Of a stretch of 64,000 bases of DNA, positions 1 through 64,000 are shown piece by piece. The stretch lies in the IMG/VR virus record IMGVR_UViG_3300031784_000003; one strand, 5' to 3'. The translations under genes were made by a program, and so were the position numbers. Within the stretch, counting starts at the first letter, position 1. The number at the start of each line of letters is the position of its first letter. The notes beneath the pieces were generated by a model. It was not told the origin of the DNA and did not search any database. It was given only the letters and a program-made list of their open reading frames with translations. This stretch comes from a virus (taxonomy: Duplodnaviria; Caudoviricetes).

Positions 1-142
1 ATAATATGTCAGGATTTTGACTATCCATTACTACGTCAAAATTTTTTTTTAATAACCATAAAAATATGTTATCATTAGATGAACCAGGTATAGACACATC
101 ATATGCCTCCCAGTTTAAAAAATGTACTTTTATTTTTTTCAT
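1..142 (-). CDS. Partial GT10 (alpha-1,3-fucosyltransferase-like) glycosyltransferase; N-terminus only, runs off window edge
   Basis: Manual translation from ATG at 142: MKKIKVHFLNWEAYDVSIPGSSNDNIFLWLLKKNFDVVMDSQNPDIL, resembling GT10 N-termini; not in ORF track. Confidence 0.55.
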   Translation of the reverse strand, partial: MKKIKVHFLNWEAYDVSIPGSSNDNIFLWLLKKNFDVVMDSQNPDIL

Positions 143-147
143 TTTAA

Positions 148-813
148 TTATTTTTTTTCAGTTAAATATTTTTTTATTACCATATAATCTTTTTCTAAAT
201 CAGGTGACAAAGCGGCAGAATGGTAACTAATACCTTCTGAATTAGTATATGTTGTAGAATGCAACGCACTATTAGCTGACACAAAATTAGAAACTAAAAC
301 ATTTTCTTCGTATTTAGATATATTTAAATTAATTGCGACTCCCCACAACCACCCATCTGTTTGAGAATAATCCGAAATTCTACCTGTTAAATCAAACCAT
401 TTTTTAGGTATTATTGGGATTAATGAAAAATGACTATCCCAATTAGATTCTAAAAGGTTAACCTTTACGTAATTAAATTCATTTTCATATTTTTTTAAAT
501 AAATGTCCCAATCTTTAGATAATATTTTACAATCATCTGCTAAACACCACAATAAATTACCATTTGACATTTCAGATAATTTATTAAAATAGAGATGTAA
601 ATTTTTATAAAATAACCTTTCAAAAAATACGACTTTAATATTGTTTTTATTTAATATAAAAGTATTTAAAAAATTTATAGTTTCACTATCATCATTATCT
701 ACACCTAATATAATTTCGTAATTTGCTTCATCACTAGCATTATCAATAATTGAATTTAATGTTATTTCTAATTCATTTATTTTAGATCTCGTTGGAAATA
801 TAATACTTATCAT
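148..813 (-). CDS. GT2-like glycosyltransferase
   Basis: MISIIFPTR start, EIILGVDNDD, WCLADD (DXD-like). Confidence 0.65.
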   Translation of the reverse strand: MISIIFPTRSKINELEITLNSIIDNASDEANYEIILGVDNDDSETINFLNTFILNKNNIKVVFFERLFYKNLHLYFNKLSEMSNGNLLWCLADDCKILSKDWDIYLKKYENEFNYVKVNLLESNWDSHFSLIPIIPKKWFDLTGRISDYSQTDGWLWGVAINLNISKYEENVLVSNFVSANSALHSTTYTNSEGISYHSAALSPDLEKDYMVIKKYLTEKK

Positions 814-1670
814 AATTTAATTTTTTTTAAAATGTAGTTTGACACACCTTCCGTTGAAATATTTTTATTAAAATAGTTCAAATTAAGAATATCAAATTCA
901 TTTAATTTTTCTATTTTTAAAAGGTTGTGGATTAAATTATCATTTAATTCTGACCAATTATCTAAAAATATTGCGGGTGAGTTTTCGTAAAACCAATTAC
1001 CATAAATAGAATTTTTAGGATATGTAGTTATCACAATACAGTTATTTTCAAATGATTCAAAATATCTAAATGATTCTGGGACTACTGCACCTAAAGGTAC
1101 AATTGATATTTTGGAGTTTGACATTAATTCATAATATTCCTCTAATTTAAATCCTTTAGCAAACCCATCTGTAATATTTACAATAGATTTAAAATTATTT
1201 TTTACTTTATTTAATTGATTTATACACTCTACCCTATTAGGTGACCATTGGGCAGAATAAAAAATATCGTATTCTCTTTCCCTCAACAGTCGTTTTGGTT
1301 TTTCCATATTATCATAACACCAATCAGAGTTACCAAAATAACCCCCAAATCCACATGAAAAACCACATGGTACTGCAAATATTTTTTTATTGTCATGAAG
1401 ATTACTATTACTGTATGTTCTGAATATTAAAAAAAATTCCTCAGTAAATGGTGGAATAATTCCTTTTTCATCAGAAAGTAGAATTAAAATATTTTTTTTA
1501 TTTTTTTTAATACAATTATATAATTGTTGTTTTTCTACTTCATCATTTGATCTAGAAATTATAAAATGATAATTATCATCTAATTCATTTTTTAAATGAT
1601 CTAAAACCCTTAAAAAGTAAGGTGCGTCAGCAACTTCTGGTTTTACCATTGGGGCTATAGTTATTTCCAT
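810..1670 (-). CDS. Exostosin/GT47-like glycosyltransferase
   Basis: C-terminal YYELMSNSKISIVPLG..ESFRYFESFENNCI pattern typical of exostosin-like GT-B C-domains. Confidence 0.55.
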   Translation of the reverse strand: MEITIAPMVKPEVADAPYFLRVLDHLKNELDDNYHFIISRSNDEVEKQQLYNCIKKNKKNILILLSDEKGIIPPFTEEFFLIFRTYSNSNLHDNKKIFAVPCGFSCGFGGYFGNSDWCYDNMEKPKRLLREREYDIFYSAQWSPNRVECINQLNKVKNNFKSIVNITDGFAKGFKLEEYYELMSNSKISIVPLGAVVPESFRYFESFENNCIVITTYPKNSIYGNWFYENSPAIFLDNWSELNDNLIHNLLKIEKLNEFDILNLNYFNKNISTEGVSNYILKKIKL

Positions 1671-1671
1671 A

Positions 1672-2331
1672 TTATCCGTTTTGTATTAATCCTGGTTGTG
1701 TCCATGCAACTTTTATTCCCTCAACTTGAATAATTTCGTTTAATTTAAAGTCTATTGGTAAATTTATGATATTAAATCTTGGTAATATTTTCTTAGTAGT
1801 ATCTATATCTAAAATATATGCGTGAGTACATCTTGTTTTTTGATTTTCATTATAATAAACATATTTACCATCAGTTGTATTATGCACATTAAAATTATGT
1901 GATGTGCCTACCATCAACATACCAATAGATTCATTTTTATTCATTTCTATAAACTCATCTACATTTTTTCCTAAAAATTCGTTAAAATTATCAGGTATTA
2001 AAGCATCATCCTCCAGTATTAAAACAGTTTTATAATTATTTTTTATTTGATCAATATAACACCATTTATGTTTTAAGACTAAACTTAAACTACCCATACT
2101 TATTTTTTTTGAAAAGTTTTGGTATATTCCGTGAGGTTGTACTATGTCTACTGGTTCAAAAATTTCCCAATTTAATAGTTCTTTTTCATAATCTATGTCG
2201 TTTGGGTGGTACGTCTGGACTAATTCGTAATCGATACCTTCTTTTTTTAAACTATTTTCTATCACTTCCCTTCTTTTATGGAAATCTACATGATTCAGTA
2301 CATAAATTTTATCTAAATTTTTAATTTTCAT
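1672..2331 (-). CDS. GT25 family glycosyltransferase
   Basis: KIYVLN..KRR, LILEDDA, CTHAYIL motifs. Confidence 0.8.
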   Translation of the reverse strand: MKIKNLDKIYVLNHVDFHKRREVIENSLKKEGIDYELVQTYHPNDIDYEKELLNWEIFEPVDIVQPHGIYQNFSKKISMGSLSLVLKHKWCYIDQIKNNYKTVLILEDDALIPDNFNEFLGKNVDEFIEMNKNESIGMLMVGTSHNFNVHNTTDGKYVYYNENQKTRCTHAYILDIDTTKKILPRFNIINLPIDFKLNEIIQVEGIKVAWTQPGLIQNG

Positions 2332-3229
2332 TTTCTATCAATTCTTTAATTATTTTTATAGGATTATATACGTTAATATAATTATATATCGCCCCATCAA
2401 AGTCATAATTTTTATTTTTTTGATTAATTATTTTTTTTATAGTATCAATTTCATTACCGTCATAATTTAAATACTCATAAGAATTAGGGTAAAATTCAGA
2501 TATAGATTCATGCCCATTATAAATAGGTATAGTTCTACATATTATAGGATCAATAATTTTTTCTGTTATATTACCTCTTATACTAGAATTTTCTAAAGAA
2601 ATAGTATACTCATAATCTTTTAATCCGTTAAGTTTATTACTCAAAAACCCTTTATATCTAACATCATTTACCCCAATAGACCCCCAATCCTGACCATACA
2701 TATCAAAATCCAAATCACTTGATAATAACTTTAATACTAAATTTTCTCTTTCCTTATATCTTGTAATATTATGTATATTTTTTATAGAATGCGCCTCACT
2801 ATGATAATTAACAATTATAGATAATTTTTTAGTTTTAATAAAATTTTGTTCTAATAGTTTTTTAGTAGTCTCATGTTGGTGTATTATCTCACCTTTATAT
2901 TGACATTCATACAATCTATGTGTCCCTAAAAGTGGAGAAAAAACAATATTATCTTTTTTGTAAACATCTGGTTGGTAACTTATTACTTTATTACACCTAT
3001 CAAATAAAGAAGAATCAAAATTAGGTGACCAATTAGGTTCTAATATTATACCATATAAATTTTTTTTATCTATATTAGGTATGTTAGATTTATTTAAAAC
3101 CACTAAATGTGTATAGTCATTACCATATGTAATAATGTCATTATACTTACCATCAATGTTCCAAATATCATTAATAAAACTATAAATATTATAGTCACTA
3201 TTCCAATATGCAATAAATTTAATTTTCAT
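2321..3229 (-). CDS. GT10-like (fucosyltransferase-like) glycosyltransferase
   Basis: YEYTISLENS...ITEKIIDPIICRTIPIYNG motif. Confidence 0.7.
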   Translation of the reverse strand: MKIKFIAYWNSDYNIYSFINDIWNIDGKYNDIITYGNDYTHLVVLNKSNIPNIDKKNLYGIILEPNWSPNFDSSLFDRCNKVISYQPDVYKKDNIVFSPLLGTHRLYECQYKGEIIHQHETTKKLLEQNFIKTKKLSIIVNYHSEAHSIKNIHNITRYKERENLVLKLLSSDLDFDMYGQDWGSIGVNDVRYKGFLSNKLNGLKDYEYTISLENSSIRGNITEKIIDPIICRTIPIYNGHESISEFYPNSYEYLNYDGNEIDTIKKIINQKNKNYDFDGAIYNYINVYNPIKIIKELIENEN

Positions 3230-4019
3230 TATAGATGTTATTTTTTATTTTATTTTCCCAATAAACAAAATCTAATTTTTCAGTATTCCATTTACTATTT
3301 ATAATCCTTTCATACTCATCATTTAAAAATTCTTCTGTGATTTCACTCCATTCATTTACAAAACAAATAGGTAAATCTTCGTAAAACCTATTATTTTTAT
3401 TCCTTTTTTCAACTGGTATCGATCCAACATATAAAGTTTCCCAAGTCCTATGAGTATCGATACCATTACCTTCAGGACATAAAACAAATTTATGGTTATG
3501 GATATTATGTAAATAATTATCAAAATTATGACCATTGATACCATTTTCTAATGTAACCCATTTTTTATCTTTAAAAATGTTATAAGGTTCTATTCTTTGG
3601 GAGGGGTTAGTATTTATATTATGACAAACATATAATGTGTTTTTATAATATTTTTTTTGTTCAGATATTTTAATTATCTTATCTAACTTTTTTAGATTAG
3701 TAAACCACATACTATTTTCTAAACCTATAGGTATGGATTCTATTTTATCATGAACCACATCAATATTTTGACCATACCATTTAATTAAATTATCAGGTAT
3801 ATTAATTTTATTTATATCGCAATCATTACTACTACCACTATCAAATCTTTTTGGTGTTTCAGTAACCGATCCATCACTATTATGTGTAATTAAAATAAAA
3901 TTATTTTTAGGTGGGTTAACAAAAAAATCAAATACTTCATGTGTATGACAATAAAAAATTTTTTCATTATCACATAAAGAAATAAAATTTTCACCCTTTA
4001 TATATTTTTTTATTGCCAT
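3219..4019 (-). CDS. Exostosin/GT47-like glycosyltransferase
   Basis: ITHNSD, IPIGLEN, KFVLCPEGNGIDTHRTWETLYVGSIP. Confidence 0.65.
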   Translation of the reverse strand: MAIKKYIKGENFISLCDNEKIFYCHTHEVFDFFVNPPKNNFILITHNSDGSVTETPKRFDSGSSNDCDINKINIPDNLIKWYGQNIDVVHDKIESIPIGLENSMWFTNLKKLDKIIKISEQKKYYKNTLYVCHNINTNPSQRIEPYNIFKDKKWVTLENGINGHNFDNYLHNIHNHKFVLCPEGNGIDTHRTWETLYVGSIPVEKRNKNNRFYEDLPICFVNEWSEITEEFLNDEYERIINSKWNTEKLDFVYWENKIKNNIYNEN

Positions 4020-4801
4020 GAATTATACCATAAATGTATACAAATAGTTTTTTCTGTATTATAAGAATAAATATAATCTTTTAAATCGTCAAACCTACCC
4101 CTAATTTTGTGTCTCTCTGTGGCGGGTAATGGATAAAAGTATGGTGTTGGTAAAACAACTATATCTTCATCTTTTTGACTATTAATATAGTTAAAAAATA
4201 CTGTAGAGAAAAAGTATGGTCCAGTATTATTCATAATAGTTTCATGATTATTATTAGAAACGTCAATATTTTTAAAATTATCATACAACAAATTTAATAA
4301 ATTTTTTAATAAATTGTTATTTTTTGTTGCACCTATTAAACCATTAAAAACCATAGGTTCTCTAGAATGTCCTACACCCGTAAAAAAATCATTTTTTAAT
4401 AACGAATCAAAAGAAGTAACCATCTCAAAATCACTATCCAAATAGATACCACCTTCTCTGTATAGAATTTCATATCTAGCAACATCAGATTTACTACCAT
4501 AATTAGATAAATTGTCGTATAATTCCCTATTAATCATAGGGTAATCCCTTAAATCCTCTTCACCCCAAAGTTTGTATTCCCATTCAGGATGGTTTTCAAT
4601 TATTTTAGGTATTAATTGTTTATGTTCTTTAGGCATATCACCTATCCATATTTGATGAATTTTTTTTGGTATTTTATCAACTTTATTACCACTATTTTGA
4701 AATTTATTATAAAGTTCTTCTATAATATCCCAGTTCCCGTTCGGAACAACATTCCAATGACTTATTAAGTCACACCCCATTAGTTTTTTAAAAGATTCCA
4801 T
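4010..4801 (-). CDS. GT32 (Och1/TcdA-TcdB DXD-type) glycosyltransferase
   Basis: KIPKKIHQIW, SDVARYEILYREGGIYLDSD, HLW near C-terminus. Confidence 0.85.
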   Translation of the reverse strand: MESFKKLMGCDLISHWNVVPNGNWDIIEELYNKFQNSGNKVDKIPKKIHQIWIGDMPKEHKQLIPKIIENHPEWEYKLWGEEDLRDYPMINRELYDNLSNYGSKSDVARYEILYREGGIYLDSDFEMVTSFDSLLKNDFFTGVGHSREPMVFNGLIGATKNNNLLKNLLNLLYDNFKNIDVSNNNHETIMNNTGPYFFSTVFFNYINSQKDEDIVVLPTPYFYPLPATERHKIRGRFDDLKDYIYSYNTEKTICIHLWYNSWQ

Positions 4802-4804
4802 AAT

Positions 4805-5725
4805 TTAAATTATATTATAAGGTAAATTATATCTATAAAAATCATATAAAGATTTTAAATCTTTTATACCATCTTCTAAATTTAAATTTGTTTTAAACCC
4901 CAATTTATTGATTTTATTAAAAGATACTTGAAAATCTCTAGCGTCTAAATCGGGTAGTGTTGAATCGATTAATTCAAAATTTACGTATTTTTTTATTGTG
5001 TTAGCAATATCTATTTTAGAATAATTCAACTCACCGTCACCAACATTGTAAACTTCATTTTTACTTTTTTCAAAATTATTTAACACAAATATATAAGACT
5101 CTATAACATCATCAATATGGACAAAGGTTCTTTTTGAATGACCAGCAAAAACAACAATACTTCTATCTACTATTGATTTATACATAAAGTCATTAACCAT
5201 TAAATCATTTCTCATTTTAGGGCTTACACCAAAAACAGTTGCAAATCTCAATGACACACTATTTTCTTTATCTTGCACAATTTTTTCTGCCTCATACTTA
5301 GTTTTCCCATATAAACTAACGGGTATAATAACACTATCTTCATATGCCATTTCACCATTAAAATTACCATATGATGAGGTAGTGGATGCATTTATAATAA
5401 TTTGATCTTTAGATAAAAGTTTTACCAATGATTTAGTTGCCCCAACATTTATAGATTCCGCAGAGCTTGGATTTGCCGCACATGCAGGCATACCACTTAT
5501 GCCTGCCAAATGATACACCACATCAAAATTATTAACATCCTTTTCTTTAATATTTCTTATGTCCATTTTTATCACATTTAAATTTTTATTTTTTATTAAA
5601 TGCAATATACTATCATAACCATACATAAAATTATCTAAAATGGTTACTTTATGATTCATACTTAATAAACGTTCTGTCAATAAGATACCTTTATATCCAG
5701 CCCCTCCAGTAATTAATATATTCAT
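4805..5725 (-). CDS. NAD-dependent epimerase/dehydratase (extended SDR)
   Basis: ILITGGAGYKG Rossmann motif, YGKTK catalytic YxxxK, LRFATVFG. Confidence 0.9.
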   Translation of the reverse strand: MNILITGGAGYKGILLTERLLSMNHKVTILDNFMYGYDSILHLIKNKNLNVIKMDIRNIKEKDVNNFDVVYHLAGISGMPACAANPSSAESINVGATKSLVKLLSKDQIIINASTTSSYGNFNGEMAYEDSVIIPVSLYGKTKYEAEKIVQDKENSVSLRFATVFGVSPKMRNDLMVNDFMYKSIVDRSIVVFAGHSKRTFVHIDDVIESYIFVLNNFEKSKNEVYNVGDGELNYSKIDIANTIKKYVNFELIDSTLPDLDARDFQVSFNKINKLGFKTNLNLEDGIKDLKSLYDFYRYNLPYNII

Positions 5726-5740
5726 AATCTTTTATTTTTT

Positions 5741-6685
5741 TTATAATGGTTTCCATACAATTAGTGAGTGACCTTCAATAAAGTAACTACCACTATATGT
5801 TCTTTGTTTATTTAAAATCTTAATTTTACCCTCTTTTTCTAATGAAATTAGATAGGGTAAAAAACCATCTAAATAATTTCTTTTTCTAAAATATCTAATT
5901 GATAAATTATCTATTAATTTAGTTTCATCTAATAATTCATCTATAGGCTCCATATGTATACACACTTTTGGTTTTTTACTAATTAAATAATCAACAAAAC
6001 TTTTATAATTAGAACCAACTTGTTCTAACGCAGCAACTGTGTATATACCTGTTTTTTCTGTCAACTCTATATCATAATTAGGGTTGAAAAAGTCAAAGTT
6101 AAATGGGTTTATGTTTAAACCTAAAGTTTCATTAATTTCTTTTATTATTTTTTGTGACGATGTTGTCCAATCGGATCCATTTAATTTAAAATTATTATTA
6201 TAATTATTTAATCTTATTAAATGATATGCTGGCCCACAACCAAATTCAAAAACATCCTCAACATCTTTAAGATAATGTCTTAAAATTGCATCCACAAAAC
6301 AAATATGAATTTTGTAATCGAAATTTTCTGTTATAGGGTTTACTGGTTCACCTAACCATCTAACAATTCTATTTTTACCATGATATTTAGGTATTAGATT
6401 GTTTATATTTTTATCATTTTTAAAAAGGTTTAAATTTTCTCCCCAACCGTTTTCCCATTCTAAAATTCTGTGCTCACCAGATTTAGTTATGTCACTACTT
6501 AATACGTTAAAAACATTTAAAATATAGTCATCTCTCTCCTCTTTAGATAAAGTTTTATATTTTAAATTAAACTCTTTAATTCTTTCTCTAATTTCTTCAT
6601 CTATTTTAAACCCCAATATTTCTTCAATGTCTTTATAAGTAATTGTTTTAATTTCTGTTTCTGTTTTATACATAATATTTTTCAT
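5741..6685 (-). CDS. Class I SAM-dependent methyltransferase-like protein (putative sugar methyltransferase)
   Basis: VFEFGCG SAM-binding motif I; lies in sugar operon. Confidence 0.65.
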   Translation of the reverse strand: MKNIMYKTETEIKTITYKDIEEILGFKIDEEIRERIKEFNLKYKTLSKEERDDYILNVFNVLSSDITKSGEHRILEWENGWGENLNLFKNDKNINNLIPKYHGKNRIVRWLGEPVNPITENFDYKIHICFVDAILRHYLKDVEDVFEFGCGPAYHLIRLNNYNNNFKLNGSDWTTSSQKIIKEINETLGLNINPFNFDFFNPNYDIELTEKTGIYTVAALEQVGSNYKSFVDYLISKKPKVCIHMEPIDELLDETKLIDNLSIRYFRKRNYLDGFLPYLISLEKEGKIKILNKQRTYSGSYFIEGHSLIVWKPL

Positions 6686-7682
6686 ATAATTCTTTTTGCC
6701 ATTTAATTGTGTTATTTAATCCATAAGTTAGTGATTTAAATTTAATATCACCAAACTCATTTGTGTAGGTTTTTGTTGAAATATTTACCATTTTAGGATT
6801 ACCTTCCATTCCCTTAATTTCAGAAGGTATTCTAACCTCTTTACCTAATATATTACCAATAGACTTTGCTAAATCGTATATTGTTGTTATACTGTCACCA
6901 CCTACATTATAAACTGTAGATTTTCCGAACAATAATATGTTCCAAAACATTTCAACAACATCTGTTATGTAACAATATGTTCTTATTGCTTCACCTCTAT
7001 CCATTAATGTAATATCATTGTTTTTTAAACCCTTTTCAATTAAAGAATTTAAAACCCTATGGTCACCTACTTTAGTTCCTGGTCCATATGCTAAACTAAG
7101 TCTTATGATTTTAACATCAACATTTTGTTTTACATATGAATGACATATTGATTCCCCACATCTTTTCCCCTCAATATAACAAGATCTGGGGTGATCAGTG
7201 TTAGTAGTCCCTATTTGTGATTCATCAATACTTTCCACATCTAAACCACTATATAGTTCGCTGGTACTCACAAATAAAAATTTACCACCATCATTTAATT
7301 TATCAAATAAATTAATAGTTGAGTTAGTATTAAGTGATATGGTTTTTATTTTATTTTCTAAAAATTTTCCTGGTTGACCATATCCTGCTGCGTGTATAAT
7401 ACAGTCATATTTAGGTAATTTTTTAAAACTTTCTGAGTTAGTAATATCAGATTGTATAATTTGGCAATCTTTAAAAATTTCATTAAAGGGGTATTCTAAA
7501 TCGTTTTTAACCCAACAAGTTATTTTTAGATTATATTTTTCTTTAATTTCTTTCAAACAAGATACCATATAAACACCAACTAACCCTGATGCACCAGTTA
7601 CCAATATAGATTTATCTTTTAACTGACTAAAATCTATATTATCTACAATTTCTACACATTCTTTTTTTATGATTCTATACAT
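6666..7682 (-). CDS. NDP-sugar epimerase/dehydratase, UDP-glucuronate decarboxylase (UXS)-like
   Basis: ILVTGASGLVG, STSELY, PRSCYIEGKR (compare UXS PRSCYDEGKR). Confidence 0.8.
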   Translation of the reverse strand: MYRIIKKECVEIVDNIDFSQLKDKSILVTGASGLVGVYMVSCLKEIKEKYNLKITCWVKNDLEYPFNEIFKDCQIIQSDITNSESFKKLPKYDCIIHAAGYGQPGKFLENKIKTISLNTNSTINLFDKLNDGGKFLFVSTSELYSGLDVESIDESQIGTTNTDHPRSCYIEGKRCGESICHSYVKQNVDVKIIRLSLAYGPGTKVGDHRVLNSLIEKGLKNNDITLMDRGEAIRTYCYITDVVEMFWNILLFGKSTVYNVGGDSITTIYDLAKSIGNILGKEVRIPSEIKGMEGNPKMVNISTKTYTNEFGDIKFKSLTYGLNNTIKWQKELYEKYYV

Positions 7683-8545
7683 TTTTTAATCCTATTTTTA
7701 ATTCCTAAAACATCTAAATTTAAATTTTTATCATGTTGATCCTTTGTACCATAATTTTTAAGAAACTTATGTGGTACACCTATATTAACTAATGAATATT
7801 TTTTACCCTCTAATGTTTTATTTATGTTATAATTTAAACCTCCTTCATAGAATGGTTCTACTACTATAATATTCTCATTAAAATTATTTTTCAGAGTTTC
7901 TCCGTCAAATGGTTTAATTGATGTGTAATAAAGAATAGTTACATCCATATCTATAGTAGATTCAATAACTTTTTGTAACATATTACCTACACAAATTATA
8001 GTTGCATCTTTTCCTTTTTTTATTACATTCGCTTTACCTAATTTCACATCAACGTCAATACTATTTTCATATTCACTTAATCTATAATAAGTGGGGTTGT
8101 CATTAGAAAACCCTTCCTTAAACAAAGTATCAAATTCCTTTGATGTTCCTGGTAAAATTACTTCCATATTAGGTATAGTTAATAATTGTTGAACGTCTCC
8201 AGGACAGTGGTGGGTTGGACCTAAACCCGCATAGTCATAAGAAGAACCTACACTCACAAAATTACCTTTAAAATTTTGATATCCAAAATCTACTTTTAAT
8301 TGTTCCAAAGATCTTTCCACTAAAAATGGCGCAATTGTATGTACTATAGGATTTAATCCCACACTAGATAAACCAGAAGATAAACTGATGGTACTTTGTT
8401 CTAAAATACCTATATTATAAACCCTATTAGGGTAATTTATAAATGATTCCCTAAACCCAAATACACCAATATCTCCTAATAGTAATACCGCATTTTGATC
8501 ATTTTTTAAAATACTTTCTACAGTTTTAACAAATTGTTTTCTCAT
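7667..8545 (-). CDS. Transketolase-like, C-terminal (pyrimidine-binding) subunit
   Basis: NIGILEQ, GPTHH, YYRL, VVEP motifs of TK C-terminal half. Confidence 0.9.
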   Translation of the reverse strand: MRKQFVKTVESILKNDQNAVLLLGDIGVFGFRESFINYPNRVYNIGILEQSTISLSSGLSSVGLNPIVHTIAPFLVERSLEQLKVDFGYQNFKGNFVSVGSSYDYAGLGPTHHCPGDVQQLLTIPNMEVILPGTSKEFDTLFKEGFSNDNPTYYRLSEYENSIDVDVKLGKANVIKKGKDATIICVGNMLQKVIESTIDMDVTILYYTSIKPFDGETLKNNFNENIIVVEPFYEGGLNYNINKTLEGKKYSLVNIGVPHKFLKNYGTKDQHDKNLNLDVLGIKNRIKKCIES

Positions 8546-9273
8546 AATAATTCTGTAATAATTTTTTTATATTCATCATCATTTGGTGATTTATGATGCC
8601 ATTCAGGATTATTTTCCATAATACTACAACCTTTACCTTTAATAGTATTGCATAATATGAAAATAGGTTTATCTGAATTACTGGATAGTGCCTCATATAT
8701 TTCTTCGTTATTATGACCATCAACTTCTATACACTCCCAATTAAATGAAGTAAACTTTTTAATAACATCATCAATTTTTAGTGCCCTATCATTAGATCTG
8801 TTATAATCCATTATACAGTATAAATTATTTAATTTATGGTGAGACGCTAATAACGCAGATTCCCAATTAGTCCCTTCATTAGATTCTCCATCACCAATAA
8901 TTACAAAAACTTTATTATCATTATTTTTTATTTTTTCACCTAATGCAATTCCAACACCCATAGGTAAACCATGACCTAAAGATCCTGTTGATGCCTCTAT
9001 ATTCTTAACCCTATTTGATGGGTGACCCCCTAACATACTTTCATATTCACAAAAATTATCTAAGTCTTGATCCAATAAACCAAAATGCTCTAAAATTGCG
9101 TATAAACCTAAAGACGCATGACCCTTACTCAATATGAAGTGATGATCACTGTTTTTCAATATTTTATCATAAAGTACATATAAAATATTTAATACCGATA
9201 ATGAGCTACCAATATGACCTTCTTTAGATTTATGAGAAATGTCAATTATTCTTTTAATTATTTTTTTTTCCAT
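8542..9273 (-). CDS. Transketolase-like, N-terminal (ThDP-binding) subunit
   Basis: GHIGSSLS, LSKGHA, GHP, STGSLGHG, GDGESNEG...DYN ThDP motif, TIKGKG, WHH. Confidence 0.92.
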   Translation of the reverse strand: MEKKIIKRIIDISHKSKEGHIGSSLSVLNILYVLYDKILKNSDHHFILSKGHASLGLYAILEHFGLLDQDLDNFCEYESMLGGHPSNRVKNIEASTGSLGHGLPMGVGIALGEKIKNNDNKVFVIIGDGESNEGTNWESALLASHHKLNNLYCIMDYNRSNDRALKIDDVIKKFTSFNWECIEVDGHNNEEIYEALSSNSDKPIFILCNTIKGKGCSIMENNPEWHHKSPNDDEYKKIITELL

Positions 9274-10076
9274 TCATTAATTTTTTCATATATTATGTCA
9301 TCAGCCACCAAATACTTTTTAGATAAATTAAAATTATTTTCGATACTTTTAATTTTACTAAGATACACATCTTTATTCAATTTAGGAATTAAATTTTGTA
9401 ATTCTTCGATTGTCTCAAAAAATAAAAATCCATCAGTGTCAAAAAAGTCCCCTATAGACGGACATCCATAATAGACAGGTATTGTTCCAGTAACTAAACA
9501 ATCTAATAATTTTTCTGTAAATAAATAATCCATTACCTGATTTTCCATTACAATACAAAACATATAATCCTTTAATACATCTATTTTATTTTCTATATGT
9601 ATATATCCTGAACCATAAACGTCAATACCTGACACATTTTGTATAACTTCATGTCTATATTTATGTGCTTTAGTTATTTTTTTGTTTGAGGCAATAGTGC
9701 AAATAATTTTATTTTCATCCTTATCATATATTTTTCTATCCTCTTCAGATATCCAACAACCTCCAATAGGTAACATCTCAAATTTGTCAGATAATTCTAA
9801 CAATTTTTTATCATAAGTAAATATTTTCTCAAAAAGATTATGATTTTTTATTGCAAAATCATATGTATGATTAGTAACTTCTGGCGGCTCTATAATCCAA
9901 CCATACAACCTTTTATCTTTAATATGATTAACAATTTCTAAATTTGTTGTCACAATATCATTTGTTTGTTCATAATTACCTCTAACCCAAACAAATTTTT
10001 GAGGTTCATTATACCAACTAGATGATGGTGCATGTGAAAATTGATTGTCGTATATATATAAATTATCTTTTTTCAT
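9258..10076 (-). CDS. GT10-like (fucosyltransferase-like) glycosyltransferase
   Basis: YMFCIVMEN...FTEKLLDCLVTGTIPVYYG. Confidence 0.75.
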   Translation of the reverse strand: MKKDNLYIYDNQFSHAPSSSWYNEPQKFVWVRGNYEQTNDIVTTNLEIVNHIKDKRLYGWIIEPPEVTNHTYDFAIKNHNLFEKIFTYDKKLLELSDKFEMLPIGGCWISEEDRKIYDKDENKIICTIASNKKITKAHKYRHEVIQNVSGIDVYGSGYIHIENKIDVLKDYMFCIVMENQVMDYLFTEKLLDCLVTGTIPVYYGCPSIGDFFDTDGFLFFETIEELQNLIPKLNKDVYLSKIKSIENNFNLSKKYLVADDIIYEKINEWKKK

Positions 10077-10088
10077 TTTTTTCTATAA

Positions 10089-10700
10089 TCACCCTTTAAT
10101 ATAAAACGCATCACCCCAAGTTACGCCCTCCCAAGTTGTTTCAACTCTACTGAACCCATAAGAATTTAAAAATTGATCTAATTCTTCTACTTTAGCACAC
10201 CCTTTATATAATTCAGCTCTATTCACTTCAGTCATTACATAATCAACAGAATTTAAAAATTCTGAACCACCCTTAAATACTTCTAATTCATAACCCTGAA
10301 CGTCAATATTAATAAAATTATAGTTAATATTTTCGTCTATAAAATTGTCTAATTTTGTAATCTTAACTTTTTCTTTACCATTAAATTGAATGGTTGGATG
10401 TTGGACTAAATGGTAATCAGGTTCTAAAACAGAACTAGATTGCCCTTCATTAATTGTTTCAGTAAACATTTCTACCTCACCTTCTATATTACCCAACGCG
10501 GTATTAACTAATATTGCCTTATCCCCAACATTTTCTTTTAGTCTATCAAATGTTTTTTTTAAAGGTTCAAAAAACATAACGTTTTTAATACCTAATCTTT
10601 CGTAGGTTTGAAATTCTTGACCAATATGTGCCCCAATATGTAAAACACCTTTAATTTTTAAATTGTATTTTTCTTTTAAACTATCTAAATTTAATAACAT
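10089..10700 (-). CDS. FkbM family methyltransferase
   Basis: GVLHIGAHIGQE, FFEP, INIDVQGYELEVFKG. Confidence 0.88.
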   Translation of the reverse strand: MLLNLDSLKEKYNLKIKGVLHIGAHIGQEFQTYERLGIKNVMFFEPLKKTFDRLKENVGDKAILVNTALGNIEGEVEMFTETINEGQSSSVLEPDYHLVQHPTIQFNGKEKVKITKLDNFIDENINYNFINIDVQGYELEVFKGGSEFLNSVDYVMTEVNRAELYKGCAKVEELDQFLNSYGFSRVETTWEGVTWGDAFYIKG

Positions 10701-10732
10701 AAGAATTATTTTTTTTTATTATATAATATAAA

Positions 10733-10761
10733 ATTATAGTAAAATTTTTTTAAAAAGTAAA
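10733..10761 (-). promoter_or_regulatory. Possible sigma70-like promoter upstream of FkbM gene
   Basis: Minus strand TTTACT-N17-TATAAT in the only sizeable gap of the glyco cluster; region is very AT-rich. Confidence 0.35.
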
Positions 10762-10766
10762 TGAAT

Positions 10767-11582
10767 TTATTTTAAAAATCCATTATCATAAACAACATTT
10801 ATTTTTTTCCATTTTGGTTCATAGACATCTGTATAATCTTTATGACCTTTTGGTCCAAACCAAACAGAAGGTACACATACCTTTTTGTTTTTATTTTTAT
10901 TTAGGTATGATCCCCACCAAGAAAAAGATGAATTAGACATAATATTATGATTACATAAACTAATTGCCCATAAATCTTCATAATCATTTAAATCGGTAAC
11001 AATAGTAGATTTATCATAATTTAAATTTTTTTCTGCCCATTCTTTATCATTTGTAAAAATAAATAAGTGAGAATATTTACCAATAGATTTTAGGGACTTA
11101 TCTATATAACTTTTTTCTATTACTGGTAAAATATCAGACACAGTTAAATAATCCCCTCTTCTAATATGAATAGATACTGAATTTTTTTCGAATATTAGTG
11201 GGTATAAAGTCATTAATTTTTGTTTAAACTCTTCAGTTGGTAAAAATAAGTTTTTTATATTCTCACTATAATTTTTAAAATTTTTACTACTTTGGTAATA
11301 ACCATAAAACATTATTGAGGTGTCATAACCATATTTTAAATCGTTATAATTCCAAGATATTTCGTCAACTCTTTTTTGTGGATTAATATTATCTTTAAAG
11401 TCAATATTTCTAAAGATATTATCTACATAGGTAATAGTTTGATTACCTTCCATAGGAAGAAATGAGAAAGGTTTAAAATAGACAGGTGTGTTATGAATAT
11501 ACCCTTCTGTTTTGGCTTTGGCAATTTGAAACATTTGATTACCCAAACCACCCATTAAATGTGTTGTTATAAATTTTTCCAT
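10767..11582 (-). CDS. GT11 alpha-1,2-fucosyltransferase-like
   Basis: LMGGLGNQMFQ, SIHIRRGDY, NSSFSWWGSYL; start re-assigned to ATG at 11582 (MEKFITT), directly after upstream stop. Confidence 0.88.
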   Translation of the reverse strand: MEKFITTHLMGGLGNQMFQIAKAKTEGYIHNTPVYFKPFSFLPMEGNQTITYVDNIFRNIDFKDNINPQKRVDEISWNYNDLKYGYDTSIMFYGYYQSSKNFKNYSENIKNLFLPTEEFKQKLMTLYPLIFEKNSVSIHIRRGDYLTVSDILPVIEKSYIDKSLKSIGKYSHLFIFTNDKEWAEKNLNYDKSTIVTDLNDYEDLWAISLCNHNIMSNSSFSWWGSYLNKNKNKKVCVPSVWFGPKGHKDYTDVYEPKWKKINVVYDNGFLK

Positions 11583-11583
11583 A

Positions 11584-12198
11584 TTAAAATAACCACTTAT
11601 AGTTAACATTTTTATTTTGTATATCACTAAAACTTTCTCTTTGTAACGCAATACTAGGATTAAACCCATAACAATTATAAGATTTTTGTATATCGGCATA
11701 ATATACGTCTATCGGTTTTCCTCTTTTACTTATTAAATCCAATATTAAGTCATAAATAGTATTGTTTATAACCACACAATGTATACCATATGTTTCATTT
11801 AATTTTATTATTTTTTCATTTAAAAAATTAATTTGTTTACCCATATGTTTATTGTGGTTTCCTCCAAAATATATCATATCCCAATCGGAAGGTAATAATG
11901 ACATATATTCATCTAAATTTTTTATTTCTTCAGTAAATTCTATATCATCTTCTAATATTAATATATTTTTATAACCTTTTTCCTTAGCCTCATTAATAAT
12001 GTTAATGTGGGTAGTTAAGATACCTAATTCTCCATTATTTATTGTAGTATTATTAATTAATGTGTTACCATCTACGGCAGAATAACGAGTAACACTATCA
12101 GACAATCCCCACTTACCTAATTCTTCTAGTGTTTCATTCCACCTATCTTCTCTGCGATCAAGATTTATACAATAAATTTTATCAAAATAATTTTTCAT
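11584..12198 (-). CDS. GT25 family glycosyltransferase
   Basis: YCINLDRREDRW, LILEDDI, GGNH. Confidence 0.85.
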   Translation of the reverse strand: MKNYFDKIYCINLDRREDRWNETLEELGKWGLSDSVTRYSAVDGNTLINNTTINNGELGILTTHINIINEAKEKGYKNILILEDDIEFTEEIKNLDEYMSLLPSDWDMIYFGGNHNKHMGKQINFLNEKIIKLNETYGIHCVVINNTIYDLILDLISKRGKPIDVYYADIQKSYNCYGFNPSIALQRESFSDIQNKNVNYKWLF

Positions 12199-12201
12199 AA
12201 T

Positions 12202-13062
12202 TTAAATATAAGTTTTTAAAATTTCAGATTTATATTCTATAATTTGATTTAACACTCCATCACCTAATTTTTTTATATCCTCATATAACTCTTCTAATAT
12301 TAAGGAATCATTGTTAGATTGTATTTCGTGATATAAATGTAATAATTCGTTTTTAGGGTTGTCTACAGAATGAATCTTTTCTAAGGTTTCAACTTTATTC
12401 CAAAAAAATATATCTTCTGGTGACCAACCATAAAATAATTCAGGATCGTAACCACCAACATTAAAGAATAATTCTTTATTCACAAATATTGATCCACCAG
12501 GTGCACCATAATCACCTTCCCTAACTTCCTCCAAATTAATATCGTTAATATTTATTTCTTTATTTAATAAATTTTGTGATTGTTGTTCATTTAAATAAAG
12601 TACTCTACGATTAAAAAATGTTTGTAAACATTCTGATTTTTTAGATTCTTTATTCTCCATTAAATTTAAGAAAAAATTATCATAAACTAAACAGTCTAAA
12701 TCATGAAACAAAAAATATTTAGAATTTTTATTTAATAATGCACCAATATTATGACATAAACATTTATTGAATTTGTTTTCTACACTATTGATCCAATAAT
12801 ACCCTACCCCATAACTCTTACAAATTTCATAATATTCTCTATTTGTTGAATGTTCAACAATTGTAACATTAATTTTTAGATTTGTTTTTTCTATTGCAGA
12901 TTTTAAATGTGATAAAGATGCGTCAACAAAATTAATCCTACCTCTAACTGGTATTATTACACTAATATCAAACTTTTTAAATGGTTTTTTCTTTTTAATT
13001 TCTTTGTAAAAAACATCAAACCTATTAATATCTATTATATTTTTAATATCTGAAAAAATCAT
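12202..13062 (-). CDS. GT2/GT7-like (galactosyltransferase-like) glycosyltransferase
   Basis: SVIIPVRGR, FHDLD, GGYDPELFYGWSPED, HLYH. Confidence 0.8.
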   Translation of the reverse strand: MIFSDIKNIIDINRFDVFYKEIKKKKPFKKFDISVIIPVRGRINFVDASLSHLKSAIEKTNLKINVTIVEHSTNREYYEICKSYGVGYYWINSVENKFNKCLCHNIGALLNKNSKYFLFHDLDCLVYDNFFLNLMENKESKKSECLQTFFNRRVLYLNEQQSQNLLNKEININDINLEEVREGDYGAPGGSIFVNKELFFNVGGYDPELFYGWSPEDIFFWNKVETLEKIHSVDNPKNELLHLYHEIQSNNDSLILEELYEDIKKLGDGVLNQIIEYKSEILKTYI

Positions 13063-13694
13063 ATTTCAATAACTCTCCTATTATCTTCAACTTTATTTTG
13101 AATATCACTATAACTAACTCTTTGTAATGCAATACTTGGATAAAAAGAATAGACATTTAATTCTTTTTGTAATTCACTATAGTAAATGTCAACAGGTTTC
13201 TTACAACCTTTAATTAAGGTTAAACACTTATCATAACAAGTGTCTCTAAAAACAATACAATGAGTAGTAAACGTCTTACTACATTTAATTATATTATCAT
13301 TTATTTTATTTATTTTTTCTCCTTCATGTAGATTGTGGTTTCCACCAAAATAAAGAATGTCCCAATCACTTGGGACTATCGACATATATTCATCTAATTT
13401 TTTTATCTCTTCAGTAAATTCTATATCGTCTTCTATTATTAATATATTTTTATATTTTTTAGTTTTGGCTAATTGTAATAAATTTATATGGGTTTTTAGT
13501 AAACCCAATTCACCATTATTAACCCTAAATATATTATTATCATAACTTAATTTACTACCATCAACACCCTTAAATCTATTAACTCCGTCAAATAAATTCC
13601 ATTTTTTAAGTTCTGATACAGTTTCATTCCACCTATCTTTCCTTCTATCTAAATTAATACAAAAAACCCTATCAAAATATTTTTTTAAACTCAT
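13059..13694 (-). CDS. GT25 family glycosyltransferase (paralog of 11584-12198)
   Basis: FCINLDRRKDRW, LIIEDDI, GGNH. Confidence 0.85.
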   Translation of the reverse strand: MSLKKYFDRVFCINLDRRKDRWNETVSELKKWNLFDGVNRFKGVDGSKLSYDNNIFRVNNGELGLLKTHINLLQLAKTKKYKNILIIEDDIEFTEEIKKLDEYMSIVPSDWDILYFGGNHNLHEGEKINKINDNIIKCSKTFTTHCIVFRDTCYDKCLTLIKGCKKPVDIYYSELQKELNVYSFYPSIALQRVSYSDIQNKVEDNRRVIEI

Positions 13695-15094
13695 ATCATA
13701 ATTTTATTATCTATTACGTCAAAATTTTTAGTTATTATTCTTTGATATAACTCCATATGGTTTTTATTTGCTTCAGTGGATACTGTCCCATCATTTTCAT
13801 GATGAAAATAGACAAATAATGGTTTTGGTATTCTTTTACCAACATAACCCTCTTTCATCATTCTAATCCACATATCATAGTCTTCCCAACCAATCATCTC
13901 TTCATCATAACCGTTAACTTTTTCAAACGATTCTCTATGGAACATAGAACAATTAACTATAAATGGGCCTTGTAATAATCTTTCTTTACTCCATTCAGGT
14001 CTTTTTTCTACACCTTGCGTTTGCCCAACATGATGTGTATCACAATACACTGGACTGATTTCTTTATTTTTTGTTAATATATTTACACAAGATCTAATAT
14101 AACCATCTAAAATCATATCATCAGAGTCTAATGGTAATATATATTCACCTTTAGAATGTCTAAACGCCTCATTTCTTGCAGATGAAGGTCCACCATTTTC
14201 TTTATAAACAACCTTAATTTTTTCTACATTTTCTAATTGTTTAAGTTTCGTCTTAACAAACTCATCTGTAGATCCATCATCCACTAAAATTATCTCAAAA
14301 TTGGTGTAATCTTGGTTAAATACAGAATTTAATGTTTGATTAATCCTATTACCATAATTGTAAATCGGCATCAAAATAGATACTAGTGGTTCTTTATCTT
14401 TTACTTTTTTAATGTTATATGTATACGGAATAATTTTAGGTAAACTTTCTTTATATTTCCCCACAAATTGAATTCTATTATCTTCCCATTGTTGGTTTGT
14501 TTGTCCGATAGATAAATGAGTTACCGCTATATCTGAAATAACACCAATATTAACACCGTTTAAAAAATTATTAAAACAAAAATCTATCTCATAAAAATGA
14601 AATCCTTTGAAATTTTCGTCAAAATCTTTAACAATATTATTTTTATTAACCGCAAAAAACAAACCGTCAACTATAATAGTATCTTCTATTTTATTACCAA
14701 ATGATTCATTATATTTTGATAACCATTTTCTACCTTCATGTTGGTGGTAGACTTGTCCAATAACTTCAGTCATACCATAATCCCACCATCTACCTGAAGA
14801 CGGCATATATTTAGTTCCTGCCTTACCAATAATACCATAATTAGGATTTCTTTTGAAGTGATTCAATATCTTATTACCCCAATTTTTAGTTTCCAAAATT
14901 ATGTCATCATGACAAAAAACCACAATATCATTTGTGGTTTCTTTTAAGGCTTTATTATAAATTTCTGTTAGAGAATATTCACCATTGTTTATATATTGAA
15001 TAACCTCCATATCTTTGTAGATACCAGAGGTTACCATTATATGTTCTTTATGTTTTGGATTATCTTCTCTAGTTGAGAATACTACACTAATCAT
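13691..15094 (-). CDS. Two-domain glycosyltransferase (GT2-like N-domain + GT2 C-domain)
   Basis: N: IYNKAL..VFCHDD, VDGLFFA, FHFYEID; C: VSILMPIYN, LVDDGSTD, ARN, PLDSDD, WEDYD. Confidence 0.85.
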   Translation of the reverse strand: MISVVFSTREDNPKHKEHIMVTSGIYKDMEVIQYINNGEYSLTEIYNKALKETTNDIVVFCHDDIILETKNWGNKILNHFKRNPNYGIIGKAGTKYMPSSGRWWDYGMTEVIGQVYHQHEGRKWLSKYNESFGNKIEDTIIVDGLFFAVNKNNIVKDFDENFKGFHFYEIDFCFNNFLNGVNIGVISDIAVTHLSIGQTNQQWEDNRIQFVGKYKESLPKIIPYTYNIKKVKDKEPLVSILMPIYNYGNRINQTLNSVFNQDYTNFEIILVDDGSTDEFVKTKLKQLENVEKIKVVYKENGGPSSARNEAFRHSKGEYILPLDSDDMILDGYIRSCVNILTKNKEISPVYCDTHHVGQTQGVEKRPEWSKERLLQGPFIVNCSMFHRESFEKVNGYDEEMIGWEDYDMWIRMMKEGYVGKRIPKPLFVYFHHENDGTVSTEANKNHMELYQRIITKNFDVIDNKIMI

Positions 15095-15230
15095 TTTTTA
15101 AACTATTATAATATTTTCTTATTTCATTACCTAATGTTTGATCATTAGGAAATTTTAAAATCATTTCTAAAATATGAAAAGAATCAATCTTTTTTGATAA
15201 TTCATATTTTTTAGGATCAATGTTTACCAC
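15087..15230 (-). CDS. Small hypothetical protein (47 aa, GTG start)
   Basis: Manual translation MVNIDPKKYELSKKIDSFHILEMILKFPNDQTLGNEIRKYYNSLKND; fills the gap and overlaps both neighbours. Confidence 0.5.
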   Translation of the reverse strand: MVNIDPKKYELSKKIDSFHILEMILKFPNDQTLGNEIRKYYNSLKND

Positions 15231-15792
15231 TTGATCCGAAACCTGTGTTACCTCTTTCTGTTTCATTTAATTTATCTACTTTGATTAAATCTGATATACC
15301 TTGACCTACTACATTCATTATCACACCTTGTGCAATTCTTTCTCCTGGCTCTATAGTATATTCTTCGTTACTTAAATTAATTACTATAATACCTACATCA
15401 CCTCTATACCCTTCGTCTACAGTACCAGGTGTGTTTAATACTGAAATACCGTGCTTCAATGCCATACCACTTCTAGGTCTAACTTGTAATTCAGTATTAG
15501 ACGATAATTCAAACTTTAAACCAGTAGGGATTAATTTTCTTTCTAATGGTTTTAATGTTATAGGTTTATCTATAAATGCTCTTAAATCAAAACCACTATC
15601 CCCTACTTTAGCATATTCAGGATCAGGATTATTTGAACTATTAGTGAATTTAGTTTTTATCTTAAAATAATCAATATTAACATCTAATAAATTCTTACTT
15701 TCGACAGATTCTATATGTGACATTAATGATTGTAATTCTTCTAATTGTCTAAGTTCTTCTTCAAAAGAAGAGTCTAAATCGTTTACTTCCAT
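15217..15792 (-). CDS. dut: Trimeric dUTPase with acidic N-terminal extension
   Basis: SGFDL, RPRSG, GTVDEGYRG, RIAQ, RGNTGFGSSG motifs. Confidence 0.95.
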   Translation of the reverse strand: MEVNDLDSSFEEELRQLEELQSLMSHIESVESKNLLDVNIDYFKIKTKFTNSSNNPDPEYAKVGDSGFDLRAFIDKPITLKPLERKLIPTGLKFELSSNTELQVRPRSGMALKHGISVLNTPGTVDEGYRGDVGIIVINLSNEEYTIEPGERIAQGVIMNVVGQGISDLIKVDKLNETERGNTGFGSSGKH

Positions 15793-16355
15793 TATTTATT
15801 TTTTTTACATTCTATTATTGATAATTCATTTGCCTGTTTTAAAAGTGTAGATAATGTTGAACCATACCATTTAGATTGTTTATCATCTTCCGATTTATCA
15901 AAATTAATAATTGACTGATATTCTTCTTCAGTTAAACTAACACCATAAGTTAATGCATAATATGCGGATCTTTCACCTACTCTCATAGAAATAAGATCCT
16001 CATTAAAGTCATACATTTTACCTGCATTTTTTCTATGCCATTCAGATTCACAAAATTTAAATAAGAATGTCTTACCTATTTGGTGTAAAAAACATACCTT
16101 AATTATTGATTTTTTGTCCACTCTTAAATTTTCAGGTAAACTTTCATTTAATATTACCGCATATTTTGTAACTTTCAAAATATGATCAATCAAACCACCT
16201 GGAAAGGCATTATACATACTTTCCATATTTGATGCTGGTGCAGTAAACAAATCTTCTCCTAAAAATTCTAATAAAGAATGAGTAAAAGTTTCATTGGACT
16301 GGCAAGTCTTCTCAAACTTTTCTCTATTCTTAATAATTTTTTCTTTTAGTTCCAT
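15792..16355 (-). CDS. HD-domain (YhaM-like) protein
   Basis: APAS, FPGGLIDHILKV, CFLHQIGK (HD replaced by HQ). Confidence 0.65.
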   Translation of the reverse strand: MELKEKIIKNREKFEKTCQSNETFTHSLLEFLGEDLFTAPASNMESMYNAFPGGLIDHILKVTKYAVILNESLPENLRVDKKSIIKVCFLHQIGKTFLFKFCESEWHRKNAGKMYDFNEDLISMRVGERSAYYALTYGVSLTEEEYQSIINFDKSEDDKQSKWYGSTLSTLLKQANELSIIECKKNK

Positions 16356-16382
16356 ATTCTTTTTTTTATAAGAATAATGATT

Positions 16383-17639
16383 TTATTTTACTAAATCAAA
16401 TACTAAATCTTTTTTTTCTTGAACTAATTTACTATAAAGATTTTTTCTTTCTCCACAAACAGTTTTCATATCATATTTACCATTTACGGTATTATATAAA
16501 TTTTCACCTAGTTTAGTAATTAATTCAGGGTTTTCTACTAGTCTTTTTAAATGGCTATACCATAATTTATGATTTTTTACAGTAGGGATTAAAAACCCAT
16601 TACCGTTTTCGTTTATCGTACCACCCTTCTCAAAAGAATCAACAACGTCTATCTGATACGAACCAAAGTCTTGTGCGACTATAGCCTTTTTATGGAAACC
16701 TGCTTCAATCACTTTAAGCTGAGATTTAACTTTATTAAACGTATTTTCTTTAAGTGGTGCTAATGAGATATCAAATAAATTATAATTTGATGCATAAGAT
16801 GTAATTGGTTTAGTCCATACTCTTCTGTAAGGTTCATTTGCAACGTTTTCATATTCTTTATTTTCAAAAGATAACAAAAATTCTTTATATTCTTCACTAA
16901 CAATTTTATAATCATCAGTAAATATTCTTTCATATTCGTACCATACGGATTCTTTTGGTTTAATAGGGCGTTGTTTTTGTTCACCAGTTTTTTGATCAAT
17001 CATTGTGATTGTACCTCTTAAATCAAAACCACATAATACAAATTGTACTTTATCAATTAATCCGTCATTTTTGAATTTACTAACCATCCCCTTTAAAATT
17101 TCTAAATCTTTTAAGTGAGAAGATCCACCTAACCATCCAATTCTAATTCTATCACTTTTTTCAGAATTATTTTGGTATTGTTTTTCAGATGGATTAATTG
17201 CGTTTGGAATCACAAAAACATTTTTATTAAATTTACTTATTTCATCCGCAAATATTTTTGTTGTGGTAGTCACATTTCTAGAAACTTTAACATTATTTAA
17301 AATTTTCTTATCCAACTCATGAGATTTAATTATTTGCCAAGCAGGATGATCAGGACCTGGAGACCAATGATCATCTATATCCATAATAGTCGCAATACCT
17401 AATTTATCACATCTATCTAACAATTCACCTAAATATTCATAATCACCTAAAGTTCTATGGTAATGTATTAAATCATATTTTTTTAAATATTCATCGTTAT
17501 GTAACTCAGGTTCATAATCAATATCGACATGAAAATCGTTAGGGAAATATTCTTCTAATTTGATGTGGGGTATTGTCGATCTATAATAAGAAACCCCTGT
17601 TCTGTCACTCGGAACAACTAATACTTTAATTTTACTCAT
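16383..17639 (-). CDS. GT-B fold (GT4-like) glycosyltransferase
   Basis: MDIDDHW, VIPNAI, RIGWLGGSSH, DISLAPL..N.FNKVKSQLKVIEAG. Confidence 0.8.
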   Translation of the reverse strand: MSKIKVLVVPSDRTGVSYYRSTIPHIKLEEYFPNDFHVDIDYEPELHNDEYLKKYDLIHYHRTLGDYEYLGELLDRCDKLGIATIMDIDDHWSPGPDHPAWQIIKSHELDKKILNNVKVSRNVTTTTKIFADEISKFNKNVFVIPNAINPSEKQYQNNSEKSDRIRIGWLGGSSHLKDLEILKGMVSKFKNDGLIDKVQFVLCGFDLRGTITMIDQKTGEQKQRPIKPKESVWYEYERIFTDDYKIVSEEYKEFLLSFENKEYENVANEPYRRVWTKPITSYASNYNLFDISLAPLKENTFNKVKSQLKVIEAGFHKKAIVAQDFGSYQIDVVDSFEKGGTINENGNGFLIPTVKNHKLWYSHLKRLVENPELITKLGENLYNTVNGKYDMKTVCGERKNLYSKLVQEKKDLVFDLVK

Positions 17640-17709
17640 AAATAATTTTTTATTTAATAATAAAAAGAAAAATTATTTTTCTAAATATTATGAGAAAATT
17701 AATTTAAAA

Positions 17710-17741
17710 TTTGTTTTTTCAAAATGTTATTTATATATTTG
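17710..17741 (+). promoter_or_regulatory. Bacteroidota housekeeping-type promoter
   Basis: TTTG (17710-13), 20 nt spacer, TATATTTG (17734-41): matches -33 TTTG / -7 TANNTTTG. Confidence 0.7.
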
Positions 17742-17761
17742 TTAATATAAAATCAAGCACT

Positions 17762-17986
17762 ATGAAAACTTTAATTTTAAAAACAGTATTTTTTGTAAGT
17801 ATTATTACACTTACGTCTTGTGTATCCGAAAAAACAATTTTGATAGCTAACGGTGAATATATAACCGAAAGACAATTCGATAAAAGATTAAAAAAGGCAT
17901 ACAAAGAAGCTATGAAAGAAATGTCTAAAGAAGAAAAAGAAATTATTGAAGGCACTCGTTTTAGTGTAGAAACAAGTGAACAATAA
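17762..17986 (+). CDS. Small lipoprotein
   Basis: MKTLILKTVFFVSIITLTS-C: basic N-terminus, hydrophobic core, lipobox LTSC; start re-assigned to ATG 17762. Confidence 0.7.
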   Translation: MKTLILKTVFFVSIITLTSCVSEKTILIANGEYITERQFDKRLKKAYKEAMKEMSKEEKEIIEGTRFSVETSEQ

Positions 17987-20092
17987 TTAAGATTTAAGTG
18001 TAATAACTTTATCCTTTGATGTTTTACCCACTAATTTAAGACTTATAAGTTTGTTTATAATTGCTGTATCAACAAAAGTATCTGGTACGTTAATACGTAA
18101 TTTATTACTTTTGAACGAACCTTTTTCATATACTCTACTAACACCTATAGAACTAAATACACCTACCTTTTCGATGTATGAACCTACATTAACCCAACCA
18201 GTTAATTTTTCATCCTTAAACGTGTTATATTTACTAATATAAGAATCTATTTTTGATGAATTAGTAAATATAGGTGAAACTAATGTGTCATCAGTAATAT
18301 AAAGATCAAAAACTATATCATTAGTATTAGTAGTTAAACCTTTAATATTACCCACATTCATTAAACTTATTAAAGTATTCACGGATTTCATATTTTGTTC
18401 TATTCCACCACCTAAATTGTTTACAAAATCAATAAATAATTTAGGTGTAAAATTAACACCATTAGGTTTTTCATTAGGAACCAATTTAAATGGTGTACTT
18501 GAAGTACTTCCAATTATAGATGGATTAGACACAACACCGTAAGGTGCATATAATCTTCTTAAATTAAAAGTTTTAGGTAGTTCATCCTTTTTAAATCTTA
18601 TTATATCTCCTTCTTCCGTCTGAATATTAGTTGAATCGCAATTGTCTATTAAATAACTTCTCATCGACTTAGTGGCGTTAGTACCTGCATTTGGGAATTT
18701 AGTAGATTCTAAACCAAATCTATAGTAAGATCCTGATTCTCCACCACTACAAAAACTATCGTTCACATAATTCATTTTATAACCTGTCCATAAACACCAA
18801 CCCCCATATATTTTAGGTTCATTACATTTACCTTTATAGAGTTCGGTTTCTGTACTTGAGTCAAATGTACCATACCCATAAAGAGGTAAATATTTTTTAT
18901 ACATATTTTCTTGTAAATCAGATGCAGTAGAACTTGCTTTAAACACAGGTAATTTAGTGGTAATATCATAAACCAACCAACCCTTTTGTAATCCTGCAGG
19001 TGGTGTCATCTTTTGTTCATCTTTTTGTGCAGCTTTCTTTTCTTCACCTTTTTTAATTAGATTACCACAAGCATCTAATTCCATAACATCTATTCTACGA
19101 TAGTCATTAGTTTCAGCTATTGATGGTGTACACGCGTGGTATATTACTGTATTACCTTTACTTAATCTAACTTCAGGAGTACTTGAGTGACATCTTTTAT
19201 CCGTATATTTACATACAAAAGATATCATAATATTTCCAGGTTTATTACCTAATATAGATAAAGCTTGTTGTGGTGTTACAATAAATTTAGAACTTCTACT
19301 CCCACCGTCTTTTGCGTTATTTAAATTTGCAACACCATCTAATTTTATTTTATTTAATTCGACATCGAATTGTGCGTCATCACATTGATGACCACCTCTA
19401 CAAGGAAATTTTGAGTTGGGTTCTTTTACATACATTACTTCTATAGTAAGTCCTTCTAAACAAGCGGAAGGGGGACTTAATTTAAAATTAACTCTTATGA
19501 ATTGTTCATCTTTAAATTTTTGATCACCAGCTTTATCACCACCATCAGGATTCCAAGCAGTCGTACCGAACACAATTTTAGGTGGTTCAAAAATAGGTAT
19601 CGCCGCAATTGTTCCTTGTTTTTCTAATCCCTTAAAATAAGCGGTTAAGAATTTTTGAATTGTTTTTGCTCTTCTTTCCGCCAACACCCCAATATCTACT
19701 GGTATTTTTGGGGTTACTTCATCATCATAATTAGGAACCTGTGATTCTCCAGCTTCTATCTGAATTGTAAATATTTTAGCTTTCCCATCTATAAGACCAC
19801 CACTTTGTTTAATTAATTCTGATTTTGTTTCTAACCAGAGAATCGCCTCTTTCAATTCACCTAAAATCTCTTGTTTAGGCATAGATGTATCTTTCCATTT
19901 ACCAGATTCAAAAGTAGTTTGTAATTCTACCTCTTTTACCTCATCATTAGGGGCTTCTTTTAATAATGAACTCATTTCTTCTTTTATGTATGAACTTATT
20001 TCTTCATTTAATTCATGTCTATAACTATCAGTCCTATAAACCATCAAACGTTTCATCCTTTGCAGTTCTTCATTAAGGGTAGTTTTTTTCAT
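17987..20092 (-). CDS. Hypothetical protein with LNEE leader and OmpA/MotB-like domain
   Basis: MKKTTLNEELQRMKRLM leader; IQIEAGES..PN, LAERRAKTIQKFL, FIRVNF resemble OmpA_C. Confidence 0.5.
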   Translation of the reverse strand: MKKTTLNEELQRMKRLMVYRTDSYRHELNEEISSYIKEEMSSLLKEAPNDEVKEVELQTTFESGKWKDTSMPKQEILGELKEAILWLETKSELIKQSGGLIDGKAKIFTIQIEAGESQVPNYDDEVTPKIPVDIGVLAERRAKTIQKFLTAYFKGLEKQGTIAAIPIFEPPKIVFGTTAWNPDGGDKAGDQKFKDEQFIRVNFKLSPPSACLEGLTIEVMYVKEPNSKFPCRGGHQCDDAQFDVELNKIKLDGVANLNNAKDGGSRSSKFIVTPQQALSILGNKPGNIMISFVCKYTDKRCHSSTPEVRLSKGNTVIYHACTPSIAETNDYRRIDVMELDACGNLIKKGEEKKAAQKDEQKMTPPAGLQKGWLVYDITTKLPVFKASSTASDLQENMYKKYLPLYGYGTFDSSTETELYKGKCNEPKIYGGWCLWTGYKMNYVNDSFCSGGESGSYYRFGLESTKFPNAGTNATKSMRSYLIDNCDSTNIQTEEGDIIRFKKDELPKTFNLRRLYAPYGVVSNPSIIGSTSSTPFKLVPNEKPNGVNFTPKLFIDFVNNLGGGIEQNMKSVNTLISLMNVGNIKGLTTNTNDIVFDLYITDDTLVSPIFTNSSKIDSYISKYNTFKDEKLTGWVNVGSYIEKVGVFSSIGVSRVYEKGSFKSNKLRINVPDTFVDTAIINKLISLKLVGKTSKDKVITLKS

Positions 20093-20190
20093 AGAAAATA
20101 TTTTTTTTATCTATAAATATAAAAAAAATGGTTAAAATGTAAATTCGTATTGTTTTTTTCACTATCTTTACATTATAAAATTAAACAACT

Positions 20191-20763
20191 ATGGAAACTT
20201 CAATCGTAACACAAAATGTAAGAGAGTACAAAGGGAACAATAATTTCATCCTTTCTTTACAAAATGGGCTTAATAAATACGGTTCATTAACATCTAGACA
20301 ATTAGAGGCAGCAACAAATTTCTTCTCTAAATTCACTAAAGAGGAAAAAAAGGAATTTTCTGAAAAACAAGTTAATGTTAATCTTAAAGTTAGTAAGTTT
20401 ATTGCTAAAAGAATTGCGAAGGAAAATAATTTAGAGTTCAATCCTTTTTTGGTTACAATTTCTAAAGTGTTAAACGAAACTCCAAAAGCTTACCAAGTTG
20501 TTGGTAGAATGAATACTTCGGATGTGACTTCTTGTAGATGTTGTGGTAAAGACTTAACTGATTGGAGATCACAAGCAACAGGTGTGGGTCCTGTTTGTTC
20601 TAAATATCTTAAAATACCTTATGTTAAAAATCAGGAGGATGTTGCAGTATTTAAAAAGATGCTTAAACTCAAAATAGAAGAGATAGGTGATTTAACCTTT
20701 TGGGTACCTAAATCTCAAATAGTAGAAGGTTTAAATGAATTATCATCCCAAACTTCTAAATAA
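20191..20763 (+). CDS. DUF6011-like zinc-finger protein
   Basis: CRCCGKDLTDWRSQATGVGPVC. Confidence 0.65.
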   Translation: METSIVTQNVREYKGNNNFILSLQNGLNKYGSLTSRQLEAATNFFSKFTKEEKKEFSEKQVNVNLKVSKFIAKRIAKENNLEFNPFLVTISKVLNETPKAYQVVGRMNTSDVTSCRCCGKDLTDWRSQATGVGPVCSKYLKIPYVKNQEDVAVFKKMLKLKIEEIGDLTFWVPKSQIVEGLNELSSQTSK

Positions 20764-20793
20764 AAAAAAACCCTCATTAGAGGGTTTTTTTAT
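20764..20793. terminator. Bidirectional intrinsic terminator
   Basis: AAAAAACCCTC-ATTA-GAGGGTTTTTT between convergent genes. Confidence 0.85.
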
Positions 20794-21347
20794 TTTCTTT
20801 TAGGTAAAGGTTTTAGTGTACCTGAGAATGTGGTACCACCCACTTTAATTTGTATATCCTCAGTCATTAAAGATTTATCGAAATATTCCTCAATTACAGA
20901 TCTAACCAGATCTTCCATTTCTTCCCTAACAATTTTACGTATAGTTTTTTCATTCACACTATTACTTGTGGTTGTATGGGTATTTTCTTTAACAACAGTT
21001 TTTTTAGTATTTCTTGTTTCTACTAATTCTGAAACATCGTCCAATTCAAATGTATGAAACGGTGTCTCAGGTATATCAATTGGGTTATCTATCATTGCCT
21101 TTTTTATAAAATCAGGCATTTTTGATTTTTCTAAATTTCTGTATTTACCATTAACAGGTGAAACAGAACCAGCAGAATTTTTATGTTTATTAATAAAGTT
21201 TTCGGTTAAATTAGGTATTTCTTTTTCTTCATCACCATAATCAAAACTTTGTTTACCATTCGATGTATTTCCGTAGTTTTCTTCTGTGGCTTGCATAACC
21301 GCCTTTGATCTACTTAAAATTTCTGTTAATCTATTTACATTACTCAT
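20790..21347 (-). CDS. Hypothetical protein (possible head-associated)
   Basis: ORF track; likely start MSNVNRLTE; C-terminal IRKIVREE and LMTE motifs. Confidence 0.6.
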   Translation of the reverse strand: MSNVNRLTEILSRSKAVMQATEENYGNTSNGKQSFDYGDEEKEIPNLTENFINKHKNSAGSVSPVNGKYRNLEKSKMPDFIKKAMIDNPIDIPETPFHTFELDDVSELVETRNTKKTVVKENTHTTTSNSVNEKTIRKIVREEMEDLVRSVIEEYFDKSLMTEDIQIKVGGTTFSGTLKPLPKRK

Positions 21348-21717
21348 TATTATCAAATTTTAAAATCTTATATATCTGTATCATATCTTTGTCACCACTA
21401 GGGTTAAATAATTTTCTAGGTTCATTAAATTTACCACCCAACATTTTTAAATTATCCATTCTATCTACCCTAAAAGTCTTCCACCCAGGTTGAATTGTTT
21501 TAGTGTCTCCACCTATTTGATATACTCTAACTATATCATTTCCTGCCTTAGATATTCCATAACAATATATCTCAACCCACCTTATATTCTTACCTCCAGG
21601 ATCTTCTCCGTCATCGTAATATACAGATGCCAAACGCTTACCATCCATTATTTTCATAATAGAATTTTTGTTTGCTACTTCAAATATAAGTCCTTCAGCT
21701 AAATTGTAAAGTTTCAT
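21340..21717 (-). CDS. WYL-like (SH3-fold) domain protein with MK..LIFE leader
   Basis: SVYY, RWVEIY, RVYQ, GWKTFRVDRM pattern of WYL domains. Confidence 0.6.
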   Translation of the reverse strand: MKLYNLAEGLIFEVANKNSIMKIMDGKRLASVYYDDGEDPGGKNIRWVEIYCYGISKAGNDIVRVYQIGGDTKTIQPGWKTFRVDRMDNLKMLGGKFNEPRKLFNPSGDKDMIQIYKILKFDNNE

Positions 21718-21725
21718 TATTAATT

Positions 21726-22070
21726 TTATTGATTAGTATTTAAAATATAATTAGGGTAGTAAGGTTTACTTGGACCATAACCATTAGGACCTGTTGTACT
21801 ACCATACTTAGATTCATTTCTAGCAATCAAAGACTTTCTACCACTACCAGGATAATCAGGTGAACCATTAATATCGACATCTGTACCACCATTAATACTA
21901 TCTAATTGATCACTATTACTTCCAGTACCCCTACCTTTTCCATCACCATCTGATAATGCATTAGGGTGAGTTGCCCCATATTTTTTACCTTCACTATCGA
22001 TATAGGTATTTTTAATCACGTTTTCAACTCTAAACTGATCACCTAATTCCATTAATTTAGTCTTTTCCAT
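21726..22070 (-). CDS. Hypothetical Gly/Asp/Asn-rich protein
   Basis: ORF track; co-directional operon. Confidence 0.6.
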   Translation of the reverse strand: MEKTKLMELGDQFRVENVIKNTYIDSEGKKYGATHPNALSDGDGKGRGTGSNSDQLDSINGGTDVDINGSPDYPGSGRKSLIARNESKYGSTTGPNGYGPSKPYYPNYILNTNQ

Positions 22071-22074
22071 AATT

Positions 22075-22623
22075 TTATATTTTAGATTCGTATATTATTA
22101 ATTTTTGTATTCTTAATATTTCTTCATAAACTGGTTTACCTCTCATTACTTGACCACTAATGTCCTTACTAATTTTAGGTATTTTTATTTTTAAAGATTG
22201 TTTATTAATTTTATTATTATCTTTTTCGTGTTGTTTTATAAATTGATTTGCTAAACCTGTTTCACTTTTTATCTTTTTAGGTGCTTTAATAGATTCAGTT
22301 TCTTTTTTAAGTGTTGACTCTACCCAGTTATTCATAGTTTTACCACCATTTAATCTGTATTCGATATCGTCATGTTTACCTTCATAATTATCAAACCAAT
22401 TTTTTATTCTTTTCATTTGTTTATATTCTATTTTTTTATTTTCTAGAATACCTTTAGCCCTTTTATATCCCTCAGTTGGTTTATTATTTGCAATATCTTC
22501 TTTTTTTAAAGTTTCATAAGTTTTTACTGCATTACCAATAGCGTTCAACACATAATTAGGGCAATTATAATATTTCCCATGTAATTTACTATTACCCCCT
22601 TTATTTTTCTTCCTGTTCGCCAT
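22075..22623 (-). CDS. Hypothetical basic protein
   Basis: ORF track; C-terminal VYEEILRIQKLI motif. Confidence 0.6.
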   Translation of the reverse strand: MANRKKNKGGNSKLHGKYYNCPNYVLNAIGNAVKTYETLKKEDIANNKPTEGYKRAKGILENKKIEYKQMKRIKNWFDNYEGKHDDIEYRLNGGKTMNNWVESTLKKETESIKAPKKIKSETGLANQFIKQHEKDNNKINKQSLKIKIPKISKDISGQVMRGKPVYEEILRIQKLIIYESKI

Positions 22624-23437
22624 ATTTTATTTTATCACCTATAATTTCTCTATGTTCTTCTGATATTGAATTAACATCTAAATTATCAATTAAGAAATTT
22701 AAAAGAATTGATAACTCATCACCTTTCAAATTTTCTTTATGTATTAAATCCAATAAACTATTAATTTTTCTTATAACTATTGGTTTTTCGTGTACATCCT
22801 TCAATTCAGTAATATCAGGTATAGAAATCTTATCCACCATAATATCTACCTCACCTATCCTTTTAACAAAATCTTTTGAGTCATCTCTTTTACTTCTAAT
22901 AATTTCATCCACTAAAGACTTCATAGAATTTTCATTTTCTGAAAGATCAATATCAAAAGTTGTATCATAAGGTAGTTTATATCCTCTCCATTCTTCTGAA
23001 GGTAAATGATCATAAATTGGATCAGATGGTTTATAATAATGTTTACTAATATCTTTATCTGCCATCATCTTAGCCTCTCTGTTTTTTCTATCTCTATCGT
23101 CTCTACTATATTTTTTAGAAGGGACTACATCCAATTTATCATATAATTCATCGTCTACATTTAACATTTCTTCTTCCTCATTAACGACATAGGAATAATT
23201 AACACCGTAATAAGGTCCACCATATATAAAGTATGCCTCAGGTCCTTGAGTAGAACTTCTAACATAATCATCGGTAGTTTTTTTAGACTTTATAAAATTT
23301 CTATTTTGTTTATAGTTATTGTTACGATTTATAAGAGCCCCATTAGTCCCTATTAGTTCATTAATTTGGACTTCCTCAACAATATTTTTTTTAGTTAAAT
23401 ATTTATTAATATCAGACTTTTTAAATGTTTTACTCAT
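22601..23437 (-). CDS. Hypothetical protein
   Basis: ORF track; preceded by ATATTTAT motif on minus strand. Confidence 0.6.
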   Translation of the reverse strand: MSKTFKKSDINKYLTKKNIVEEVQINELIGTNGALINRNNNYKQNRNFIKSKKTTDDYVRSSTQGPEAYFIYGGPYYGVNYSYVVNEEEEMLNVDDELYDKLDVVPSKKYSRDDRDRKNREAKMMADKDISKHYYKPSDPIYDHLPSEEWRGYKLPYDTTFDIDLSENENSMKSLVDEIIRSKRDDSKDFVKRIGEVDIMVDKISIPDITELKDVHEKPIVIRKINSLLDLIHKENLKGDELSILLNFLIDNLDVNSISEEHREIIGDKIKYGEQEEK

Positions 23438-23496
23438 AATAAAGTTTTTTTATATAAATATATCGTAATTCTAAATATTTATTTTAAAATAAAGTT

Positions 23497-26397
23497 ATGC
23501 CAATAAATAAATTTACAACATTATTAGATCTTTCTAGACAAGCCAAAATATTGACAGGTGAAACTGCCACTTTTGATGGTAAAATATCTTCAGGAATACC
23601 ATTTAGCGGATACCCTACAGGCGTAGATACTGCAACAACAGTTTCTTTAGGTGTAATATCCACACAAACTGCAGTATTTAGTGGAGGGACAGGTACAACT
23701 GTGTTTGATGTTTCAAACATATATTCACCTTATTATAACCCTTCATTTGATGCATTTAGTGCAGATACTTGGTCAAACCCATTATTTTCGGCAAATACAT
23801 CAGGTTTAACTTTACCAATTACTATTTTACTTACAGGTCCAGATGTACAAATAGTTGGACCGTTTTGGACTTTAACACAAACGGGATATACTGGAGAATA
23901 TATTATCGGAACTCAATATACAGGTTATTCTGTCACATATTCTTTTAATAGCGTTACAACAATTTCTTCGACAGATACAATTAGTGGATTTACTACGGCA
24001 TCACAAGAGATTTTTTCTGCAGGAACTTTAGATTATAAAGGTCCGTTAGATTATTTATATACGTCAGAGGATGCAACCATAAAAGGTAGATTAACCACAA
24101 ATAAATTAACTATAGAGAATGGTGCTAGTTCAGCCACCACAAATTATCTATTAACACAAGTTGATGATAGTGGTAAAGCTGGGTGGGCATCTCCATCATC
24201 ATTACTTTCGGGAATAACTACATTGGATTATGTGTTAACAAATGGTAATACTACAGGATCTAATTGGATTGTAGTTGATAGTGGTTACGGATTAAATTCT
24301 CAAAGTAGTTCATTTTATTCTCAGGTTGGAGTTTCTCCAACAATCATAAATATATACACTGGTGATGATTTCGCAACCGCAAGTAAATGGTCTAGAATAA
24401 GTGCAGAATCATTTACACCAACACCAAGAGCTGACATAACAACAAATGATGGTGTTAGTCAAACTAATTTAGGGGTAACAAAAGATAATATACTCGTTCA
24501 AGGAGATGATCCTGGATTTAGTGGTATAGAATATTTTGCTGATTACTCAACAAACTATACAAACAGAAGTTTAGTAGATAAAGAATATGTTGATCTTAAT
24601 TCAGGTTCGGATTTTACTGGGGGTACGGTAACGGGTACAACAACATTTACAAATGGTTTAAGTGCAAATACAATATCTGCAACAACAATAGGGTCATCAG
24701 GTGATTGTGTGGATGACATTTATGTTTCAAACATTCATTCTTGTTCACCTTTAAATATAAACCCACTCGATGAAGGAAATATTTATTTTGGTTCTTCTAG
24801 TGGTATCACAATTGACTTAACAAACAAAAGAGTTGGTATTGGGACAAATAACCCTCAATACCCATTAGAAATTAGTGGGGCAACAAATGAGAGGTTTTAT
24901 TTTTCTCCATCATCCATCGCTCCTACAATATCATTAGTTTCAGACGTAACAAATCAATTAACTCAATTCGTGATAGGTCAAACAGTATCGAGCATTGGAG
25001 TATCAATGGGTGTAAGAGGTTCAACTGAACCAACATTTTCTACTTATGGAAAACAGGGTGATTCATTTATTAGGGCAGGAGACTTTTCAAATGGATTGAA
25101 TATCATAGAAGGTCCAAACGGAACTAAAGAAAATTATATTAGATTTTATGCTGGACAAACCGCAGATCCATCAAACATACCTGATATACATATTCAGGGG
25201 TCAGGGACAACAAGAGGTTATATAGGTGTACGAACCTATTCGCCAGAATATTTAATTGATGTTAATGGTAATAGTACCAGACTTCTTTTGGTAGATACCT
25301 ACACTGGTGCGGACGCACCCTTCAAAGGTTTTGTATTCTCTGGTAATAGTAATAACGTACCACAAATAGTTGTCTCAACTAGTAATATTAGTGGTGGTAA
25401 TGGGTTGGGTTTACAAATGGGTGTTTTGGGTAATAATATAACACCAACAAGTAGTACACAATTGCTTGGTACTTTGGGTGATACATATTTAAGTTCAAAC
25501 GCACAGACAAACAACTTTAATATCCTTAATAGAAATGGTGGTAGTGGTACTAACCACATAAGAATGTATGCTGGTGTGAATAGTGTTACTGCAGCACCAA
25601 ATTCAGATTTCCATATTCAAGGTGATGGGGTAACAAGAGGTTACATTGGTATAAATACAGATACTCCAATAGAAAGAATACACGTAGTTAGTACATTATC
25701 TAGTAAAATTAGATTAGATGCTGATATTAATAATACAGATGAAACCGCTACTGCTGAAATATTATTAACTCAAGATGGTTATGGTAGTACTGCAAATATT
25801 GGTATTTCTGCAGATGTTAATAATGATTTATTGATTGGTGTAAACTCTGGTGGTGGTACAACTCCAGATATTAGATTTAACACTCGTTCTGATGGTACAG
25901 TTTTTACTACGAGTGCCGACACAAAAATGATATTAAAAAATGATGGTAAATTAGGTATTAATACAGAAAACCCTTCTGAAATATTAGATGTTAGTGGTAA
26001 AACAAAAACTATAGAATTCCAAATGACATCTGGTGCAACCGCAGGATATGTTTTAACTTCAGACGCTAGTGGTAATGCTAGTTGGCAATCAGTTTCTGGT
26101 GGTACAGGTGGTGTTCCTGAGGCAACTACCGCAACTACAACCACAATAAATTTTACAGGACAAACTATATATTATAATGCAACTACACCAGGTACTGGTA
26201 ACATATCACAAAACTTAACTGGGGCTAAGTTAGGGTTAATCCAAAAAATATATCATAATGATGTGGCAGAACCTACCTACCCTGCTGGTTGGGTTTTAAT
26301 GGGTGATGCAATATACTTCACATCTACCTTAAATATAATATATGCTGAATGGGCTACTGGTTCTAGAGTAGAATATTGGTATGTTCAAGAACAATAA
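23497..26397 (+). CDS. Tail fibre/virion adhesin-like protein
   Basis: 966 aa, Thr/Ser/Gly-rich; GGTVTG..FTNGLSANTISAT shaft motif; repeated VGIGT/IGINT..P beta-helix spacers. Confidence 0.7.
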   Translation: MPINKFTTLLDLSRQAKILTGETATFDGKISSGIPFSGYPTGVDTATTVSLGVISTQTAVFSGGTGTTVFDVSNIYSPYYNPSFDAFSADTWSNPLFSANTSGLTLPITILLTGPDVQIVGPFWTLTQTGYTGEYIIGTQYTGYSVTYSFNSVTTISSTDTISGFTTASQEIFSAGTLDYKGPLDYLYTSEDATIKGRLTTNKLTIENGASSATTNYLLTQVDDSGKAGWASPSSLLSGITTLDYVLTNGNTTGSNWIVVDSGYGLNSQSSSFYSQVGVSPTIINIYTGDDFATASKWSRISAESFTPTPRADITTNDGVSQTNLGVTKDNILVQGDDPGFSGIEYFADYSTNYTNRSLVDKEYVDLNSGSDFTGGTVTGTTTFTNGLSANTISATTIGSSGDCVDDIYVSNIHSCSPLNINPLDEGNIYFGSSSGITIDLTNKRVGIGTNNPQYPLEISGATNERFYFSPSSIAPTISLVSDVTNQLTQFVIGQTVSSIGVSMGVRGSTEPTFSTYGKQGDSFIRAGDFSNGLNIIEGPNGTKENYIRFYAGQTADPSNIPDIHIQGSGTTRGYIGVRTYSPEYLIDVNGNSTRLLLVDTYTGADAPFKGFVFSGNSNNVPQIVVSTSNISGGNGLGLQMGVLGNNITPTSSTQLLGTLGDTYLSSNAQTNNFNILNRNGGSGTNHIRMYAGVNSVTAAPNSDFHIQGDGVTRGYIGINTDTPIERIHVVSTLSSKIRLDADINNTDETATAEILLTQDGYGSTANIGISADVNNDLLIGVNSGGGTTPDIRFNTRSDGTVFTTSADTKMILKNDGKLGINTENPSEILDVSGKTKTIEFQMTSGATAGYVLTSDASGNASWQSVSGGTGGVPEATTATTTTINFTGQTIYYNATTPGTGNISQNLTGAKLGLIQKIYHNDVAEPTYPAGWVLMGDAIYFTSTLNIIYAEWATGSRVEYWYVQEQ

Positions 26398-26403
26398 TTT
26401 TTT

Positions 26404-28542
26404 ATGAGAAACAATGTACAAAAATATTATCCTTTTGAAATAAAAGTAAATACGAATATTGCTGGGTCTAGTGGTATTGGTAAATTTAAATTGGGTGTTA
26501 CTTCTTCGTCTGTACCAAAATATAGGTATTATGTTGATTGGGGTGACGGTAATTTAAGTGCCTCCACATTATCAACACCGTTAACTCATACTTATTCATC
26601 AGTTGGTGTATATAACGTTAAAGTTTATGGTCGTTTTGATAGTATATTTTTTAATGGTGATTTAGATGGGCAAAAAGTTTTAGAAGTTATAAGTTGGGGA
26701 AATATTAAATGGAGATCATTTTCGTCAAGTTTTTTTGGTTGTCCTAATTTATCTGCCATGACATCCACACCACCCATTTTAGAAAAAATAAATACTATCC
26801 CTTATTTTAATCAAGTGTTTAAAGATGCATCAAACTTTAATTCAGATATAGGTTCATGGGATGTTTCGAAAATTATCACTACAGGAAGTATGTTTTGGAA
26901 CGCAGCAAGTTTTAACAACGGAGGATCTCCATCCATATCTGGTTGGTCAACATCTAATATTGCTTTTATGTCAAACATGTTTACCAATGCATCTTCATTT
27001 AATCAACCTATAGGTTCGTGGGATGTTTCTAACGTTGTTGATATGCAACAATTGTTTAATGGCGCATCTTCATTTAATCAACCTATTGGTTCGTGGGATG
27101 TTTCTAATGTTACTGATATGGTAGCTATGTTTAGTAATGCAACTACATTTAATCAACCTATAGGTTCATGGAATGTTTCTGGTGTTACAAATATGGGAGG
27201 TATGTTTGGTAATGCATTTGCATTTAATCAACCCATAGGTTCATGGAATGTTTCTAATGTTACTACTATGGTAGGTATGTTTAGTAATGCAACTACATTT
27301 AATCAACCTATTGGTTCATGGGATGTTTCTAATGTTACTAATATGGATGCTATGTTTGGTACCGCAACTGCATTTAATCAAAATATTAATTCATGGGATG
27401 TTTCTAATGTTACTACTATGTCTAATATGTTTGGTAATGCATTTGCATTTAATGAACCCATAGGTTCGTGGGATGTTTCTAATGTTACTACTATGTCAGG
27501 TATGTTTTTTGCCGCTATAACATTTAATCAACCTATAGGTTCGTGGAATGTATCAGGTGTTACTAATATGGGAGCTATGTTTAGTAATGCTTATGCATTT
27601 AATCAAAATATTAATTCATGGGATGTTTCTAATGTTACTAATACACAACAAATGTTTCAAGGTGCAACCGCATTTAATGAACCCATAGGTTCGTGGGATG
27701 TTTCTAATGTCACTAATATGTCTCTGATGTTTAATAGTGCTATAGTATTTAATCAAAATATTAATTCATGGGATGTTTCTAATGTTAATACTATGCAACA
27801 AATGTTTAATGATGCAACTACATTTAATCAACCTATAGGTTCGTGGAATGTATCAGGTGTTACTAATATGTCATATATGTTTGCTTCTGCAAATGCATTT
27901 AATCAAAATATTAATTCATGGGATGTTTCTAATGTTAGTTTTATGTCAAATATGTTTACGAATGCAATTACATTTAATCAACCTATTGGTTCATGGGATG
28001 TTTCTAATGTTACTACTATGGCATATATGTTTAGTAATGCGACCTCATTTAATCAACCTATAGGTTCATGGAATGTATCAGGTGTTACTAATATGGGTTT
28101 AATGTTTTATTCTGCACAATCATTTAATCAACCTATTGGTTCATGGGATGTTTCTAGTGTTACTAATATGCAATATATGTTTGCTGGTTCATTATTATTT
28201 AATCAACCTATAGGTTCGTGGAATGTATCAGGTGTTACTAATATGTCATACATGTTTGAAAATGCAACCTCATTTAATCAACCTATAGGTTCATGGGATG
28301 TTTCTAATGTTACTAATATGAGTAGTATGTTGAATATGTCTAATATTAGTGTTACCAATTATAATGATATTTTAACTGGATGGACAGGATGGAATGGAAT
28401 TACTGCAACTAAAACAGTTAAACCAAACGTAGTTTTTGGTGCACAAGGAAAAAATTATTCTGCAGGTAGTGCAGCCGCAGACGCAAGAAACTATTTAATA
28501 ACAGTTAAGGGGTGGACAATAACAGACGCTGGAGGAATATAA
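26404..28542 (+). CDS. BspA-like/DUF285 repeat surface protein with N-terminal PKD-like domain
   Basis: [15 protein letters not shown] (PKD-like), then about 20 x 25-aa [19 protein letters not shown].. repeats. Confidence 0.9.
26836..28350 (+). repeat. About 20 tandem 75-bp coding repeats (DUF285)
   Basis: Recurrent TTTAATCAACCTATAGGTTCATGGGATGTTTCTAATGTTACT core at 75-bp spacing. Confidence 0.9.
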
Positions 28543-28543
28543 T

Positions 28544-28750
28544 ATGTTAGAAATTAAAAATCATACAGAAGAAATATGGTGGATTATTAGAAAAAATGAT
28601 AATTCAGTTATACATTATGGTGTAACACCTGTGGGAATGGTTACACAATCAGGGTTAGATTTATTAGAAACGTTTACTAATGAAGAAGAACGTGATAAAA
28701 AATTATTAGATTATGGTATTACGGCAACAACTACTAACGATAATATTTAA
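28544..28750 (+). CDS. Small hypothetical protein (possible fibre-associated)
   Basis: ORF track; directly follows DUF285 gene. Confidence 0.55.
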   Translation: MLEIKNHTEEIWWIIRKNDNSVIHYGVTPVGMVTQSGLDLLETFTNEEERDKKLLDYGITATTTNDNI

Positions 28751-28794
28751 AATATTACCACCTATTAATTAATCTATAGATATTTATTATTATA

Positions 28795-30459
28795 ATGAGT
28801 AATATATACCAACATAATTTTGACAATTGTATGAAAATGAGATTAAGTAACAGTGATTACTGGGACTTATTTTTGTGTTACGATTGCGTAGATGGACAAG
28901 ATAATGATGAAATTTTAAATGAATGTATTTTAATCGATATAGATATAAATAATACTAATTCATATTCAGGAAATACTTTATATAGTTTAACAACTTGGAC
29001 AGGTGCTACAATTAATGGTAGTGGTATTACATTAAATGATATTGGGCTAACAGGTATTGACAATGGTTTGATAACATATAATTGTAATACACCCACAAGT
29101 GGACAAACTTTTTTATCTGCTTTTACAGGATCAACCTTAGCATTAACTTCCGCAGACACTAGATTTTCTATGACTAGAGTTACTGGTTGTACTTACCAAT
29201 ATCCAATCACTATAGAGACGAGTAGTCCAAAAGGTAGACACGCAAACTTATGTGGAGGATTTTATCAGGGATTTTTTAAATTGTCAGATAGAACATATTT
29301 TAAAGAGATATCAGATAATAAATTTGTTTGGCCGTTAGAATGGTTTAGATGTCCACCAGTATGTAGTGGTGAAACAATAACAGACTGTTGTGGATCAGGT
29401 AATACTAATGGAAGTAGTTCATGTATTGACCCAAATAAGGCATATCAATGTTATTTAGATTTAAAACCTGTACCATACAATTATCAAATTTTACCTGATA
29501 GATTAGGTGGTTTAAATATACCTTGTTTAGACGGTTGGACTGCAACTTTTTGGTTGAATAAAAAATCAACAAGTTGTGCAGGTAATACATTAAATAATCT
29601 TAACCCTAACAATAAAGGATTTTTCTTTTATATGGGTACTAGATCAGAAAATAAATTTTGGAATCAATTTAGTGGTGAAACAGGTTATACAACCTCATCA
29701 GGATATCCCTTACCTCCACCTATAGAATCAAAACAAGTATTAAATGATAACCCATTTTTAGTTTATACACCTAAAGGATGTGGATGTTTTTCAGGTATTA
29801 CTACTGAAATTATTTCAGAAAAAGATAGAAATTTAGACATCATAGACAACGCATTAGGATTTAGAATTAAAGATGATGGTAGTATTGGTTTTAGGAGTGT
29901 TGTATCTACAGGAGTATGTTCCGCAGTTACTGCGACTACAATAGTGGATTGTCACGAACAATGCGGATGTTGTTCTACCGCAACTACGACTTCAACAACA
30001 GTGAGTACACAATATATAACAGGTGCATCTATAAATGAATGTTATAGTGAAACTAATTTAATTACACCTGATAAATGGACACATATTGCAATAAGGTTTA
30101 AACCTTATGAACAGTATAGTGGTTGTATATTAGAAACCTTACCTAAAAGAAAAGGTCAGTTAACTGTATATGTTGATGGGTACCTTAAATGGACTTTAGA
30201 AGACTTTGACGAATTTATATTTAAAGATTTAGATGAGTATAGAGAAAAACAACAAGGTGTTCCATTTACTTATAGTTGGGGTGGTGGTACACAAGGTTTG
30301 ATAGAAAGTAATACCGTTAATGGTCCTGATTTAAAAGATAAAAATTTATTTTTACAAAATAATTTTGCAGGATCTTTTGAGGGTAAAGTATCAACATTTA
30401 AATTATATGGATGTAGTTTAGATGTTACAACAATAAGGAAAGAAATCAGTAATGGTTAA
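28795..30459 (+). CDS. Cys-rich LamG/concanavalin-like virion protein
   Basis: WTATFWL, WTHIAIRF, LTVYVDG, FEGKVSTFKLY LamG-like strands; many Cys. Confidence 0.6.
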   Translation: MSNIYQHNFDNCMKMRLSNSDYWDLFLCYDCVDGQDNDEILNECILIDIDINNTNSYSGNTLYSLTTWTGATINGSGITLNDIGLTGIDNGLITYNCNTPTSGQTFLSAFTGSTLALTSADTRFSMTRVTGCTYQYPITIETSSPKGRHANLCGGFYQGFFKLSDRTYFKEISDNKFVWPLEWFRCPPVCSGETITDCCGSGNTNGSSSCIDPNKAYQCYLDLKPVPYNYQILPDRLGGLNIPCLDGWTATFWLNKKSTSCAGNTLNNLNPNNKGFFFYMGTRSENKFWNQFSGETGYTTSSGYPLPPPIESKQVLNDNPFLVYTPKGCGCFSGITTEIISEKDRNLDIIDNALGFRIKDDGSIGFRSVVSTGVCSAVTATTIVDCHEQCGCCSTATTTSTTVSTQYITGASINECYSETNLITPDKWTHIAIRFKPYEQYSGCILETLPKRKGQLTVYVDGYLKWTLEDFDEFIFKDLDEYREKQQGVPFTYSWGGGTQGLIESNTVNGPDLKDKNLFLQNNFAGSFEGKVSTFKLYGCSLDVTTIRKEISNG

Positions 30460-30470
30460 TATTTATTAAT

Positions 30471-30839
30471 ATGGAATTTTTTATAAACAAAAATAGTACT
30501 TTACCTAAATTAAAAATGGAATTGGTAAATGATGGTAGAAATGATTTTCGTAAATTTTATGAAAAAATACAAAATGCTACAATTACATTTACTATGTATG
30601 ATGTTGAGACTAAAATTAAAAAGATATCTTGTTCTCAGGCAGAAATAGAAATGTCAGTTGCAAATGATTGTGAAAATACAGAAACACCTACTTATTATAT
30701 CACCTTTCAGTTCAGTGAAAGTCAAACTAGTAAGTCTGGTAGATATAACGGTTATTTTACTATTAATTTTTTAGATGGGACAGGAACATTAATTGCCCCT
30801 ATTAGGGATGAGTTATACATAAATGTTTTAGATAACTAA
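30471..30839 (+). CDS. Ig-like structural protein (BppU N-terminal-like)
   Basis: FFINKNSTLP, ATITFTM, GRYNGYFTINF pattern. Confidence 0.5.
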   Translation: MEFFINKNSTLPKLKMELVNDGRNDFRKFYEKIQNATITFTMYDVETKIKKISCSQAEIEMSVANDCENTETPTYYITFQFSESQTSKSGRYNGYFTINFLDGTGTLIAPIRDELYINVLDN

Positions 30840-30884
30840 CTATAAAAAATTAAATATATAATATTTATTAAAAAATATAAATAG

Positions 30885-32333
30885 ATGAGTAAGCAAAGAT
30901 TAACGGATAAAACATTGGCGAGTAGTGTAAGTTTAAATGACATTATACACATTGTTAAAACTAGTGATACGACACAAAATCCGTTAGGATCGTCATATAA
31001 GGCTACTGTATTACAATTTGCAAGTGTAATAGGTGGAGGAGGTATTTTTACTGGAGGTACAGTTAGTGGTCCAACTACTTTTGTAAACGGATTAACCGCC
31101 AACACAATATCAACAAATAGTTTAACTGTAAATGGTGTTACTATTACTAACATAGGTAATTTTATAACAGGTGCCACATATAATAACACAACAGGTGTTT
31201 TATCATTATTTAATACTTCAGGAGGAACTATCAATGTATCTGGTTTTACTACAGGTTCTGGAAGTAGTACATTTACAGGTGGTACAGTTACTGGACCGAC
31301 TATTTTCGTAAATGGATTAACTACTACTACAATATCCGCAACTACTGCGACTATTAACACTATATCCGCAACTACTGCGACTATTAACACTATATCCGCA
31401 ACTACTGCAACAATCAATACAATATCTGCAACTACTGCAACAATCAATACAATATCTGCAACTACTGCAACAATCAATACAATATCTGCAACTACTGCGA
31501 CTATTAACACTATATCCGCAACTACTGCAACAATCAATACAATATCTGCAACTACTGCAACAATCAATACAATATCTACAAATACTTTAACAGTAAATGG
31601 TGTTAGTGTTACTAATATAGGTAATTTTATCACTGGTGGTACATATAATAGTGGGACTGGTGTTTTATCACTTTTAAATACTACTGGTGGTACTGTTAAT
31701 ATAACAGGATTTAATACTGGAGGTGGAAGTACATTTACGGGTGGTACAGTTACTGGACCAACTAACTTTACAAATGGATTAACTGCCAACACAATAAGTA
31801 GTCCAACTATTTCTGCAACTTCATTATATATAAATGGTGTATTATTTAGTGGAGATAGTTATACGACAGGATTTACATATACTCCGACAACAAATACGTT
31901 TACGATTAAACGTAACAACAATCAACCTGATTTAACTGCGACAATCAACACAATGTCAGGTTTAACCGTTAACGGTAATATAACATATACTGGGCAATCA
32001 AATAACCCAGTTTATAATGTAGGTAGTGGTACATTATCTGGCTCAACTTACGTTATCACATTAGATTTTAATAATAGTTCCATACAGACTGTAACATTAG
32101 CAGGTAATACTCAATTTGCAACACCTTTAAATTATAAAGATGGTGCAATATATACGGTAATAGTTAAACAAAATGCTACAGGTGGTAATAACGTTAGTTG
32201 GTTTACTCCTACATTTAAATGGGAAAATGGTACGTTTCCAGGAATTACAACAACTGCAAATGGTATTGATTTGATAACATTTATATCTGATGGAACATCA
32301 TTGTATGGTTTATCAGCTAAAAACTTTAGTTAA
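30885..32333 (+). CDS. Tail fibre protein with TISATTATIN tandem repeats
   Basis: Thr-rich shaft; C-terminal tip domain TVTLAGN..VKQNATGG..W..KW.NG..P..TT.NGIDLITF.DG. Confidence 0.75.
   Translation: MSKQRLTDKTLASSVSLNDIIHIVKTSDTTQNPLGSSYKATVLQFASVIGGGGIFTGGTVSGPTTFVNGLTANTISTNSLTVNGVTITNIGNFITGATYNNTTGVLSLFNTSGGTINVSGFTTGSGSSTFTGGTVTGPTIFVNGLTTTTISATTATINTISATTATINTISATTATINTISATTATINTISATTATINTISATTATINTISATTATINTISATTATINTISTNTLTVNGVSVTNIGNFITGGTYNSGTGVLSLLNTTGGTVNITGFNTGGGSTFTGGTVTGPTNFTNGLTANTISSPTISATSLYINGVLFSGDSYTTGFTYTPTTNTFTIKRNNNQPDLTATINTMSGLTVNGNITYTGQSNNPVYNVGSGTLSGSTYVITLDFNNSSIQTVTLAGNTQFATPLNYKDGAIYTVIVKQNATGGNNVSWFTPTFKWENGTFPGITTTANGIDLITFISDGTSLYGLSAKNFS
31338..31577 (+). 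repeat. 8 x 30-bp tandem repeat in two alleles
   Basis: Allele A GCAACTACTGCGACTATTAACACTATATCC, allele B GCAACTACTGCAACAATCAATACAATATCT; order AABBBABB. Confidence 0.92.
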
Positions 32334-32338
32334 TTTTT

Positions 32339-33904
32339 ATGATTACAATACCTTACGTATATAGAAAAGGGGTAACTGGTACTACAACAACTGATGTAGG
32401 TGAGTTACCTGGAAAAATTTGTAACGTTAATCAAGCAATTTGGATGACGGCTAGAAGGGATACATTATCTGGTACTACAACAACACCAATACCACCTTGT
32501 TTACAATGTATAACAACATGGAAAGATCAGTCAGTAAATACTGGTGTTAATAACGCAACGTTATTAAATAGTATTAGGGCAACGACACCAGGAACTAGTG
32601 GTTTTCCGTGGTTTAATGTCGATTATTGGACTGGTGACACAACTACTAATAATAAACCATTTTTAAGTTTTGACTTAAAAAGTGCTAGTAGTGTTAATAG
32701 ACCAAATTTTTTAGCAATTCCATACGATGCTTCGTTTTCTAAATTAACAAAACTTACTTTCTCAACACTTTTTAGATGTAGAAGAATAAACCCTAATATT
32801 GTTACACAACCAGATGATGGTATTGGTGCCAATGTTGTTTTGTTCCAAAATGGAAACTCCACAACTGGTGCTAGAACAGATGGTTGGGGAATTGATATGG
32901 GAGGTTCTAATGAATTGAGAGTTTGGTATTATGATAGTACCTCAACTGCGTCAGTTTGTGATTCCGCAGTTGCTAATTCAGTGATAGTACCAATAGTGGA
33001 CTGGACTGATTGGATGAGGTTAACTGTTAGAATTAGTGGGGGGACAATGCAAGCAAATATTTATAATTTAGAAAATTATCAAAGTAGTGGTAATACTTGG
33101 ATAAATGGTTGTAACAATAGTACAAACCCAGCTAGAGGTATAAAATATGGTAATATTTGGCCAAATAACCCAGATTGGTTCATTGCATCACAAAAAGGAC
33201 CTGGTTATCCAACGGCAGTTGGTGATCAAACAATTCTTAATGGTTCTTGGGATATGTTAGAATATGTATTATATGATGGTTGGTTATCTGACTCATGTGT
33301 TCAAACAATTTGGGATTATTACACGACACAATATAATTTTGCGAAAACAACTGGTAGTGCTAGTACATATACAGAAATAGGGACTACAGGAGCAACAGGT
33401 ACAACTACAACTGCACCACTTGATTTAAGTTACGACTATTATTGGAGTGGAATGATACTACCTCAGTCAACAATAAAAAAGGTTGGTGTTATAACAGAAT
33501 TACAATATTATATTGATAACTCACCTACTAATAATGTTTTAAATAATGTTAAAATATATTTAGGACACACCACTACTAGTGCATTTTCAACGGCAACTCC
33601 ATCCGAAAATTTAAGTGCATTAACAACTAATTGGACATTGGTTTATGATGGGACAGTAACATTTAATACATCACCAGGTTGGTCATCGATATCTTTACAA
33701 AATGGTTTTTACTATAATAATACTAAAAATTTATTAATTAAGTTTGAAAGTAGGGATGGGTCTCAAAGTTCGACAGGACAACCATCATTTAAATTTTCTG
33801 GGGCAACTAATACAATGGCATATAGTGGTCAAAGTGGATCTTACCCAACAGGTAACGGTGTTAGAAGTAGTAATAGACCTATCATAAAATTAGGTTTCTT
33901 ATAA
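32339..33904 (+). CDS. LamG-like virion/adhesin protein
   Basis: WMTA..TWKDQS start, LamG-like core (WMRLTV, GSWDMLEYVLYDGWLS); C-terminal domain resembling Bacteroidota secreted proteins. Confidence 0.55.
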   Translation: MITIPYVYRKGVTGTTTTDVGELPGKICNVNQAIWMTARRDTLSGTTTTPIPPCLQCITTWKDQSVNTGVNNATLLNSIRATTPGTSGFPWFNVDYWTGDTTTNNKPFLSFDLKSASSVNRPNFLAIPYDASFSKLTKLTFSTLFRCRRINPNIVTQPDDGIGANVVLFQNGNSTTGARTDGWGIDMGGSNELRVWYYDSTSTASVCDSAVANSVIVPIVDWTDWMRLTVRISGGTMQANIYNLENYQSSGNTWINGCNNSTNPARGIKYGNIWPNNPDWFIASQKGPGYPTAVGDQTILNGSWDMLEYVLYDGWLSDSCVQTIWDYYTTQYNFAKTTGSASTYTEIGTTGATGTTTTAPLDLSYDYYWSGMILPQSTIKKVGVITELQYYIDNSPTNNVLNNVKIYLGHTTTSAFSTATPSENLSALTTNWTLVYDGTVTFNTSPGWSSISLQNGFYYNNTKNLLIKFESRDGSQSSTGQPSFKFSGATNTMAYSGQSGSYPTGNGVRSSNRPIIKLGFL

Positions 33905-33913
33905 TCATTTACA

Positions 33914-33945
33914 TTTGTTTTAACAGAAAAAAATTACTATATTTG
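33914..33945 (+). promoter_or_regulatory. Bacteroidota housekeeping-type promoter for DNA polymerase
   Basis: TTTG (33914-17), 20 nt spacer, TATATTTG (33938-45). Confidence 0.75.
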
Positions 33946-33971
33946 TTTTAAATTTAATTTAAAGGAAAATT

Positions 33972-36797
33972 ATGCCCGCATCTGTAGATGATATTAAAGA
34001 ATATTTAGAAGGTTACGATGAACAAAAATATATTGTTGGTGTCGAATCTTCTTACTATGAGAATAAAGTATATCTTATTATACACGATCCTGAAACAGGT
34101 AAACGTATAGAAAAACACAAATTCACACCATTTTTATGGATGAAGAGTTTAGATTTAACTAAACTGTATGGTGGTGATAGAAAAGAAATCAAAACTAAAA
34201 TTAAAGAATATAAAATTAAATTTATCCCTTTATCAATAGAAGATGAAAGTGGTGAATCAGTTTCTCGTTTAGAAAATGGATATAAATTTTTAGTAAGATC
34301 AAAAGGTTCTTACGGAGATTTATTAAATTTCTTTAAGAAAGGTAAAATGGATGTGTATGCAGATGAAAATAGAGATAATTTTCTAACTGTAAGTCCTACC
34401 GAACAATTTCTTATCCAAACAGGTAAAAGATTATTTAAAGGTATGGATGAATATAATGATGTTCATAGACTTTCTTTTGACTTAGAGACAACTGGTTTAG
34501 ACCCTAAACATAGTAGAATATTTCAAATAGGGGTTAAAGATAATAGAGAATTCCAACATGTTCTATCTATCGATGGGGATGACGAAGAAACATTACTTAG
34601 AAGAGAGGCAGAGGCGATAACAACATTCTTTAAAATAATTCATTATTTAAAACCAGCAATTATTGCAGGTTACAATTCAGAAAACTTTGACTGGTATTTT
34701 ATTGCGGAAAGATGTAAAATATTAGGTTTAGATATTAGTAAGATTGCCAAAACATTAGGTAATGTTCCATTTTATAGAAAAACCCAAACACTTAAAATGG
34801 GTCCTGAGATGGAAAATTACGAACAAACTCACATGTGGGGTTATAATATAATGGATGTATATCACGCAGTTAGAAGAGCACAAGCAATTAATTCTTCTAT
34901 AAAAGAGGCAGGACTTAAATATATCACAAAATATTCTAAGGCAGCAAAACCTAATCGGGTTTATATACCTGGGGATAAAATAGGTAAGGTATACGCAGAT
35001 AAAGAAAATGAATATTGGTTAGATGATAATAATGGTAGTTGGGGTAAAGTTATAGATGACGAACAACCAGAAAACACTTTAAAAGTTAAAGGGTGTGATA
35101 TTGTAGAAAGATATTTAATTGATGACTTATGGGAAACAGAAAAGGTTGACAATATCTTTAATCAAGCAACTTTTTTATTATCTAAAGTTTTACCTACATC
35201 ATTTATGAGGGCTTCTACTATGGGTACTGCAGCAACATGGAAATTACTTATGTTAGGTTGGTATTACAGAAGTGGTATTGCTATCCCACATACTATGCAA
35301 TCAAAAGGTTTTATAGGTGGTTTATCTAGATTATTAGAAGTAGGTTTTAGTGAGAATGTTGTAAAGTTTGACTTCGCATCACTTTACCCATCCATTCAGT
35401 TAACCCATAATGTATTTACGGATTGTGATGTTATGGGTGCGATGAGAGGGTTGTTACAATATAACTATGATTACCGTAACCTATATAAAGAACTGAAGAA
35501 TAAATACGCATCAGAAGGTGATGAAGAAAAATCTGCATATTATGATAAGAAACAATTACCTTTAAAAATTCTTAACAATGGTATGTTTGGATCTATTTCT
35601 GCACCTAATGTATATCCTTGGGGTGATTCAGATATGGGTGAGAAGATTACATGTACTGGTAGACAATATCTAAGACATATGATTAGATTTTTCTCACATA
35701 AGGGTTTTAAACCATTAGTGGGGGATACCGATGGATTCAACTTCTCCGTCCCTAAAGATGTAGATAGATTCGTATATACATCAAATGGTAATCACCATTT
35801 CAATAAAATAGGTAAAACATATAAAGGTATGGCTGCAGTAGTTGCAGAATACAACGATAAATATATGAAGGGTGTTATGGGGTTAGATGTAGATGAGATA
35901 TGTGAGTCAACTATAAACTTAGCCAGAAAAAATTACGCAGATTTAATAGATGGAAAGGTTAAATTAGTAGGTAATTCTATAAAATCTAAAAAAATGCCTG
36001 TATATATTTCAGAATTTATAGATAAGGGTATTAGGTTACTTTTAGATGGGGATGGGTTAGGATTTGTAAATGAATATTATGAAACAATAGAAATGATTTA
36101 TAATCAAGAAATACCATTATCTAAAATTGCAAATAAGGCTAGAGTAAGAATAAGTTTAGATGCGTATAAAAAGAAAATGAAAACTACTAATAAATCTGGT
36201 GGTTCATTGGCTAGACAAGCTCATATGGAACTTATAATGAAAGAAAATTTAAATGTGAATTTAGGTGATACAATATATTATGTTAATGTAGGTACAAAAA
36301 AATCACACGGAGACGTTCAAACTAAAGCTCATAGTAAATTTACTAAAAAGGAAACTGAATTATATTATATTAATAATGGTAAAATGCCAGATCCTACTAA
36401 GATAGATATTATTGTAAATTGTAATTATATTCCAAATGAATTAATAGAAAACGATCCTAACGCAACTGGTGAATATAATATAGAAAGATATTTAGACGCA
36501 TTTAATAAAAGGGTTAAACCATTATTAGTGTGTTTCGATCCATCAGTAAGAGATGAGATATTAATTACATCACCATTAGAAAGAAAATATTTTACTTCAC
36601 AAGAATTGACATTAACTTCTGGCAAACCTTTCAATGAAAGTGATCAAGATAAGTTAGAAGATTTATTAACTATTACCGATGAAGAACTAGAATTTTGGAA
36701 TAGGATAGGTGTATCCCCAACTTATATGTTTGAAGATTACGGTATTGAGGATGAATTCTCATATGACATAAAAACCCAAAGGTCTATAAGTCAATGA
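33972..36797 (+). CDS. Family B DNA polymerase
   Basis: Exo motifs FDLET, GYNSENFD, Y..DD; polymerase motifs FDFASLYPS, KILNNGMFG, GDTDG. Confidence 0.97.
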   Translation: MPASVDDIKEYLEGYDEQKYIVGVESSYYENKVYLIIHDPETGKRIEKHKFTPFLWMKSLDLTKLYGGDRKEIKTKIKEYKIKFIPLSIEDESGESVSRLENGYKFLVRSKGSYGDLLNFFKKGKMDVYADENRDNFLTVSPTEQFLIQTGKRLFKGMDEYNDVHRLSFDLETTGLDPKHSRIFQIGVKDNREFQHVLSIDGDDEETLLRREAEAITTFFKIIHYLKPAIIAGYNSENFDWYFIAERCKILGLDISKIAKTLGNVPFYRKTQTLKMGPEMENYEQTHMWGYNIMDVYHAVRRAQAINSSIKEAGLKYITKYSKAAKPNRVYIPGDKIGKVYADKENEYWLDDNNGSWGKVIDDEQPENTLKVKGCDIVERYLIDDLWETEKVDNIFNQATFLLSKVLPTSFMRASTMGTAATWKLLMLGWYYRSGIAIPHTMQSKGFIGGLSRLLEVGFSENVVKFDFASLYPSIQLTHNVFTDCDVMGAMRGLLQYNYDYRNLYKELKNKYASEGDEEKSAYYDKKQLPLKILNNGMFGSISAPNVYPWGDSDMGEKITCTGRQYLRHMIRFFSHKGFKPLVGDTDGFNFSVPKDVDRFVYTSNGNHHFNKIGKTYKGMAAVVAEYNDKYMKGVMGLDVDEICESTINLARKNYADLIDGKVKLVGNSIKSKKMPVYISEFIDKGIRLLLDGDGLGFVNEYYETIEMIYNQEIPLSKIANKARVRISLDAYKKKMKTTNKSGGSLARQAHMELIMKENLNVNLGDTIYYVNVGTKKSHGDVQTKAHSKFTKKETELYYINNGKMPDPTKIDIIVNCNYIPNELIENDPNATGEYNIERYLDAFNKRVKPLLVCFDPSVRDEILITSPLERKYFTSQELTLTSGKPFNESDQDKLEDLLTITDEELEFWNRIGVSPTYMFEDYGIEDEFSYDIKTQRSISQ

Positions 36798-37901
36798 TTT
36801 ATTTAAATTTTCTGCCTCTAACGCTTTATTTTCTAGTTGTTTAACATTAGAAAGGTTAGTTAAACGCGCATCTAATTGTTCTAATAATTTTAACTGTTCT
36901 TCTTTACCTTCATTAAGTAAACTATCAAAATCCATAGTTAATTCAGCTTCAGGAACTTTTAATGCCCCACTAAATTTTCCCCTAACTCTACCTAAAGACT
37001 CTTTAAATAATGCGGTTAGATATCTTCTAACCCATATTCTTGTTGGTTCATTTAAATCTGAATATCTTAATTTAGATAAAGGTACATCATTAGGTAATTT
37101 TATAATATCAGGATTTTCTTCCAAACATTTATCTCTTTCATTATTAGAATCATAATAATGATACCATACTTTAGTACCTGCCAAACCTAATTGTCCGCCA
37201 ACTAAACCTGTTGATGCAAAAGATAATCTACTTCCTGGTATTGGCATAAGGTGTAATAATCTAGTCCCATTTGGTCCTGCAGTAACTTTATACGATAATT
37301 CACTTCTAAGTAATTTAGATTTAAGTTTAAAATCACTTGCTCTAAGTAAAACATCATATGCTGGTGCAACATAAAAACCACCATTACCTAATCCACCACC
37401 TTGACCCCAACCAGCGTAAGGTACTTGCCCAAATCCACCACCGAATCCATAATCACCAAATCCCGCAAACGAATATAGTGCGTGATCAATAGAACTTGGT
37501 GTTAACCAAAGTATTTCATTTAGTTCTCTACCCGCAGGAATTTGGTATACTTGTTGATTTTTTACTATTGTTACATAATCTTTTTTAAGTTCCCAAGGAC
37601 CTCTTTGTTGTAAACCAACTTGTTTAGAATACGCATAAGAAAAATTACTTTCGAAATCTAATGATCTTGTAGTTAATGCAAATGCGATATCTGTTTTATC
37701 AACTTCTTTACCTAATAAAGAAGACCATTGATTTTCAATTAACCAATCCTGAACTCTTTGTGCATAATCTTCTATTGCAGTCTCCAATAAAGAATTCATT
37801 TGATCCCAATCCAACTCTATTTTACGAATAGGTGCACCTAATCTATGTTTAATTTGAGTGAATAATTCATTTTTTAAGTTATCATTAAGAGAATTTGGCA
37901 T
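36759..37901 (-). CDS. Neck/head-tail connector protein (T4 gp13-like)
   Basis: RLGAPIRKIEL at N-terminus, K..LGRVRGKF.GALKVP; probable ATG start 37901. Confidence 0.7.
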   Translation of the reverse strand: MPNSLNDNLKNELFTQIKHRLGAPIRKIELDWDQMNSLLETAIEDYAQRVQDWLIENQWSSLLGKEVDKTDIAFALTTRSLDFESNFSYAYSKQVGLQQRGPWELKKDYVTIVKNQQVYQIPAGRELNEILWLTPSSIDHALYSFAGFGDYGFGGGFGQVPYAGWGQGGGLGNGGFYVAPAYDVLLRASDFKLKSKLLRSELSYKVTAGPNGTRLLHLMPIPGSRLSFASTGLVGGQLGLAGTKVWYHYYDSNNERDKCLEENPDIIKLPNDVPLSKLRYSDLNEPTRIWVRRYLTALFKESLGRVRGKFSGALKVPEAELTMDFDSLLNEGKEEQLKLLEQLDARLTNLSNVKQLENKALEAENLNKSLTYRPLGFYVI

Positions 37902-37959
37902 AATCAATATATTTATATTATAAATATCTGATATTTATTAAATGTAAAACAAAAAAATT

Positions 37960-38331
37960 ATGAAAGAAGAATTAGTTATAAAATTTGTAGGGATGCAACA
38001 ACAATTTAGAATGTTACATTGGCAAACTAAATCATATGCAAAACATAATGCTTATGGCGGAATATATGAATCATTAGATGGTTTAATAGATGAATTTATA
38101 GAAACTTATATGGGTAAGTATGGTAGAGTTACTTTTGAAAATGGTGAAGGTACTATCACATTAAAAAATACTGAATCGTTAGATTTAAATTCATTTATTA
38201 AGGAAAACATTTCTTGGTTAAAAGGTTTAACACAAAAACTAAATCCTGAAAACGATAGTGACTTATTAAACATTAGAGATGAAGTAATGGGTTCACTAAA
38301 TAAACTTAGATATCTATTAACATTAAAATAA
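37960..38331 (+). CDS. Ferritin/Dps-like protein (DUF5856-like)
   Basis: LHWQTKSYAKH...Y..LD..ID.FIE matches mini-ferritin H..H/D..E pattern; LLNIRDE...YLL. Confidence 0.7.
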   Translation: MKEELVIKFVGMQQQFRMLHWQTKSYAKHNAYGGIYESLDGLIDEFIETYMGKYGRVTFENGEGTITLKNTESLDLNSFIKENISWLKGLTQKLNPENDSDLLNIRDEVMGSLNKLRYLLTLK

Positions 38332-38708
38332 TGAAATTTAATGATCTACTAAAAGAAACCTTTGCTAATAAATTAGGTGACCCACTTAACGGTAGAGAAA
38401 ATGCTTGTTTTTCTTCTTTATATAAGGCACAACAGTTGTTAGTCGATGCACTTAGATTAATCGAAAACGCTTATCAAGAATGTGACGATGAAGAAAAAAG
38501 AGAGGAGATAATCGAATTCAAAAAAGATTTAATGCACGATTTTGGTCATAATGGAACAAACGGATTTGGTCACGATGAAGAAGATGGGGGAGAAAATGAA
38601 AATAACCTTATCAATAGAATTGCAAATTTTATCGATAAACATTCTCCAGAACACTGGGATTCTAATATTCATTTAGGCTCTAACCCAAACTATAAAAATA
38701 GAAATTAA
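38331..38708 (+). CDS. Hypothetical acidic protein with MK..LLKE leader
   Basis: ORF track; TAATG coupling to upstream gene. Confidence 0.6.
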   Translation: MKFNDLLKETFANKLGDPLNGRENACFSSLYKAQQLLVDALRLIENAYQECDDEEKREEIIEFKKDLMHDFGHNGTNGFGHDEEDGGENENNLINRIANFIDKHSPEHWDSNIHLGSNPNYKNRN

Positions 38709-38974
38709 TCTTTTAATAAATGGTTTTTTACTAAAGAAACCGCCTCATCTATTGTCGTAAAAGATTTTTCTGGTACAAATGCAGTCCTATCAATTAAAAT
38801 TGCGGGTAAAAATTCATTATCTACTTTTTTAGAAAATGCGTCATATAATTTTTCATTTTCATCAATATCTAATTCTATAAAATTAATTTTGTTTTCTTTC
38901 AATTTATTCTTTAAATTTTCACAATGAGGACATCCTTTCATTGAAAATACTTTAACCTCTTTTTTAGTTTCCAT
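38705..38974 (-). CDS. Glutaredoxin/NrdH-like
   Basis: VFSMKGCPHC, FLPAILI. Confidence 0.88.
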   Translation of the reverse strand: METKKEVKVFSMKGCPHCENLKNKLKENKINFIELDIDENEKLYDAFSKKVDNEFLPAILIDRTAFVPEKSFTTIDEAVSLVKNHLLKD

Positions 38975-40775
38975 TTTCTATCTTATTTAAAAATTCACTT
39001 ATTATATCATCTTCACCCATTATAGTTCCAATAACTTTCTTTTTATCATTCAATATATTCCATATTATAGTATCTATGGTTTCATCAATTAACATATAAT
39101 AAATATTAACAGTTTCTTTTTGTCCTATTCTATATGCCCTATCTTCTGCCTGTTCGTGATTTCCAGGTACCCAATCTAAAGAGTTCATTATTACAATCTC
39201 CGCCTTAGTTAAAGTTAAACCAACACCTGCAGCCTTTATTTGTCCAATAAAAACCATACAACTATCATCTTCTTGAAATCTATCAACAGAATGTTGTTTT
39301 TGTTTATCTGTCATACCACCTCTAACACAAACCGCTTTATTCCCAAAATGTTTTACAAATTCATCCATTTCGTCATTAAAGTTACAAAATATAATTACTT
39401 TTTTATTTAACTCTAACGCCTCTTCAGTTTTTTCAATAGTGTATGGTACAGTCTCCATTGCAATAAAAGTTCTTAATAAAGTAGTCTCAACTAAATCTTT
39501 TGCAGGATTTCCTTTCTTACCATCTAATTTACGTTTATTCAGATATTCATCCCATACATTTTGATACCCACCAACATTCTGTAATTCTAAATAAACAGGT
39601 GTTATCAATTTTTCAGGTAGATCTAAAACATCCTCTTTTTTTCTTCTAAGAATTGTTCTTCTTGTTTTTGACGATAACTCATCTAAATTAGATGCCCCTT
39701 TAGTGACCCATACAAATTTACCACCTTTTTTAAATCTCATACCATCACAATATGTTTTAGCGTAATGAACCCAATTATTCGCAACTGGTGAATCAATAAT
39801 AGATAGTAGATTATAATAATCCATAGGTCTATTCGCAATAGGTGTACCTGTTAACAACCAAACTCTAGAGTTATTAAAAGTTTTAGATATATCTTTTATA
39901 ATTTTACCTCTAATACTTTTATGGTTTTTTATGTAATGGGCTTCATCTAATATGATTAAATCAGGATTAAATTCTAACAATTCTCTACGTAATTCCCAAT
40001 CTTCATATTCCTTACCTCTTTCTTTTACAGTGTGAAAATTTTTTAAGATATCATAATTTATTATTGTAAATCTAGAAGGATCCCAATAAGTTCCATTTAT
40101 TATGGAAACATCGTTACAAAAATTTTCAACCTCTCTTTTCCAATTTATTTTAAGTGATGATGGGCAAATTATTAATACTCTTTCAGAATTACTCTCTAAT
40201 GCGGCTACTATTGATTGGTAAGTTTTACCTAATCCCATATCATCTGCTAAAATACATTTCTTATTATTTATAAGAAATTTTATTCCATCTTCTTGATGTT
40301 TAAACGCCTTCCATCCCCTCTTATCCAAATCCATATATTTATCAAAGTCAATATCTATATTTAACTCTTCATAATGTATATCATCCAAAAGTTGTGTTTT
40401 AGGTATCCACAATAATTTAAAATCATCTTGTTTTTTATGTAGTTTACATAAAACATGAATCGCCTTTTCCGATTCCGCCAATAATGTATCTATAAAAATT
40501 TTTTTTGGTAAAATTTTTAATTTATGTTCTTCTTGTAATTGTTCAGAAAAATAATCTGTTAATTCAATTACTTTATTAATAACTTTGGGTTCAAAATAAA
40601 AATAAGTTTTAATATAATTAGACTGACTATTAGTTAAAAAATAATTCTTTTCCGTCACCATTTTTTTCTTCATGTAACGGATATAAGGGTTTTTACCCTC
40701 ATAAGAAGACAATAAAATATCTACATCTAAATTGTTTATATCTTTAATATCTAACATATTTTCAATTATAGACAA
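38964..40775 (-). CDS. SNF2/SMARCAL1(HARP)-like helicase
   Basis: LADDMGLGKT, LDEAH, LTGTP, RRKK, QAEDRAYRIGQ; alternative ATG start at 40757. Confidence 0.93.
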   Translation of the reverse strand: MSIIENMLDIKDINNLDVDILLSSYEGKNPYIRYMKKKMVTEKNYFLTNSQSNYIKTYFYFEPKVINKVIELTDYFSEQLQEEHKLKILPKKIFIDTLLAESEKAIHVLCKLHKKQDDFKLLWIPKTQLLDDIHYEELNIDIDFDKYMDLDKRGWKAFKHQEDGIKFLINNKKCILADDMGLGKTYQSIVAALESNSERVLIICPSSLKINWKREVENFCNDVSIINGTYWDPSRFTIINYDILKNFHTVKERGKEYEDWELRRELLEFNPDLIILDEAHYIKNHKSIRGKIIKDISKTFNNSRVWLLTGTPIANRPMDYYNLLSIIDSPVANNWVHYAKTYCDGMRFKKGGKFVWVTKGASNLDELSSKTRRTILRRKKEDVLDLPEKLITPVYLELQNVGGYQNVWDEYLNKRKLDGKKGNPAKDLVETTLLRTFIAMETVPYTIEKTEEALELNKKVIIFCNFNDEMDEFVKHFGNKAVCVRGGMTDKQKQHSVDRFQEDDSCMVFIGQIKAAGVGLTLTKAEIVIMNSLDWVPGNHEQAEDRAYRIGQKETVNIYYMLIDETIDTIIWNILNDKKKVIGTIMGEDDIISEFLNKIENGN

Positions 40776-40819
40776 TTTTTTCTTAAAAATAAATATTTAT
40801 CTATAAATAGATTTAAGAA

Positions 40820-41332
40820 ATGCGTAAAGTACCGATAGAAAGATTGAACAAATTTTTTTCACAAGACGATTTTGAACTAGAGATTGATTTTGGAAGAGAG
40901 TGGTTAGAAGGGGACATTAACATAAAAGTAATTTTATATCGTGTTGATAGAACTGAAACTACCAATGACGATATATATGGTGAAGCGGGTAAAAATGAAA
41001 TAAGATTTAAACCACCAATAGAGTTATCAGTTAGTTTTAATTACGCACAACCAACTAATAAAAGTTATAATAGTGACGGATCTTTAAGAATATTAGAGAG
41101 AGGTAATGTAACATTAGGGATTTATCAAGATCAATTAGATGAATTAGGGGTTGACGTGAGTTATGGTGATTATATTGCCTATCCTGAAACTGAAACAAAA
41201 ATTAAATATTTTACTGTTGCAAATGATGGTAAAATGTTTTCAGATAATGCTCATACGATAGGTGGTTATAAAGGATTTTATAGAACAATAATATGTGTAC
41301 CAACTGACTTAGACGAATTTAACGGAATGTAA
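40820..41332 (+). CDS. Neck protein (gp14-like head closure), putative
   Basis: VILYRVD..DIYGE..RF.PPIEL; position upstream of tail-terminator-like gene. Confidence 0.55.
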   Translation: MRKVPIERLNKFFSQDDFELEIDFGREWLEGDINIKVILYRVDRTETTNDDIYGEAGKNEIRFKPPIELSVSFNYAQPTNKSYNSDGSLRILERGNVTLGIYQDQLDELGVDVSYGDYIAYPETETKIKYFTVANDGKMFSDNAHTIGGYKGFYRTIICVPTDLDEFNGM

Positions 41333-41333
41333 A

Positions 41334-42365
41334 ATGGGATTACCAAAAAATTATAGAAAATATGTTAATATCACCCCTCACAAACAAGGTTTTGAACAGA
41401 GGCAGAGTATTCTTGATGATATCGCTAATAAAGGGACATATCTCCCTAAAGGGATACTTCACGAAGATATGGATGGTGAAATGATTAATTATATTACTAA
41501 CGATATAGATTTAAGTTTGGCTGGTGAAAAAGTACCTGTCATATTTTTAAGTACACAAAGATGGGCTGAATTTTCTAAGACTTGGCAATATACTGATATA
41601 GATAAAAATATTAAATTACCTTTTATCACTATTGTTAGAAAACCTGACGCACAAAAAGGAACTAATTATGCTGGAAACTTCAATATACCAGGAAGACCTA
41701 CTTTTACTTATATGAAAGTACCAACATGGGATGGTAACCGAAGAGGGTATGACATTTATAAAATACCTCAACCTGTTTCTGTAGATATAATGTATGAAGT
41801 TAGACTTTTTTGTAACAGGATGAGAGATTTAAATCATATGAATACAAAAATGTTGACTTCTTTTTCTGCTTTAGAAAAATATATTAAAGTTAACGGACAC
41901 CCAATACCTTTAATTTTAGATAGTGTTGGTGATGAAAGTTCTATTAGTAATTTAGAAGAAAGAAAATATTACGTCCAACTATACACTATAAAAATGTTAG
42001 GATATTTATTAAATGAAGATGATTTTATAATTACACCTGCAATTAATAGGGCAGTTAATTTTTATGAAATTAGTGAAGAATTGTATAGGGCATCATATCA
42101 AGTTAATTTAGATACAAAAAATAATGGTATTTGTATTAACATACTTTTTAATGCTGGGATAAACAATGTTACAATACCAATAGATATTGATGCAGAATAT
42201 ACGAATGTAAATTTTACAAATACAAATTCAGTTTTATTTAAGAAAAATGGTAATATAGTTACATTACCATTTACTATTAATAATGGAGATAATCTTTACA
42301 TCAAAGTAAATAAAACTGATGTAACTAAAACTTCAGAGATAGAATTAAGTGGTATACTATTATGA
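41334..42365 (+). CDS. Tail completion/terminator protein (gp15-like), putative
   Basis: KVPVIF..QRWA, LPFITI.R, PVSVDIMYEV; context. Confidence 0.55.
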   Translation: MGLPKNYRKYVNITPHKQGFEQRQSILDDIANKGTYLPKGILHEDMDGEMINYITNDIDLSLAGEKVPVIFLSTQRWAEFSKTWQYTDIDKNIKLPFITIVRKPDAQKGTNYAGNFNIPGRPTFTYMKVPTWDGNRRGYDIYKIPQPVSVDIMYEVRLFCNRMRDLNHMNTKMLTSFSALEKYIKVNGHPIPLILDSVGDESSISNLEERKYYVQLYTIKMLGYLLNEDDFIITPAINRAVNFYEISEELYRASYQVNLDTKNNGICINILFNAGINNVTIPIDIDAEYTNVNFTNTNSVLFKKNGNIVTLPFTINNGDNLYIKVNKTDVTKTSEIELSGILL

Positions 42366-42736
42366 GTAGTTGTGATAACTCAAATATAAGACAAAATTAT
42401 ATTGTAACAAACACAAATGAGTTTGATACTTTTACTGCCTGTACAGGTATATGGACTTCCAATATTTATGGATGTTCCCCTATTACCATTCAAGATCAAT
42501 TAAATTTGAATGGAGATGTATTACCAAATTCTGATAGTACAATAAATTTAGGTTCGACATTAAATAGATTTAGAAACATAAACACAGTTAGTGGAACTTC
42601 TTCTATATGGACTTCTACTGTTAAAGTTATAACACCTTCAGTAGATTTAGGTTTGGATTCAAATAATGAATCTAGAGTTATAAATGCAAACAATTCAATA
42701 TTACAAGACGATATATTAATGGGTGGAACTTTTTAA
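42362..42736 (+). CDS. Small virion structural protein
   Basis: SNIYGCSP motif shared with 23497 gene (SNIHSCSP); LPNSDSTINLGS..RFR fibre-like motif. Confidence 0.55.
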   Translation: MSSCDNSNIRQNYIVTNTNEFDTFTACTGIWTSNIYGCSPITIQDQLNLNGDVLPNSDSTINLGSTLNRFRNINTVSGTSSIWTSTVKVITPSVDLGLDSNNESRVINANNSILQDDILMGGTF

Positions 42737-42767
42737 AATAATAAAATACTTATAAATAAAAACAAAA

Positions 42768-44342
42768 ATGGGGATAAGACAAACTAGATTTCAGATTAAA
42801 AATAATACGGTACCAAACGCACCTTTTTCAGGGGCAACGTTACTTGTTGGTGAACCTATTGTAAACACTGCAGATGGTATTTTGATGTTTTCAGGAAAAA
42901 CATCTTCAACTACAGAATGGACACCTGCAGGTTCTGGGGCAAATTCAAACTTTTTTGAGGTTGGTTCTAACCTTTATCAATTAAAAATTAGAGATAAAAT
43001 AACATCTTATGGTGGTGTATCTAATCTTACAGGTAAATTCTTATCAGGAACTACTAATGGTTTTGTGTTAGCAGATATTACTGGAATTGTCGGTGTTGAT
43101 AGTTATGTAACTGGATTTACTTATAACGATAATAATGTATTAACAATTAAACAAAACGAAGGTAAACCAGATTTAACTGCGACTATTAACACAATGTCAG
43201 GTTTAACAGTTAATGGAACATTGTCTGCAACAACAATAAATGTTAGTACTTTGAATACAACTAGTGGTAGTATAACTACTGCACCTAGTAACCCAAATGA
43301 TATTGTTAATTATAGTACATTAACGTCTTTTACACAAAATACTGATGTTTATGTTACTGGTAGTACATTAAATGCTGCTAATAATAATACTAACACACAA
43401 AGTGCTCAATTAGACTATCACGGTACTCCTATTGGTGGTCCTCATTTTATTACAACTCAAAATACATTTACTACTGGTGGTACTTTCTCCAATTCAACTA
43501 AATTAATCACTTTTAAAAGAAACGATGGTACAACTGGATATACAGTTGATTTGAGTAATATCGATATTAATGACACATATGTTACGGGTGGTACGATTAC
43601 AACCTCACCATCTAACAGTAGTATTAACGGTACAATTGGGTTATTATATAATCAAGATATTGCACCTAGTACCTACACATTACCATTTACTGATGTATTT
43701 ACAACTGGATTTACTTATAACCCTACAACAAATACATTTACAATTAAAGATAATAACGGAAACTCATTTAACCAATCATTTAACACAGTTTCTGGTTTAA
43801 CAGTAAGTAACTTAACTTCTGGTAGAGTGGTTTACGTTGGAACAAGTGGGTTATTAACTGATGAGGCAGGATTTACATATGATTCAGGTACAAATACATT
43901 TAGTGTACCTTCCGATGGTTCTGTTAGTGTTGGTACAGGTGGTTTATCAGTTGCGGGTGACGCAGTAATTCAGGGATCATTAACTGTATTCGGACCTTCT
44001 ATTTCAGCATTTACATCTCAATTGTATGTAGAAGACGATAACATCACACTTAACTATAATCCAACAGGTAATACAACCTCAACATCTGTAGGTGCAGGTT
44101 GGACAATTCAAGATGGATCTGGAATTGCTAATACCGCAACCACATTAAATATTGGTGTTTCATATAATAATAGTAATTTATCCCCTAATACAGAATATAC
44201 CTCATCAGTAGGGAATTCGAATAGAAACTTGTTTACTCAGGTTGGTGATATTATAATTAGAAATACTAACTACGATAAAAATTCTCCTGATGGTAACAGA
44301 GTTTTGGCGGAAGGTGATATTTTAGACGGAGGAACTTATTAA
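42768..44342 (+). CDS. Tail fibre protein
   Basis: N-terminal GEPIVNTADG attachment-like motif; Thr-rich GFTY repeats; C-terminal LDGGTY. Confidence 0.7.
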   Translation: MGIRQTRFQIKNNTVPNAPFSGATLLVGEPIVNTADGILMFSGKTSSTTEWTPAGSGANSNFFEVGSNLYQLKIRDKITSYGGVSNLTGKFLSGTTNGFVLADITGIVGVDSYVTGFTYNDNNVLTIKQNEGKPDLTATINTMSGLTVNGTLSATTINVSTLNTTSGSITTAPSNPNDIVNYSTLTSFTQNTDVYVTGSTLNAANNNTNTQSAQLDYHGTPIGGPHFITTQNTFTTGGTFSNSTKLITFKRNDGTTGYTVDLSNIDINDTYVTGGTITTSPSNSSINGTIGLLYNQDIAPSTYTLPFTDVFTTGFTYNPTTNTFTIKDNNGNSFNQSFNTVSGLTVSNLTSGRVVYVGTSGLLTDEAGFTYDSGTNTFSVPSDGSVSVGTGGLSVAGDAVIQGSLTVFGPSISAFTSQLYVEDDNITLNYNPTGNTTSTSVGAGWTIQDGSGIANTATTLNIGVSYNNSNLSPNTEYTSSVGNSNRNLFTQVGDIIIRNTNYDKNSPDGNRVLAEGDILDGGTY

Positions 44343-44361
44343 TAATAAAACTATATTTTAT

Positions 44362-44395
44362 AAAAAAGGAAAGAATAATCTTTCCTTTTTTTTTT
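44362..44395 (+). terminator. Intrinsic terminator
   Basis: AAAAAAGGAAAGA-ATAA-TCTTTCCTTTTTTTTTT. Confidence 0.8.
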
Positions 44396-44460
44396 ATCAT
44401 AATATTTATTAATTGAGGTTATATAATCTCATTATAATATTTTTAAATAAAGTCATAAAT

Positions 44461-47400
44461 ATGGCAAAAAGACAAACGACATTTCTTTTAAAAAGATCAA
44501 ATATTCCTGGAAAAATACCTCCTTCTAGTGGGTTAACATCGGGAGAATTAGCACTAAATACTGCAGACGCAATATTATATACATCAGGATCAACATCAGG
44601 CACTATATTACCTATAGGTTGGGACAGAGTTTCTAGGACTGGTGATACAATGACAGGTTCTTTATACTCACCTTCTATTTCTGCAACAACAATATCTGCA
44701 ACCACTTATCTTAATTTACCACCTTTTTCTGGTGATTATTTACCTTTGAGTGGTGGTACAGTGTATGGTAATTCATATTTTACCAATGGTTTAACTGCAA
44801 ATACCTTAAATGTAACTGGTTTAACACAAACTAATGGAATCACATCAACTGGTGGAGTTACATTTAAACAAGTAACTATAAACAGTACATATTCTGCAAC
44901 TACGCAGGATTATATGATTGACGTTACGGGTGGAACATTTACTGTTTATTTACCATCAGCAGTCGGAATACAAGGTAGGTTATTAGTTATTAAAAACAAT
45001 GGTGGTGGTGCGGTAACGGTACAACCAATTTTAGGTCAAGATATAGATGGTAAACCATTAGTAATCTTAGGTGAAACAAACACAATACAATTGGCAAGTA
45101 ATGGGTCTGAATGGGTTGCAATATCTTATAACATATCGACAGTTAACTCATCAACAGGTGTATTTGAATTTACAGGTTTAACTATCGCGTCACCAACAAC
45201 ATTTACTGTTGCCCCTGTTAAGGGTTGGATTGTTGATGATACGACAAATCCATTAAGTCCCCAATTATATTATGTTGTTTATAGTGGTGGTACTCATACC
45301 GCAACATATGTTACTACCGCAACTGAAACTTGGGTTTACTTAACAAGTGGTGGTACTATTAGTCAATCAAATATCGAGTTAACTGAACAACAGAGAAGAG
45401 AAAATATATTTTTAGGTAAATTAGGTCATGCTAATAAAACAAATATTATTAACGCTTTTAGTCAACCTGATTTTGTATTATCACCATTATCCCAACTTAG
45501 GGATATGTTTACACCTATAAATCTTATAAATGGGGGGGTGTACGCATCACCTAATGGTGTTAATTTAAGTTTTAATACAAGTGCGGGTTATCTTTATGGT
45601 TTAGGTATTAATTTCGCATCAAGCACTTTAAATCCAAATACTATATATGTTAGTGGTAATTCACCAACAACATTCCAATATAGAACACAAACAGGTGGGA
45701 CATCATCAAATACTACATTTATTGACCCAACAAAATATGATGTTGGTGGTGTTGTTACGTCAATTTCAGGTACAAAGGCTACCAACCAAAGAATTTATTT
45801 GGTTCAGAACGGTATAATTAGGGTTCAATATGGTCAAACAGAATATCAACAGTTAACTGCGGCAATTGAAGGTATTGCAACAGAACAATTTAACACATTT
45901 AGTAATTTTACAAATAATGGAATTTTAATAGGTGTATTATCTGTTTTAAGTACTGCAACTGATTTAAGTGATACGTCTAAAGCACGTTTCTTTTTCACCT
46001 CAAAATTTGGTGAGACAGTTGGATCCGCTGGTGGTGTGTCAACAACTACATTACAACAAGCATACAACAACTCTGTAAACCCAGAAATAACTACAAATTC
46101 AACGTTAGGTGCGTTATCTATAAAGAATGGTACAGGAAATAATGATAATGTAACTAATTTAATAGAAGGTTTAAATACTGCAGGAAATACTACATCATTT
46201 ATAAGATATGATGGTTATATTTCTGGTACAACAGTAGTATCAAATACGATATCAGCAACAACAGTAACTTCTAGTGGTAATATTAGTGGATTTACATTGG
46301 TTTCAACACAATCGATAAATGATGAAGGTGGTGAGATTAAATTAGCAACACCTCAAACAAACTCTACATTGAATGGTGGTAATATAACTTTTGACGTTTA
46401 TCAAAATAGATTAAGATTTTTTGAATCTGGAGGATCAAATAGAGGTGTTTATATTGATTTAACTGCTGCATCTACTGGTGTAGGTACTAACCTATTGTCA
46501 GGAGGTGGTGGTGAAATCAATACTGCGTCAAACTTAGGTGCGGGTACTGGTTTATTCGCACAAAAATCAGCTGCCGATTTACAATTCAAATCATTAACAT
46601 CTACAGGTGGTACAGTAACTATATCAAATGACGCAAATACAGTTAATTTAGAAGTTATTCCATCAAGTAATTTTACTGGTGGAACAGTTACTGGTTCAAC
46701 TATTTTTACAAATGGGTTAAGTGCTAACACAATATCTGCTACAACATATCAAAATTTACCATTTTCTGGTAATGTGATTGGTAATGGTACTGCAAATTAT
46801 TTACCTAAATGGACAGGTACAACAGGTTTAAGTAATAGTATAATACAAGATAATGGCACGAATATAGGAATTGGTAATATACCAAATTCATCGTATAAAG
46901 TTATTGTTTATGGTGGTGGTATTAATGCAGTATACGGTAGTGCATCAGCCTCAAATAAATATGGTATTGTTGGTACAAACTTTGCTGATGATGATGGTAC
47001 TTATATTGGTGGTTATTTTGCGGCTAGTCCAAATGATACACCTATAAGTTCAAATGATTATATAGGTGCTAAAATGGTTGCTGATGGTTTTGCTTCAGCA
47101 AATGCATATTCTGTTCAATTACAAGACGGAACTGAAGGTATAAATAAAGTATTGACATCTCAAACATCGGATGGTAAAGCCAACTGGAGTAGTGTGCTAT
47201 CTGGATTAACTGAAGTTTATACAAATACTATATCAGCTACAACATATCAAAATTTACCAATCAATGTAAGGGTAACTGGCGCAACCTATACTAATAACAC
47301 ATTTACGTATACAAATAACACTGGTGGTACATTTGATGTATTGTTTAATACTGTAACTGGATTAACATCAACAGGTGACATTCAAACAACTACTTTAAGT

Positions 47401-48174
47401 GCTACCTCTATAACTGCCGATACTGTTACTACATTTATACCAGCTTTTGCACCGCAAGAAATTTTTAGGGGTGTAACATTTTCAAATAACTCAACTACAG
47501 TGACCACTTCTGCAGGTATAACTATGTCAACAACTGCATCTAACTTAGCAGTATCAGTTTCTTCTACTGATTTTTCTACTAAACAAATCCGTTTAAGATA
47601 TTATAGTACTACTGTTAGTGGTGGTCGATATACTGGAACTAGAGGTTCTGCGTTATTATGGTATATTCATGGTGGTTTTAGATACATATGTGATTTTAGA
47701 ATATCTGATACTTCTTACGCTAGTGATTGTCAACAATTTTATGGTATGGCGGGACAAACAACAGATTTGGCTTATGGTGGTGTTGGTTTAACACAAGTTA
47801 GTACCCTAACCAACCTAATAGGTGTTGGTAATGATGGTTCAGACGCAAATTTACAAATAATACACAATGATTCGAGTGGTAATGCCACTAAAATTGATTT
47901 AGGTGCTGATTTCCCATCAAATAGAACAGTTGGTGCCGCATCAAGTACTATGTATAGTGTTACATTATATAACCCACCTACATCAAGTAATGTTAGGTAT
48001 ATGGTGGTAAATAATGGAACAGGTGCAGTTGCTATGGGTGAAATAACAACAAACTTACCATCAACAACACAAGGATTAAACTTTTTTGCGAGTAGAGCAA
48101 TGGGCGGTTCTGGAGGTGTTACTGGTTCAGGTCAGTTTGAATTATCAAAATTAGGAGTTAATTCTTTATTATAA
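44461..48174 (+). CDS. Long tail fibre protein
   Basis: Start re-assigned to ATG 44461 (MAKRQTTFLLKRS..GELALNTAD); SATTY(L/Q)NLP and GGTV shaft motifs. Confidence 0.75.
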   Translation: MAKRQTTFLLKRSNIPGKIPPSSGLTSGELALNTADAILYTSGSTSGTILPIGWDRVSRTGDTMTGSLYSPSISATTISATTYLNLPPFSGDYLPLSGGTVYGNSYFTNGLTANTLNVTGLTQTNGITSTGGVTFKQVTINSTYSATTQDYMIDVTGGTFTVYLPSAVGIQGRLLVIKNNGGGAVTVQPILGQDIDGKPLVILGETNTIQLASNGSEWVAISYNISTVNSSTGVFEFTGLTIASPTTFTVAPVKGWIVDDTTNPLSPQLYYVVYSGGTHTATYVTTATETWVYLTSGGTISQSNIELTEQQRRENIFLGKLGHANKTNIINAFSQPDFVLSPLSQLRDMFTPINLINGGVYASPNGVNLSFNTSAGYLYGLGINFASSTLNPNTIYVSGNSPTTFQYRTQTGGTSSNTTFIDPTKYDVGGVVTSISGTKATNQRIYLVQNGIIRVQYGQTEYQQLTAAIEGIATEQFNTFSNFTNNGILIGVLSVLSTATDLSDTSKARFFFTSKFGETVGSAGGVSTTTLQQAYNNSVNPEITTNSTLGALSIKNGTGNNDNVTNLIEGLNTAGNTTSFIRYDGYISGTTVVSNTISATTVTSSGNISGFTLVSTQSINDEGGEIKLATPQTNSTLNGGNITFDVYQNRLRFFESGGSNRGVYIDLTAASTGVGTNLLSGGGGEINTASNLGAGTGLFAQKSAADLQFKSLTSTGGTVTISNDANTVNLEVIPSSNFTGGTVTGSTIFTNGLSANTISATTYQNLPFSGNVIGNGTANYLPKWTGTTGLSNSIIQDNGTNIGIGNIPNSSYKVIVYGGGINAVYGSASASNKYGIVGTNFADDDGTYIGGYFAASPNDTPISSNDYIGAKMVADGFASANAYSVQLQDGTEGINKVLTSQTSDGKANWSSVLSGLTEVYTNTISATTYQNLPINVRVTGATYTNNTFTYTNNTGGTFDVLFNTVTGLTSTGDIQTTTLSATSITADTVTTFIPAFAPQEIFRGVTFSNNSTTVTTSAGITMSTTASNLAVSVSSTDFSTKQIRLRYYSTTVSGGRYTGTRGSALLWYIHGGFRYICDFRISDTSYASDCQQFYGMAGQTTDLAYGGVGLTQVSTLTNLIGVGNDGSDANLQIIHNDSSGNATKIDLGADFPSNRTVGAASSTMYSVTLYNPPTSSNVRYMVVNNGTGAVAMGEITTNLPSTTQGLNFFASRAMGGSGGVTGSGQFELSKLGVNSLL

Positions 48175-48176
48175 TT

Positions 48177-48419
48177 ATGGAAAAATTTACATTAACGTCA
48201 ACATATATAATTGAAGATGATTTAGAAGTGAATGTTTGTTTAAAACCTTCTAGTGATTTGATAGATGCTTATATTGCAACATATAGGGTATACCCTAACG
48301 AAGGGGAAGCATTAATAGACATACCTTTTTTTATTGAGGAGATGACCCCACTATTATTTCACGATTTTAAAAATATGGATAATGTGCCTATCGAAATAAG
48401 AGATCAATTTGAGTTATAA
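48177..48419 (+). CDS. Small acidic hypothetical protein (possible fibre chaperone)
   Basis: ORF track; directly follows long fibre gene. Confidence 0.55.
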   Translation: MEKFTLTSTYIIEDDLEVNVCLKPSSDLIDAYIATYRVYPNEGEALIDIPFFIEEMTPLLFHDFKNMDNVPIEIRDQFEL

Positions 48420-48572
48420 TTAATCCTCACCGTACAAATCAGTTTTAGGTTTACATTTTTCTTTAATTAATTTTTCTACAAAGGCGAACATCTTTAATCC
48501 ATTCTTTTCACAATAATCTTTTAACATTTTATGTGTCTGAGGGGTTATTTTCAAATTTTTGTCACGTTTCAT
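48420..48572 (-). CDS. Ribbon-helix-helix (Arc/MetJ-like) DNA-binding protein, 50 aa
   Basis: Manual translation MKRDKNLKITPQTHKMLKDYCEKNGLKMFAFVEKLIKEKCKPKTDLYGED; strand-helix-G-helix pattern; below ORF-track cutoff. Confidence 0.7.
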   Translation of the reverse strand: MKRDKNLKITPQTHKMLKDYCEKNGLKMFAFVEKLIKEKCKPKTDLYGED

Positions 48573-48587
48573 ATTATTTTTATATAT

Positions 48588-48634
48588 AAGTATGATAAAA
48601 GTATGATAAAAGACATACTAAATTTATTTATCAT
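48588..48634. promoter_or_regulatory. Putative operator: tandem 11-bp direct repeat plus inverted half-sites
   Basis: AAGTATGATAA x2 (48588-48609), CATACT (48614-19), TTATCAT (48628-34). Confidence 0.5.
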
Positions 48635-48717
48635 CCTATAAAAAACATTTTTTCTAAAAAAACAATATATTTATATTAAAAGAAAATAATAAATAATAAG
48701 AAAAAAAAATAAATTAA

Positions 48718-51567
48718 ATGGCATCAACAGACAGAATTTTTGTGAGTCCTGGGGTTTTTACTTCTGAAAAGGACTTAACATTCGTAACTAGACAAGTTGG
48801 GGTTACTACATTGGGTTTATTAGGTGAAACACCTAAAGGTCCAGCGTTTGAACCAGTCTTCATTTCTAATTACGATGAATTCATTAGTTATTTTGGTGGG
48901 TTAAATCCTGAAAAATTTAAGGCTAATGGTTTTAATAAGTATGAATTAAATTATATTGCAAAATCATATCTAACCCAAACTAATCAATTATATGTAAGTA
49001 GAGTTTTAGGTTTATCAGGTTATAAGGCAGGAAATGCTTGGTGTATCACATTAGATTCATCAGCTGACCCATCTACTACGGCTATTACTAATACAACATC
49101 TTACGCACTTTTATTAACGTATTCTGCTACAACTGCAGGTACACCAGTTTCAGTGACATTCAACTCACCTGTTTTAACATCACTTTACAATGATGGACAA
49201 ATTGATGGGTTATTTACTTCGGTAGGGTTACTTAGTGTAGGGGATAGTATTTCAATCACTGATCCAGAATATGTAAAAACAGGATCTAGTTTTAGTGGTG
49301 CTACTTTTGATATGGAAGTTATCACTAAAGGAAGTGGTGGTTCGGGATATGTAACAGGAACAACTAGTGGTACTGTTGTCACATACACTGCCTCTGCTTA
49401 CGCAGATATTGATGGTAGTGTTATCGCTACTTTAAGATCTAGAGCTTCTTATGATGGTACAGAAACATTAACATATGAAGTAACTGGTGCAACTGATACA
49501 GTTATGACAAATACTTCGTTTATTACATCTGATCCATTAGCATCATTTAATATTACAGGTACAACTTATAATGGTAACACCTTCAACTATGAAGTTTCTT
49601 TAGATAGAACTAAAAAGAATTTCTTACCGAGAGTATTTGGACAATCTACACAAGATAAAGAAACAGAATTATTCGTTGAGGAAATTTATGGAAATGTATT
49701 AGAAGATTTAATAAGTGCTGGTAAAGTAAGAGGATTAGATACTTCATTTGTAAACATTGGTTCTACAACTACAAATAACTTAAATAACTATTTAGAAGGT
49801 TGGAAAACTGCAGTATCTCCTTGGGTTCTTTCAGAAGTAAAAGGTACAGGTGCAGGATCGACATTACAAAGATTATTTAGATTTGTAACAATATCTGATG
49901 GTAACACTGCAAACAAAGATGTTAAATTTTCAATTATAAACATTCAACCAGATAATAAAACATTTGACTTATTAGTAAGAAAGTATGGTGATACGGATGC
50001 AAATCCTAACATAGTTGAGAAATATTCATCACTTTCTATGGACAGTAATTCAAGTGGATATATTGCTAGAAAAATAGGTACAACTGATGGAGAATTTCCA
50101 TTAAGAAGTAAATATATAATGGTAGAACTTTGGGACGGTAACGATCCAGATTTAGGAAACCACTTCCCTGCAGGGTTTGAAGGTTTCTTAAATAGAACAT
50201 ATATTGGTTCTAACAGAACGGCATTACCACCAAAAATAGAATATAAAACACAATATAACGATTTCAACACATCTAAATTAAGAAAAACTTATTTAGGTTT
50301 AAATAGTGATATCGGTGTGGATCAAGACTTCTTTAATTATAAAGGTGTAAATGCAGTTAACAATGGTGTTTACACAGGAAGAACGGCAGGATTCCACTTA
50401 GATGTTAACGCAACTAATTCATTAATCGATTTAGGTTCTGAAAGTTATGTTCCTACACTACAAGTTGGTATATCAGCATTTACTACAGACCTTTCTTTAA
50501 TAGGTGGTCCATATGAAAAAGTGGCAGCGAGAAAATTCACATTCACATCTTATGGTGGATGGGACGGATGGGACGAATACAGAACCAAAAGAACTAACGG
50601 TGATTCATACACTAAGGCAGGAACAAAAGGAGCATTAGGTTTATCTAAAGGATTATTTAATACATTTGTAACTTCTGAAGGTGATGAAGGTATTACTTCT
50701 GATTACTACGCATTTTTAAATGGTATATATACTTATAACAATCCTGAGGCAGTAAATATTAACGTATTCGCAACACCAGGTATTGATTTAAGAGATAACA
50801 TCAGTTTAGTTGAAAATGCAGTTGACGTAATAGAAAACGATAGAGCGGATTCATTGTATATTATTACAACACCAGATGTTGATTCAGATGGTTTAGCAAT
50901 ATCTGCAGATGAGGCAGTATCTATAGTTGAGGATTCTGGTATCGACTCAAATTATTCCGCTACATACTGGCCTTGGTTACAGATGGTAGATAGTGAAAAC
51001 AATAGATACGTTTGGATACCACCAACAGTAGAAGTTGTTAGAAATATCGCATTAACAGATAACGTAGCGTTCCCTTGGTTCGCAGCAGCAGGTTTAAACA
51101 GAGGTACAACTACCGCAGTTAAGGCTAGAGTAAAACTTAAATTAGACGATAGAGATGATCTTTACGCTGGTAGAATTAACCCTATGGCAACATTCTCAGA
51201 TGTAGGTGTGGTGATATTTGGTAACAAAACATTACAAGTTAGAGAAAGTGCACTTAATAGAATAAACGTAAGAAGATTATTACTACAAGCAAGAAAACTT
51301 ATTTCCGCAGTATCTATCAGATTACTATTCGAACAAAATGATGCGGTTGTTAGAAACCAATTCCTAAGTTTAGTAAACCCTATTTTAGATAACATCAGAA
51401 AAGAAAGAGGTTTAACTGATTTTAGAGTAACATTAGACGATACACCTGAATCTATTGACAGAAATGAATTAAATGGTAGAATTTTTATTAAACCTACAAG
51501 ATCATTAGAATTTATCTCAATAGAGTTTAACATTACTAACACAGGTGCAAGCTTTGATAATATATAA
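48718..51567 (+). CDS. Contractile tail sheath protein (T4 gp18-like)
   Basis: SPGVFTSEKD, GETPKGPAFEP, YWPW, WFAAAGLNRG, INPM, GNKTLQ, LNRINVRRLL, LFEQND, FIKPTRSLEFI. Confidence 0.96.
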   Translation: MASTDRIFVSPGVFTSEKDLTFVTRQVGVTTLGLLGETPKGPAFEPVFISNYDEFISYFGGLNPEKFKANGFNKYELNYIAKSYLTQTNQLYVSRVLGLSGYKAGNAWCITLDSSADPSTTAITNTTSYALLLTYSATTAGTPVSVTFNSPVLTSLYNDGQIDGLFTSVGLLSVGDSISITDPEYVKTGSSFSGATFDMEVITKGSGGSGYVTGTTSGTVVTYTASAYADIDGSVIATLRSRASYDGTETLTYEVTGATDTVMTNTSFITSDPLASFNITGTTYNGNTFNYEVSLDRTKKNFLPRVFGQSTQDKETELFVEEIYGNVLEDLISAGKVRGLDTSFVNIGSTTTNNLNNYLEGWKTAVSPWVLSEVKGTGAGSTLQRLFRFVTISDGNTANKDVKFSIINIQPDNKTFDLLVRKYGDTDANPNIVEKYSSLSMDSNSSGYIARKIGTTDGEFPLRSKYIMVELWDGNDPDLGNHFPAGFEGFLNRTYIGSNRTALPPKIEYKTQYNDFNTSKLRKTYLGLNSDIGVDQDFFNYKGVNAVNNGVYTGRTAGFHLDVNATNSLIDLGSESYVPTLQVGISAFTTDLSLIGGPYEKVAARKFTFTSYGGWDGWDEYRTKRTNGDSYTKAGTKGALGLSKGLFNTFVTSEGDEGITSDYYAFLNGIYTYNNPEAVNINVFATPGIDLRDNISLVENAVDVIENDRADSLYIITTPDVDSDGLAISADEAVSIVEDSGIDSNYSATYWPWLQMVDSENNRYVWIPPTVEVVRNIALTDNVAFPWFAAAGLNRGTTTAVKARVKLKLDDRDDLYAGRINPMATFSDVGVVIFGNKTLQVRESALNRINVRRLLLQARKLISAVSIRLLFEQNDAVVRNQFLSLVNPILDNIRKERGLTDFRVTLDDTPESIDRNELNGRIFIKPTRSLEFISIEFNITNTGASFDNI

Positions 51568-51575
51568 TAACAATA

Positions 51576-51601
51576 TGGGGGTTAATTACCCCCACTTTTT
51601 A
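51576..51601 (+). terminator. Intrinsic terminator after sheath gene
   Basis: TGGGGGT-TAATT-ACCCCCA-CTTTTTT. Confidence 0.75.
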
Positions 51602-51615
51602 AAAATAAAATAAAG

Positions 51616-51900
51616 ATGAAAATTAGAAAAAACGGACAAACAATCACTCTATCTGAATCAGATATGAAAAGAATTGTAAAAAAATTATTAAGAGAGGAAG
51701 CTGATCCTAAAGAAGATTTAGTTGTATGTTGTAAAACGGCAGGTATTAAACCACCTACATCATGTTTATCAGGAGACTATGCTAAATGTTTAGAAGAAGT
51801 AGGTAAAGTAATTATGACTGATCCTATTGGTGAAGGTATGAAGGCTATTGCAGCATTAAATTGTCTTAAAGAAAAAGCTAATTCACCAATTAAAAGTTAA
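51616..51900 (+). CDS. Small Cys-containing protein with LSES leader
   Basis: ITLSESDMKRIVKKLLREE. Confidence 0.65.
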   Translation: MKIRKNGQTITLSESDMKRIVKKLLREEADPKEDLVVCCKTAGIKPPTSCLSGDYAKCLEEVGKVIMTDPIGEGMKAIAALNCLKEKANSPIKS

Positions 51901-51929
51901 TAATATTAAAAAAAAATAAATAATAGAGT

Positions 51930-52352
51930 ATGAAAAAAAGGATAGTTAGACTAACTGAATCTGATTTAAGAAGAATAGTTAAAAGAGTAATCAGAGAAGA
52001 TATGGGAGGAATGGACGATGTTCACCCTACTTATGGTAACGTTAACTTCAATGAATTAACTAGAGATCAAATCTTAAATTTAGGTAAGGATAATGATGAT
52101 GATGAATACTACGGTACATTTGATGATACATATATGGTAGATAAAAATGATAGACCTGGTAAATTTGATTATTCGGATTTTGAAGAAGAGGAATTTTCGG
52201 ATTTTGATTCATATAGAAAAAGTAAATATGGTAGAGATCCTAAAAACAAATGGGATTTAAATTCACCTGATGAAGATCAAGGCAGAAGATTTTTTAACGC
52301 ATATCAAGAAAAATCTGGCGGAAGACCTTTTAAAGTAAGAAGGAGAAGATAA
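51930..52352 (+). CDS. Acidic protein with LTES leader
   Basis: MKKRIVRLTESDLRRIVKRVIRE. Confidence 0.7.
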   Translation: MKKRIVRLTESDLRRIVKRVIREDMGGMDDVHPTYGNVNFNELTRDQILNLGKDNDDDEYYGTFDDTYMVDKNDRPGKFDYSDFEEEEFSDFDSYRKSKYGRDPKNKWDLNSPDEDQGRRFFNAYQEKSGGRPFKVRRRR

Positions 52353-52368
52353 GTTATTTTTAACACAT

Positions 52369-52396
52369 AAAAAACCCATCATTGATGGGTTTTTTT
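52369..52396 (+). terminator. Intrinsic terminator
   Basis: AAAAAACCCATC-ATT-GATGGGTTTTTTT. Confidence 0.85.
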
Positions 52397-52419
52397 ATTT
52401 AGTTTAAATATTTATAATT

Positions 52420-55400
52420 ATGAATAGATTATTTTCAGAAAAAGAAGTTAAAAAATTAAAAAATTTTATAGGTAAAAGTCTAATTACTGAACAAGGTGTA
52501 GGTAGAAGACTTGCAGATGCGTTAGAAGACGCAACATCTGCCGTTTCTAAGGCAATTAAAAATGTTGACCCAAAATTAGCCACAAACTTTTTAAATACTG
52601 AGATTAAAAGTTTTGATGATATTTCAAAACATTTAAACGATTATAAATCTATATGGAAAGCTATGGGTATAGATTGGGATTATACGAATAAGGCAATTAC
52701 AAATTTTAAAAAATGGTCAGATACTGGATTTTTAAAAACCGCAGATGAAAAGTTAATTTTACAAGTTATTAATGACTTACCAACTGAAGGGGATTTAAGA
52801 GGGATTGTTTTTGACTTATGGAAAAAAAGTAAGGGTACATACACACCAAAAAAACCTAAATCTAAATCTGTTGTTGTTAAAAACAAAAAAACTGGACAAA
52901 ATATAATTCAAAAAACAGAAAACAATCAAGTAAAAAATTATGAGGTAGATAATAACGGAAAATTATCTGAAATAAGTGATTCTGAATTAGATTTAGAACT
53001 AGATTCTAAAGAAAAACCAGAACAAGTTGCGGGTGTAAAATTGGATGACATACCAAAAGATGAATGGGATATTATTGATGCGTCATTTAAAAAATATGGT
53101 TTTGAAAATGATTGGGGTTTTGACCCTAACACAGGAGAACCTGTATATGTTATATTGCAAATAGGTGGAGAAAAAGTAAAATTTAGTTTAAATAAATATG
53201 GTCCTGAAGCATATGATAATCTTAAAATTAGTGATGATAATTTAATAGAAAAATTTAATGATGAATATGAAAAAACTTTTGAGAATACCAGTTGGATGGA
53301 TAAACCATCTAGGGAAGATTGGGTTAAAAAAGAAAAAATATTAAAGGACCCTAAATTAAGGGAAAAATATGTTAATAGATATGATGTTTCATTAGGTGTT
53401 AAATTGTGGGCAGATGAACCTAATGGTGACTGGGGTATTTGGGTTATCGCAAACCCTACAGAAATAAAAAATTATAGGAAAACAATCACACCAGAGGATT
53501 TAAAAAATGCTATATTACATACAGTTTATCACGAATTGACTCACGTTAAACAAAAACCTGGTCAACATAGTAATTTATCGTATGGTTCTGGCGAATTTAA
53601 AACTACTGAACATGCTTGGACTTATTTAAATTTTAAAAGAGATAAATCCACTAAAAGATATTCTTTTGATGAAAAAGAAATATTTAACTTTTGGGCATGG
53701 CATAAAGAAGATCCTGTTAAAGCGGAAGAACTTATTGCAGATTTTGGTGACGAAAAAGGGATTGACACTAGTTTAGATTATAGTTGGAGAGACGATTTTT
53801 ATGAGTGGGGGAAAGAAAAAAATATTTTTGACGAAAAATTTATTACAAAAAATAAAATTAAAAAACAAATTGATTCATATACTTACAAAAGAAACCTTTT
53901 TAGTGATGACGTTAAAGTAAGATCATTAAAATTGAGTATTGATAGATTTTCTAAAAGTGATAGTAGATTTAAAAAAATAAAAGAGACTACAGATAATTTA
54001 AACGATAAAGAATTTTTAAAATTTATAAATGATAATATTAATATACCTGAAATTGAGAAGGTTGTAAATGATGCTGCATATGAATTGAGTTATTGGAGTA
54101 ATGTTAAAGAAATAGAAGCCGAATTTGGGGCTAATATTAAAACTTTAATGGAATTAGGTACTTTAGAAAAAAATAAAGGTTTTGCCACTTTCTTAGTGGA
54201 TTATTTAAGAGGTACAAATAAATCTCAAAAACTGGCAGATATTGATGTAGCAAAACAAAAAAACTATATGGATACTATGCATCCTATGGTAAAAACTGTA
54301 AAAAAAATAGATAGTAGTGTAGATTCATTAATAGAATTTTTCAAAACATATATAAATAAATTTTTAAATAAAAATGTTACTGATAAAGTAAAATTAGAAA
54401 AAGAATTAACTGATGTAGGTGAGTGGGTTAATAATATACCTGAAGATTTTTTCGCAGTATTAGGAAAATTAGAAAACAGATGGAAAAAGGTATACCCTGA
54501 ACAAGCAAAAAAGATTGAGAAGGATTTATATAAACAGGCATACAATTTAATTTCTAAAGGTTATCCAGCGTTATTACCATTTATTGTTAGTGGTTTATCT
54601 GATGATGAAACTGAAGATAATAAAAATAAAAATGAATCTATAGTTTATAAAAAACATTATATAACTGAATCTTTTAAAAAAACTTATTCATTCGATTGGG
54701 ATGACAATATATTAAAAATGCCAACGAGAATTCATTTAGAATATAAGGTTGGTGGTTTACACTGGGTACCAGTTTCAGTGTCTACAGAACAATTTAGATC
54801 CATTAGACATAAAGTAGGGACAGAATTTAGGTATTTAAATGACAATGTATTAGACGCATTTAAAGATTTTAGAGAATATGAATCATTTATTAGAGATGTT
54901 AAATATGCGTTAGACAGTAGAAATTTTGGGCCTAGTTTTAATGACTTTAAAGAGGCGTTAATTAATGGTGAAGATTTTTCTATTATAACTGCGAGGTCAA
55001 ATTCACCCCTATCTTTAATTGATGGTATTAAATTATTGATAGATAAAAACTTTTCTTATAGAGAAAAAGATGAGATGGAAAAAAATCTTAATGGTACATC
55101 AATCAATGACTATCTTAAAATTCAAGATTATCATCCAGTATCTTCAAAAGAATTTTTAAAAAGTTTTAATTTAGATTTAAGTGGATCTAATCCTGAAAAA
55201 GGTAAAGAAATCGCCTTCAGAAGTTTTGTTGACCGTATAGTAAAACAAATAGACAATATAATAGACGATCCTAATTTTGAAGGTATAAGTGTGGGCTATA
55301 GTGACGATGATTTAAAAAATTTAGAGATAATAGAAAATTTAATTAGAAAAGAATTGAGTATGAAATACCCTAAAATAAAATTTAATGTCTATGACACATC

Positions 55401-55446
55401 TGACCCAAATAATCCGAAAAAGAAAAGAATTGTAATAGAAAAATAA
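52420..55446 (+). CDS. Multidomain protein: leader + shared 125-aa module + HExxH metallopeptidase-like + HAD-like domain
   Basis: LITEQ; YHELTHVKQ; later KEIEAE; ITES then FDWDDN (HAD motif I), IITAR (II), GYSDDD (IV). Confidence 0.7.
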   Translation: MNRLFSEKEVKKLKNFIGKSLITEQGVGRRLADALEDATSAVSKAIKNVDPKLATNFLNTEIKSFDDISKHLNDYKSIWKAMGIDWDYTNKAITNFKKWSDTGFLKTADEKLILQVINDLPTEGDLRGIVFDLWKKSKGTYTPKKPKSKSVVVKNKKTGQNIIQKTENNQVKNYEVDNNGKLSEISDSELDLELDSKEKPEQVAGVKLDDIPKDEWDIIDASFKKYGFENDWGFDPNTGEPVYVILQIGGEKVKFSLNKYGPEAYDNLKISDDNLIEKFNDEYEKTFENTSWMDKPSREDWVKKEKILKDPKLREKYVNRYDVSLGVKLWADEPNGDWGIWVIANPTEIKNYRKTITPEDLKNAILHTVYHELTHVKQKPGQHSNLSYGSGEFKTTEHAWTYLNFKRDKSTKRYSFDEKEIFNFWAWHKEDPVKAEELIADFGDEKGIDTSLDYSWRDDFYEWGKEKNIFDEKFITKNKIKKQIDSYTYKRNLFSDDVKVRSLKLSIDRFSKSDSRFKKIKETTDNLNDKEFLKFINDNINIPEIEKVVNDAAYELSYWSNVKEIEAEFGANIKTLMELGTLEKNKGFATFLVDYLRGTNKSQKLADIDVAKQKNYMDTMHPMVKTVKKIDSSVDSLIEFFKTYINKFLNKNVTDKVKLEKELTDVGEWVNNIPEDFFAVLGKLENRWKKVYPEQAKKIEKDLYKQAYNLISKGYPALLPFIVSGLSDDETEDNKNKNESIVYKKHYITESFKKTYSFDWDDNILKMPTRIHLEYKVGGLHWVPVSVSTEQFRSIRHKVGTEFRYLNDNVLDAFKDFREYESFIRDVKYALDSRNFGPSFNDFKEALINGEDFSIITARSNSPLSLIDGIKLLIDKNFSYREKDEMEKNLNGTSINDYLKIQDYHPVSSKEFLKSFNLDLSGSNPEKGKEIAFRSFVDRIVKQIDNIIDDPNFEGISVGYSDDDLKNLEIIENLIRKELSMKYPKIKFNVYDTSDPNNPKKKRIVIEK

Positions 55447-55517
55447 ATTTTTTAAAAAATACAATATTTATATAATAAATAATACAACTAATAAAAAGAA
55501 ATTAAAAAAAAATTAAG

Positions 55518-56006
55518 ATGGCTGATTTATTAATGAGAATGCCTGTTCCTTACGAACCACTAAGAAAGAATAGGTTTATTTTGAGATTTCCAGATGAATT
55601 GGGAATTCAAGAATGGTGGGTATCTACAACTAGCCGACCAAAATATACGAGTCAAGAGGTGGAGATACCTTTTTTAAATACTTCTACATATGTGATTGGT
55701 AGATTTAACTGGGAATCAATCTCTGTAACTTTTAGAGACCCTATCGGACCTTCTGCGACACAAGCATTAATGGAATGGGTTCGTTTACACTCTGAAACTG
55801 TAACGGGTAGACAAGGTTATGCTGCGGGATATAAAAAGGACGTAGAGTTAGAAATGTTAGACCCAACAGGTGTAGTAGTTCAAAAATGGATTTTACAAGG
55901 AACTCAATTAAATGATGTGGATTTCGGTGGATTAGATTATTCATCTTCTGATTTGGCAGATATCACTGCAACACTTAGATTTGATAGAGCAATTAACGTA
56001 TTCTAA
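55518..56006 (+). CDS. Tail tube protein (T4 gp19-like)
   Basis: YEPLRKNRFILRF, WESISVTFRDPI, GYKKD..L.MLDP.G..VQKW.L.G, TLRFD. Confidence 0.9.
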   Translation: MADLLMRMPVPYEPLRKNRFILRFPDELGIQEWWVSTTSRPKYTSQEVEIPFLNTSTYVIGRFNWESISVTFRDPIGPSATQALMEWVRLHSETVTGRQGYAAGYKKDVELEMLDPTGVVVQKWILQGTQLNDVDFGGLDYSSSDLADITATLRFDRAINVF

Positions 56007-56027
56007 TTTCATATAAAACTTAAATAT

Positions 56028-56056
56028 AAAAATCCCATTATTCAATGGGATTTTTT
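56028..56056 (+). terminator. Intrinsic terminator after tube gene
   Basis: AAAAATCCCATT-ATTC-AATGGGATTTTTT. Confidence 0.85.
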
Positions 56057-56107
56057 GTTTTTATTTAATATTTATTTATTAGAATAATTATATATAATAA
56101 AAAAATT

Positions 56108-57199
56108 ATGGCAAGAAAAATTTTAAATTTAAATGAAGAATTAAAAAGGATAAAATCTTTATTTACTGAAGAAAGAATGTATGGTAATCTTAATGAAGAT
56201 GTATCTGAATGTCAGTGTGAAGACCCTAATGGTGATCTATACGGTAAACTTAATGAAGAAACGGGTCTATGTGATCCTGAGTTATGTGAATCAGAAGGAG
56301 ATGATGATAATAAATCCACATCAGGCGTTCCCTCAGGTTTTATTGAATTAACGTCATCTAAGAAAAATGAAATAGAAAATGATGAAACAGATTCAATTAA
56401 ATTTTATGAATCAAAACAAGTGGGTGGTAAAACATATGTGAAAAGAATGTCTTTTGAAAAAATAAAACAAAAAGTAGGATATATTGATAAACCAAAACCA
56501 GGAAGAGATATGGACTACGTAAAAAGAAAAATAAAAGACGATAAAGGTGTACCTGTAGAAATTTATATCTCTAAAGATGGTGAATTAAACTTCATGACAA
56601 AAAAAGAAGGTAAAGCAATTAGAAAAGATATTAGTAAAGATGTAAAACAAGATAAGGGTGTTATCGATGATAATATAGATAGTTGTAAAGAACATCTTAA
56701 AGCTATGTATAAAGCTTGGAAAAAGGGTGCTGGTCCTGGTGAATTAGAAGATTTTGGGTTTGAGGCAGATGCATATAAATCTGTTGAAAGATGTATGGCG
56801 AATTTCTATAATAGATTTGAAAAAGATGATGGAGTATTTTCTAGAATTGGAGTTGGTAGAGAGGATATAATGCAAATGGTTAAATCTTTTCAAGACGATG
56901 ATTTAGTTGGTGATTATAGAAGTGGAGAAGGTCAAGTTCAAAAAGGTGTAGAAGGTGAAAAATATACGGTTGAAAATGCTAGAGGTACTAAATTAGGTGT
57001 CATAAAGAAAAAAACAGGAAATCAGTATAAATTTAATGGTGTAAGAGGATATATATTTATAGAAAAAAGAAATGGTGTTTTACAATTTAAACCATTTGTT
57101 TTAGGTCCAATTTTTAAAGCGTTAAATTTAAATGTTGATACTAATAAAATAACGGTAATCGAAGGTGGAGAAAATAACGCATTATTTAGAGTTAAATAA
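56108..57199 (+). CDS. Hypothetical protein with LNEE..FTEE leader
   Basis: LNLNEELKRIKSLFTEERMYGNL, shared with 59890 gene. Confidence 0.7.
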   Translation: MARKILNLNEELKRIKSLFTEERMYGNLNEDVSECQCEDPNGDLYGKLNEETGLCDPELCESEGDDDNKSTSGVPSGFIELTSSKKNEIENDETDSIKFYESKQVGGKTYVKRMSFEKIKQKVGYIDKPKPGRDMDYVKRKIKDDKGVPVEIYISKDGELNFMTKKEGKAIRKDISKDVKQDKGVIDDNIDSCKEHLKAMYKAWKKGAGPGELEDFGFEADAYKSVERCMANFYNRFEKDDGVFSRIGVGREDIMQMVKSFQDDDLVGDYRSGEGQVQKGVEGEKYTVENARGTKLGVIKKKTGNQYKFNGVRGYIFIEKRNGVLQFKPFVLGPIFKALNLNVDTNKITVIEGGENNALFRVK

Positions 57200-57201
57200 C
57201 T

Positions 57202-59049
57202 ATGAGTAAAAAAATTTTCATAACAGAAAGTCAATATAATAGAATTTTTAGTGGTGACAATTTTTTATTTGAAGCGGATGATAAAAAGGATGCTGAAAAT
57301 GCTAAAAAATTTTTAAGAAGTATTGGTTGGCCTAACGATATAATAGGTGGATCGTTATCACAAAATCATGTTTTTGCACAATCAGTATTAAATGCATTAA
57401 AGCAATTAAATAATGTTTATATTGCAGAAAAGGTAATCACTGGTACTAAGGGTAAATATGATGTTTGTATCTCTAAACCAGGATTAGGTACTTGTAATGT
57501 TGCGGCTGGAGGTAGTCTATATGCAGCAAAAGACTTTAGTGATTTAGCAAATAAAATTTCTAATAAGACTATTGGTGATAATAGGGCTTCTGATATCGCT
57601 AACAATGACACAGTATACTTTCAATTCGGTAAATTACAAAATGAATTAAATACGGCTTTCAAATATGATAAATATGCTTGGAAGTCAGAATATTTTCCTG
57701 ATGGGTGGTGGAATTTTTTTAGTACATATTTTGGTACAGATAATTATACACAAATAAAAAATAGAATACAAAAAATCCAACCTTATAATATTAATTACAA
57801 TAAAAGTACTTTAAATCAATATGAAAAGGGTACTAGTCTTTGGAATTACATATCAGATTGTTTTACTGATTTTCATTGTGCGATGGATGTTGCCTCTATT
57901 GCGGTTTTAGCAATACCAGGAGTTGGAATGGCTTTAAGTGCGGGTATAGACTTTGCAAATGCAGCCACATATGGTGTTGATGCGTATAACGCAAAAACAA
58001 AAGAAGAAAGAGACGCTGCAATTATTGCAGGTGGATTAACTCTTTTTGGTGGATTTTTAGGTGGTGGTATTGGACAAACAAAAAGAATTTTAACTAAAGG
58101 TAGTGCAAATCCAAAAGTTTATAGATATGCTGATGATGTCATTAAGAGAATCGATGACGAATTACCATTACTTAGAGATGTAAAAACTAATGTAAAAAAC
58201 CAAAAATTAACAACCATTTATAAAGAAACTGCCGAAAAATATGGATTAAAAGATTCAGAAATATTATTAGGTCATGATATTATAGATGATTTCGCAAAAA
58301 TTGATCCTAAAGTTGCAAAAATTTATAGTGATGCTTTAACCACTATAGAAAGTAAGATAGGTAGGGCTAATTTATTGACAGTTGCTAAAAATAAAAATTT
58401 TAAAAATCTTGTCTTACAAAATAATGGTGATGTTGTAACATCACTAAAAGCGTTTATGAAGACTACTGCAGGTAAGGAGGCATTACAAGAATTAGGGATG
58501 TTTGTAATTCTTTCAGAAGTATTATCTGAACCAACAGTTGCAAAATGGTTAAGTGATAAAATTAATCTAATACAACATAGTTTAAAACCAACTGTTCAGA
58601 CTACTATTAAAAATGATGGTTATGATTGGAAGACAACTAAAGAAATATTTTTTTCTGATGGTTCTACTAAAGATAATACTTTACTTTTAAAGGCATATGA
58701 AAAAGGTTGGAGACCTTGGACTAAAAGTGAAGAATTACCAAATGAAGAGGAGATGCAAAAATCTAGAGAGTGGTTATCTAAAAATCCTAGTTTCCAAACT
58801 AAAAAATTTAAAGATTGGTTGTCTACACAAGCTTCTGAATTAGGGAAAGAAAGTCTTAGTGGTAAAGAATCTTTAGGTGTAGAAATGACACCTGTTGACG
58901 CAAAAGACAGAAAAGAAAATGTGAGGTACGCTGATACTAAAGAAGAGATGGACGCTTTAAAACCTGGGATAGATGATGGTAAAAGTGGTGAGGAGGCAAT
59001 AGATTTGTTAGATAAACAACTAGAAGAATATTTAAAAAGTCAAAAATGA
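57202..59049 (+). CDS. Protein with ITES leader and pre-toxin-TG-like hydrophobic segment
   Basis: IFITESQYNRI; H..MDV..IPGVG..ID.ANA..Y..A..GG segment. Confidence 0.6.
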   Translation: MSKKIFITESQYNRIFSGDNFLFEADDKKDAENAKKFLRSIGWPNDIIGGSLSQNHVFAQSVLNALKQLNNVYIAEKVITGTKGKYDVCISKPGLGTCNVAAGGSLYAAKDFSDLANKISNKTIGDNRASDIANNDTVYFQFGKLQNELNTAFKYDKYAWKSEYFPDGWWNFFSTYFGTDNYTQIKNRIQKIQPYNINYNKSTLNQYEKGTSLWNYISDCFTDFHCAMDVASIAVLAIPGVGMALSAGIDFANAATYGVDAYNAKTKEERDAAIIAGGLTLFGGFLGGGIGQTKRILTKGSANPKVYRYADDVIKRIDDELPLLRDVKTNVKNQKLTTIYKETAEKYGLKDSEILLGHDIIDDFAKIDPKVAKIYSDALTTIESKIGRANLLTVAKNKNFKNLVLQNNGDVVTSLKAFMKTTAGKEALQELGMFVILSEVLSEPTVAKWLSDKINLIQHSLKPTVQTTIKNDGYDWKTTKEIFFSDGSTKDNTLLLKAYEKGWRPWTKSEELPNEEEMQKSREWLSKNPSFQTKKFKDWLSTQASELGKESLSGKESLGVEMTPVDAKDRKENVRYADTKEEMDALKPGIDDGKSGEEAIDLLDKQLEEYLKSQK

Positions 59050-59234
59050 TAGTTTTAGAAATACAAAAAAAAATAGATGATATAAAAAATAGGTTAGATG
59101 AAATTAATAATCTATTTGATATTTATAATATAAATGATGAAGAAAGTATGAATTATTTTATTAATGAAATACAATCTTATAAAGAAGAATTAAAAAAAAT
59201 AAGTGATGAAAAACTTAAAAGAACAAATAAGTAG
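59046..59234 (+). CDS. Small coiled-coil hypothetical protein
   Basis: ORF track; ATGA overlap with upstream gene; overlaps next gene by about 30 bp. Confidence 0.4.
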   Translation: MIVLEIQKKIDDIKNRLDEINNLFDIYNINDEESMNYFINEIQSYKEELKKISDEKLKRTNK

Positions 59235-59877
59235 AATAAAAAATCTAATGTTATTATCTGAACAATGTGGCACTGATTTAAATCAATGTGAAGAAGATTT
59301 AGAAAATAAAGGATATAAGGTTTTTAGTCCTACTGAAAGTAAAAATATTTGTGACGATAATGAAAACATACAATGTTTAGAATCATCATTCTCATCATTA
59401 AGTGGAAAATTAAGTGTTAGTTCTGCAGGAAACTCTGTTAAAGATTGTTTTGTACTATTAAAGAGTAATCATCAAACAATGGGAATACCAACGTTTCATT
59501 TTACTTTTTATTCTGACGGTCAAGTCGTTTTATCATTTTTATTAAATGAAAATAATGATAAAAAGAAATTAGTGTATAGATCTAAATATGAATGTAGTGG
59601 TGGTTCTGTAGATATTAAAGGTGGTGCGGGTTTTAAATATATTGGTGTTAAGTCAGGAAACGTAGTTAAGGCAGAAAATATAACTTTTATTAATGATAAT
59701 AATAACAATGTTGTACTTAATGATGCTCAGGCAGTTAAAATGGAACTTAAAAGTGGAGAATTAAAATACCAAGATGTTTTAACATATTATATGAATAGAG
59801 CTGGATTATATACAGGAAATGTTTTAAATAAAGGATTACCATATAATCAAATAGTGGCATTATTAACTCATACATAA
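59203..59877 (+). CDS. Hypothetical protein with LKEQ..LLSE leader
   Basis: MKNLKEQISRIKNLMLLSEQ. Confidence 0.7.
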   Translation: MMKNLKEQISRIKNLMLLSEQCGTDLNQCEEDLENKGYKVFSPTESKNICDDNENIQCLESSFSSLSGKLSVSSAGNSVKDCFVLLKSNHQTMGIPTFHFTFYSDGQVVLSFLLNENNDKKKLVYRSKYECSGGSVDIKGGAGFKYIGVKSGNVVKAENITFINDNNNNVVLNDAQAVKMELKSGELKYQDVLTYYMNRAGLYTGNVLNKGLPYNQIVALLTHT

Positions 59878-59889
59878 AAAAAAATAAAT

Positions 59890-62052
59890 ATGAAAAAAAG
59901 ATATACTAATTTAAATGAAGAAGTGAATAGAATTAAATCTCTATTTACTGAAGAAAGGTTATATGGTAATTTAAAAGAAAATAAATTATTAACTGAGCAA
60001 GGTATAGGTAAAAAACTTGCAGATGCGTTAGAAACTGCAAGTTCTTCTGTTTCTAAGGCAATTAAAAATGTTGACCCAAAATTAGCCACAAATTTTTTAA
60101 ATTCAGAAATCAATACTTTTGATGACTTAGCGAAACATTTAAACGATTATAAATCTATATGGAAAGCTATGGGAATTAATTGGGATTATGCGAATGACGC
60201 AATTTTATCATTTAAAAAATGGTCAGATACTGGATTTTTAAAAAGTGCAGACGATAAATTAATTTTACAAGTTATCAATGATTTACCTGTGGAAGGTGAT
60301 TTAAGAGGTATGGTATTTGATTTATGGAAAGATAGTAAAGGAAAATATACCCCACCTAAATCAAAAAATCAGACTACTATTGTTAGTAAATCTAATAAAG
60401 GTGAAAATGTTATCCATAAAGTAGAAACTGTTGGTGGTAAAGAAAAAATTGAGACTTACTCAATAGAGAGTGATGGGATTAAAAAAGATGACGGTTACGA
60501 CCCAAATAGGGCTAGTGAAGAAGTTAATTCACATTTTGATGGGGATGATTTAGTTTCTGGTGGAGGAAGTAGTAAAATCACTACTGATGTGTTAAATGCT
60601 AAAGGTAATCCAGATAATATAAAAGGTGAAATTATAAATGCTATTGAGGAAGGATTTAATAAAATATCAGGTAGAGGTGGTAAACAAATGACTTCTGATG
60701 AAATTGTTGAACAGATTAAAAATGGGGGAGTTTTAATGGTAAAACGATCTGATGGTTCTTATAGAGTAATAAATACTATAGAATTAATAGAAATGGAAAT
60801 AGATCAAAATTTGGATATAACTAACATAAAAAGTATTGGTAAAAAAGATGTAACACCACCAGTTAATGTTCCACCAGTTAAAGATGGTGGTGAATCAGTA
60901 GATGTACCTACAGACGGTGGTAGAAATGGAAGTAAAAAATCTAAAAATAATTTTTCTTCAAATATTGGTAACATAATTGGACAAGGTTTCAGATATGTGT
61001 TCCCAACAGTTAGTGAAATATTAAAACGTGTATCTTTATTAGGTCCAGGTAGTAAATTTTATTCTAAACAAAGATTTAGTATTGTCGATTCGAGATTTCC
61101 AACAGAAGGAGGTTATAATAAACGAGCTAACAAGATTTTGAAGGGTTTGTTGGAAAACCCTGCAAGAATATTGTTTGTAGAACAAACTGCTTTAATTACT
61201 ATTGTTGGTATAGCAAAATCAATCGAAAGAGGAACACTACCTAAAGATGAAGAAGCTATAAATACTGCAATTGCAGATTATAAGAATAGTGAAATATGGA
61301 AATACAGTGTACCGTATTTATTAGCGGGTACACTTGCCGATGTCTATCAGAGGATTATTAATTTAAGAAAAATTAGTTACGCTTCTTGTAGAAGTAAAGC
61401 AGAAAAAAAATTAAATCCTAATGATCCTCTTTATGAAATAAAGAAAAAGGAAGTTGAAGTGGAAATTGAAGCGTGTAAAGATGAGGTAGACTCATTTTTT
61501 GATAAAATTGATGCTTTTGGAAAAGACTTTACTAAATTTAAAAAAGAATTTGCCGACCTTAGTAATATAGATCAATGGGATCAATCAAAAATAGAAAAAT
61601 TTTGTGAAGAAGATTTAGCGGATAAACAAGAGGTTTTGAAAAATTTGAGGGTTAGTTTAACTAATTTAGATGATGAAATAAAAAATCGATTTAATACAGA
61701 TGACATTAAAAAAAGAGAATATATTGTTACTATAATTAATACTTTGAAGAACGTTATGCCTGCGTTACCTGAATTACCTACTCCAGAAGAAGTAATTAGT
61801 CAATTAATGCCTAAAACGGAAATTAATGGTAAAAAAATAACCCCTTTAGATATACAAGGGTTAGAAACTAAATTAAACGCAGCATGTGCTGAATACTGGA
61901 ACAAAAAAAGAGATGTTCAAGATCAAATAGTTGATCCAGATGATTATGAACAACCAATAGATACAATTAATGTTGACCCTGACACTAAAGAAAGTTTAGA
62001 CGCAGATTTTGGTATGATAGAAGTAATTGTAGAACCAATAGAAATAGTTTAA
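59890..62052 (+). CDS. Mosaic protein: 56108-type leader + 52420-type 125-aa module + unique C-terminus
   Basis: LNEEVNRIKSLFTEERLYG, then LLTEQGIGKKLADALE...; hydrophobic stretch in C-terminal half. Confidence 0.7.
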   Translation: MKKRYTNLNEEVNRIKSLFTEERLYGNLKENKLLTEQGIGKKLADALETASSSVSKAIKNVDPKLATNFLNSEINTFDDLAKHLNDYKSIWKAMGINWDYANDAILSFKKWSDTGFLKSADDKLILQVINDLPVEGDLRGMVFDLWKDSKGKYTPPKSKNQTTIVSKSNKGENVIHKVETVGGKEKIETYSIESDGIKKDDGYDPNRASEEVNSHFDGDDLVSGGGSSKITTDVLNAKGNPDNIKGEIINAIEEGFNKISGRGGKQMTSDEIVEQIKNGGVLMVKRSDGSYRVINTIELIEMEIDQNLDITNIKSIGKKDVTPPVNVPPVKDGGESVDVPTDGGRNGSKKSKNNFSSNIGNIIGQGFRYVFPTVSEILKRVSLLGPGSKFYSKQRFSIVDSRFPTEGGYNKRANKILKGLLENPARILFVEQTALITIVGIAKSIERGTLPKDEEAINTAIADYKNSEIWKYSVPYLLAGTLADVYQRIINLRKISYASCRSKAEKKLNPNDPLYEIKKKEVEVEIEACKDEVDSFFDKIDAFGKDFTKFKKEFADLSNIDQWDQSKIEKFCEEDLADKQEVLKNLRVSLTNLDDEIKNRFNTDDIKKREYIVTIINTLKNVMPALPELPTPEEVISQLMPKTEINGKKITPLDIQGLETKLNAACAEYWNKKRDVQDQIVDPDDYEQPIDTINVDPDTKESLDADFGMIEVIVEPIEIV

Positions 62053-62088
62053 TATTTACTTTTAATAATATATAAATAGTTTTATAAT

Positions 62089-62868
62089 ATGGAAAATTCA
62101 AATAATATTTTAGACCCAAATTATGTACCTGAAGATTACAAGGTACCTTATGATATAATAGAATTACCTTCACAAGGTTTATTATACCCTAATAAAAAAG
62201 CGCAAGTTAAAGTAGAATATTTAACTGCATATGATGAGAATATTTTAACATCCCCAAACATTTTGGCGAATGGTAAAATTATAGATGTTCTTTTAGAAAG
62301 AAAAGTTAAAGATTTAGGTTTCGACCACAAACTTTTATTAGAAGGTGATAGAATGGCAATAATATTATTTTTAAGAGTGTCTGCATTTGGACCTATTTAT
62401 CTACAACCAGTAATTGATCCAATAAGTAAAAAAATTGTGGAGGGTGAAGTTGATTTAACTCAATTACAAAATAAAAAATTACTTGTAAAACCAGACGAAC
62501 AAGGGTTATTTGATTTCATTTTACCTACTTCTAAAAAGAATATAAAATTCAGATTTCTATCAGGAAAAGATGAAGAAGAAATTGACATTTTAGATAATCA
62601 ATTAATGGAAAGAAATAAAAATGAAATTTCTAATAGAACTACATTAAGGTTAGAAAGATTAATTATGGATATCGATGGTGAAAGAGATAAAATAAAAATA
62701 TCTAATTTACTAAAGGCATTACCTATTATGGATATTAGAAAATTAAATAAATATATTTCTGAAATCGAACCAGGAGTAGATTTCAAAACTAGCGCTAGGA
62801 CTCTGGGGGGAGAGTCCGTTACTACCTTTCTTAGAATCAATAAAAATTTATTTTGGCCTGACATCTAA
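62089..62868 (+). CDS. Baseplate hub/tail assembly chaperone (T4 gp26-like)
   Basis: IELPSQG..Y, YLTAYDENILTSPN, GDR.AI..FLR..FG, KFRFL.G.DE; lies upstream of probable tape measure. Confidence 0.7.
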   Translation: MENSNNILDPNYVPEDYKVPYDIIELPSQGLLYPNKKAQVKVEYLTAYDENILTSPNILANGKIIDVLLERKVKDLGFDHKLLLEGDRMAIILFLRVSAFGPIYLQPVIDPISKKIVEGEVDLTQLQNKKLLVKPDEQGLFDFILPTSKKNIKFRFLSGKDEEEIDILDNQLMERNKNEISNRTTLRLERLIMDIDGERDKIKISNLLKALPIMDIRKLNKYISEIEPGVDFKTSARTLGGESVTTFLRINKNLFWPDI

Positions 62869-62995
62869 CCATCAACAATATCTTTTAAAAGAAATATTGT
62901 TTTTGGTTGGTCGAGGTTTTACATATTCAGATATTCTGATTATGCCAACTTATATGCGTAAATTTTATATTGATTATTTAGTCCCTAAAGAGTAA
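62852..62995 (+). CDS. Startless +1-frame ORF (gp51/gpT-like C-terminal extension of chaperone)
   Basis: FGLTSNHQQYLLKEILFLVGRGFTYSDILIMPTYMRKFYIDYLVPKE*; frame open from 62780 with no ATG until near its end. Confidence 0.6.
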   Translation, partial: FGLTSNHQQYLLKEILFLVGRGFTYSDILIMPTYMRKFYIDYLVPKE

Positions 62996-63027
62996 AATAA
63001 AATACTCATATATTTATATAATAAATA

Positions 63028-63537
63028 ATGTATATGAATATAGATAAATATATAACTACAGTATCTAATCTTAATATGTTAATAGAGACAATAACTAATA
63101 ATGATATTGAAGATGTCCAGAATAGTATTAATGTCGCAAAAGAGAAAATAGATATGTTAGATGCTCAGATACAAAGTCGATTGGCTACATCAAATGAGTC
63201 AAATGTTATACCCTACACTGATATTAGAATAGAATTTTTTGACACAATTAAAACTAACGTAAGAGAATCTGTAGAAAAATACGAAATAGAACTTAGTGGG
63301 AGAGAAAATTTAAAGGTTGTTGGTTTTGATGCAATAGAAAAATTTATTGTTGTCCGTAAAAACCAATGGATTAAATCAGTTGCATTAAAAATATATTATA
63401 AAACAATTGGTACAAGAATAAAACAAACAGGAGAATATCAATTATTTTATAATGAAAGAGGGGACCTTTCTGGATACAATATGACAAGATCGGGTATTAA
63501 GGATGGTTTTAGATTTGAAATAATTTCACTTTCTTAG
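63028..63537 (+). CDS. Hypothetical protein
   Basis: ORF track; preceded by ATATTTAT. Confidence 0.6.
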   Translation: MYMNIDKYITTVSNLNMLIETITNNDIEDVQNSINVAKEKIDMLDAQIQSRLATSNESNVIPYTDIRIEFFDTIKTNVRESVEKYEIELSGRENLKVVGFDAIEKFIVVRKNQWIKSVALKIYYKTIGTRIKQTGEYQLFYNERGDLSGYNMTRSGIKDGFRFEIISLS

Positions 63538-63543
63538 ATAAAA

Positions 63544-63690
63544 ATGTTAGAAAATTTAGGAAATAATGTAAAAAAAATTGTTAATAATTCAGTTCAAAAA
63601 ACTGAAATTAATGAAATAGTAAAAATTTTTGAAAAAATAAAAAAAGATTTTGAAAAAATAAAAGAGGATTTTGAAAAAAATAAAAAGTAA
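63544..63690 (+). CDS. Small coiled-coil protein (48 aa)
   Basis: Manual translation MLENLGNNVKKIVNNSVQKTEINEIVKIFEKIKKDFEKIKEDFEKNKK; TAATG overlap with next gene. Confidence 0.5.
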   Translation: MLENLGNNVKKIVNNSVQKTEINEIVKIFEKIKKDFEKIKEDFEKNKK

Positions 63691-64000
63691 TGAGTTCACC
63701 TGCAACACAAGATGATATAGAAAAATTAAAGGAACAGATAAAGGATCTTAATGAAAGAATCGATGAGTTAACTGGAAACATGTCCAAACTTAAAAAAGAA
63801 AGTGAAGAGTTTAATGGACGTATTGGGGATAGTAATGACTTATTAGGTGATGCAGTTCTGAAAGTGAGAGACATGGGTAAAGAATTTAGAAAATTTGCCA
63901 CCGATACAAAAGCCCAATACCAATTAGCAGAAGGTTTAGCGGAAAAAAGTAAAGAAACTGCGGTAAATATTGGTATTTCTGTTGGTAGAAGTCAACAATT
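63690..64000 (+). CDS. Probable tape measure protein, N-terminus (runs off window)
   Basis: Open frame from ATG 63690: MSSPATQDDIEKLKEQIKDLNERIDEL..., helical/coiled-coil; canonical position after tube and chaperone. Confidence 0.6.
   Translation, partial: MSSPATQDDIEKLKEQIKDLNERIDELTGNMSKLKKESEEFNGRIGDSNDLLGDAVLKVRDMGKEFRKFATDTKAQYQLAEGLAEKSKETAVNIGISVGRSQQ

Follow-up and report, generated by a model that had tools for sequence, protein, structure and literature searches.

Clusters of sugar-chain-building genes are already known from large aquatic phages. The cyanophage P-SSM2 has 24 ‘LPS genes’ in two clusters (PMC1079782), and S-SCSM2R has 22 ‘LPS / cell-wall’ genes, including 13 glycosyltransferases (GTs) (PMC12801897); no export genes have been reported for clusters of this type, whose function is putative (PMC1079782, PMC12801897). 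The GTs of pelagimyophages have been proposed to alter the host O-chain (PMC7029224). Moraphages are freshwater jumbo phages of 200–307 kb with predicted Bacteroidota hosts, and a set of 25 of them has four GT orthogroups in its core genome (PMC12619734).

The DNA analyzed here (the window, 64,000 nucleotides in all) comes from an uncultured freshwater jumbo phage with a genome of approximately 273 kb. Positions 1–17639 carry, on the minus strand, 13 complete GT genes and one cut by the window edge, together with two SDR sugar enzymes, a split transketolase, two methyltransferases, a dUTPase, and an HD protein; the last two sit within the block, and neither is a glycan gene. In a 97%-identical strain, the region beyond the edge holds a GT10, Gmd, Fcl, PhoH, and two further GTs, and counting the latter two, the total is 16 GTs in approximately 24 kb. 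A preliminary description of the sequence, which had claimed about 14 GTs in a contiguous cluster running past the window edge, was thus borne out on both counts. The cluster is one of the largest of its kind seen in any phage. To call its scale unusual, as that description did, is fair, but it is not unprecedented, given the 24 ‘LPS genes’ of P-SSM2 and the 13 GTs of S-SCSM2R. Approximately half of the gene junctions overlap by 4–20 nt, suggesting an arrangement as in an operon. Families were called from Pfam matches judged against curated cut-offs, and NCBIfam, PDB, ESM Atlas, and Foldseek results were added. The genes are as follows.

1–143, minus strand: GT10-like fucosyltransferase, 5′ end, running off the window; full product of 303 aa in the 97%-identical contig L015
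148–813, minus strand: GT2-family GT-A, 221 aa; PF00535, 28.6 bits (cut-off 23.3)
810–1670, minus strand: RXYLT1/GT47-like GT, 286 aa; RXYLT1_C, 16 bits, sub-threshold in Pfam
1672–2331, minus strand: GT25, 219 aa; PF01755, 54.7 bits
2321–3229, minus strand: GT10-like fucosyltransferase, 302 aa; PF00852, 28.8 bits (cut-off 23.9)
3219–4019, minus strand: RXYLT1_C / exostosin (GT47)-like GT, 266 aa; PF24785, 30.5 bits (cut-off 27)
4010–4801, minus strand: GT32 (DXD sugar-binding region), 263 aa; PF04488, 55.3 bits; PF05704, 38.3 bits
4805–5725, minus strand: NAD-dependent SDR epimerase/reductase, 306 aa, cassette gene 5; PF01370, 109 bits
5741–6685, minus strand: predicted class I SAM-dependent methyltransferase, 314 aa, cassette gene 4; weak PDB match and Atlas neighbours (see below)
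6666–7682, minus strand: SDR, NDP-sugar 4,6-dehydratase/UXS-like, 338 aa, cassette gene 3; PF01370, 136 bits
7667–8545, minus strand: transketolase C-terminal half, 292 aa, cassette gene 2; PF02779, 53.8 bits; PF02780, 29.6 bits
8542–9273, minus strand: transketolase N-terminal (ThDP-binding) half, 243 aa, cassette gene 1; PF00456, 126.9 bits; NF004559, 206.6 bits
9258–10076, minus strand: GT10-like alpha-1,3-fucosyltransferase, 272 aa; PF00852, 37.7 bits
10089–10700, minus strand: FkbM-family methyltransferase, 203 aa; PF05050, 70.1 bits; TIGR01444, 80.3 bits (cut-off 37.7)
10767–11609, minus strand: GT11 alpha-1,2-fucosyltransferase-like, 280 aa as called; PF01531, 86.5 bits
11584–12198, minus strand: GT25, 204 aa; PF01755, 34.8 bits
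12202–13062, minus strand: GT2 (Glyco_tranf_2_2)/GT7-like, 286 aa; PF10111, 38.3 bits; GT7N and GT7C sub-threshold
13059–13694, minus strand: GT25, 211 aa; PF01755, 30.7 bits
13691–15094, minus strand: two-domain GT-A (Glyco_tranf_2_5 + GT2/GT7C; Pfam), 467 aa, conserved anchor
15217–15792, minus strand: canonical dUTPase with N-terminal extension, conserved neighbour; NF001862, 173 bits (cut-off 103)
15792–16355, minus strand: HD-domain-like protein, 187 aa, conserved in closer relatives only; PF01966, 17.8 bits, below cut-off
16383–17639, minus strand: GT-B (GT4-like), 418 aa, conserved; phrog_7162, E 1.7e-39

The N-terminus of the edge-cut GT10-like product equals that of the product of 10612–11523 in L015, for which PF00852 is recorded, except for the start codon (ATG here, TTG in L015). 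The GT10-like protein at 9258–10076 matched H. pylori FucT (2nzw) and human FUT9 in the PDB. The two RXYLT1-like GTs are paralogues (24% identity, E 5e-6). When the ESM Atlas structure of the one at 810–1670 was compared with a eukaryotic RXYLT1 cluster, TM was 0.79 by query and 0.57 by match, and its nearest Atlas clusters were 85–100% viral (Uroviricota); the one at 3219–4019 also matched PF03016 (21.2 bits, below cut-off). The GT25 genes at 11584–12198 and 13059–13694 are likewise paralogues, with 70% DNA identity. The GT11 ORF reaches 11699; in L019, an identical contig, the gene is called from 11609. Since this is probably the true start, the hydrophobic N-terminal stretch of the longer ORF is unlikely to be translated. 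The best PDB match of the 467-aa two-domain GT was K4 chondroitin polymerase (2z86, E 2e-29, two stretches), with heparosan synthase B also among its best solved homologues, and H62, D64, D323, D325, and D326 were invariant in 14 homologues. For the 418-aa GT-B (AF2 pLDDT 83), the top Foldseek matches were the GT4-family folds GlgM, MshA, BshA, and PglA; giant-virus GT1 proteins were among its fold neighbours, and in BFVD DNA alpha-GTs first appeared at ranks 44–45.

The sugar-modifying set comprises the two SDRs, the two transketolase halves, and the FkbM methyltransferase. In NCBIfam, the SDR at 4805–5725 came closest to GalE and heptose epimerase, with every score far below its cut-off, and the SDR at 6666–7682 to dTDP-glucose 4,6-dehydratase (75.9 bits, below cut-off). 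The C-terminal transketolase half consists of the pyrimidine-binding and C domains. The product of 5741–6685 had no Pfam or NCBIfam match; it showed a weak PDB match to StiE O-methyltransferase, and its Atlas feature neighbours were Methyltransf_25/11/31 clusters. By these matches it is a probable class I SAM methyltransferase rather than a GT. The five-gene cassette (4805–9273) is syntenic in two other huge-phage contigs at 68–71% DNA identity. Among GenBank phage genomes it had no credible match, the matches at 35–39% being unannotated fragments or bacterial records. The preliminary description had also pointed to the upstream flank as a place to look for GDP-fucose genes, and Gmd and Fcl indeed lie directly upstream. 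Their nearest bacterial relatives are in Bacteroidota (Saprospiraceae) lake MAGs, with 73–74% and 56–61% identity.

The DNA of this region is phage DNA and neither host contamination nor a misassembly, the two failures that the preliminary description had allowed for. Low GC (24–28% in the cluster versus 28–34% in the virion genes) and bacterial-type gene families might be taken as signs of host chromosome or of a chimeric assembly, but an artefact is almost inconceivable: the same gene order and junctions recur in independent ENA, JGI, and Logan assemblies at 97–100% identity (L019 100%, L021 99.99%, L015–L017 97.3–97.7%), the genes on both flanks are phage genes that are also conserved across 14 IMG/VR viral contigs, and half or more of the sampled words are present in 17 runs from approximately 12 studies (lake, freshwater, aquaculture). 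The same window encodes tail sheath, tail tube, PolB, and SNF2, a 272,978-bp contig carries identical proteins, and the anchor GT is found on contigs of 270–308 kb. The PolB is only 25% identical to that of any GenBank phage, and there was no DNA match. In the parts read (approximately 74 kb of the approximately 273-kb genome), PolB was present, and there was no RNA polymerase and no integrase or lysogeny gene.

Comparison with relatives showed that four conserved GTs flank a replaceable island of 2–16 kb. On one side the anchor is the 467-aa two-domain GT-A, present in 14/14 IMG/VR relatives, with the 418-aa GT-B (homologues of 50–84% identity in 11/14) as the second conserved GT; just outside the window, the other side comprises PhoH, a 372-aa GT-B-like protein, a 258-aa GT2, and a weakly sigma-factor-like protein. 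The two-domain GT and the four proteins on the far side share 36–91% identity across relatives. The island measures 2.0–12 kb in relatives and approximately 16.4 kb here, the largest seen. Between close relatives the cluster differs: those with an anchor 94% or 84% identical bear different islands.

A Kyte–Doolittle scan detected no transmembrane segment in any cluster protein. No flippase (Wzx), polymerase (Wzy)/WaaL, priming transferase, or STT3 was found in the window or its extension, in agreement with the earlier claim that Wzx/Wzy and membrane proteins are absent, and Bac_transf, Glycos_transf_4, Wzy_C, Polysacc_synt, and STT3 were missing from five related IMG/VR contigs (540 kb in total). 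These searches covered approximately 74 kb of the approximately 273-kb genome and relatives 23–46% complete; a transporter or a priming enzyme may thus be encoded in the remainder. Most bacterial O-antigen/LOS GTs are soluble or peripheral and rely on the host lipid carrier, flippase or MsbA, and ligase. Thus, the earlier argument that soluble GTs without export genes fit virion or DNA targets better than O-antigen does not follow from the absence of those genes, which itself was observed; their absence favours neither a virion or DNA target nor the host surface.

We tentatively consider a virion protein as the glycan acceptor, which is quite possible. The gene content, the phage origin, the lack of export genes in the sequence covered, and the architecture of conserved anchors around a variable island are observed; from the genes we infer, as follows, which acceptor is used, how the steps succeed one another, and which sugars are added. 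The locus would encode a phage-owned glycan assembly line of four lineage-conserved GTs around the replaceable island. Fucose may come from the phage Gmd/Fcl, three GT10, and one GT11, hexoses from three GT25, the GT32, the GT2, and two RXYLT1-like GTs, methyl groups from FkbM and the class I methyltransferase, and a further modified sugar from the split transketolase and two SDRs. The chain would be assembled in the cytoplasm of the infected cell, since all the enzymes are soluble. The conserved GTs would most likely build a core glycan onto an acceptor encoded by the phage itself, probably proteins of the virion surface or fibres, and the island would then add a strain-specific, fucose-rich, methylated outer decoration, a virion ‘serotype’ that would parallel the glycosylation of chloroviruses, mimiviruses, and mycobacteriophages. 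As the GT set has been kept across a lineage sharing only 50–60% identity, the acceptor would be conserved and hence probably phage-encoded; the four core GT orthogroups of the moraphages were reported independently (PMC12619734). Mycobacteriophages offer a precedent, with glycans at the C-termini of their capsid and tail-tube proteins (Freeman 2023, as cited in PMC12619734). The window does not include the major capsid protein. Fibre-like proteins adjoining the block bear Thr/Ser-rich tracts, which is a lead only, since fibres that carry no glycan often have Thr-rich tracts as well.

Counting against a virion acceptor, LOS/Lewis-antigen synthesis on lipid-linked acceptors is the classic role of the families GT10, GT11, and GT25. 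Together with GT2, GT32, and Gmd/Fcl, these families make up a bacterial LOS, Lewis-antigen, and O-antigen set, which suggests that the phage GTs might instead add sugars to a lipid-linked acceptor of the host, either lipid A-core/LOS at the inner membrane face or a precursor of O-antigen, capsule, or O-glycan carried on undecaprenyl, for export by the host's own MsbA or flippase and ligase. Such a surface change during a long infection would exclude competing phages or stop re-adsorption of progeny. The conserved ends with a variable middle and the low GC resemble O-antigen loci, the nearest bacterial Gmd/Fcl are of Bacteroidota origin, and the nearest published analogues, i.e. the P-SSM2, S-SCSM2R, and pelagimyophage clusters, have been read as modifying the host surface (PMC1079782, PMC7029224, PMC12801897). 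On the other hand, four core GTs over very divergent phages are hard to square with variable host surfaces, an objection that would not apply to a conserved core structure as acceptor; related contigs revealed no phage genes for a priming enzyme, flippase, or ligase, and the parts read no integrase or lysogeny gene. Remodelling of the host envelope is therefore possible but on the unlikely side.

That the best solved homologue of the 467-aa GT is a polysaccharide polymerase also speaks against a virion acceptor. The K4CP-like enzyme might polymerise a free or cell-associated polysaccharide, for example a glycan of the cell interior or matrix or one that lysis releases, for the island enzymes to decorate: both solved homologues are bifunctional glycosaminoglycan polymerases, and both catalytic DxD motifs are invariant. 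However, the K4CP identity is low and limited to the generic GT-A core, many two-domain GT2 proteins merely add two consecutive sugars, and there is no ABC or Kps exporter or membrane protein, making this explanation improbable. DNA, the other target favoured in the preliminary description, appears unlikely, and hypermodification, in which some of the GTs (especially the 418-aa GT-B) would glycosylate modified bases to evade restriction, deserves very little credence. The GT genes adjoin nucleotide-pool genes (dUTPase, HD protein), DNA alpha-GTs are distant fold matches of the GT-B, and phage GTs are known to build diverse DNA glycans (Pyle 2024, as cited in PMC12619734). Yet the GT-B matches GT4 enzymes first, the dUTPase is canonical, the thymidylate synthase of a close relative is a true ThyA (TIGR03284, 303 bits, cut-off 108), and 540 kb of relatives contained no T4 beta-GT above cut-off, Tet/JBP, or C5-methylase. 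The fucosyl, GT25, and GT32 families and a total of 16 GTs far exceed any known DNA glycan.

Phage-encoded glycosylation is shared with the GtrABC seroconverting cassettes of temperate phages and with the T4 alpha/beta-glucosyltransferases, but Gtr proteins are membrane proteins, of which this cluster has none. T4-type DNA glucosylation requires a hydroxymethylase, whereas only the true ThyA was found, in a relative. H. pylori Lewis-antigen/LOS-type synthesis employs GT10 FutA/B, GT11 FutC, and GT25 galactosyltransferases, the same triad with the same GDP-fucose dependence, and the GT10 genes match H. pylori FucT structures; its pathway, however, runs on a lipid-linked acceptor and depends on a priming enzyme, a flippase, and WaaL, for which no phage genes were found here. 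Chloroviruses and Megavirinae glycosylate their virions autonomously, and chlorovirus glycans are fucose-rich and methylated. With these viruses and the mycobacteriophages, the locus shares soluble viral GTs and nucleotide-sugar enzymes, independence of host ER/export machinery, and clade-specific clusters, although their capsid or fibril glycan is chemically proven, while the present case concerns genes and a bacterial host.

The T4-like cyanophages P-SSM2, S-SCSM2R, and S-SCSM1 are, like this phage, large aquatic myoviruses with clustered GT10/GT11/GT25/GT2 and NDP-sugar epimerases, and 103 GenBank phage records, most of them from cyanophages, contain GT11 homologues at approximately 31% identity. 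The present phage differs in lineage (PolB 25%), predicted Bacteroidota host, the higher number of GTs in a single block (14 within the window and 16 over 24 kb), and the arrangement of four lineage-core GTs around an island with a split-transketolase cassette. Pelagimyophages, also uncultured aquatic myophages, have a GT-rich hypervariable region beside tail-fibre genes (PMC7029224), but theirs is GT8-dominated and scattered in groups of 2–3, whereas here one operon-like block combines fucose and methyl chemistry with fixed anchors. Although the variable island, fucose pathway, and transketolase cassette are not described in PMC12619734, the phage resembles the moraphages in its 270–308-kb contigs, freshwater origin, PolB, absence of RNA polymerase from the parts read, closest homologues of Bacteroidota type, and four conserved GTs, and judged by the published description, the lineage fits them.

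The cluster at window 1-17639 comprises 21 minus-strand open reading frames (ORFs), all in one direction, and a further one cut at the window edge, with about half of the gene junctions overlapping by 4-20 nt. Its genes are listed below.

Genes of the glycan cluster (Pfam family calls are above the curated cut-offs unless marked sub-threshold; GT, glycosyltransferase)
1-143, minus: start of a third GT10 gene, matched to the complete gene in the related strain contig L015
148-813, minus: GT2 (Pfam)
810-1670, minus: RXYLT1/GT47-like ORF (Pfam sub-threshold; paralogue and ESM Atlas model)
1672-2331, minus: GT25 (Pfam)
2321-3229, minus: GT10 (Pfam)
3219-4019, minus: RXYLT1_C, GT47-related (Pfam)
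4010-4801, minus: GT32 (Pfam)
4805-5725, minus: SDR
5741-6685, minus: probable class I methyltransferase
6666-7682, minus: SDR
8542-9273 and 7667-8545, minus: split transketolase
9258-10076, minus: GT10 (Pfam)
10089-10700, minus: FkbM methyltransferase
10767-11699, minus: GT11, ORF over-extended (Pfam)
11584-12198, minus: GT25 (Pfam)
12202-13062, minus: Glyco_tranf_2_2 with sub-threshold GT7 (Pfam)
13059-13694, minus: GT25 (Pfam)
13691-15094, minus: two-domain GT2, the 467-aa anchor (Pfam)
16383-17639, minus: 418-aa GT-B (phrog_7162 'glycosyltransferase'; no Pfam match)
Within the cluster, minus: canonical dUTPase (NCBIfam) and HD-like protein (Pfam sub-threshold), non-GT genes

The ORF at 810-1670 is a paralogue of that at 3219-4019 (24% identical); its ESM Atlas model matched a eukaryotic RXYLT1 cluster with a TM score of 0.79 on the query and 0.57 on the match, and the Atlas clusters nearest to it were 85-100% Uroviricota. 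The predicted fold of the 418-aa protein is GT-B (pLDDT 83), and its best fold matches in the PDB were the GT4 enzymes GlgM, MshA, BshA, PglA, and SdgB; PDB sequence searches with this protein, GT11, and GT25 gave no match. Since the Pfam, phrog, and Atlas or fold assignments and the edge-cut GT10 gene add up to 14, the approximately 14 GTs of the preliminary description were correctly counted. No protein of window 1-17639 spans a membrane; hydrophobic stretches were limited to two, one at a Rossmann strand of an SDR and one at the N-terminus encoded by the over-extended GT11 ORF. There are no tRNA genes in the window.

Contig L015, from a strain 97% identical, extends past the window start and carries there, in order, the complete GT10 (303 aa), Gmd (TIGR01472, 402 bits), Fcl (NF047922, 239 bits), PhoH, small ORFs, a 372-aa protein, a 258-aa GT2, and a weak sigma-factor-like protein. 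In the ESM Atlas, the 372-aa protein has viral Glycos_transf_1 clusters as neighbours; its own model was poor (pLDDT 52), and its GT-B assignment is from Atlas features only. With this flank, the entire block measures approximately 24 kb and contains 16 GT genes. The GDP-fucose genes for which the preliminary description proposed inspecting the upstream flank were found, as Gmd and Fcl, and a sugar nucleotidyltransferase, also looked for in the upstream flank, was not seen.

The same window encodes a tail sheath, a tail tube, a fibre-like protein, a family-B DNA polymerase, and an SNF2 helicase, and the phage flanks on both sides of the cluster are conserved in 14 IMG/VR contigs. Among the independent assemblies of the region, L019 was 100% identical to the window over 15.5 kb and L021 99.99%, and three others (L015, L016, and L017) were 97.3-97.7% identical over 10 kb. 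The cluster therefore belongs to the phage: host contamination or misassembly, either of which the preliminary description had named as refuting it, is contradicted by the 97-100% identical independent assemblies and by the phage genes around the cluster. Proteins identical to those of the window are encoded on a 272,978-bp contig, and homologues of the anchor GT occur on contigs of about 269-308 kb; the source of the window is a jumbo phage. It is abundant and recurrent in lakes and aquaculture water. In all, 17 runs from approximately 12 studies (lake, freshwater, and aquaculture water) each contained at least half of the sampled words. No RNA data set was listed for the island or for the anchor gene, which carries no information on expression. 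Neither megablast of the window against GenBank phages nor an exact DNA look-up in IMG/VR produced a match. The best GenBank phage matches of the family-B DNA polymerase (window 33972-36797, plus strand) were Salinibacter phages at only 25% identity, so the lineage is far from cultured phages.

The moraphages, published in 2025, are jumbo phages from mostly freshwater sources; their 25 genomes measure 200-307 kb, lack RNA polymerase, and share a core that includes four putative GT orthogroups, and their predicted hosts are Flavobacteriia/Bacteroidota (PMC12619734). The contigs of about 269-308 kb, the freshwater runs, and the four conserved GTs fit this description, and, judged by size, habitat, and these GTs, the phage is probably a member of the moraphage lineage. 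DnaK, a marker present in only 8/25 moraphages (PMC12619734), had no match in the partial genomes of relatives. The nearest bacterial Gmd proteins were from Saprospiraceae lake MAGs (73-74% identity), followed by those of Acidobacteriota (70-73%) and Cryomorphaceae (69%); the bacterial contigs with the nearest Gmd have only gmd and fcl in common with the phage. Matches to the Bacteroidota promoter consensus TTTG-N18-21-TANNTTTG numbered 6, with 4.06 expected, and 23/100 shuffles reached this number; since the consensus is not enriched, it is unusable as host evidence. Scans for generic sigma-70 promoters and for terminators carried no information in DNA as AT-rich as that of the window.

Comparison with relatives showed how the cluster is built. 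The two-domain GT2 anchor was found in 14 IMG/VR contigs at 56-81% identity, and conserved among them were the 418-aa GT-B, the dUTPase, and, as a block on the far side, PhoH together with the 372-aa protein, the 258-aa GT2, and the sigma-like protein. Between the conserved ends lie 2.0-12 kb in the relatives and approximately 16.4 kb here, the largest interval seen. Its gene content differs even between close relatives. In L106, a relative with an anchor 94% identical, the island is 10 kb long and holds GT25, GT11, FkbM, GT10, GT2, a FUT8-like gene, an SDR, a DegT aminotransferase, Gmd, and Fcl; compared with it, the window has GT25 duplicated, a GT2 inserted, and, past the GT10 at 9258, a transketolase cassette and six more GTs. 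In L107, where the anchor is 84% identical, the content is different again. The fucose genes Gmd, Fcl, GT11, and GT10 recur in the islands, and the island middle is replaceable. The GC content of the island is 24-28%, against 28-34% for the virion genes. The architecture is thus one of four lineage-core GTs (the 418-aa GT-B, the anchor, the 372-aa protein, and the 258-aa GT2) around a replaceable island.

The transketolase cassette consists of five genes (window 4805-9273): the two transketolase halves, the two SDRs, and the probable methyltransferase between them. The best homologues of the N-terminal transketolase half were all metagenomic, and the same five genes were found in the same order in two long contigs. 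One of these, L025 (ENA ERZ28593940, 286,803 bp), has the cassette at 71% DNA identity and also encodes a Glyco_tranf_2_5 anchor, GT25, GT11, FkbM, GT10, a FUT8-like gene, and PolB. The other, L024 (JGI 3300071517, contig Ga0620987_00066, 660,742 bp), has it at 68% and also encodes a T4 gp32-like ssDNA-binding protein, a ClpB-like AAA protein, GT2, GT6, and FkbM and other methyltransferases. GenBank phages contained no credible counterpart. The cassette appears to be a mobile unit among unrelated huge phages, and one of the contigs that carry it reaches 660 kb. From transketolase chemistry only, we infer that its product would be a C2-extended or branched, methylated sugar; the literature on transketolase in polysaccharide or branched-sugar pathways yielded nothing usable. 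Contig L024, read over 20 kb, may be a megaphage with a glycan island of its own. In L025, a LAGLIDADG homing-endonuclease gene (15627-16439, plus strand) lies between SDR genes inside the glycan island of that jumbo phage, and it is possible that this gene drives exchange of the cassette.

Some further genes of the window are of note. Several large fibre-like ORFs without a Pfam match (28795-33904 and 44413-48174, plus strand) contain Thr/Ser-rich repeat tracts; in the ORF at 30885-32333, a 30-residue segment contains 17 Ser/Thr, set in a short repeated Thr/Ala/Ile-rich motif. Such tracts are possible O-glycosylation sites, though they are also ordinary in fibres. In the same fibre-like gene group, DUF285/BspA-type repeats (Pfam score 1082, 10 stretches) make up nearly all of a 712-aa protein (26404-28542, plus strand), which is likely to be an adhesin or receptor-binding protein. 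A small ORF on the strand opposite to the cluster (17711-17986, plus), between the 418-aa GT and a 701-aa protein, begins with a lipoprotein-type signal, a hydrophobic stretch ending in LTSC; its counterpart is called as a 74-91-aa gene in identical or near-identical contigs and in L106. Its product is a possible phage lipoprotein, with a role, for instance, in superinfection exclusion.

To our knowledge, the target of the GT-rich clusters of large aquatic phages, reported since 2005, has never been shown. Here, phages that are just 50-60% identical keep four GTs, and little besides these remains where the islands are smallest, which points to a conserved acceptor. We tentatively favour an acceptor encoded by the phage, probably virion proteins: Thr-rich fibre proteins adjoin the block, and there are precedents for glycosylated virions. 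The window's proteins contain no collagen-like repeats, which might have served GT25 enzymes as an acceptor. With still more reserve, we propose virions with a phage-made glycan coat, in which the four core GTs, working in the cytoplasm, would give capsid or fibre proteins an invariant core, and the swappable 2-16 kb island would then add a strain-specific, fucose-rich, O-methylated outer layer including a transketolase-derived rare sugar. Such a coat would parallel, in a bacteriophage, the glycosylation of giant viruses, and the particle itself would switch 'serotype' in an O-antigen-like way. Remodelling of the host envelope is only slightly less likely than the favoured reading. The LOS/Lewis-type GT families and the O-antigen-like mosaic would fit it, and it is the reading published for analogous cyanophage and pelagimyophage clusters (PMC1079782, PMC12801897, PMC7029224). 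In the parts read, a self-contained O-antigen or capsule pathway (Wzx/Wzy or ABC) is excluded: Wzx, Wzy/WaaL, and STT3 were not found there; the window, the L015 extension, and five related incomplete contigs contained no priming phosphoglycosyltransferase (Bac_transf, Glycos_transf_4); and the related contigs gave no match to Polysacc_synt and none above cut-off to Wzy_C. A GtrABC seroconversion cassette was likewise rejected, there being no membrane proteins and no GtrA, GtrB, or Gtr(type) Pfam matches. Solubility is equally a property of the bacterial GTs for LOS and O-antigen, and carriers and exporters of the host could be used; therefore, missing export genes cannot separate a virion target from the host envelope.

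The preliminary description had taken soluble GTs without export machinery to favour virion proteins or DNA over O-antigen conversion. The lack of Wzx/Wzy and membrane proteins was borne out, the preference for the virion over the host surface does not follow from it, and a DNA target is unlikely. A close relative (L022) has a genuine ThyA, the cluster dUTPase is canonical, and T4 beta-GT above cut-off, Tet/JBP, and C5-methylase are all absent from five related contigs (540 kb, partial genomes), where the T4-type GT profile PF09198 gave one sub-threshold match of 14 bits. No T4-type source of hydroxymethyl-pyrimidine was seen in these partial genomes, the thymidylate-synthase homologue being a true ThyA and Tet_JBP and DNA_methylase having no match. 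The 418-aa GT-B is also far closer to GT4 enzymes, with DNA alpha-GTs at rank 44-45 in BFVD. A third and minor option is that the K4CP-like anchor acts as a polymerase. The thymidylate synthase of L022 (IMG/VR 3300043466_003163, 1012-2238, minus strand) is 408 aa long, with an insertion of approximately 44 aa between the halves of the ThyA domain, despite which it scored 303 bits on the ThyA equivalog model.

Since four lineage-core GTs surround a replaceable island, the choice between virion coat and host surface can be put sharply. Were the virion the target, jumbo phages would resemble giant viruses in autonomous, strain-variable glycosylation of the particle, with a bearing on adsorption, grazing, and the detection or sorting of virus particles. 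Were it the host, the Bacteroidota surface would be rewritten by a lytic jumbo phage during infection.

This kind of cluster is already known from P-SSM2, S-SCSM2R, pelagimyophages, and moraphages. P-SSM2 has 24 'LPS genes' (2005, PMC1079782), S-SCSM2R encodes 13 GTs, among them members of GT10, GT11, GT25, and GT2, a number described as possibly the highest of any marine phage (2025, PMC12801897), and the GTs of pelagimyophages lie in hypervariable regions (PMC7029224). With the 'LPS-like' AMG clusters of large aquatic myoviruses, the locus shares a tailed-phage genome, phage genes on the flanks, a hypervariable location, and several GT families clustered with NDP-sugar enzymes (here 14 GTs, two SDRs, a split transketolase, and two methyltransferases, with Gmd and Fcl outside the window). 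With the virion glycosylation of chloroviruses, mimiviruses, and mycobacteriophages, it shares virus-encoded soluble GTs and nucleotide-sugar enzymes; there, the glycan on structural proteins was shown chemically, and here the findings are the genes and the Thr/Ser-rich tracts of fibre-like ORFs. A search of the literature linking jumbo phages to fucose returned nothing relevant. Four features are new: the size, with 14 GT genes inside the window and 16 across one block; the replaceable island bounded by anchors; the theme of GDP-fucose and methylation encoded by the phage; and the transketolase cassette common to huge phages. Among the examples found, the locus, with 16 GT genes in approximately 24 kb, is the largest and best-delimited GT-rich phage cluster.

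Follow-up and report, generated by a model that had tools for sequence, protein, structure and literature searches.

Results

Tagged Genes Flank the Tail Tube Gene

In the window, the whole stretch of 64,000 nucleotides of viral DNA analyzed here, two variable islands of the late structural region flank the tail tube gene and lie between the conserved tail sheath gene and a conserved hub-region gene. The islands harbor fast-evolving genes whose products carry a related terminal peptide, termed tag in the following, which occurs in three classes (A, B, and C). The features are listed below, with a slash within a motif marking the proposed cut.

17987..20092, minus strand: divergent class A tagged gene (701 aa; 12.5 bits with the relatives-only profile, 19.4 bits with another profile); tag region aa 1-31 (nt 20000-20092) with two L-N-E sites inside
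21340..21717, minus strand: non-member with a minimal [LI]-x-E only, at chance level
38331..38708, plus strand: non-member with M-K-x4-L-L-K-E only, at chance level
48718..51567, plus strand: tail sheath gene (Pfam Phage_sheath_1C; tblastn matches to gp18 of T4-like phages), left anchor of island 1
51616..51900, plus strand: class B tagged small gene (94 aa; 21.8 bits) with a Cys-rich cargo; tag aa 1-28 (nt 51616-51699), from L-S-E to L-L-R-E/E
51930..52352, plus strand: class B tagged small gene (140 aa; 21.8 bits); tag aa 1-23 (nt 51930-51998), from L-T-E to V-I-R-E/D
52420..55446, plus strand: fusion protein gene (1008 aa) with a degenerate tag at aa 1-25
53530-53544, within 52420: HExxH at aa 371, single occurrence
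54658-54681, within 52420: internal tag remnant Y-I-T-E-S-F-K-K at aa 747-754
Approximately aa 757-1008 of 52420: predicted C-terminal HAD phosphatase domain
55518..56006, plus strand: tail tube gene, gp19-like, conserved anchor separating the two islands
56108..57199, plus strand: class A tagged gene (363 aa; 30.8 bits, relatives-only profile); tag aa 1-30 (nt 56108-56197), final residues G-N-L-N-E
57202..59049, plus strand: class C tagged gene (615 aa), cargo with a glycine-zipper, hydrophobic stretch; tag aa 1-24 (nt 57202-57273)
59206..59877, plus strand: class A variant tagged gene (ATG at 59206, giving 223 aa; a GTG at 59203 is likewise open; 14.9 bits); tag aa 1-19 (nt 59206-59262), final residues L-L-S-E/Q
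59890..62052, plus strand: class A tagged gene (720 aa; 28.2 bits, relatives-only profile); tag and linker aa 1-37 (nt 59890-60000), final residues L-L-T-E
62089..62868, plus strand: conserved hub-region gene of cluster c2, tentatively gp26-like, right edge of island 2

The tube gene follows the sheath gene and encodes 162 aa, compared with 163 aa for T4 gp19 (24% identity over 76 aa, pairwise E 2e-4); more than 598 relatives are found in IMG/VR. The hub-region gene, which adjoins the tube gene in 15 of 15 fetched and mapped relatives, shows a weak similarity to T4 gp26 (E 0.04). All tagged genes of the window except 17987, which is remote from the tail islands, are located in the two islands, and the tag class correlates with the island: The sheath–tube interval holds class B together with the HAD gene, and the tube–hub interval holds classes A and C.

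The original prediction had joined ten ORFs of the window into one leader family. A related N-terminal motif is present in seven of them, namely the genes designated as tagged in the list, and begins 3–12 residues past the methionine. We scanned all six frames of the window with a profile of 37 sequences that stem exclusively from relatives: Six ORFs are matched at 12.5–30.8 bits, in every case at the N-terminus, and the runner-up across the six frames reaches 5.0 bits. The seventh member, 57202, is of class C, and its orthologues retain the tag. The remaining three ORFs drop out of the family to different degrees, as 52420 retains a degenerate copy only, and 38331 and 21340 match none of the tag profiles in scans of the window.

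The ten listed proteins have no match in Pfam, PHROG, or NCBIfam. The Cys-rich cargo of 56108 accordingly belongs to no known family of these collections, and its product is 68% identical to 59890 over the first 31 aa of the latter and unrelated beyond. In 59890 the tag is followed by a helical N-domain that is common to 52420; over approximately 180 aa the two proteins are 63% identical and hence paralogous. Therefore, the cargos, which had been described as unrelated and are so in general, are related in this pair at their N-terminal ends, but not otherwise. Orthologues of 59206 in three loci (L006, L010, L014) retain the tag, and orthologues of 51616 occur in four (L001, L003, L006, L008). 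The cargo of 51930 is acidic and disordered-looking, and its tag is the sole part common to other loci, while the cargo of 17987 has neither relatives among the fetched loci nor a family match. Of the five labels initially assigned to the cargos (peptidase, HAD, OmpA-like, WYL-like, and pre-toxin-like), HAD alone is borne out, by its fold, and the other four are without support. The label of 52420 as a peptidase goes back solely to its single HExxH, and the OmpA-like (17987; Atlas score of only 0.77, within noise) and pre-toxin-like (57202; PT-TG score of only 0.83) labels are sub-threshold leads.

Architecture of the Tag

Three parts make up the tag: an initial [LI]-x-E, a short helix of amphipathic character, and a terminal hydrophobic-x-E-(Q/E), which is found in each of the three classes; in class A, an invariant Y-G-N turn is present in addition. 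With a conserved length of 25–37 aa and the invariant residues E, R, K, L, F, G, and N, it differs from the T4 10-mer. The closing motif coincides with the end of conservation: Among 148 class A representatives, 122 have [LIVM]-x-E at this point, mostly as L-V-E/Q, and conservation likewise stops at hydrophobic-x-E in classes B and C as well as in the N-domain family. The class C consensus I-I-S-E-S-Q-Y-K-R-I-F-L-x-E-Q, for instance, is kept in 13 orthologues, which diverge directly after E-Q. The tag contains 2–3 candidate cut sites, with Gln predominating directly behind the proposed cut. Besides the N-terminal copies, C-terminal, tandem, and fusion-junction copies also occur; in more distant relatives, a protein of 771–841 aa encoded directly upstream of the tube gene has the motif at its C-terminus.

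In the AF2 model of 59890, the tag helix (aa 8-17) has a pLDDT of approximately 50–56 and aa 19-37 remain below 50, while the domain starting at approximately aa 41 attains 80–95. The tag is hence predicted to form a low-confidence helix with a disordered linker, detached from the confident cargo domain. A Sec, Tat, or lipoprotein signal peptide was considered and rejected, as the tags are charged and amphipathic and lack a hydrophobic run.

The Tag is Conserved at the Protein Level

In a genome with a GC content of 24–33%, in which M-K-K starts are typical of AT-rich coding and the minimal [LI]-x-E is present in 18–21% of random 21-aa windows of the proteomes, a recurring leader might arise by compositional chance in Lys/Glu/Leu-rich proteins or as the translation of a DNA repeat such as a promoter, a recombination site, or a recent duplication. 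The minimal [LI]-x-E by itself is already enriched about twofold at residues 2–22 relative to elsewhere (38% vs 18% in the window, p = 3e-4). The full motif, searched as a regular expression, has 15 N-terminal and 9 internal matches over 6,195 and 99,228 positions, respectively (odds ratio 27, Fisher p = 3e-13), and is thus, as anticipated, commoner at N-termini than elsewhere in the proteome. The profile separates the members (12–31 bits) from all other six-frame ORFs (at most 5 bits), and hundreds of independent clusters are recovered with E values down to 1e-21. Moreover, the invariant residues are encoded by 2–5 synonymous codons each, which argues for selection on the protein. The tag is therefore real, confined to protein ends, and conserved at the protein rather than the DNA level; an origin by artefact is highly improbable and already largely refuted.

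Exchange of Tags and Cargos in Relatives

A search of 1.84e9 representative proteins with the class A profile yielded 405 clusters (at 50% protein identity) with E ≤ 1e-3, 239 of them with E ≤ 1e-10. Among the best 150 of the 405, nearly all match from residue 1, and the few offset matches have a second copy near the N-terminus or a doubtful start upstream. In the relatives, the tag is nearly always located 2–13 aa after an ATG. Class A tagged proteins measure 34–962 aa and their cargos represent at least 25 components that are unrelated to one another, so that the leader scan suggested at the outset returned both N-terminal enrichment and cargo variability, in the window and in relatives. Most of these cargos are of unknown function; binding modules account for approximately 12–16% (PG_binding_1 in 8, MORN in 6, and PG_binding_3 in 5 of 119). 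The central cargo domain of 57202, which has a class C tag in the window, bears a class A tag in three other proteins (P0120, P0091, P0001). Tags can consequently move from one cargo to another, and tags of the three classes can replace one another on a given cargo.

One cargo can be assigned an enzymatic function by prediction. The C-terminal domain of 52420, preceded by the internal tag remnant, is free-standing in relatives as a gene of 272–287 aa with its own class C-like tag (cluster c6). The alignment contains invariant F-D-W-D-D-N, I-T-A-R, K, and S-D-D-D columns, which correspond to HAD motif I (DxDx), motif II (T/S), the conserved Lys, and the acidic motif IV. Pfam and Foldseek matches of the domain are not significant; its fold model (pLDDT 88) is most similar in the VIA ranking to the 3'-phosphatase of T4 Pnkp (Z 10.8) and the phosphatase of Pnkp1 (Z 9.6), followed by many further HAD chains. 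The prediction that the C-terminus of 52420 and the c6 proteins are HAD-superfamily phosphatases is thus supported by motifs and model. The substrates of the T4 Pnkp 3'-phosphatase are nucleic acid ends in the cytoplasm, and such a cargo would be better suited to delivery into a cell than to display on the virion exterior.

Head Module of the Relatives and Possible Roles of the Tag

A Peptidase_S77 (PF03420), the family of T4 gp21, is encoded by the relatives G002, G004, and G005. Contig G002, whose tube is 91% identical, comprises TerL, portal, protease, a scaffold-like protein, and a gp23-like major capsid protein with L-L-T-E/A at aa 57-60, and directly upstream of TerL it carries at least three tagged genes. 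Judged from these relatives, the phage group appears to possess a T4-type head module. Tagged genes are embedded in virion gene clusters of the tail as well as the head and share their strand.

Based on these data, we propose that the tag may represent the T4 system of capsid-targeting sequence and propeptides in an enlarged form with a longer tag, loading swappable accessory proteins into the virus particle, a reading to which we give about an even chance. It is favored by a tag that is restricted to protein ends, in excess of chance, and kept in relatives; by classes ending in [LIVM]-x-E precisely where conservation stops; by the S77 protease of the relatives, to which G002 adds the L-T-E/A capsid protein and the tagged genes next to TerL; by a tag that is predicted to be detached from its cargo and is swapped on the same cargo domain; and by the T4 precedent together with a HAD cargo that fits delivery into the cell. 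Mechanistically, the tag helix would bind the scaffold core during prohead assembly, as does the T4 capsid-targeting sequence. The gp21-family prohead protease would then cut the [LI]-x-E sites behind the Glu, thereby freeing the cargo within the head, from which it would exit with the DNA at infection. C-terminal and fusion-junction copies would act likewise, with fused polyproteins being cut apart inside the capsid.

Several observations count against packaging. With 25–37 aa and its invariant residues, the tag is much more specific than the T4 10-mer. The proposed cut is mostly followed by Gln, compared with Ala, Ser, or Asp at the T4 sites examined, and the Glu after G-N-L-V could partly reflect acidic linkers downstream of the tag. 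The relative G004 (93% complete) encodes the protease but has no class A tag. Peptidoglycan-binding or MORN cargos would equally suit the tail or the surface, and the tagged genes of the window are found among sheath, tube, and hub genes rather than head genes. The latter points lead to a serious rival, which we consider unlikely: The tag might be a docking peptide for the tail, the tail lumen, the baseplate, or the virion exterior that is kept in the mature protein and plugs modules onto a conserved partner. The island setting around the tube with its correlation between tag class and island would agree with this, as would the binding modules among the cargos and the C-terminal motif of the 771–841 aa protein upstream of the tube. 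A class A tag of 25 aa with invariant residues is moreover what a specific interface predicts. However, the closing [LI]-x-E of all classes would be superfluous for docking, the tagged genes of G002 also lie beside the head module, tandem and fusion-junction tags resemble polyprotein processing, and the HAD phosphatase is an enzyme of intracellular type.

Finally, the tag might have no virion role and instead constitute a shared N-terminal helix for localization, oligomerization, chaperone recognition, or controlled proteolysis in the infected cell. We regard this as quite unlikely: The cargos are varied, with functions that are mostly unknown, and co-location with late genes indicates co-expression at most, but the tags stand in tail and head virion clusters on the same strand, close with the S77 motif, and are predicted to be detached and flexible, unlike an oligomerization domain. 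They also resemble the propeptides of T4 head proteins, a likeness to the N-termini of gp24, Alt, and gp22 that is seen by eye in sequences too short for statistics.

A more far-reaching form of the packaging reading is doubtful: The tag would be a two-ended, position-independent label ([LI]-x-E, helix, second [LI]-x-E), with which a sub-clade of T4-type phages of approximately 300 kb loads hundreds of swappable proteins, including polyproteins. The injected cargo would then comprise nucleic-acid-end phosphatases as well as peptidoglycan-binding, membrane-active, and metalloprotease-like proteins, an arsenal much larger and more flexible than the three internal proteins of T4. If the tag is a packaging and processing signal, it provides a sequence rule for picking virion-delivered proteins, likely host-takeover or anti-defense factors, from metagenomes of abundant uncultured large T4-type phages. 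It would also yield a catalogue of hundreds of candidates almost all without known function, a longer and more specific tag to try for loading foreign proteins into T4-type capsids, and a case in which tag classes and cargo domains recombine freely.

Comparison with Known Leader Systems

Double-glycine leaders of bacteriocins, which are processed by C39 peptidases, comprise 15–30 aa with an amphipathic L-(S/T)-x-x-E-L-x-x-I pattern and resemble the tag by eye. We rejected this assignment, as no class has a GG at the boundary, class A instead having an invariant G-N-L followed by x-E, and as the cargos reach up to 1000 aa and are set in virion gene clusters.

In T4, diverse internal proteins have only the capsid-targeting sequence in common, which comprises 10 aa; the protease cleaves at L/I-X-E, and Alt has a C-terminal propeptide (PMC9026906, PMC3012670). 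The capsid-targeting sequence of IPI-III, the gp21-processed propeptides of Alt and gp24, and the polymorphic internal-protein loci of T-even phages are alike to the present system in that a short terminal peptide ending in L/I-x-E is placed on unrelated, fast-evolving proteins. As in T4, the present lineage has an S77 protease of the gp21 family, and its gp23-like capsid protein contains an L-T-E/A site; Alt is a precedent for the C-terminal position. In contrast to the 10 aa of T4, the tag has 25–37 aa, three classes, an invariant Y-G-N in class A, 2–3 candidate cut sites usually followed by Gln, and copies at C-termini and fusion junctions; furthermore, its genes lie in the tail module and its repertoire is far larger, with 405 clusters for class A alone.

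Redundant cut sites are also known from the propeptides of phiKZ (PMC9026906, PMC3012670), and in giant phages (phiKZ gp175, 201phi2-1, SPN3US gp245) a diverged gp21-like protease cuts many large head-internal proteins after Glu (PMC9026906, PMC10052503). These propeptides of inner-body and ejection proteins are similar to the tag in having several redundant sites after Glu, but they follow S/A/G-x-E and have no common sequence, whereas the tag follows L/I-x-E in the context of a T4-type head module. The docking peptides of interchangeable receptor-binding proteins in multi-tailspike phages, by comparison, resemble the tag in combining a conserved N-terminal peptide with swappable modules in a tail-gene setting; they are, however, uncleaved and carry binding or depolymerase cargos, whereas the tag has a protease-type motif and a predicted HAD phosphatase among its cargos. 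Even if the tag served for docking, it would mark interchangeable virion modules.

A common N-terminal tag of three classes

Upon translation, a clear common N-terminal motif was present in seven of the ten ORFs to which the original prediction had ascribed an [IL]-x-E capsid-targeting-like leader; 52420 carries a decayed tag, and the claim did not hold for 38331 and 21340, which gave no profile match and whose [LI]-x-E is at background level. The tags of the window fall into three classes:

Class A (56108 and 59890; variant form in 59206 and 17987): M-K-x(1-6)-L-N-E-E-I-x-R-(I/M)-K-S-L-F-T-E-E-R-L-Y-G-N-L-x-E
Class B (51616 and 51930): M-K-I-K-K-N-G-x-x-I-x-L-(T/S)-E-S-D-(L/M)-K-R-I-V-K-x-(V/L)-(I/L)-x-E
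Class C (57202): M-x-K-K-I-(I/F)-I-(T/S)-E-S-Q-Y-x-R-I-F

A profile built from relatives only recovered six window ORFs at 12.5-30.8 bits, every match being N-terminal, with the next best six-frame match in the window at 5.0 bits. In 57202, the class C tag is shared with 13 orthologues, which diverge straight after (F/L)-L-x-E-Q, and 52420 and 59890 have an N-domain of 160-180 aa in common (63% identity). That the motif might be no commoner at N-termini than elsewhere had been named as one point on which the idea could fail; its N-terminal frequency proved to be higher: The motif regular expression is enriched at termini (odds ratio 27, p = 3e-13), and a stricter pattern occurs 12 times N-terminally, six times C-terminally and twice internally across all fetched loci, against ~262,000 internal positions. 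Moreover, the invariant class A residues are each encoded by several synonymous codons (one invariant Leu uses five), a pattern that is not expected from a DNA-level repeat or a recent duplication; both were therefore rejected as origin of the tag. Compositional chance was likewise considered and rejected. An artefact is essentially excluded, and we hold it to be nearly certain that the tag is genuine and portable.

Spread of the tag and structure of the cargo

The class A profile (40 positions, alignment A1), searched against 1.84 billion cluster representatives, matched 405 clusters at E <= 1e-3 and 239 at <= 1e-10. Among the best 150 matches, nearly all start from residue 1 of proteins of 34-962 aa, and the cargos behind the class A tag form at least 25 groups without detectable mutual similarity. 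In 119 class A proteins, Pfam recognised PG_binding_1 (8/119), MORN (6), PG_binding_3 (5) and MORN_2 (3), as well as Peptidase_S41, EcoEI_R_C and DUF1664 once each, and no other family. The ten listed window proteins had no match in Pfam, PHROGs or NCBIfam, and Pfam likewise returned nothing for ten tagged or head proteins from relatives. Atlas look-alikes for 57202 (PT-TG, 0.83) and 17987 (OmpA, 0.77) were sub-threshold leads. A contig search for PG_binding cargo returned one 6-kb contig with uninformative neighbours. By tblastn, neither the class A and class B tags nor the cargo of 59890 matched any of 50,697 GenBank phage records, so that no cultured relative with proteomics was found.

When the N-terminal 190 aa of 59890 were modeled with AF2 from an alignment of 20 sequences, the tag came out as a low-confidence helix (aa 8-17), followed by disorder (aa 19-37) and a confident helical domain from about aa 41, just past L-L-T-E-Q; in this model the tag has the look of an appendage that could be detached. 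The N-domain of 59890 had no significant match in BFVD. The HAD cargo at the C-terminus of 52420 (protein cluster c6) was modeled with a pLDDT of 88, and the HAD motifs are invariant in its family. Its best structural alignments were to T4 Pnkp 3'-phosphatase (Z 10.8), Pnkp1 phosphatase (Z 9.6) and T4 PNK (Z 9.2), followed by many HAD enzymes; a Foldseek search of the model against the PDB gave no significant match.

Tagged genes occupy variable islands between tail genes

The islands are framed by three tail genes:

48718-51567: tail sheath (Pfam Phage_sheath_1C; gp18-like by tblastn)
55518-56006: tail tube, gp19-like
62089-62868: conserved hub-region gene (cluster c2)

Across 15 mapped relatives the order sheath, tube, c2, c3, c7, c17, c18 is conserved, and in one of them (L063) sheath, tube and c2 follow each other without inserted genes. 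In the window and its closer relatives, tagged genes fill two variable islands, the first separating the sheath from the tube and the second the tube from c2. Contigs with a tube identity of 90-96% differ in the cargos that they carry, and at a tube identity of 96% orthologous cargos show an identity of just 25-67%; the tagged genes are therefore accessory and fast-evolving, and they are co-directional within the structural-gene region. Tags are exchanged as well: The central domain of 57202 has a class C tag in the window and a class A tag in three related proteins (P0120, P0091, P0001), and most members with the N-domain of 59890 have a class A tag, with a class C tag in L014:7799.

Incorporation into the virion in some form appears probable, and a role of the tag outside the virion is improbable. 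The tail-module location, together with the specificity of the tag and the binding-type cargos, speaks for docking to the tail, the tail lumen or the virion exterior, which is the main rival to the core-targeting model discussed below and which we consider unlikely, if somewhat less so than a non-virion role.

Two further kinds of island gene were observed in relatives. A fourth, short tag type, M-K-x-L-I-(K/R)-K-I-L-(K/R)-E-(E/S), resembling the T4 10-mer in length and form, opens several small genes (L010:6443-8104, L020:5162-6004, L027:5816-6858, L035:11281-12199). The sheath-tube island of distant relatives holds a gene of 227-229 aa whose C-terminus is ClpP-like by eye:

L026:6764-7453, minus strand
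L027:6882-7571, minus strand
L035:6560-7243, minus strand

Copies at C-termini and junctions

In distant relatives (L022-L035), a protein of 771-841 aa encoded directly upstream of the tube carries the motif at its C-terminus as [LI]-x-E-E-(L/V)-x-(K/R)-I-x-x-L-M, followed by 1-4 residues. Full tags lie where two fused cargos meet (L001, L020, P0001), tandem tags occur in P0002, P0003 and P0012, and 52420 has a tag remnant at its HAD-domain junction. These C-terminal, junction and tandem copies are ill-fitting for a strictly N-terminal signal; judged by their sequences, they would fit a label in which a binding helix is flanked by two cut sites.

In L001:11760-15302 and L020:13242-17207, a 57202-like gene continues without a stop into a second cargo, and the junction holds an entire class A tag that is preceded by a Met two residues ahead of it; the arrangement may reflect a genuine fusion or polyprotein, or else an internal start. 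A 278-aa protein of the relative G002 (2390-3226, L086) ends in two tandem L-T-E-S-E-x-x-(R/K)-L copies, by its sequence another putative C-terminal use of the tag.

A closing cleavage-like site and the T4 precedent

In all tag classes conservation stops at hydrophobic-x-E-(Q/E). For class A this closing hydrophobic-x-E site is present in 122 of 148 representatives, mainly as L-V-E|Q or (I/V)-x-E. In most tags an L-(N/T/S)-E precedes the closing site as well. Readings as a double-glycine leader or a Sec/Tat signal were considered and rejected.

A Peptidase_S77, the family of T4 gp21, was found in three of the five longer relatives searched; the S77 protease gene of one relative lies at L084:11535-12224. 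In G002, whose tube is 91% identical to that of the window and which has tagged genes, the head module runs TerL, portal, two small proteins, protease, an acidic scaffold-like protein of 500 aa and a gp23-like MCP, with at least three tagged genes directly upstream of TerL. The MCP has L-L-T-E|A at residues 57-60, compared with F-L-T-E|A at 62-65 in T4 gp23, and the scaffold-like protein has L-N-E-Q at 47-50. By eye, the tags also resemble the T4 N-termini of gp24 (M-A-K-I-N-E-L-L-R-E|S), Alt (M-E-L-I-T-E-L-F-D-E|D) and gp22 (M-L-K-E-Q-L). An Asp in place of the Glu at the T4 cut site prevents processing and leaves targeting intact.

The principle of packaging by a tag has been familiar from T4 since the 1990s; new here are a tag family that is in neither Pfam nor NCBIfam and absent from GenBank phages, the length and invariant core of the tag, the interchangeability of its three classes, its use at junctions and C-termini, and the size of the repertoire. 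T4 gp21 cuts after L/I-X-E, and cargo is bound to the core by the T4 CTS, a propeptide of 10 aa; Alt has a C-terminal propeptide too, phiKZ propeptides have redundant cut sites, and the T-even internal proteins are diverse with only the CTS in common (PMC9026906, PMC3012670). Because of the motif logic and this analogy, the best single reading, to which we give an even chance, is that the tag would target cargo to the scaffold core and that the S77 protease would remove it at [LI]-x-E. Ejection of the cargo and an effector role would be further steps beyond this model. A complex prediction of the G002 protease with the N-terminal 60 aa of one class A protein scored 0.00, which is no answer and speaks neither for nor against it.

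Genomic neighbourhood

More than 598 IMG/VR contigs have a tube protein related to that of the window; the most complete relative measures 297 kb (estimated 93% complete), and genome-wide counts were taken from the relatives G001 and G002. The window has a GC content of 24-33%, encodes a family B DNA polymerase and a helicase, contains fibre-like genes and begins with a single-strand glycan-biosynthesis cluster:

148-15094, minus strand: GT2, GT10 (fucosyltransferase-like), GT11 and a double GT-A gene; two NAD-dependent epimerase/dehydratases; a transketolase-like pyrimidine-binding/C-terminal subunit

Among the replication genes lie a DUF6011 protein (20191-20763, E 6e-9) and a DUF5856 protein (37960-38331, E 2e-20). 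A block of large genes without assigned function (23497-33904), which may be fibre or baseplate genes, includes a 712-aa protein consisting almost entirely of DUF285 repeats (26404-28542, plus strand; Pfam E = 0, 10 stretches). A 74-aa ORF (17762-17986, plus strand), whose product has a signal peptide of the lipoprotein type that includes a lipobox-like L-T-S-C, directly abuts the 3' end of the tagged gene 17987. T4 late-promoter octamers (TATAAATA and its complement) number 14 per strand, approximately as expected in 72% A+T DNA, and were not taken as evidence. Terminator-like GC-rich hairpins followed by T-runs were read by eye after the sheath (51570-51615), after 51930 (52370-52419) and after the tube (56020-56107), which suggests that the islands may be separate transcription units.

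Follow-up and report, generated by a model that had tools for sequence, protein, structure and literature searches.

The 1008-aa protein P0001, encoded in the 64-kb window (the whole stretch of DNA analysed here; Table 1), appears to have arisen by fusion of once-separate, leader-bearing genes, a reading that comparison of relatives strongly supports. Our best explanation, which taken as a whole we regard as evenly balanced between right and wrong, is that a T4-like giant phage makes P0001 late and packages it in the virion as a polyvalent cargo protein; the parts that we infer are its packaging and cleavage, the activity of both enzymes, and delivery. That explanation takes in a helical, swappable N-module, a putative zincin-like metallopeptidase hub and a putative HAD-like phosphatase at the C terminus (the C-domain). 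P0001 would probably enter the capsid and there be cleaved into two enzymes; if so, the fusion has preserved a former address tag as an internal cleavage site, and two enzymes travel as one precursor.

Gene and genomic setting

As originally predicted, the frame at 52420-55446 on the plus strand is open and codes for 1008 aa, and the motifs lie where they had been placed. At full length, P0001 had zero matches to Pfam, PHROGs and PDB sequences, and tblastn against 50,697 phage records matched only five unannotated huge-phage assemblies and no cultured relative; tblastn extended from the megaphage homologues returned the same five records. The gene had been described as lying between the sheath and tube genes with its own terminator and promoter motif. 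The placement holds, and is conserved among marine and freshwater relatives, but the regulatory part was inaccurate: one terminator-like hairpin lies 5′ of the P0001 gene, where it ends the upstream 51930 gene, and the next lies 3′ of the tube gene, so that the P0001 and tube genes are probably co-transcribed. A T4 late promoter on the plus strand before the P0001 gene was considered and dismissed, with no plus-strand TATAAATA upstream. The gene sits within a tail-gene block, a position that we counted against the head-cargo reading.

Table 1 Features of the P0001 gene and its surroundings, in window coordinates.
Feature	Position	Strand	Residues	Remarks
Tail sheath gene	48718..51567	+		phrog_23, E 3.3e-60
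Terminator-like hairpin	52369..52395	+		12-bp stem, then T run; terminates upstream 51930 gene
P0001 ORF	52420..55446	+	1-1008	leader, swappable N-module, HExxH hub, linker, HAD-like C-domain
Leader	52420..52491	+	1-24	L-I-T-E then Q25; candidate capsid-targeting and cleavage tag
LITEQ			21-25	
N-module	52492..52971	+	25-184	common to 59890 ORF; replaced by unrelated modules in homologues
Hub domain	53026..54594	+	203-725 (~520 aa)	zincin-like core, then helical bundle
HExxH (HELTH)	53530..53544	+	371-375	H371, E372, H375 invariant
K-E-I-E-A-E	54106..54123	+	563-568	E564, E566 invariant; candidate third metal ligands; first part of helix aa 562-580
GYPALLPFIVSGL			714-726	
Linker	54595..54681	+	726-754	acidic/basic; predicted disordered; invariant N-E-S (738-740) and I-T-E-S (748-751)
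ITES	54661..54672	+	748-751	apparent fossil leader of standalone C-domain gene; candidate prohead-protease site, cut after E750
C-domain	54682..55443	+	755-1008 (254 aa)	HAD-like
Motif I (FDWDDN)	54691-54708		758-763	D759-x-D761
Motif II (IITAR)	54982-54996		855-859	T857
Motif III	55204-55206		929	K929
Motif IV (GYSDDD)	55294-55311		959-964	D962-D964
Tail tube gene	55518..56006	+		phrog_4542, E 1.3e-25
Terminator-like hairpin	56028-56055			3′ of tube gene
59890 ORF paralogue	59890..62052	+	720 aa	N-module after double leader

Leader, N-module and hub

The leader of P0001 ends in a motif whose E24 and Q25 are nearly invariant in the family alignment, and similar leaders occur in the window on unrelated ORFs at 51616, 51930, 56108, 57202, 59203 and 59890, while the sheath, tube and hub genes checked there have none. 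The N-module behind it had been noted as a 125-aa duplication in the 59890 ORF; the sharing is confirmed (BLASTP 63% identity, E 4e-70), but it extends over 181 aa. At least three versions of the N-module are seen in the family alignment.

The metal-binding motifs proposed for the hub proved correctly placed, with H371, E372, H375, E564 and E566 invariant down to ~25% identity and both glutamates kept in all family members, including P0154-P0174. Structurally, the AlphaFold2 (AF2) model of the hub (m091cc41db6ef; pLDDT 77.8, pTM 0.70) runs in the order helix, three strands, HExxH helix, insert, Glu helix, with the strands at aa 318-344, the HExxH helix at aa 358-377 and the Glu helix at aa 562-580, and its core elements are predicted with pLDDT 83-95 (model residues 104-123 for helices, 124-150 for strands and 164-183 for the HExxH helix). 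This order is that of the MPTase core of polyvalent proteins (PMC5512222) and was therefore counted for a zincin-like core, so that invariant HExxH and ExE motifs and modelled secondary-structure order together suggest a putative zincin-like metallopeptidase. Fold comparison gave weak matches: Foldseek searches with the modelled hub in PDB, BFVD and the two AlphaFold DB libraries returned nothing at E ≤0.001, the rows being mostly helical noise, with a weak M48 match (E 0.12) as the best in AlphaFold DB; ESM Atlas gave weak shape matches to DUF2201_N, M78 and YbeY (TM 0.37-0.57 by match). In Pfam, hub homologues had only sub-threshold, motif-level matches (YgjP-like, DUF6782, SprT-like, BSP), and the Pfam MPTase and LPD models did not match the hub, with weak embedding leads to the LPD23, LPD1 and SprT-like families.

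A set of 1.8 billion proteins yielded just 24 representatives of the hub family, in which the C-domain may be present, absent or replaced. Hub proteins that lack it include P0012, P0014 and P0154-P0161, and P0156 and P0157 carry a kinase-like N-domain on the same hub.

A HAD-like C-terminal domain

Functionally, the C-domain is a putative HAD-like phosphatase, a reading that draws on four motifs and language-model neighbours, without a profile or fold match. The four HAD motifs stand in canonical order and are invariant or nearly so across 24 sequences, including megaphage homologues at 33-41% identity, with N in place of T/V in motif I. ESM-Atlas feature neighbours carry DUF2608, Acid_phosphat_B and HAD_SAK_1 (scores 0.89-0.91, 177 shared features). 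With up to 59 members searched, the family had no HAD profile match in Pfam, NCBIfam, PHROGs or PDB; the Pfam scans covered 25 members, two megaphage ORFs and 10 divergent members, and PDB was searched through profiles A3 and A6. Likewise, the DUF2608 model had no relevant match in two megaphage records, and when the C-domain family was compared by hhalign with E. coli AphA, either singly or as an 80-sequence AphA alignment, motif I was all that aligned (P 0.04-0.075). A single-sequence AF2 model of aa 735-1008 was poor (pLDDT 48), with a low-confidence beta-hairpin directly after motif I. Neither the phosphatase-like family nor the zincin-like hub family was recognised by a profile of Pfam, PHROG, NCBIfam or PDB.

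Evolutionarily, the C-domain keeps 65% identity where the hub keeps 27-34%, which points to an invariant substrate (for example nucleotides or nucleic-acid ends) and not to a fast-evolving host protein. If a phosphatase and a metalloprotease were injected, both would be candidates for a part in early host takeover or anti-defence.

Origin by gene fusion

If P0001 is a fusion, the HAD part might be expected in relatives as a standalone ORF starting near ITES, and this is what was found, with the start five residues before T-E-S. The standalone protein is widespread: 184 single-query and 1342 profile matches were recovered, almost all of ~272 aa, and the C-domain occurs at more than 582 IMG/VR loci, with no Pfam-annotated bridge to HAD among the near relatives listed of the 1342 profile matches. 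Read from the first ATG, 70 of 80 ORFs at IMG/VR loci are ~270-320 aa long and keep motif I, and most of them start M-K-x-K-[LI]-T-E-S-Q-Y-K-L-L-x-E-F, directly before Y-S-F-D-W-D-D-N. In the relatives checked, the standalone gene, too, lies between the sheath and tube genes. Since standalone C-domain genes begin with a leader of the M-K-x-K-L-T-E-S-Q-Y type, the internal ITES of P0001 is best read as a fossil leader, and the widespread standalone, leader-bearing gene backs the original prediction that separate genes were fused.

Three fused forms carry such an internal leader. In the P0001 group this leader has lost 7 aa and reads Y-I-T-E-S-F-K-K; in the P0015 group the internal leader is complete, and the N-terminus of the protein is itself of that leader type; and in L033 a fossil Met still stands within the internal leader. 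We posit that the C-domain once had a gene of its own, with a leader, in the sheath-tube slot, that the stop codon upstream of it was lost, and that the C-domain would thereby have been fused to the hub gene, its leader becoming the linker. Separately, the pair P0013 and P0034 was considered as a natural split of the fusion and ruled out, the break being a one-base frameshift in an A-run.

Proposed capsid loading and cleavage

Mechanistically, the leader would carry the precursor into the scaffolding core, where a prohead protease of the T4 gp21 type would cut after E24 (LITE/Q) and E750 (ITE/S), with a further possible cut after E739 (KNE/S). The products, a ~80-kDa hub fragment and a ~30-kDa phosphatase-like enzyme, would then lie free in the capsid and both be ejected along with the DNA. 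In T4, an Asp at P1 prevents processing of this type. The protease logic for P0001 is drawn from one relative with a standalone C-domain gene (G005), whose genes suggest a T4-type system: a Peptidase_S77 (E 9e-27), a gp23-type capsid protein (E 8.5e-63) with A-L-L-T-E/A-T where the T4 maturation site lies (a predicted site), and a scaffold protein in which P-I-T-E-S and L-N-E-S are present. In five further IMG/VR fragments the capsid gene was absent, and metagenome contigs scanned with an exact 42-mer and a protein pattern for the window's own capsid and protease genes gave no match.

The internal ITES had been proposed as a second prohead-protease site, and this part of the prediction is made more plausible by its place in a linker predicted to be disordered (aa 725-760, model residues 531-566, fall below pLDDT 50 in an otherwise confident AF2 model), by its conservation in 18/18 sequences and by the L-T-E at the predicted capsid site of G005. 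The triplet [IL]xE occurs 11 times in P0001, against 12.3 expected from composition, and is at this chance level uninformative by itself; judged from composition, such low information content weighs against the cleavage reading. It adds to the case for P0001 acting as an uncleaved two-domain enzyme, an unlikely alternative in our estimate, in which the linker would be a flexible tether, I-T-E-S an inherited remnant or a portion of a helix at the N-terminus of the C-domain, and the product a single 116-kDa polypeptide, packaged or not. Two precedents lend themselves to this alternative: N4 vRNAP, ArdC and TraC1 carry MPTase domains and yet undergo no processing on delivery (PMC5512222), and the mapped SPN3US cuts all remove a terminal propeptide, with none between two mature domains (PMC10052503). 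Conservation argues the other way. Across the family alignment of 18 sequences, 16/17 retain LITE24, and ITE750, in which E750 is invariant within an otherwise variable disordered linker, is the sole internal [IL]xE held by the whole family, while the remaining nine sites are retained in just 1-11 sequences. Moreover, the P0001 group dropped the helical Q-Y-K-L-L-K-E yet held T-E-S, which points to selection for the cut motif and not for the helix.

A different agent of cleavage could lie in the hub itself, if the embedded zincin-like peptidase cut within or close to N-E-S / I-T-E-S of the linker, either inside the capsid or once ejected, thereby freeing the passengers. This arrangement of a hub with variable passengers is the one for which Iyer et al. 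propose autoproteolytic release by MPTase domains (e.g. P1 DdrB; PMC5512222), and it is favoured as well by the invariant N-E-S, which adjoins the hub even in members without a C-domain, and by the weak embedding leads noted above. We nevertheless hold self-processing to be distinctly improbable: the conserved motif is of exactly the [IL]-T-E type of T4-type protease sites in capsid and scaffold proteins, it descends from the leader of a gene without a peptidase of its own, and the peptidase fold of the hub is only predicted. The least probable alternative is that P0001 is not head cargo at all and the leaders serve as helices for assembly or interaction in late proteins that are tail-associated or non-structural, a view that the conserved sheath-tube slot (as a sign of a tail role) and the unusual conservation of the C-domain (as fitting a core function) would suit, but against which stand the known tail proteins of the window, which have no leader, the leader's ending in a motif found at a relative's capsid-protein maturation site, and enzyme-like motifs unexpected in tail structural parts.

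Returning to capsid loading and cleavage by a prohead protease, a broader version, which we offer tentatively and with some doubt, is that the capsid-targeting leader may serve as a universal protease-cleavable joint, with fusions resolved in the capsid and the HExxH hub carrying changing passengers delivered with the DNA. If true, leader-bearing cargo genes could fuse and split freely, a natural 'polyprotein cargo' system, and if the reading of P0001 is right, this protein would be a natural experiment on the widening of the injected protein set of T4-type phages.

Relation to known systems

P0001 would unite T4 capsid-targeting cargo with polyvalent-protein architecture. In T4, the gp21-processed IPI, IPII, IPIII and Alt are unrelated cargo proteins that likewise begin with a short leader whose end is [LI]-x-E, and within the P0001 lineage the relative G005 encodes a protease and a capsid protein of the T4 type. 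For capsid targeting, T4 uses a propeptide of ~10 aa whose processing depends on residues 8 and 10 (PMC9026906); the leader of P0001 is longer, at ~24 aa, a difference that counts against the cargo reading. Alt, an ADP-ribosyltransferase, is a T4 cargo enzyme trimmed at both ends (PMC9026906, PMC3012670), in this case by gp21 (PMC9026906). P0001 differs from T4 cargo in being a 116-kDa multi-domain protein, and its proposed internal site, splitting two enzyme-like domains, is undescribed for T4 cargo.

The polyvalent proteins with an MPTase hub (Iyer et al. 2017; P1 DdrB, N4 vRNAP; PMC5512222) share with P0001 the late-gene context, an HExxH helix that a variable insert separates from a Glu helix, a hub with changing passengers (kinase-like, HAD-like and others in the P0001 family) and presumed delivery with the DNA. 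The P0001 family joins its peptidase-like hub to at least two unrelated, shuffled effector-type domains in a late structural neighbourhood, the combination by which polyvalent proteins are recognised. It differs in that its hub is a small lineage-specific family, that its joints bear prohead-protease-type motifs derived from gene leaders, and that it has a HAD domain, which is not among the polyvalent-protein domains in the passages of PMC5512222 consulted.

Among phiKZ-like phages, SPN3US gp53/gp54 and other ejection proteins exemplify many head-internal proteins with protease-removed propeptides, some of them cut several times, and include paralogous families. Self-cleavage of the SPN3US protease removes a C-terminal propeptide, and the other mapped cuts remove or fragment an N-terminal propeptide (PMC10052503); unlike these, the proposed internal cut in P0001 would part two mature domains.

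For the C-domain, the closest motif grammar is that of AphA (class B acid phosphatase) and the HAD subfamily IIIB 'DDDD' phosphohydrolases, with F-D-[IW]-D-D-[TN]-[VI]-L, [FI]-[VI]-T-[GA]-R-S and the Lys in common, and D-S-D-N-D in AphA where the C-domain has S-D-D-D. The AphA profile alignment, limited to motif I, is not significant, and the C-domain has far longer inserts between its motifs than AphA. Finally, AphA is periplasmic, whereas the C-domain protein would be a cytoplasmic or virion phage protein.

Gene position and transcription signals

P0001, the 1008-aa product examined here, comprises a leader, a swappable N-terminal module, a hub bearing HExxH (aa 203-725), a linker and a C-terminal domain (C-domain, aa 755-1008), and every motif named for it in the original prediction was found where it had been placed. 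As also predicted, its gene is flanked by the tail sheath and tail tube genes, and the product of the 59890 ORF (720 aa) shares its N-terminal module (63% identity over 181 aa, E 4e-70). The gene does not, though, have the terminator and promoter motif of its own that had been attributed to it: terminator-like hairpins lie upstream of it and past the tube gene, and the + strand T4 late-promoter motif TATAAATA is absent in front of it. Since the next hairpin comes only after the tube gene, the two genes are probably on one transcript. TATAAATA stands just upstream of + strand genes 23453, 30876, 37919, 40802, 42751 and 62071, with a count in the window at chance level (28 versus 27.7 expected). 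A different motif, A-A-T-A-T-T-T-A-T-A, precedes both the P0001 gene (52406-52416) and the tube gene (55462-55472). Window 51500-56200 holds seven terminator-like hairpins against 0.9 expected from shuffles, three of them following the sheath, 51930 and tube genes.

Features of P0001 and of its gene neighborhood
Feature	Residues	Window position	Strand	Remark
P0001 ORF		52420-55446	+	1008 aa
Tail sheath gene		48718-51567		
Tail tube gene		55518-56006		
Terminator-like hairpin		52369-52395		upstream of P0001 gene
Terminator-like hairpin		56028-56055		after tube gene
LITEQ	aa 21-25			
HELTH	aa 371-375	53530-53544		
KEIEAE	aa 563-568			
GYPALLPFIVSGL	aa 714-726			
ITES	aa 748-751	54661-54672		
FDWDDN	aa 758-763			
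IITAR	aa 855-859			
GYSDDD	aa 959-964			
HAD motif I	D759-W-D761-D-N			
HAD motif II	I-I-T857-A-R			
HAD motif III	K929			
HAD motif IV	S-D962-D-D			
Helices	model 104-123			hub model
Three strands	model 124-150			hub model
HExxH-bearing helix	model 164-183			hub model
Insert				hub model; ~185 residues
Helix opening with E-I-E-A-E	model 368-386			hub model

Conserved candidate cut motifs and the linker

We posit that P0001 is a leader-targeted polyvalent precursor that would be packaged into the head, where the prohead protease would cleave it behind E24, behind E750 and possibly also behind E739. The products, a fragment bearing the hub and a phosphatase-like enzyme, would be ejected with the DNA; we give this scheme even chances. 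The original prediction had proposed ITES as the second prohead-protease site. By itself ITES is no more than chance, because P0001 contains 11 [IL]xE sites versus 12.3 expected, and it is unlikely, in our judgment, that an internal cut is absent altogether, given the conservation that follows. Across an alignment of 18 homologues (29-81% identity), I-T-E750 is conserved in 18/18 sequences and L-I-T-E24 in 16/17, with the remaining nine sites conserved in just 1-11; the two sites first singled out are therefore those that selection keeps. Structurally, a protease site should be a conserved motif within an exposed, flexible stretch, and the linker is predicted to fit: aa 725-760 (model residues 531-566) have pLDDT <50 in the AF2 model and contain the invariant N-E-S (738-740) along with I-T-E-S, in a sequence that is acidic, then basic, and variable outside the conserved motifs.

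A probable HAD-like domain from a once-separate gene

Functionally, the C-domain is quite likely a HAD-like phosphatase. Four motifs in canonical HAD order are (nearly) invariant in 24 sequences, which take in megaphage homologues at 33-41% identity without the T-E-S leader; their wording is similar to that in E. coli AphA, and the ESM-Atlas feature neighbors carry DUF2608, Acid_phosphat_B and HAD_SAK_1 (scores 0.89-0.91, 177 shared features). None of the profile methods run linked the family to HAD at profile level. Because the C-domain is conserved far better between subgroups than the hub (65% versus 27-34% identity), an invariant substrate is suggested. C-domain homologues lacking the T-E-S leader also occur in 630-735-kb uncultured phages (L001 5944-6999 and L010 1438-2520, from huge-phage assemblies LR745206 and LR756502); two of the homologues have a ~80-aa C-terminal extension that in one case has a weak MazE-like match (E 3e-4).

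Evolutionarily, sequence comparison gives good support to the C-domain being a formerly separate, leader-bearing gene fused to the hub. Residues 752-1008 alone retrieved 184 proteins, nearly all ~272 aa, a profile search gave 1342 matches, and IMG/VR held >582 loci, at 80 of which ORFs were read; 70 have an ORF of ~270-320 aa from the first ATG with motif I kept, and are therefore standalone genes. In most of these the protein opens with a leader 20-35 aa long and patterned on M-K-x-K-[LI]-T-E-S-Q-Y-K-L-L-x-E-F, immediately N-terminal to Y-S-F-D-W-D-D-N, and in marine and freshwater relatives the gene likewise lies between sheath and tube. Relatives thus do encode the HAD part as an ORF of its own that begins close to ITES, a possibility raised at the outset. 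The internal Y-I-T-E-S-F-K-K of P0001 aligns to the standalone leader less seven residues (Q-Y-K-L-L-K-E); a second fused subgroup (P0015, P0017, P0019, P0020, P0022) retains the entire leader internally and has the same leader type at its N-terminus, and L033, a third fused form that has diverged strongly (its hub is just 26% identical to that of P0001), still has the standalone gene's fossil Met. Some hub proteins, such as P0012, P0014 and P0154-P0161, lack the C-domain, and the tube gene comes directly after the P0014 gene. The deletion in the P0001 group took the helical portion of the former leader and spared T-E-S, so that the cut motif, not the helix, would be under selection; this is our strongest argument for such selection.

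P0013 and P0034 on contig L003 were considered as a natural split of the fusion and rejected, as the A-run for the invariant K753-K754 is one base short. In the window, an A7 run (K753-K754 codons plus the next base, 54674-54682) lies exactly at the hub/C-domain joint; that of L003 (8255-8270) is longer, yet one A below in-frame length, and breaks the gene into 764-aa and 242-aa ORFs, the latter without motif I. Faulty sequencing, a genuine null allele or DNA prone to slippage may be the cause.

The hub as a putative peptidase

With 24 representatives in a set of 1.8 billion clustered proteins, the hub family is small, and it goes unrecognized by Pfam, PHROGs and PDB sequence profiles; both it and the C-domain family are unannotated. 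H371, E372, H375, E564 and E566 remain unchanged even at ~25% identity. AF2 modeling of aa 195-760 with 33 sequences (pLDDT 77.8, pTM 0.70) gave an order of elements that, insert included, equals the core of the MPTase of polyvalent proteins, for which Iyer et al. describe a variable insert between two helices (PMC5512222). At a threshold of E 0.001, Foldseek returned no match for the model in PDB, BFVD or either of the AlphaFold DB libraries. We consider a zincin-like metal site likely and the hub a candidate peptidase. Self-processing by such a peptidase is an improbable alternative to cutting by the prohead protease. In P0156 and P0157 the hub accompanies a kinase-like N-domain (Pkinase E 2.4e-6, catalytic-loop motif H-G-D-L-N-T-N-N), and in P0174 and P0159 different C-terminal domains follow a conserved N-E-[ST] motif; by sequence, differing passengers on one hub are the polyvalent-protein pattern. 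A ~45-residue beta-meander at the hub start (window 53095-53230; profile positions 32-76) matched 19 times in P0169, a 3155-aa metagenomic protein, and the module therefore also occurs as a long tandem array.

Leaders and head targeting

Related leaders on unrelated bodies are found in window ORFs 51616, 51930, 56108, 57202, 59203 and 59890, the last with two in tandem; these and that of 52420, all on the + strand (51616-62052) and surrounding the tube gene, are basic and contain [IL]-[TSN]-E. The leader was not found on the sheath, tube and baseplate-hub genes of the window. In one relative, G005 (127 kb, IMG/VR), which has a standalone C-domain gene, the protease is of T4 gp21 type (Peptidase_S77, E 9e-27) and the capsid protein of gp23 type (E 8.5e-63), with A-L-L-T-E then A-T in the N-terminal part of the latter; the scaffold protein has P-I-T-E-S and L-N-E-S. 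In T4, maturation of gp23 takes place at the equivalent position, L-T-E|A. The G005 scaffold-like protein (L096 7-1260), upstream of the capsid gene, carries several Y-G-G-N-K-G-D-E-S-R-S-H-R-D-Y-M-E-E-G-E repeats in its very acidic N-terminal half.

The T4 capsid targeting sequence is a propeptide of ~10 residues in which residues 4 and 7 set targeting and 8 and 10 processing, and T4 Alt is trimmed at both ends (PMC9026906; PMC3012670); the tag, the authors of the former paper suggest, may let T4-like phages load the head with diverse proteins (PMC9026906). We hold it improbable that P0001 is not head cargo at all. The proposed head-cargo system would work like T4 capsid-targeted cargo and is built like polyvalent proteins, but differs from both in one point: it has an internal joint that comes from a gene leader, and cutting there would part two mature enzyme-like domains. 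In SPN3US, every mapped prohead-protease cut removes or fragments a propeptide at a protein end (PMC10052503), whereas the cut proposed for P0001 would fall between two mature domains.

Elsewhere in the window, a 712-aa ORF (26404-28542) very strongly matches PHROGs that have no known function (phrog_17273, E 3e-163), in up to 16 stretches, which indicates an internally repeated protein.

Follow-up and report, generated by a model that had tools for sequence, protein, structure and literature searches.

The internal proteins of phage T4 (IPI-III and Alt) bear a capsid targeting sequence and are processed by the prohead protease gp21. In bacterial polymorphic toxins, the element called PT-TG is described as a loop of 15 residues, marked by Gly, Asp, Arg and TG, that lies between the trafficking and toxin domains, is proposed to act as a linker or in interaction with the envelope, and gives poor AlphaFold models (PMC13483458). 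The T6SS DNase effector Tde1 of Agrobacterium carries a GxxxG glycine zipper ahead of its DNase part; without the zipper the effector is still secreted, but it neither permeabilises membranes nor enters prey (PMC10240207). Temperate phages encode MuF-type polymorphic toxins that are particle-associated and predicted to be packaged in the head (PMC3482391, Table 1; compare PMC5576092).

A gene that touches on each of these systems lies in the window analysed here, a 64,000-nucleotide stretch of DNA from a virus of the Caudoviricetes. It sits in a tail module, as follows:

55518..56006, plus strand: tail tube gene (context; phrog_4542, E 1.3e-25)
57202..59049, plus strand: 615-aa ORF, belonging to a family without annotation from uncultured T4-like (jumbo) phages
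59046..59234, plus strand: 62-aa ORF for an acidic helical protein, conserved as a partner gene and coupled in translation, with a 4-nt overlap with the upstream stop codon (ATGA)
62089..62868, plus strand: gp26/gp51-like baseplate hub gene (context; phrog_150, E 1.3e-5; PF12322 weak in relative L003)

For the family of the 615-aa ORF a word search finds 83 cluster representatives and a profile search 271 at 50% identity; it has no counterpart in Pfam, PHROG or NCBIfam. GenBank phages (50,697 records) hold no homologue of the protein or of three of its distant relatives, so that no cultured relative was found, and the PDB holds no sequence relative. The only match in a single-sequence scan of genome contigs was a phage contig in a Prochlorococcus single-cell assembly. 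Pfam searches of nine long relatives gave nothing, toxin families included, as did PHROGs run on neighbouring genes. The T4 late-promoter consensus TATAAATA occurs 28 times against 27.7 expected, no excess over chance in this AT-rich DNA.

The protein itself divides into these parts:

57202..57273, plus strand: N-terminal leader, residues 1-24 (..ITESQYNRIF..LFE/A, the slash marking the predicted cut), a predicted prohead-protease propeptide or particle-targeting tag
57280..57816, plus strand: N-terminal globular domain, residues ~27-205, the variable part of the family, pLDDT mostly >90
57859..58080, plus strand: Cys/His cap (C220..D223.H225C226) and helical hairpin, hydrophobic and rich in Gly/Ala, that contains IPxxG, D..NA..Y and a glycine zipper, residues 220-293, from alignments and hydropathy
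57886..57951, plus strand: arm 1 of the hairpin, residues 229-250, with D229 and D250 at its ends and a kink at I238-P-G-V-G242, from hydropathy and AlphaFold
58012..58074, plus strand: arm 2, residues 271-291, with the G283xxxG287xxxG291 glycine zipper, then basic QTKRILTK, from sequence and hydropathy
58081..58881, plus strand: conserved all-alpha C-terminal domain, residues 294-560, from alignments and a confident model
58705-58716, plus strand: invariant G502-W-R-P505 motif in the C-terminal domain, from alignment

The peptide singled out by a first-pass annotation is present in frame +1 of the ORF at 57202-59049, with H225-G291 at 57874-58074, and the hairpin that contains it is the best conserved part of the phage family. 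An alignment of 25 relatives, down to 27% identity (A1), has 26 invariant columns; because 16 of these fall in residues 223-293, 12% of the protein's length, the hairpin is not a chance effect of composition. Over 109 relatives, H225, D229, S232, P239, G242 and Y257 are each at least 90% conserved. Hairpin and all-alpha C-terminal domain together form the conserved core (profile positions ~232-630), and the N-terminus varies, the globular domain being swapped in relatives for unrelated stretches of 35 to 850 residues; one relative, P0239, is built from a leader, the hairpin and a PG_binding_1 domain, a link to the envelope.

Hydropathy singles out the same region: residues 226-252 and 271-291 reach Kyte-Doolittle maxima of 1.89 and 1.71 in a 19-aa window, and no such window exceeds 1.2 in the rest of the 615 residues. 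AlphaFold predicts a long, mostly helical protein in which the hairpin is modelled at low confidence (pLDDT 34-68); arm 1 appears, again at low confidence, broken at IPGVG into two helices of 13-21 residues, which with this split at Pro-Gly would be too short to span a bilayer singly. Insertion of the hydrophobic hairpin into a membrane, as the first pass had suggested, is plausible on hydropathy; its companion suggestion of a C-terminal effector is at odds with a domain that is conserved, not variable, and whose model matches no toxin or enzyme fold (VIA wide Z<=6.0; BFVD none at E<=0.001; ESM atlas TM<=0.25). The full model found no match in the PDB by Foldseek at E<=0.001 and only generic helical hairpins or bundles in VIA wide (Z<=6.8), and generic matches of this kind, for the full model as for the C-terminal domain, do not prove a fold new. 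ESM Atlas feature searches with the N- and C-terminal parts returned no usable match.

The hairpin has relatives among bacterial toxins. A profile of the short-type phage hairpins (A4), run against 301 cyanobacterial genomes, retrieved two ORFs from one genome (E 2.6e-7 and 2.2e-4 per genome; next best match 3e-3), one of them followed by a SUKH-1 immunity gene (Pfam E 3e-10). The segment, of consensus HxxLDVAGFIPxxGxxADxxNAxxYxxEGDxxNAAxS...PGxGD, was found in 35 bacterial proteins, of architectures Peptidase_S8-segment-LysM-Ntox5, eCIS_core-segment-AHH, RHS-segment-C-terminus, segment-Ntox1 and segment-PT-HINT-RHS. Compared by hhalign with the alignment of these bacterial segments (A5), the short-type alignment gave a probability of 98.4 (E 9.5e-15, score 73.9), phage alignment A3 97.8 (score 63.9), and a set of 27 long-type hairpins that includes the window's own 96.9 (score 54.3), against control scores that averaged 9.5-10.1 for column shuffles (sd 2.1-2.3, maximum 18.7) and reached 12.2 for the reversed alignment. 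Searched reciprocally, A5 picked out the phage hairpin gene as its sole match in G002 (E 1.6e-5) and found nothing in the close relative G001. Against the window protein directly it scored only 10 bits, which is weak, so that the window's subtype is linked through the profile-profile comparison and through its homology, over the full length, to the short types. By these comparisons the hairpin of the phages and a pre-toxin segment in polymorphic toxins of bacteria are homologous; for this segment we found no name in Pfam, NCBIfam, PMC13483458 or PMC3482391. The first-pass proposal that an LD..IP..G..D..NA..Y pattern marks a pre-toxin segment is borne out, and the phage hairpin matches that segment with profile-profile probabilities of 97-98%.

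Bacterial and phage versions have their conserved positions in common and arranged alike: His, Leu-Asp, IPxxG, Asp/Glu, Asn-Ala, Tyr, Glu-Gly, the Ser/Thr of arm 2 and a second (I/V)PG. In both a basic stretch comes after. The phage hairpin differs in having 4+4 extra hydrophobic residues in arm 1 and the Cys-x-x-Asp-x-His-Cys cap, and the window's subtype also has an extra 11-residue charged loop between the arms; with these the phage version is the more membrane-like, and a 19-aa window above 1.6 is found in 96-100% of phage hairpins as against 53% of bacterial ones. Since the bacterial homologues are less hydrophobic and have a conserved Asp in arm 1, spanning a membrane may not be the ancestral function. 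Context differs as well. The bacterial carriers are Rhs, eCIS_core (DUF4157/PVC-metallopeptidase) and Peptidase_S8-LysM (subtilase-LysM) proteins, in which the segment lies upstream of Ntox1, Ntox5, AHH or unknown toxins (in the Rhs proteins P0267 and P0268 it starts ~29 residues after the DPLGL motif, with ~115 residues to follow), whereas the phage hairpin lies upstream of the conserved all-alpha domain, with no known immunity family after it.

Toxin-like position does not make the element PT-TG. PT-TG sequences start with an IPxxG-like motif, and PT-TG, found in LXG/WXG and other polymorphic toxins, resembles the bacterial and phage segments in its pre-toxin position and poor AlphaFold modelling; its hallmark, however, is the G/D/R/TG loop, whereas the phage element is a hydrophobic hairpin, kinship being judged here by HMM search and description. 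Inspection of alignments A1 and A3 reveals no conserved TG or Arg, and the conserved H, D, S, P, G, D, N and Y lie in hydrophobic helices. The PT-TG profile PF14449 (gathering score 23.5 bits) has no match at E<=10 in the whole protein, in its 91-aa and 82-aa segments, in 10 short-type relatives or in 50 hairpins of the family; a six-frame search of the 254-kb G001 was negative with B. subtilis as a positive control, and the bacterial carriers of the segment are not matched either. We therefore reject membership of PT-TG, the label used in the first pass. No PT-TG sequences were found in the 301 cyanobacterial genomes or in phage SPBc2.

The architecture also differs from that of a polymorphic toxin: a conserved C-terminus behind a variable N-terminus is the reverse of the toxin layout. 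MuF toxins show that layout, with a variable C-terminal toxin and an immunity gene; the phage family has a conserved C-terminus, and a Pfam search found no MuF domain in the 615-aa protein. Taken literally, the first pass places a PT-TG pre-toxin module ahead of a toxic effector at the C-terminus, with the 62-aa ORF as a candidate immunity protein. Homology of the hairpin to the pre-toxin segment of real polymorphic toxins speaks for such a reading, as does a small, tightly coupled downstream gene like that of toxin-immunity pairs, but we consider it highly improbable: besides the failure of PF14449, the C-terminal 320 residues are conserved rather than polymorphic, the variable region lies at the N-terminus, the fold searches bring up neither a toxin nor an enzyme, and none of the nine long relatives matches a Pfam toxin family. 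The small ORF weighs against it too. Coupling is tight, as had been noticed, and conserved, an ORF of 53-64 aa following the gene in all long-type relatives examined (at -11 to +9 nt from the upstream stop in L003, L005, L006, L008, L012-L015, L017, L018 and L020), but the 62-aa ORF matches no immunity family in Pfam or PHROG searches, and no such ORF follows the short-type genes in L022 and L023, even though the short types keep the same C-terminal domain. Its conserved coupling makes a dedicated role beside the long-type proteins, as partner or chaperone, the most likely one for the 62-aa helical protein.

At the other end of the protein, the first-pass description of a leader is confirmed: it reads MSKKIFITESQYNRIF..LFE/A, its end being L22-F-E24. 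One of three tag types, each ending hydrophobic-x-Glu ((L/I/F)-x-Glu), is present in 85 of 109 relatives: ESQYxRxF(LNE/Q) in 75, LRLxxYDRSxxLxE in 7 and NLNEExNRIKSLFTE in 3. The hydrophobic-x-Glu motif is in itself short, and frequent chance occurrence is expected. Enzyme-bearing proteins also carry the tag, for example a 1008-aa HExxH protein. In the 254-kb relative G001 at least 13 ORFs encoding unrelated proteins, scattered over the genome, are tagged. G001 encodes a Peptidase_S77 prohead protease (PF03420, E 4.4e-24) beside scaffold-like and gp23 genes, its gp23-type capsid protein having an ..ALLNE/STS.. junction; the protease gene is known from this relative and lies outside the window. 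With the Peptidase_S77 protease and the gp23-type capsid protein G001 resembles T4, and a short N-terminal tag carried by unrelated proteins and ending in hydrophobic-x-Glu recalls the T4 internal proteins. The phage-family tag differs in being about twice as long and in coming in three kinds of sequence; the gene is part of the tail module, and packaging is a prediction; to our knowledge no T4 internal protein has a hydrophobic hairpin. The leader is probably a propeptide cut by a T4-type prohead protease, to judge from the tags and their junctions.

We propose that the 615-aa protein is processed by this protease, delivered by the virion and equipped with a hairpin that inserts into the host membrane, a reading whose chances we put as even. 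The leader of ~20 residues is one of three interchangeable tags borne by many unrelated proteins of this phage lineage, and the T4-type prohead protease probably recognises and removes it; the protein would thus probably be packaged in the particle and set free in the host along with the DNA. The hairpin is most likely a membrane-insertion or permeabilising element: once the protein is free at the host envelope, its two arms, both rich in Gly/Ala and the second forming a glycine zipper with basic residues behind it, would insert into the cytoplasmic membrane. There they would serve as an anchor for the protein or assist the passage of DNA or of attached domains. Arm 2, with its GxxxGxxxG, recalls the Gly-rich GxxxG segment that Tde1 has outside its catalytic domain and uses on the cytoplasmic membrane of its target; the Tde1 zipper is N-terminal and binds the adaptor Tap1, and the two are compared by description, with no sequence kinship claimed. 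In the toxins, by analogy, the homologous segment at the start of the released C-terminal fragment would carry the toxin domain across the target membrane. As the hairpin is also found ahead of the killing domains in polymorphic toxins of bacteria, a single, so far undescribed device for membrane entry is probably common to phages and toxins.

Gene order bears on a different role. The succession tube - X - 615-aa-type gene - small ORF - ~220 aa - ~720 aa - gp26/51 is kept, and the position in the tail module is fixed down to 27-37% identity, so that a tail or hub role fits equally well. On that account, which we consider unlikely though worth weighing, the protein would be a structural or assembly protein of the tail, for example a pilot associated with the tube lumen or hub beside the tape measure, or else a scaffold, anchored in the membrane, on which the hub is assembled; the hairpin would then form the core of an oligomer or hold the protein in the membrane of the producing cell, rather than being a device aimed at the target cell. 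Tape-measure and pilot proteins such as T5 pb2 do carry hydrophobic hairpins, T4 hub assembly is reported to be membrane-associated, the protein is long and mostly helical, and its strict position between tube and gp26/51-like hub genes holds in very divergent relatives, including the contig from the Prochlorococcus assembly. An ORF of ~650 aa after the gp26/51-like gene is, however, the more usual candidate for the tape measure, though PHROGs names neither it nor the 615-aa ORF. The leader also points away from a tail protein, being common to many small proteins encoded far from tail genes and ending in the motif of the capsid protein's propeptide junction; no T4 tail protein is known to be cut by the head protease. 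That the hairpin is homologous to part of toxins secreted by several routes argues in the same direction.

The two hydrophobic segments followed by a basic stretch would also suit an inner-membrane protein made late and kept out of the virion, acting in superinfection exclusion, lysis timing or envelope remodelling, with the leader serving some other purpose. We think this distinctly improbable: the N-terminus is by inspection a charged, helical, shared tag unlike a signal peptide, the tag is common to enzyme-bearing proteins such as the HExxH protein mentioned above, and the gene is embedded among virion genes of the same orientation.

Virion delivery followed by membrane insertion admits a bolder form, which we offer tentatively and hold to be less likely than not: the hairpin may be a portable, self-sufficient translocation device exchanged between phages and toxin systems (Rhs, eCIS/PVC, subtilase-LysM), crossing or opening the target cytoplasmic membrane in the same way in each, with the phage lineage providing a new class of ejected membrane-active virion proteins served by a dedicated small chaperone.

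The passage of large phage-borne proteins across the inner membrane, like that of the toxic C-terminal fragments released from Rhs, eCIS and related toxins, is largely unexplained. Here one conserved segment, unannotated in Pfam, opens the released fragment in real toxins and occurs in a widespread family of tagged phage proteins, giving both fields a short, well-defined element of ~60 residues to mutate. The label 'pre-toxin TG' does not cover the hairpin motif, which deserves a profile of its own; with such a profile, toxins would be annotated better, and so would many of the dark late genes that aquatic jumbo phages carry.

The window is AT-rich, with a G+C content of about 28%, and its genes are those of a large T4-like myovirus.

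Genes of the window referred to in this analysis
48718-51567, sheath gene (phrog_23)
55518-56006, tube gene (phrog_4542, E 1.3e-25)
57202-59049, + strand, hairpin-bearing ORF, 615 aa
62089-62868, gp26/51-like hub gene (phrog_150)
within the window, family B DNA polymerase gene

The peptide on which the first-pass annotation had built its case is indeed encoded by the 615-aa ORF, as residues 225-291 (57874-58074). Its description of a membrane-like segment agrees with hydropathy: the protein has two hydrophobic stretches, residues 226-252 and 271-291, with Kyte-Doolittle maxima (19-aa averages) of 1.89 and 1.71, everything else being at or below 1.2. These stretches form the arms of what we term the hairpin: D229 and D250 bound the first, which has a kink at IPGVG, and the second carries G283xxxG287xxxG291 followed by a basic QTKRILTK.

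No Pfam, PHROG or NCBIfam family matched the window protein, and sequence searches returned neither a PDB relative nor any relative among 50,697 GenBank phage records. Its family is large and metagenomic: a word-seeded search gave 83 cluster representatives and 271 (69 below 1e-30) came up when 1.84 billion representatives were searched with a profile; the contigs that carry members reach 282 kb. When 25 members with identity down to 27% are aligned, residues 223-293 hold 16 of the 26 invariant columns, and H225, D229, S232, P239, G242 and Y257 are at least 90% conserved over 109 members; the hairpin is therefore real, its conservation being far beyond chance. Many relatives align only over profile positions ~232-630, the hairpin and C-terminal region, and what they have upstream is unrelated and 35 to 850 residues long, so the conserved core of the family is the hairpin with the C-terminal domain, the N-terminal domain being the variable part. 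Nine long relatives searched for Pfam domains had none. A minimal member, the 392-aa metagenomic relative P0239, starts with a YDRS-type leader, continues with the hairpin and a helical linker, and ends in a peptidoglycan-binding domain (PG_binding_1) that also has endolysin-type PHROG matches; this domain points to the cell envelope for the hairpin. Separately, the motif DGSxxDNxLLxxAWxxGWRP, at positions 484-545 of the family profile (window residues about 476-537, 58627-58812), also stands alone near the C-terminus of many otherwise non-matching proteins of 250-400 aa (among them P0170, P0183, P0187 and P0197), and may be a separate small module.

The shorter hairpin of more distant members reads approximately H..(I/L)D(V)..SI..L.IP..G..IS.G.E..NA.LY..EGD....LS.....IPGG. 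Two matches, both in one genome (per-genome E 2.6e-7 and 2.2e-4; best other match 3e-3), came from searching 301 cyanobacterial genomes with a profile built on 24 of these short-type hairpins. The first is a 262-aa protein in a three-gene locus on the - strand (L026:390-2844, genome G296), which is a classic toxin-immunity locus: upstream lies an acidic, helical protein of 327 aa that weakly resembles WXG100, and directly downstream a SUKH-1 (SMI1_KNR4) immunity protein (Pfam E 3e-10). Beyond its hairpin the 262-aa protein has an unannotated C-terminal domain of ~150 aa, for which Pfam gave no toxin family match; it could be a toxin domain of a new type. The second match, an 877-aa protein, is ordered Peptidase_S8, segment, LysM, C-terminal domain, and a search seeded by its segment yielded 35 bacterial proteins.

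Layouts of bacterial proteins with the segment
S8, segment, LysM, Ntox5
eCIS_core (DUF4157, 'PVC metallopeptidase'), segment, AHH nuclease
RHS repeats, segment, short C-terminus
segment, Ntox1
segment, PT-HINT-RHS

Two Rhs proteins have the segment starting ~29 residues after the DPLGL motif, the mark of Rhs C-terminal autoproteolysis, and only about 115 residues follow the segment; it therefore heads the toxic fragment that is released. Neither Pfam nor NCBIfam has a model covering the bacterial segment, and we found no name for it in either.

Profile-profile comparison by hhalign of phage hairpins with 19 of these bacterial segments bears out the first-pass view of the hairpin as pre-toxin-like.

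Phage hairpins aligned with 19 bacterial segments (hhalign; probability, E-value, score)
Short types: 98.4%, E 9.5e-15, score 73.9 (59 columns)
All 50 phage hairpins: 97.8%, E 7.4e-13, score 63.9
27 long types, including the window's: 96.9%, E 1.3e-10, score 54.3

These scores lie far above the controls: composition-keeping column shuffles of the bacterial alignment averaged 9.5 (n=150; sd 2.3, maximum 18.7) and 10.1 (n=100; sd 2.1, maximum 17.1), and the reversed alignment scored 12.2. In the reciprocal search the bacterial profile picked out the hairpin gene as its sole match in the assembly with a short-type phage contig (E 1.6e-5); used alone it found nothing in the 254-kb relative phage genome G001 and gave the window protein only 10 bits. 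Profile comparison shows the phage hairpin to be homologous to the pre-toxin segment of polymorphic toxins, the link for the window's subtype resting on profile-profile comparison together with full-length homology with the short types. The phage hairpin is longer than the bacterial segment by four residues either side of IPxxG, to which the window's subtype adds an 11-residue charged inter-arm loop, and 19-aa hydropathy exceeds 1.6 in 96-100% of phage hairpins as against only 53% of bacterial segments.

The proposed kinship with PT-TG itself did not hold. PF14449 had no match at E<=10 in the window protein or its excised segment, in 10 short-type relatives, in 50 excised family hairpins or in six frames of G001, while a B. 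subtilis control was positive. A recent study describes PT-TG as poorly ordered and characterised by a loop of 15 residues in which Gly, Asp, Arg and TG are conserved (PMC13483458); the phage hairpin differs, that loop not being present, and on these profile searches we reject its assignment to PT-TG.

Neither did the predicted C-terminal effector find support. Residues 295-615, folded alone with 79 relatives, gave a confident all-alpha model (pLDDT 84.9), for which neither the PDB (VIA wide Z<=6.0) nor the ESM atlas (TM<=0.25) has a meaningful counterpart and BFVD has no match at E<=0.001; nothing supports a toxin or enzyme there. The model of the whole protein (pLDDT 78) is good over the N-terminal domain, mostly above 90, and poor over the hairpin (34-68; split into helices 224-236, 242-262 and 267-280), and fold searches matched only generic helical hairpins. 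The alignments show the phage domain logic to be the reverse of that of the toxins, with N-terminus variable and C-terminus conserved.

The tight coupling seen for the 62-aa ORF holds throughout the long type, the small ORF starting within -11 to +9 nt of the upstream stop in all long-type loci. The product is acidic and helical, of 53-64 aa with an invariant Tyr, and the gene, missing after both short-type genes examined, is real and co-inherited. A literal toxin-immunity pair, with this ORF as the partner, we consider very improbable. The surrounding order is tube (162 aa), X (200-435 aa), hairpin protein, small ORF, then proteins of ~200-228 aa and ~500-724 aa, gp26/51-like, ~160 aa, ~50 aa and ~650 aa; from tube to ~650-aa gene it is kept at 86% down to 27-37% identity, on freshwater and marine contigs. 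This fixed place in the tail module favours a structural or assembly protein of tail or hub, a rather unlikely alternative in our estimate. The next gene, a 224-aa ORF (59203-59877, + strand, GTG start, 32-nt overlap with the 62-aa ORF), has a tag-like N-terminus, NLKEQISRIKNLMLLSEQ, and straight after it CG.DL..CEEDLE..GYKVF, a conserved motif rich in Cys; the ORF is kept in all relatives and has no family. The same tube-to-hub block occurs on a 51-kb contig of a Prochlorococcus single-cell assembly (L023, QCKH01000012.1) whose short-type hairpin protein (391 aa) is identical to P0137; the contig probably belongs to a phage that was infecting the cell or was sorted along with it, a hint that the lineage has a marine branch.

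The protein is leader-bearing, as first read: its tag ends L22-F-E24, and three tag types occur among 109 relatives, namely ..I(S/T)ESQYxRxF(LNE|Q).. in 75, ..LRLxxYDRSxxLxE.. in seven and ..NLNEExNRIKSLFTE.. in three. Found on one protein family, the three types are therefore interchangeable. Related N-terminal tags are present on the neighbouring 363-, 224- and 720-aa proteins; the 720-aa (59890-62052) and 1008-aa (52420-55446) proteins share a ~125-aa module after their leaders, and the latter has HExxH and DWDD (HAD-like) motifs. G001 has at least 13 tagged ORFs of 95-685 aa, most of them small, spread between 3 kb and 230 kb, for the most part far from the tail genes.

Examples of tagged ORFs in G001 (L041-L053)
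3469-4459
15011-15982
55324-56088
63077-64803
225860-229725

Their three related leaders include ..ITE.QF.+LI.E.. and ..NLTEE..R.K.LM.., and this distribution shows the tag to be general, genome-wide. G001 has, too, genes for a T4-type prohead protease (Peptidase_S77, E 4.4e-24), a scaffold-like acidic protein and a capsid protein of gp23 type, the last with ..ALLNE|STS.. in its N-terminal region, before the conserved IVRR block; tag ends and capsid junction have the same hydrophobic-x-Glu pattern. T4 has capsid-targeting propeptides that are taken off by gp21, a scheme that the tags fit; by this analogy we infer that the leader would be a cleaved capsid-targeting propeptide and the protein packaged.

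The reading we put forward, at about an even chance, is that the window protein would be processed, travel in the particle and be set free at infection, whereupon the hairpin would enter or permeabilise the cytoplasmic membrane of the host. Such a role has a precedent in the T6SS effector Tde1, whose glycine zipper is required for membrane permeabilisation and entry and not for secretion (PMC10240207). We think it improbable that the protein is instead a membrane protein of the infected cell that stays out of the virion. We found no description of the bacterial segment in phage proteins, and term searches of PMC13483458 and PMC3482391 brought up neither a segment of this kind nor a phage-toxin link. 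Capsid-targeting tags and pre-toxin domains are both already-known kinds; what is new is an unnamed hydrophobic hairpin, common to both, that joins them.
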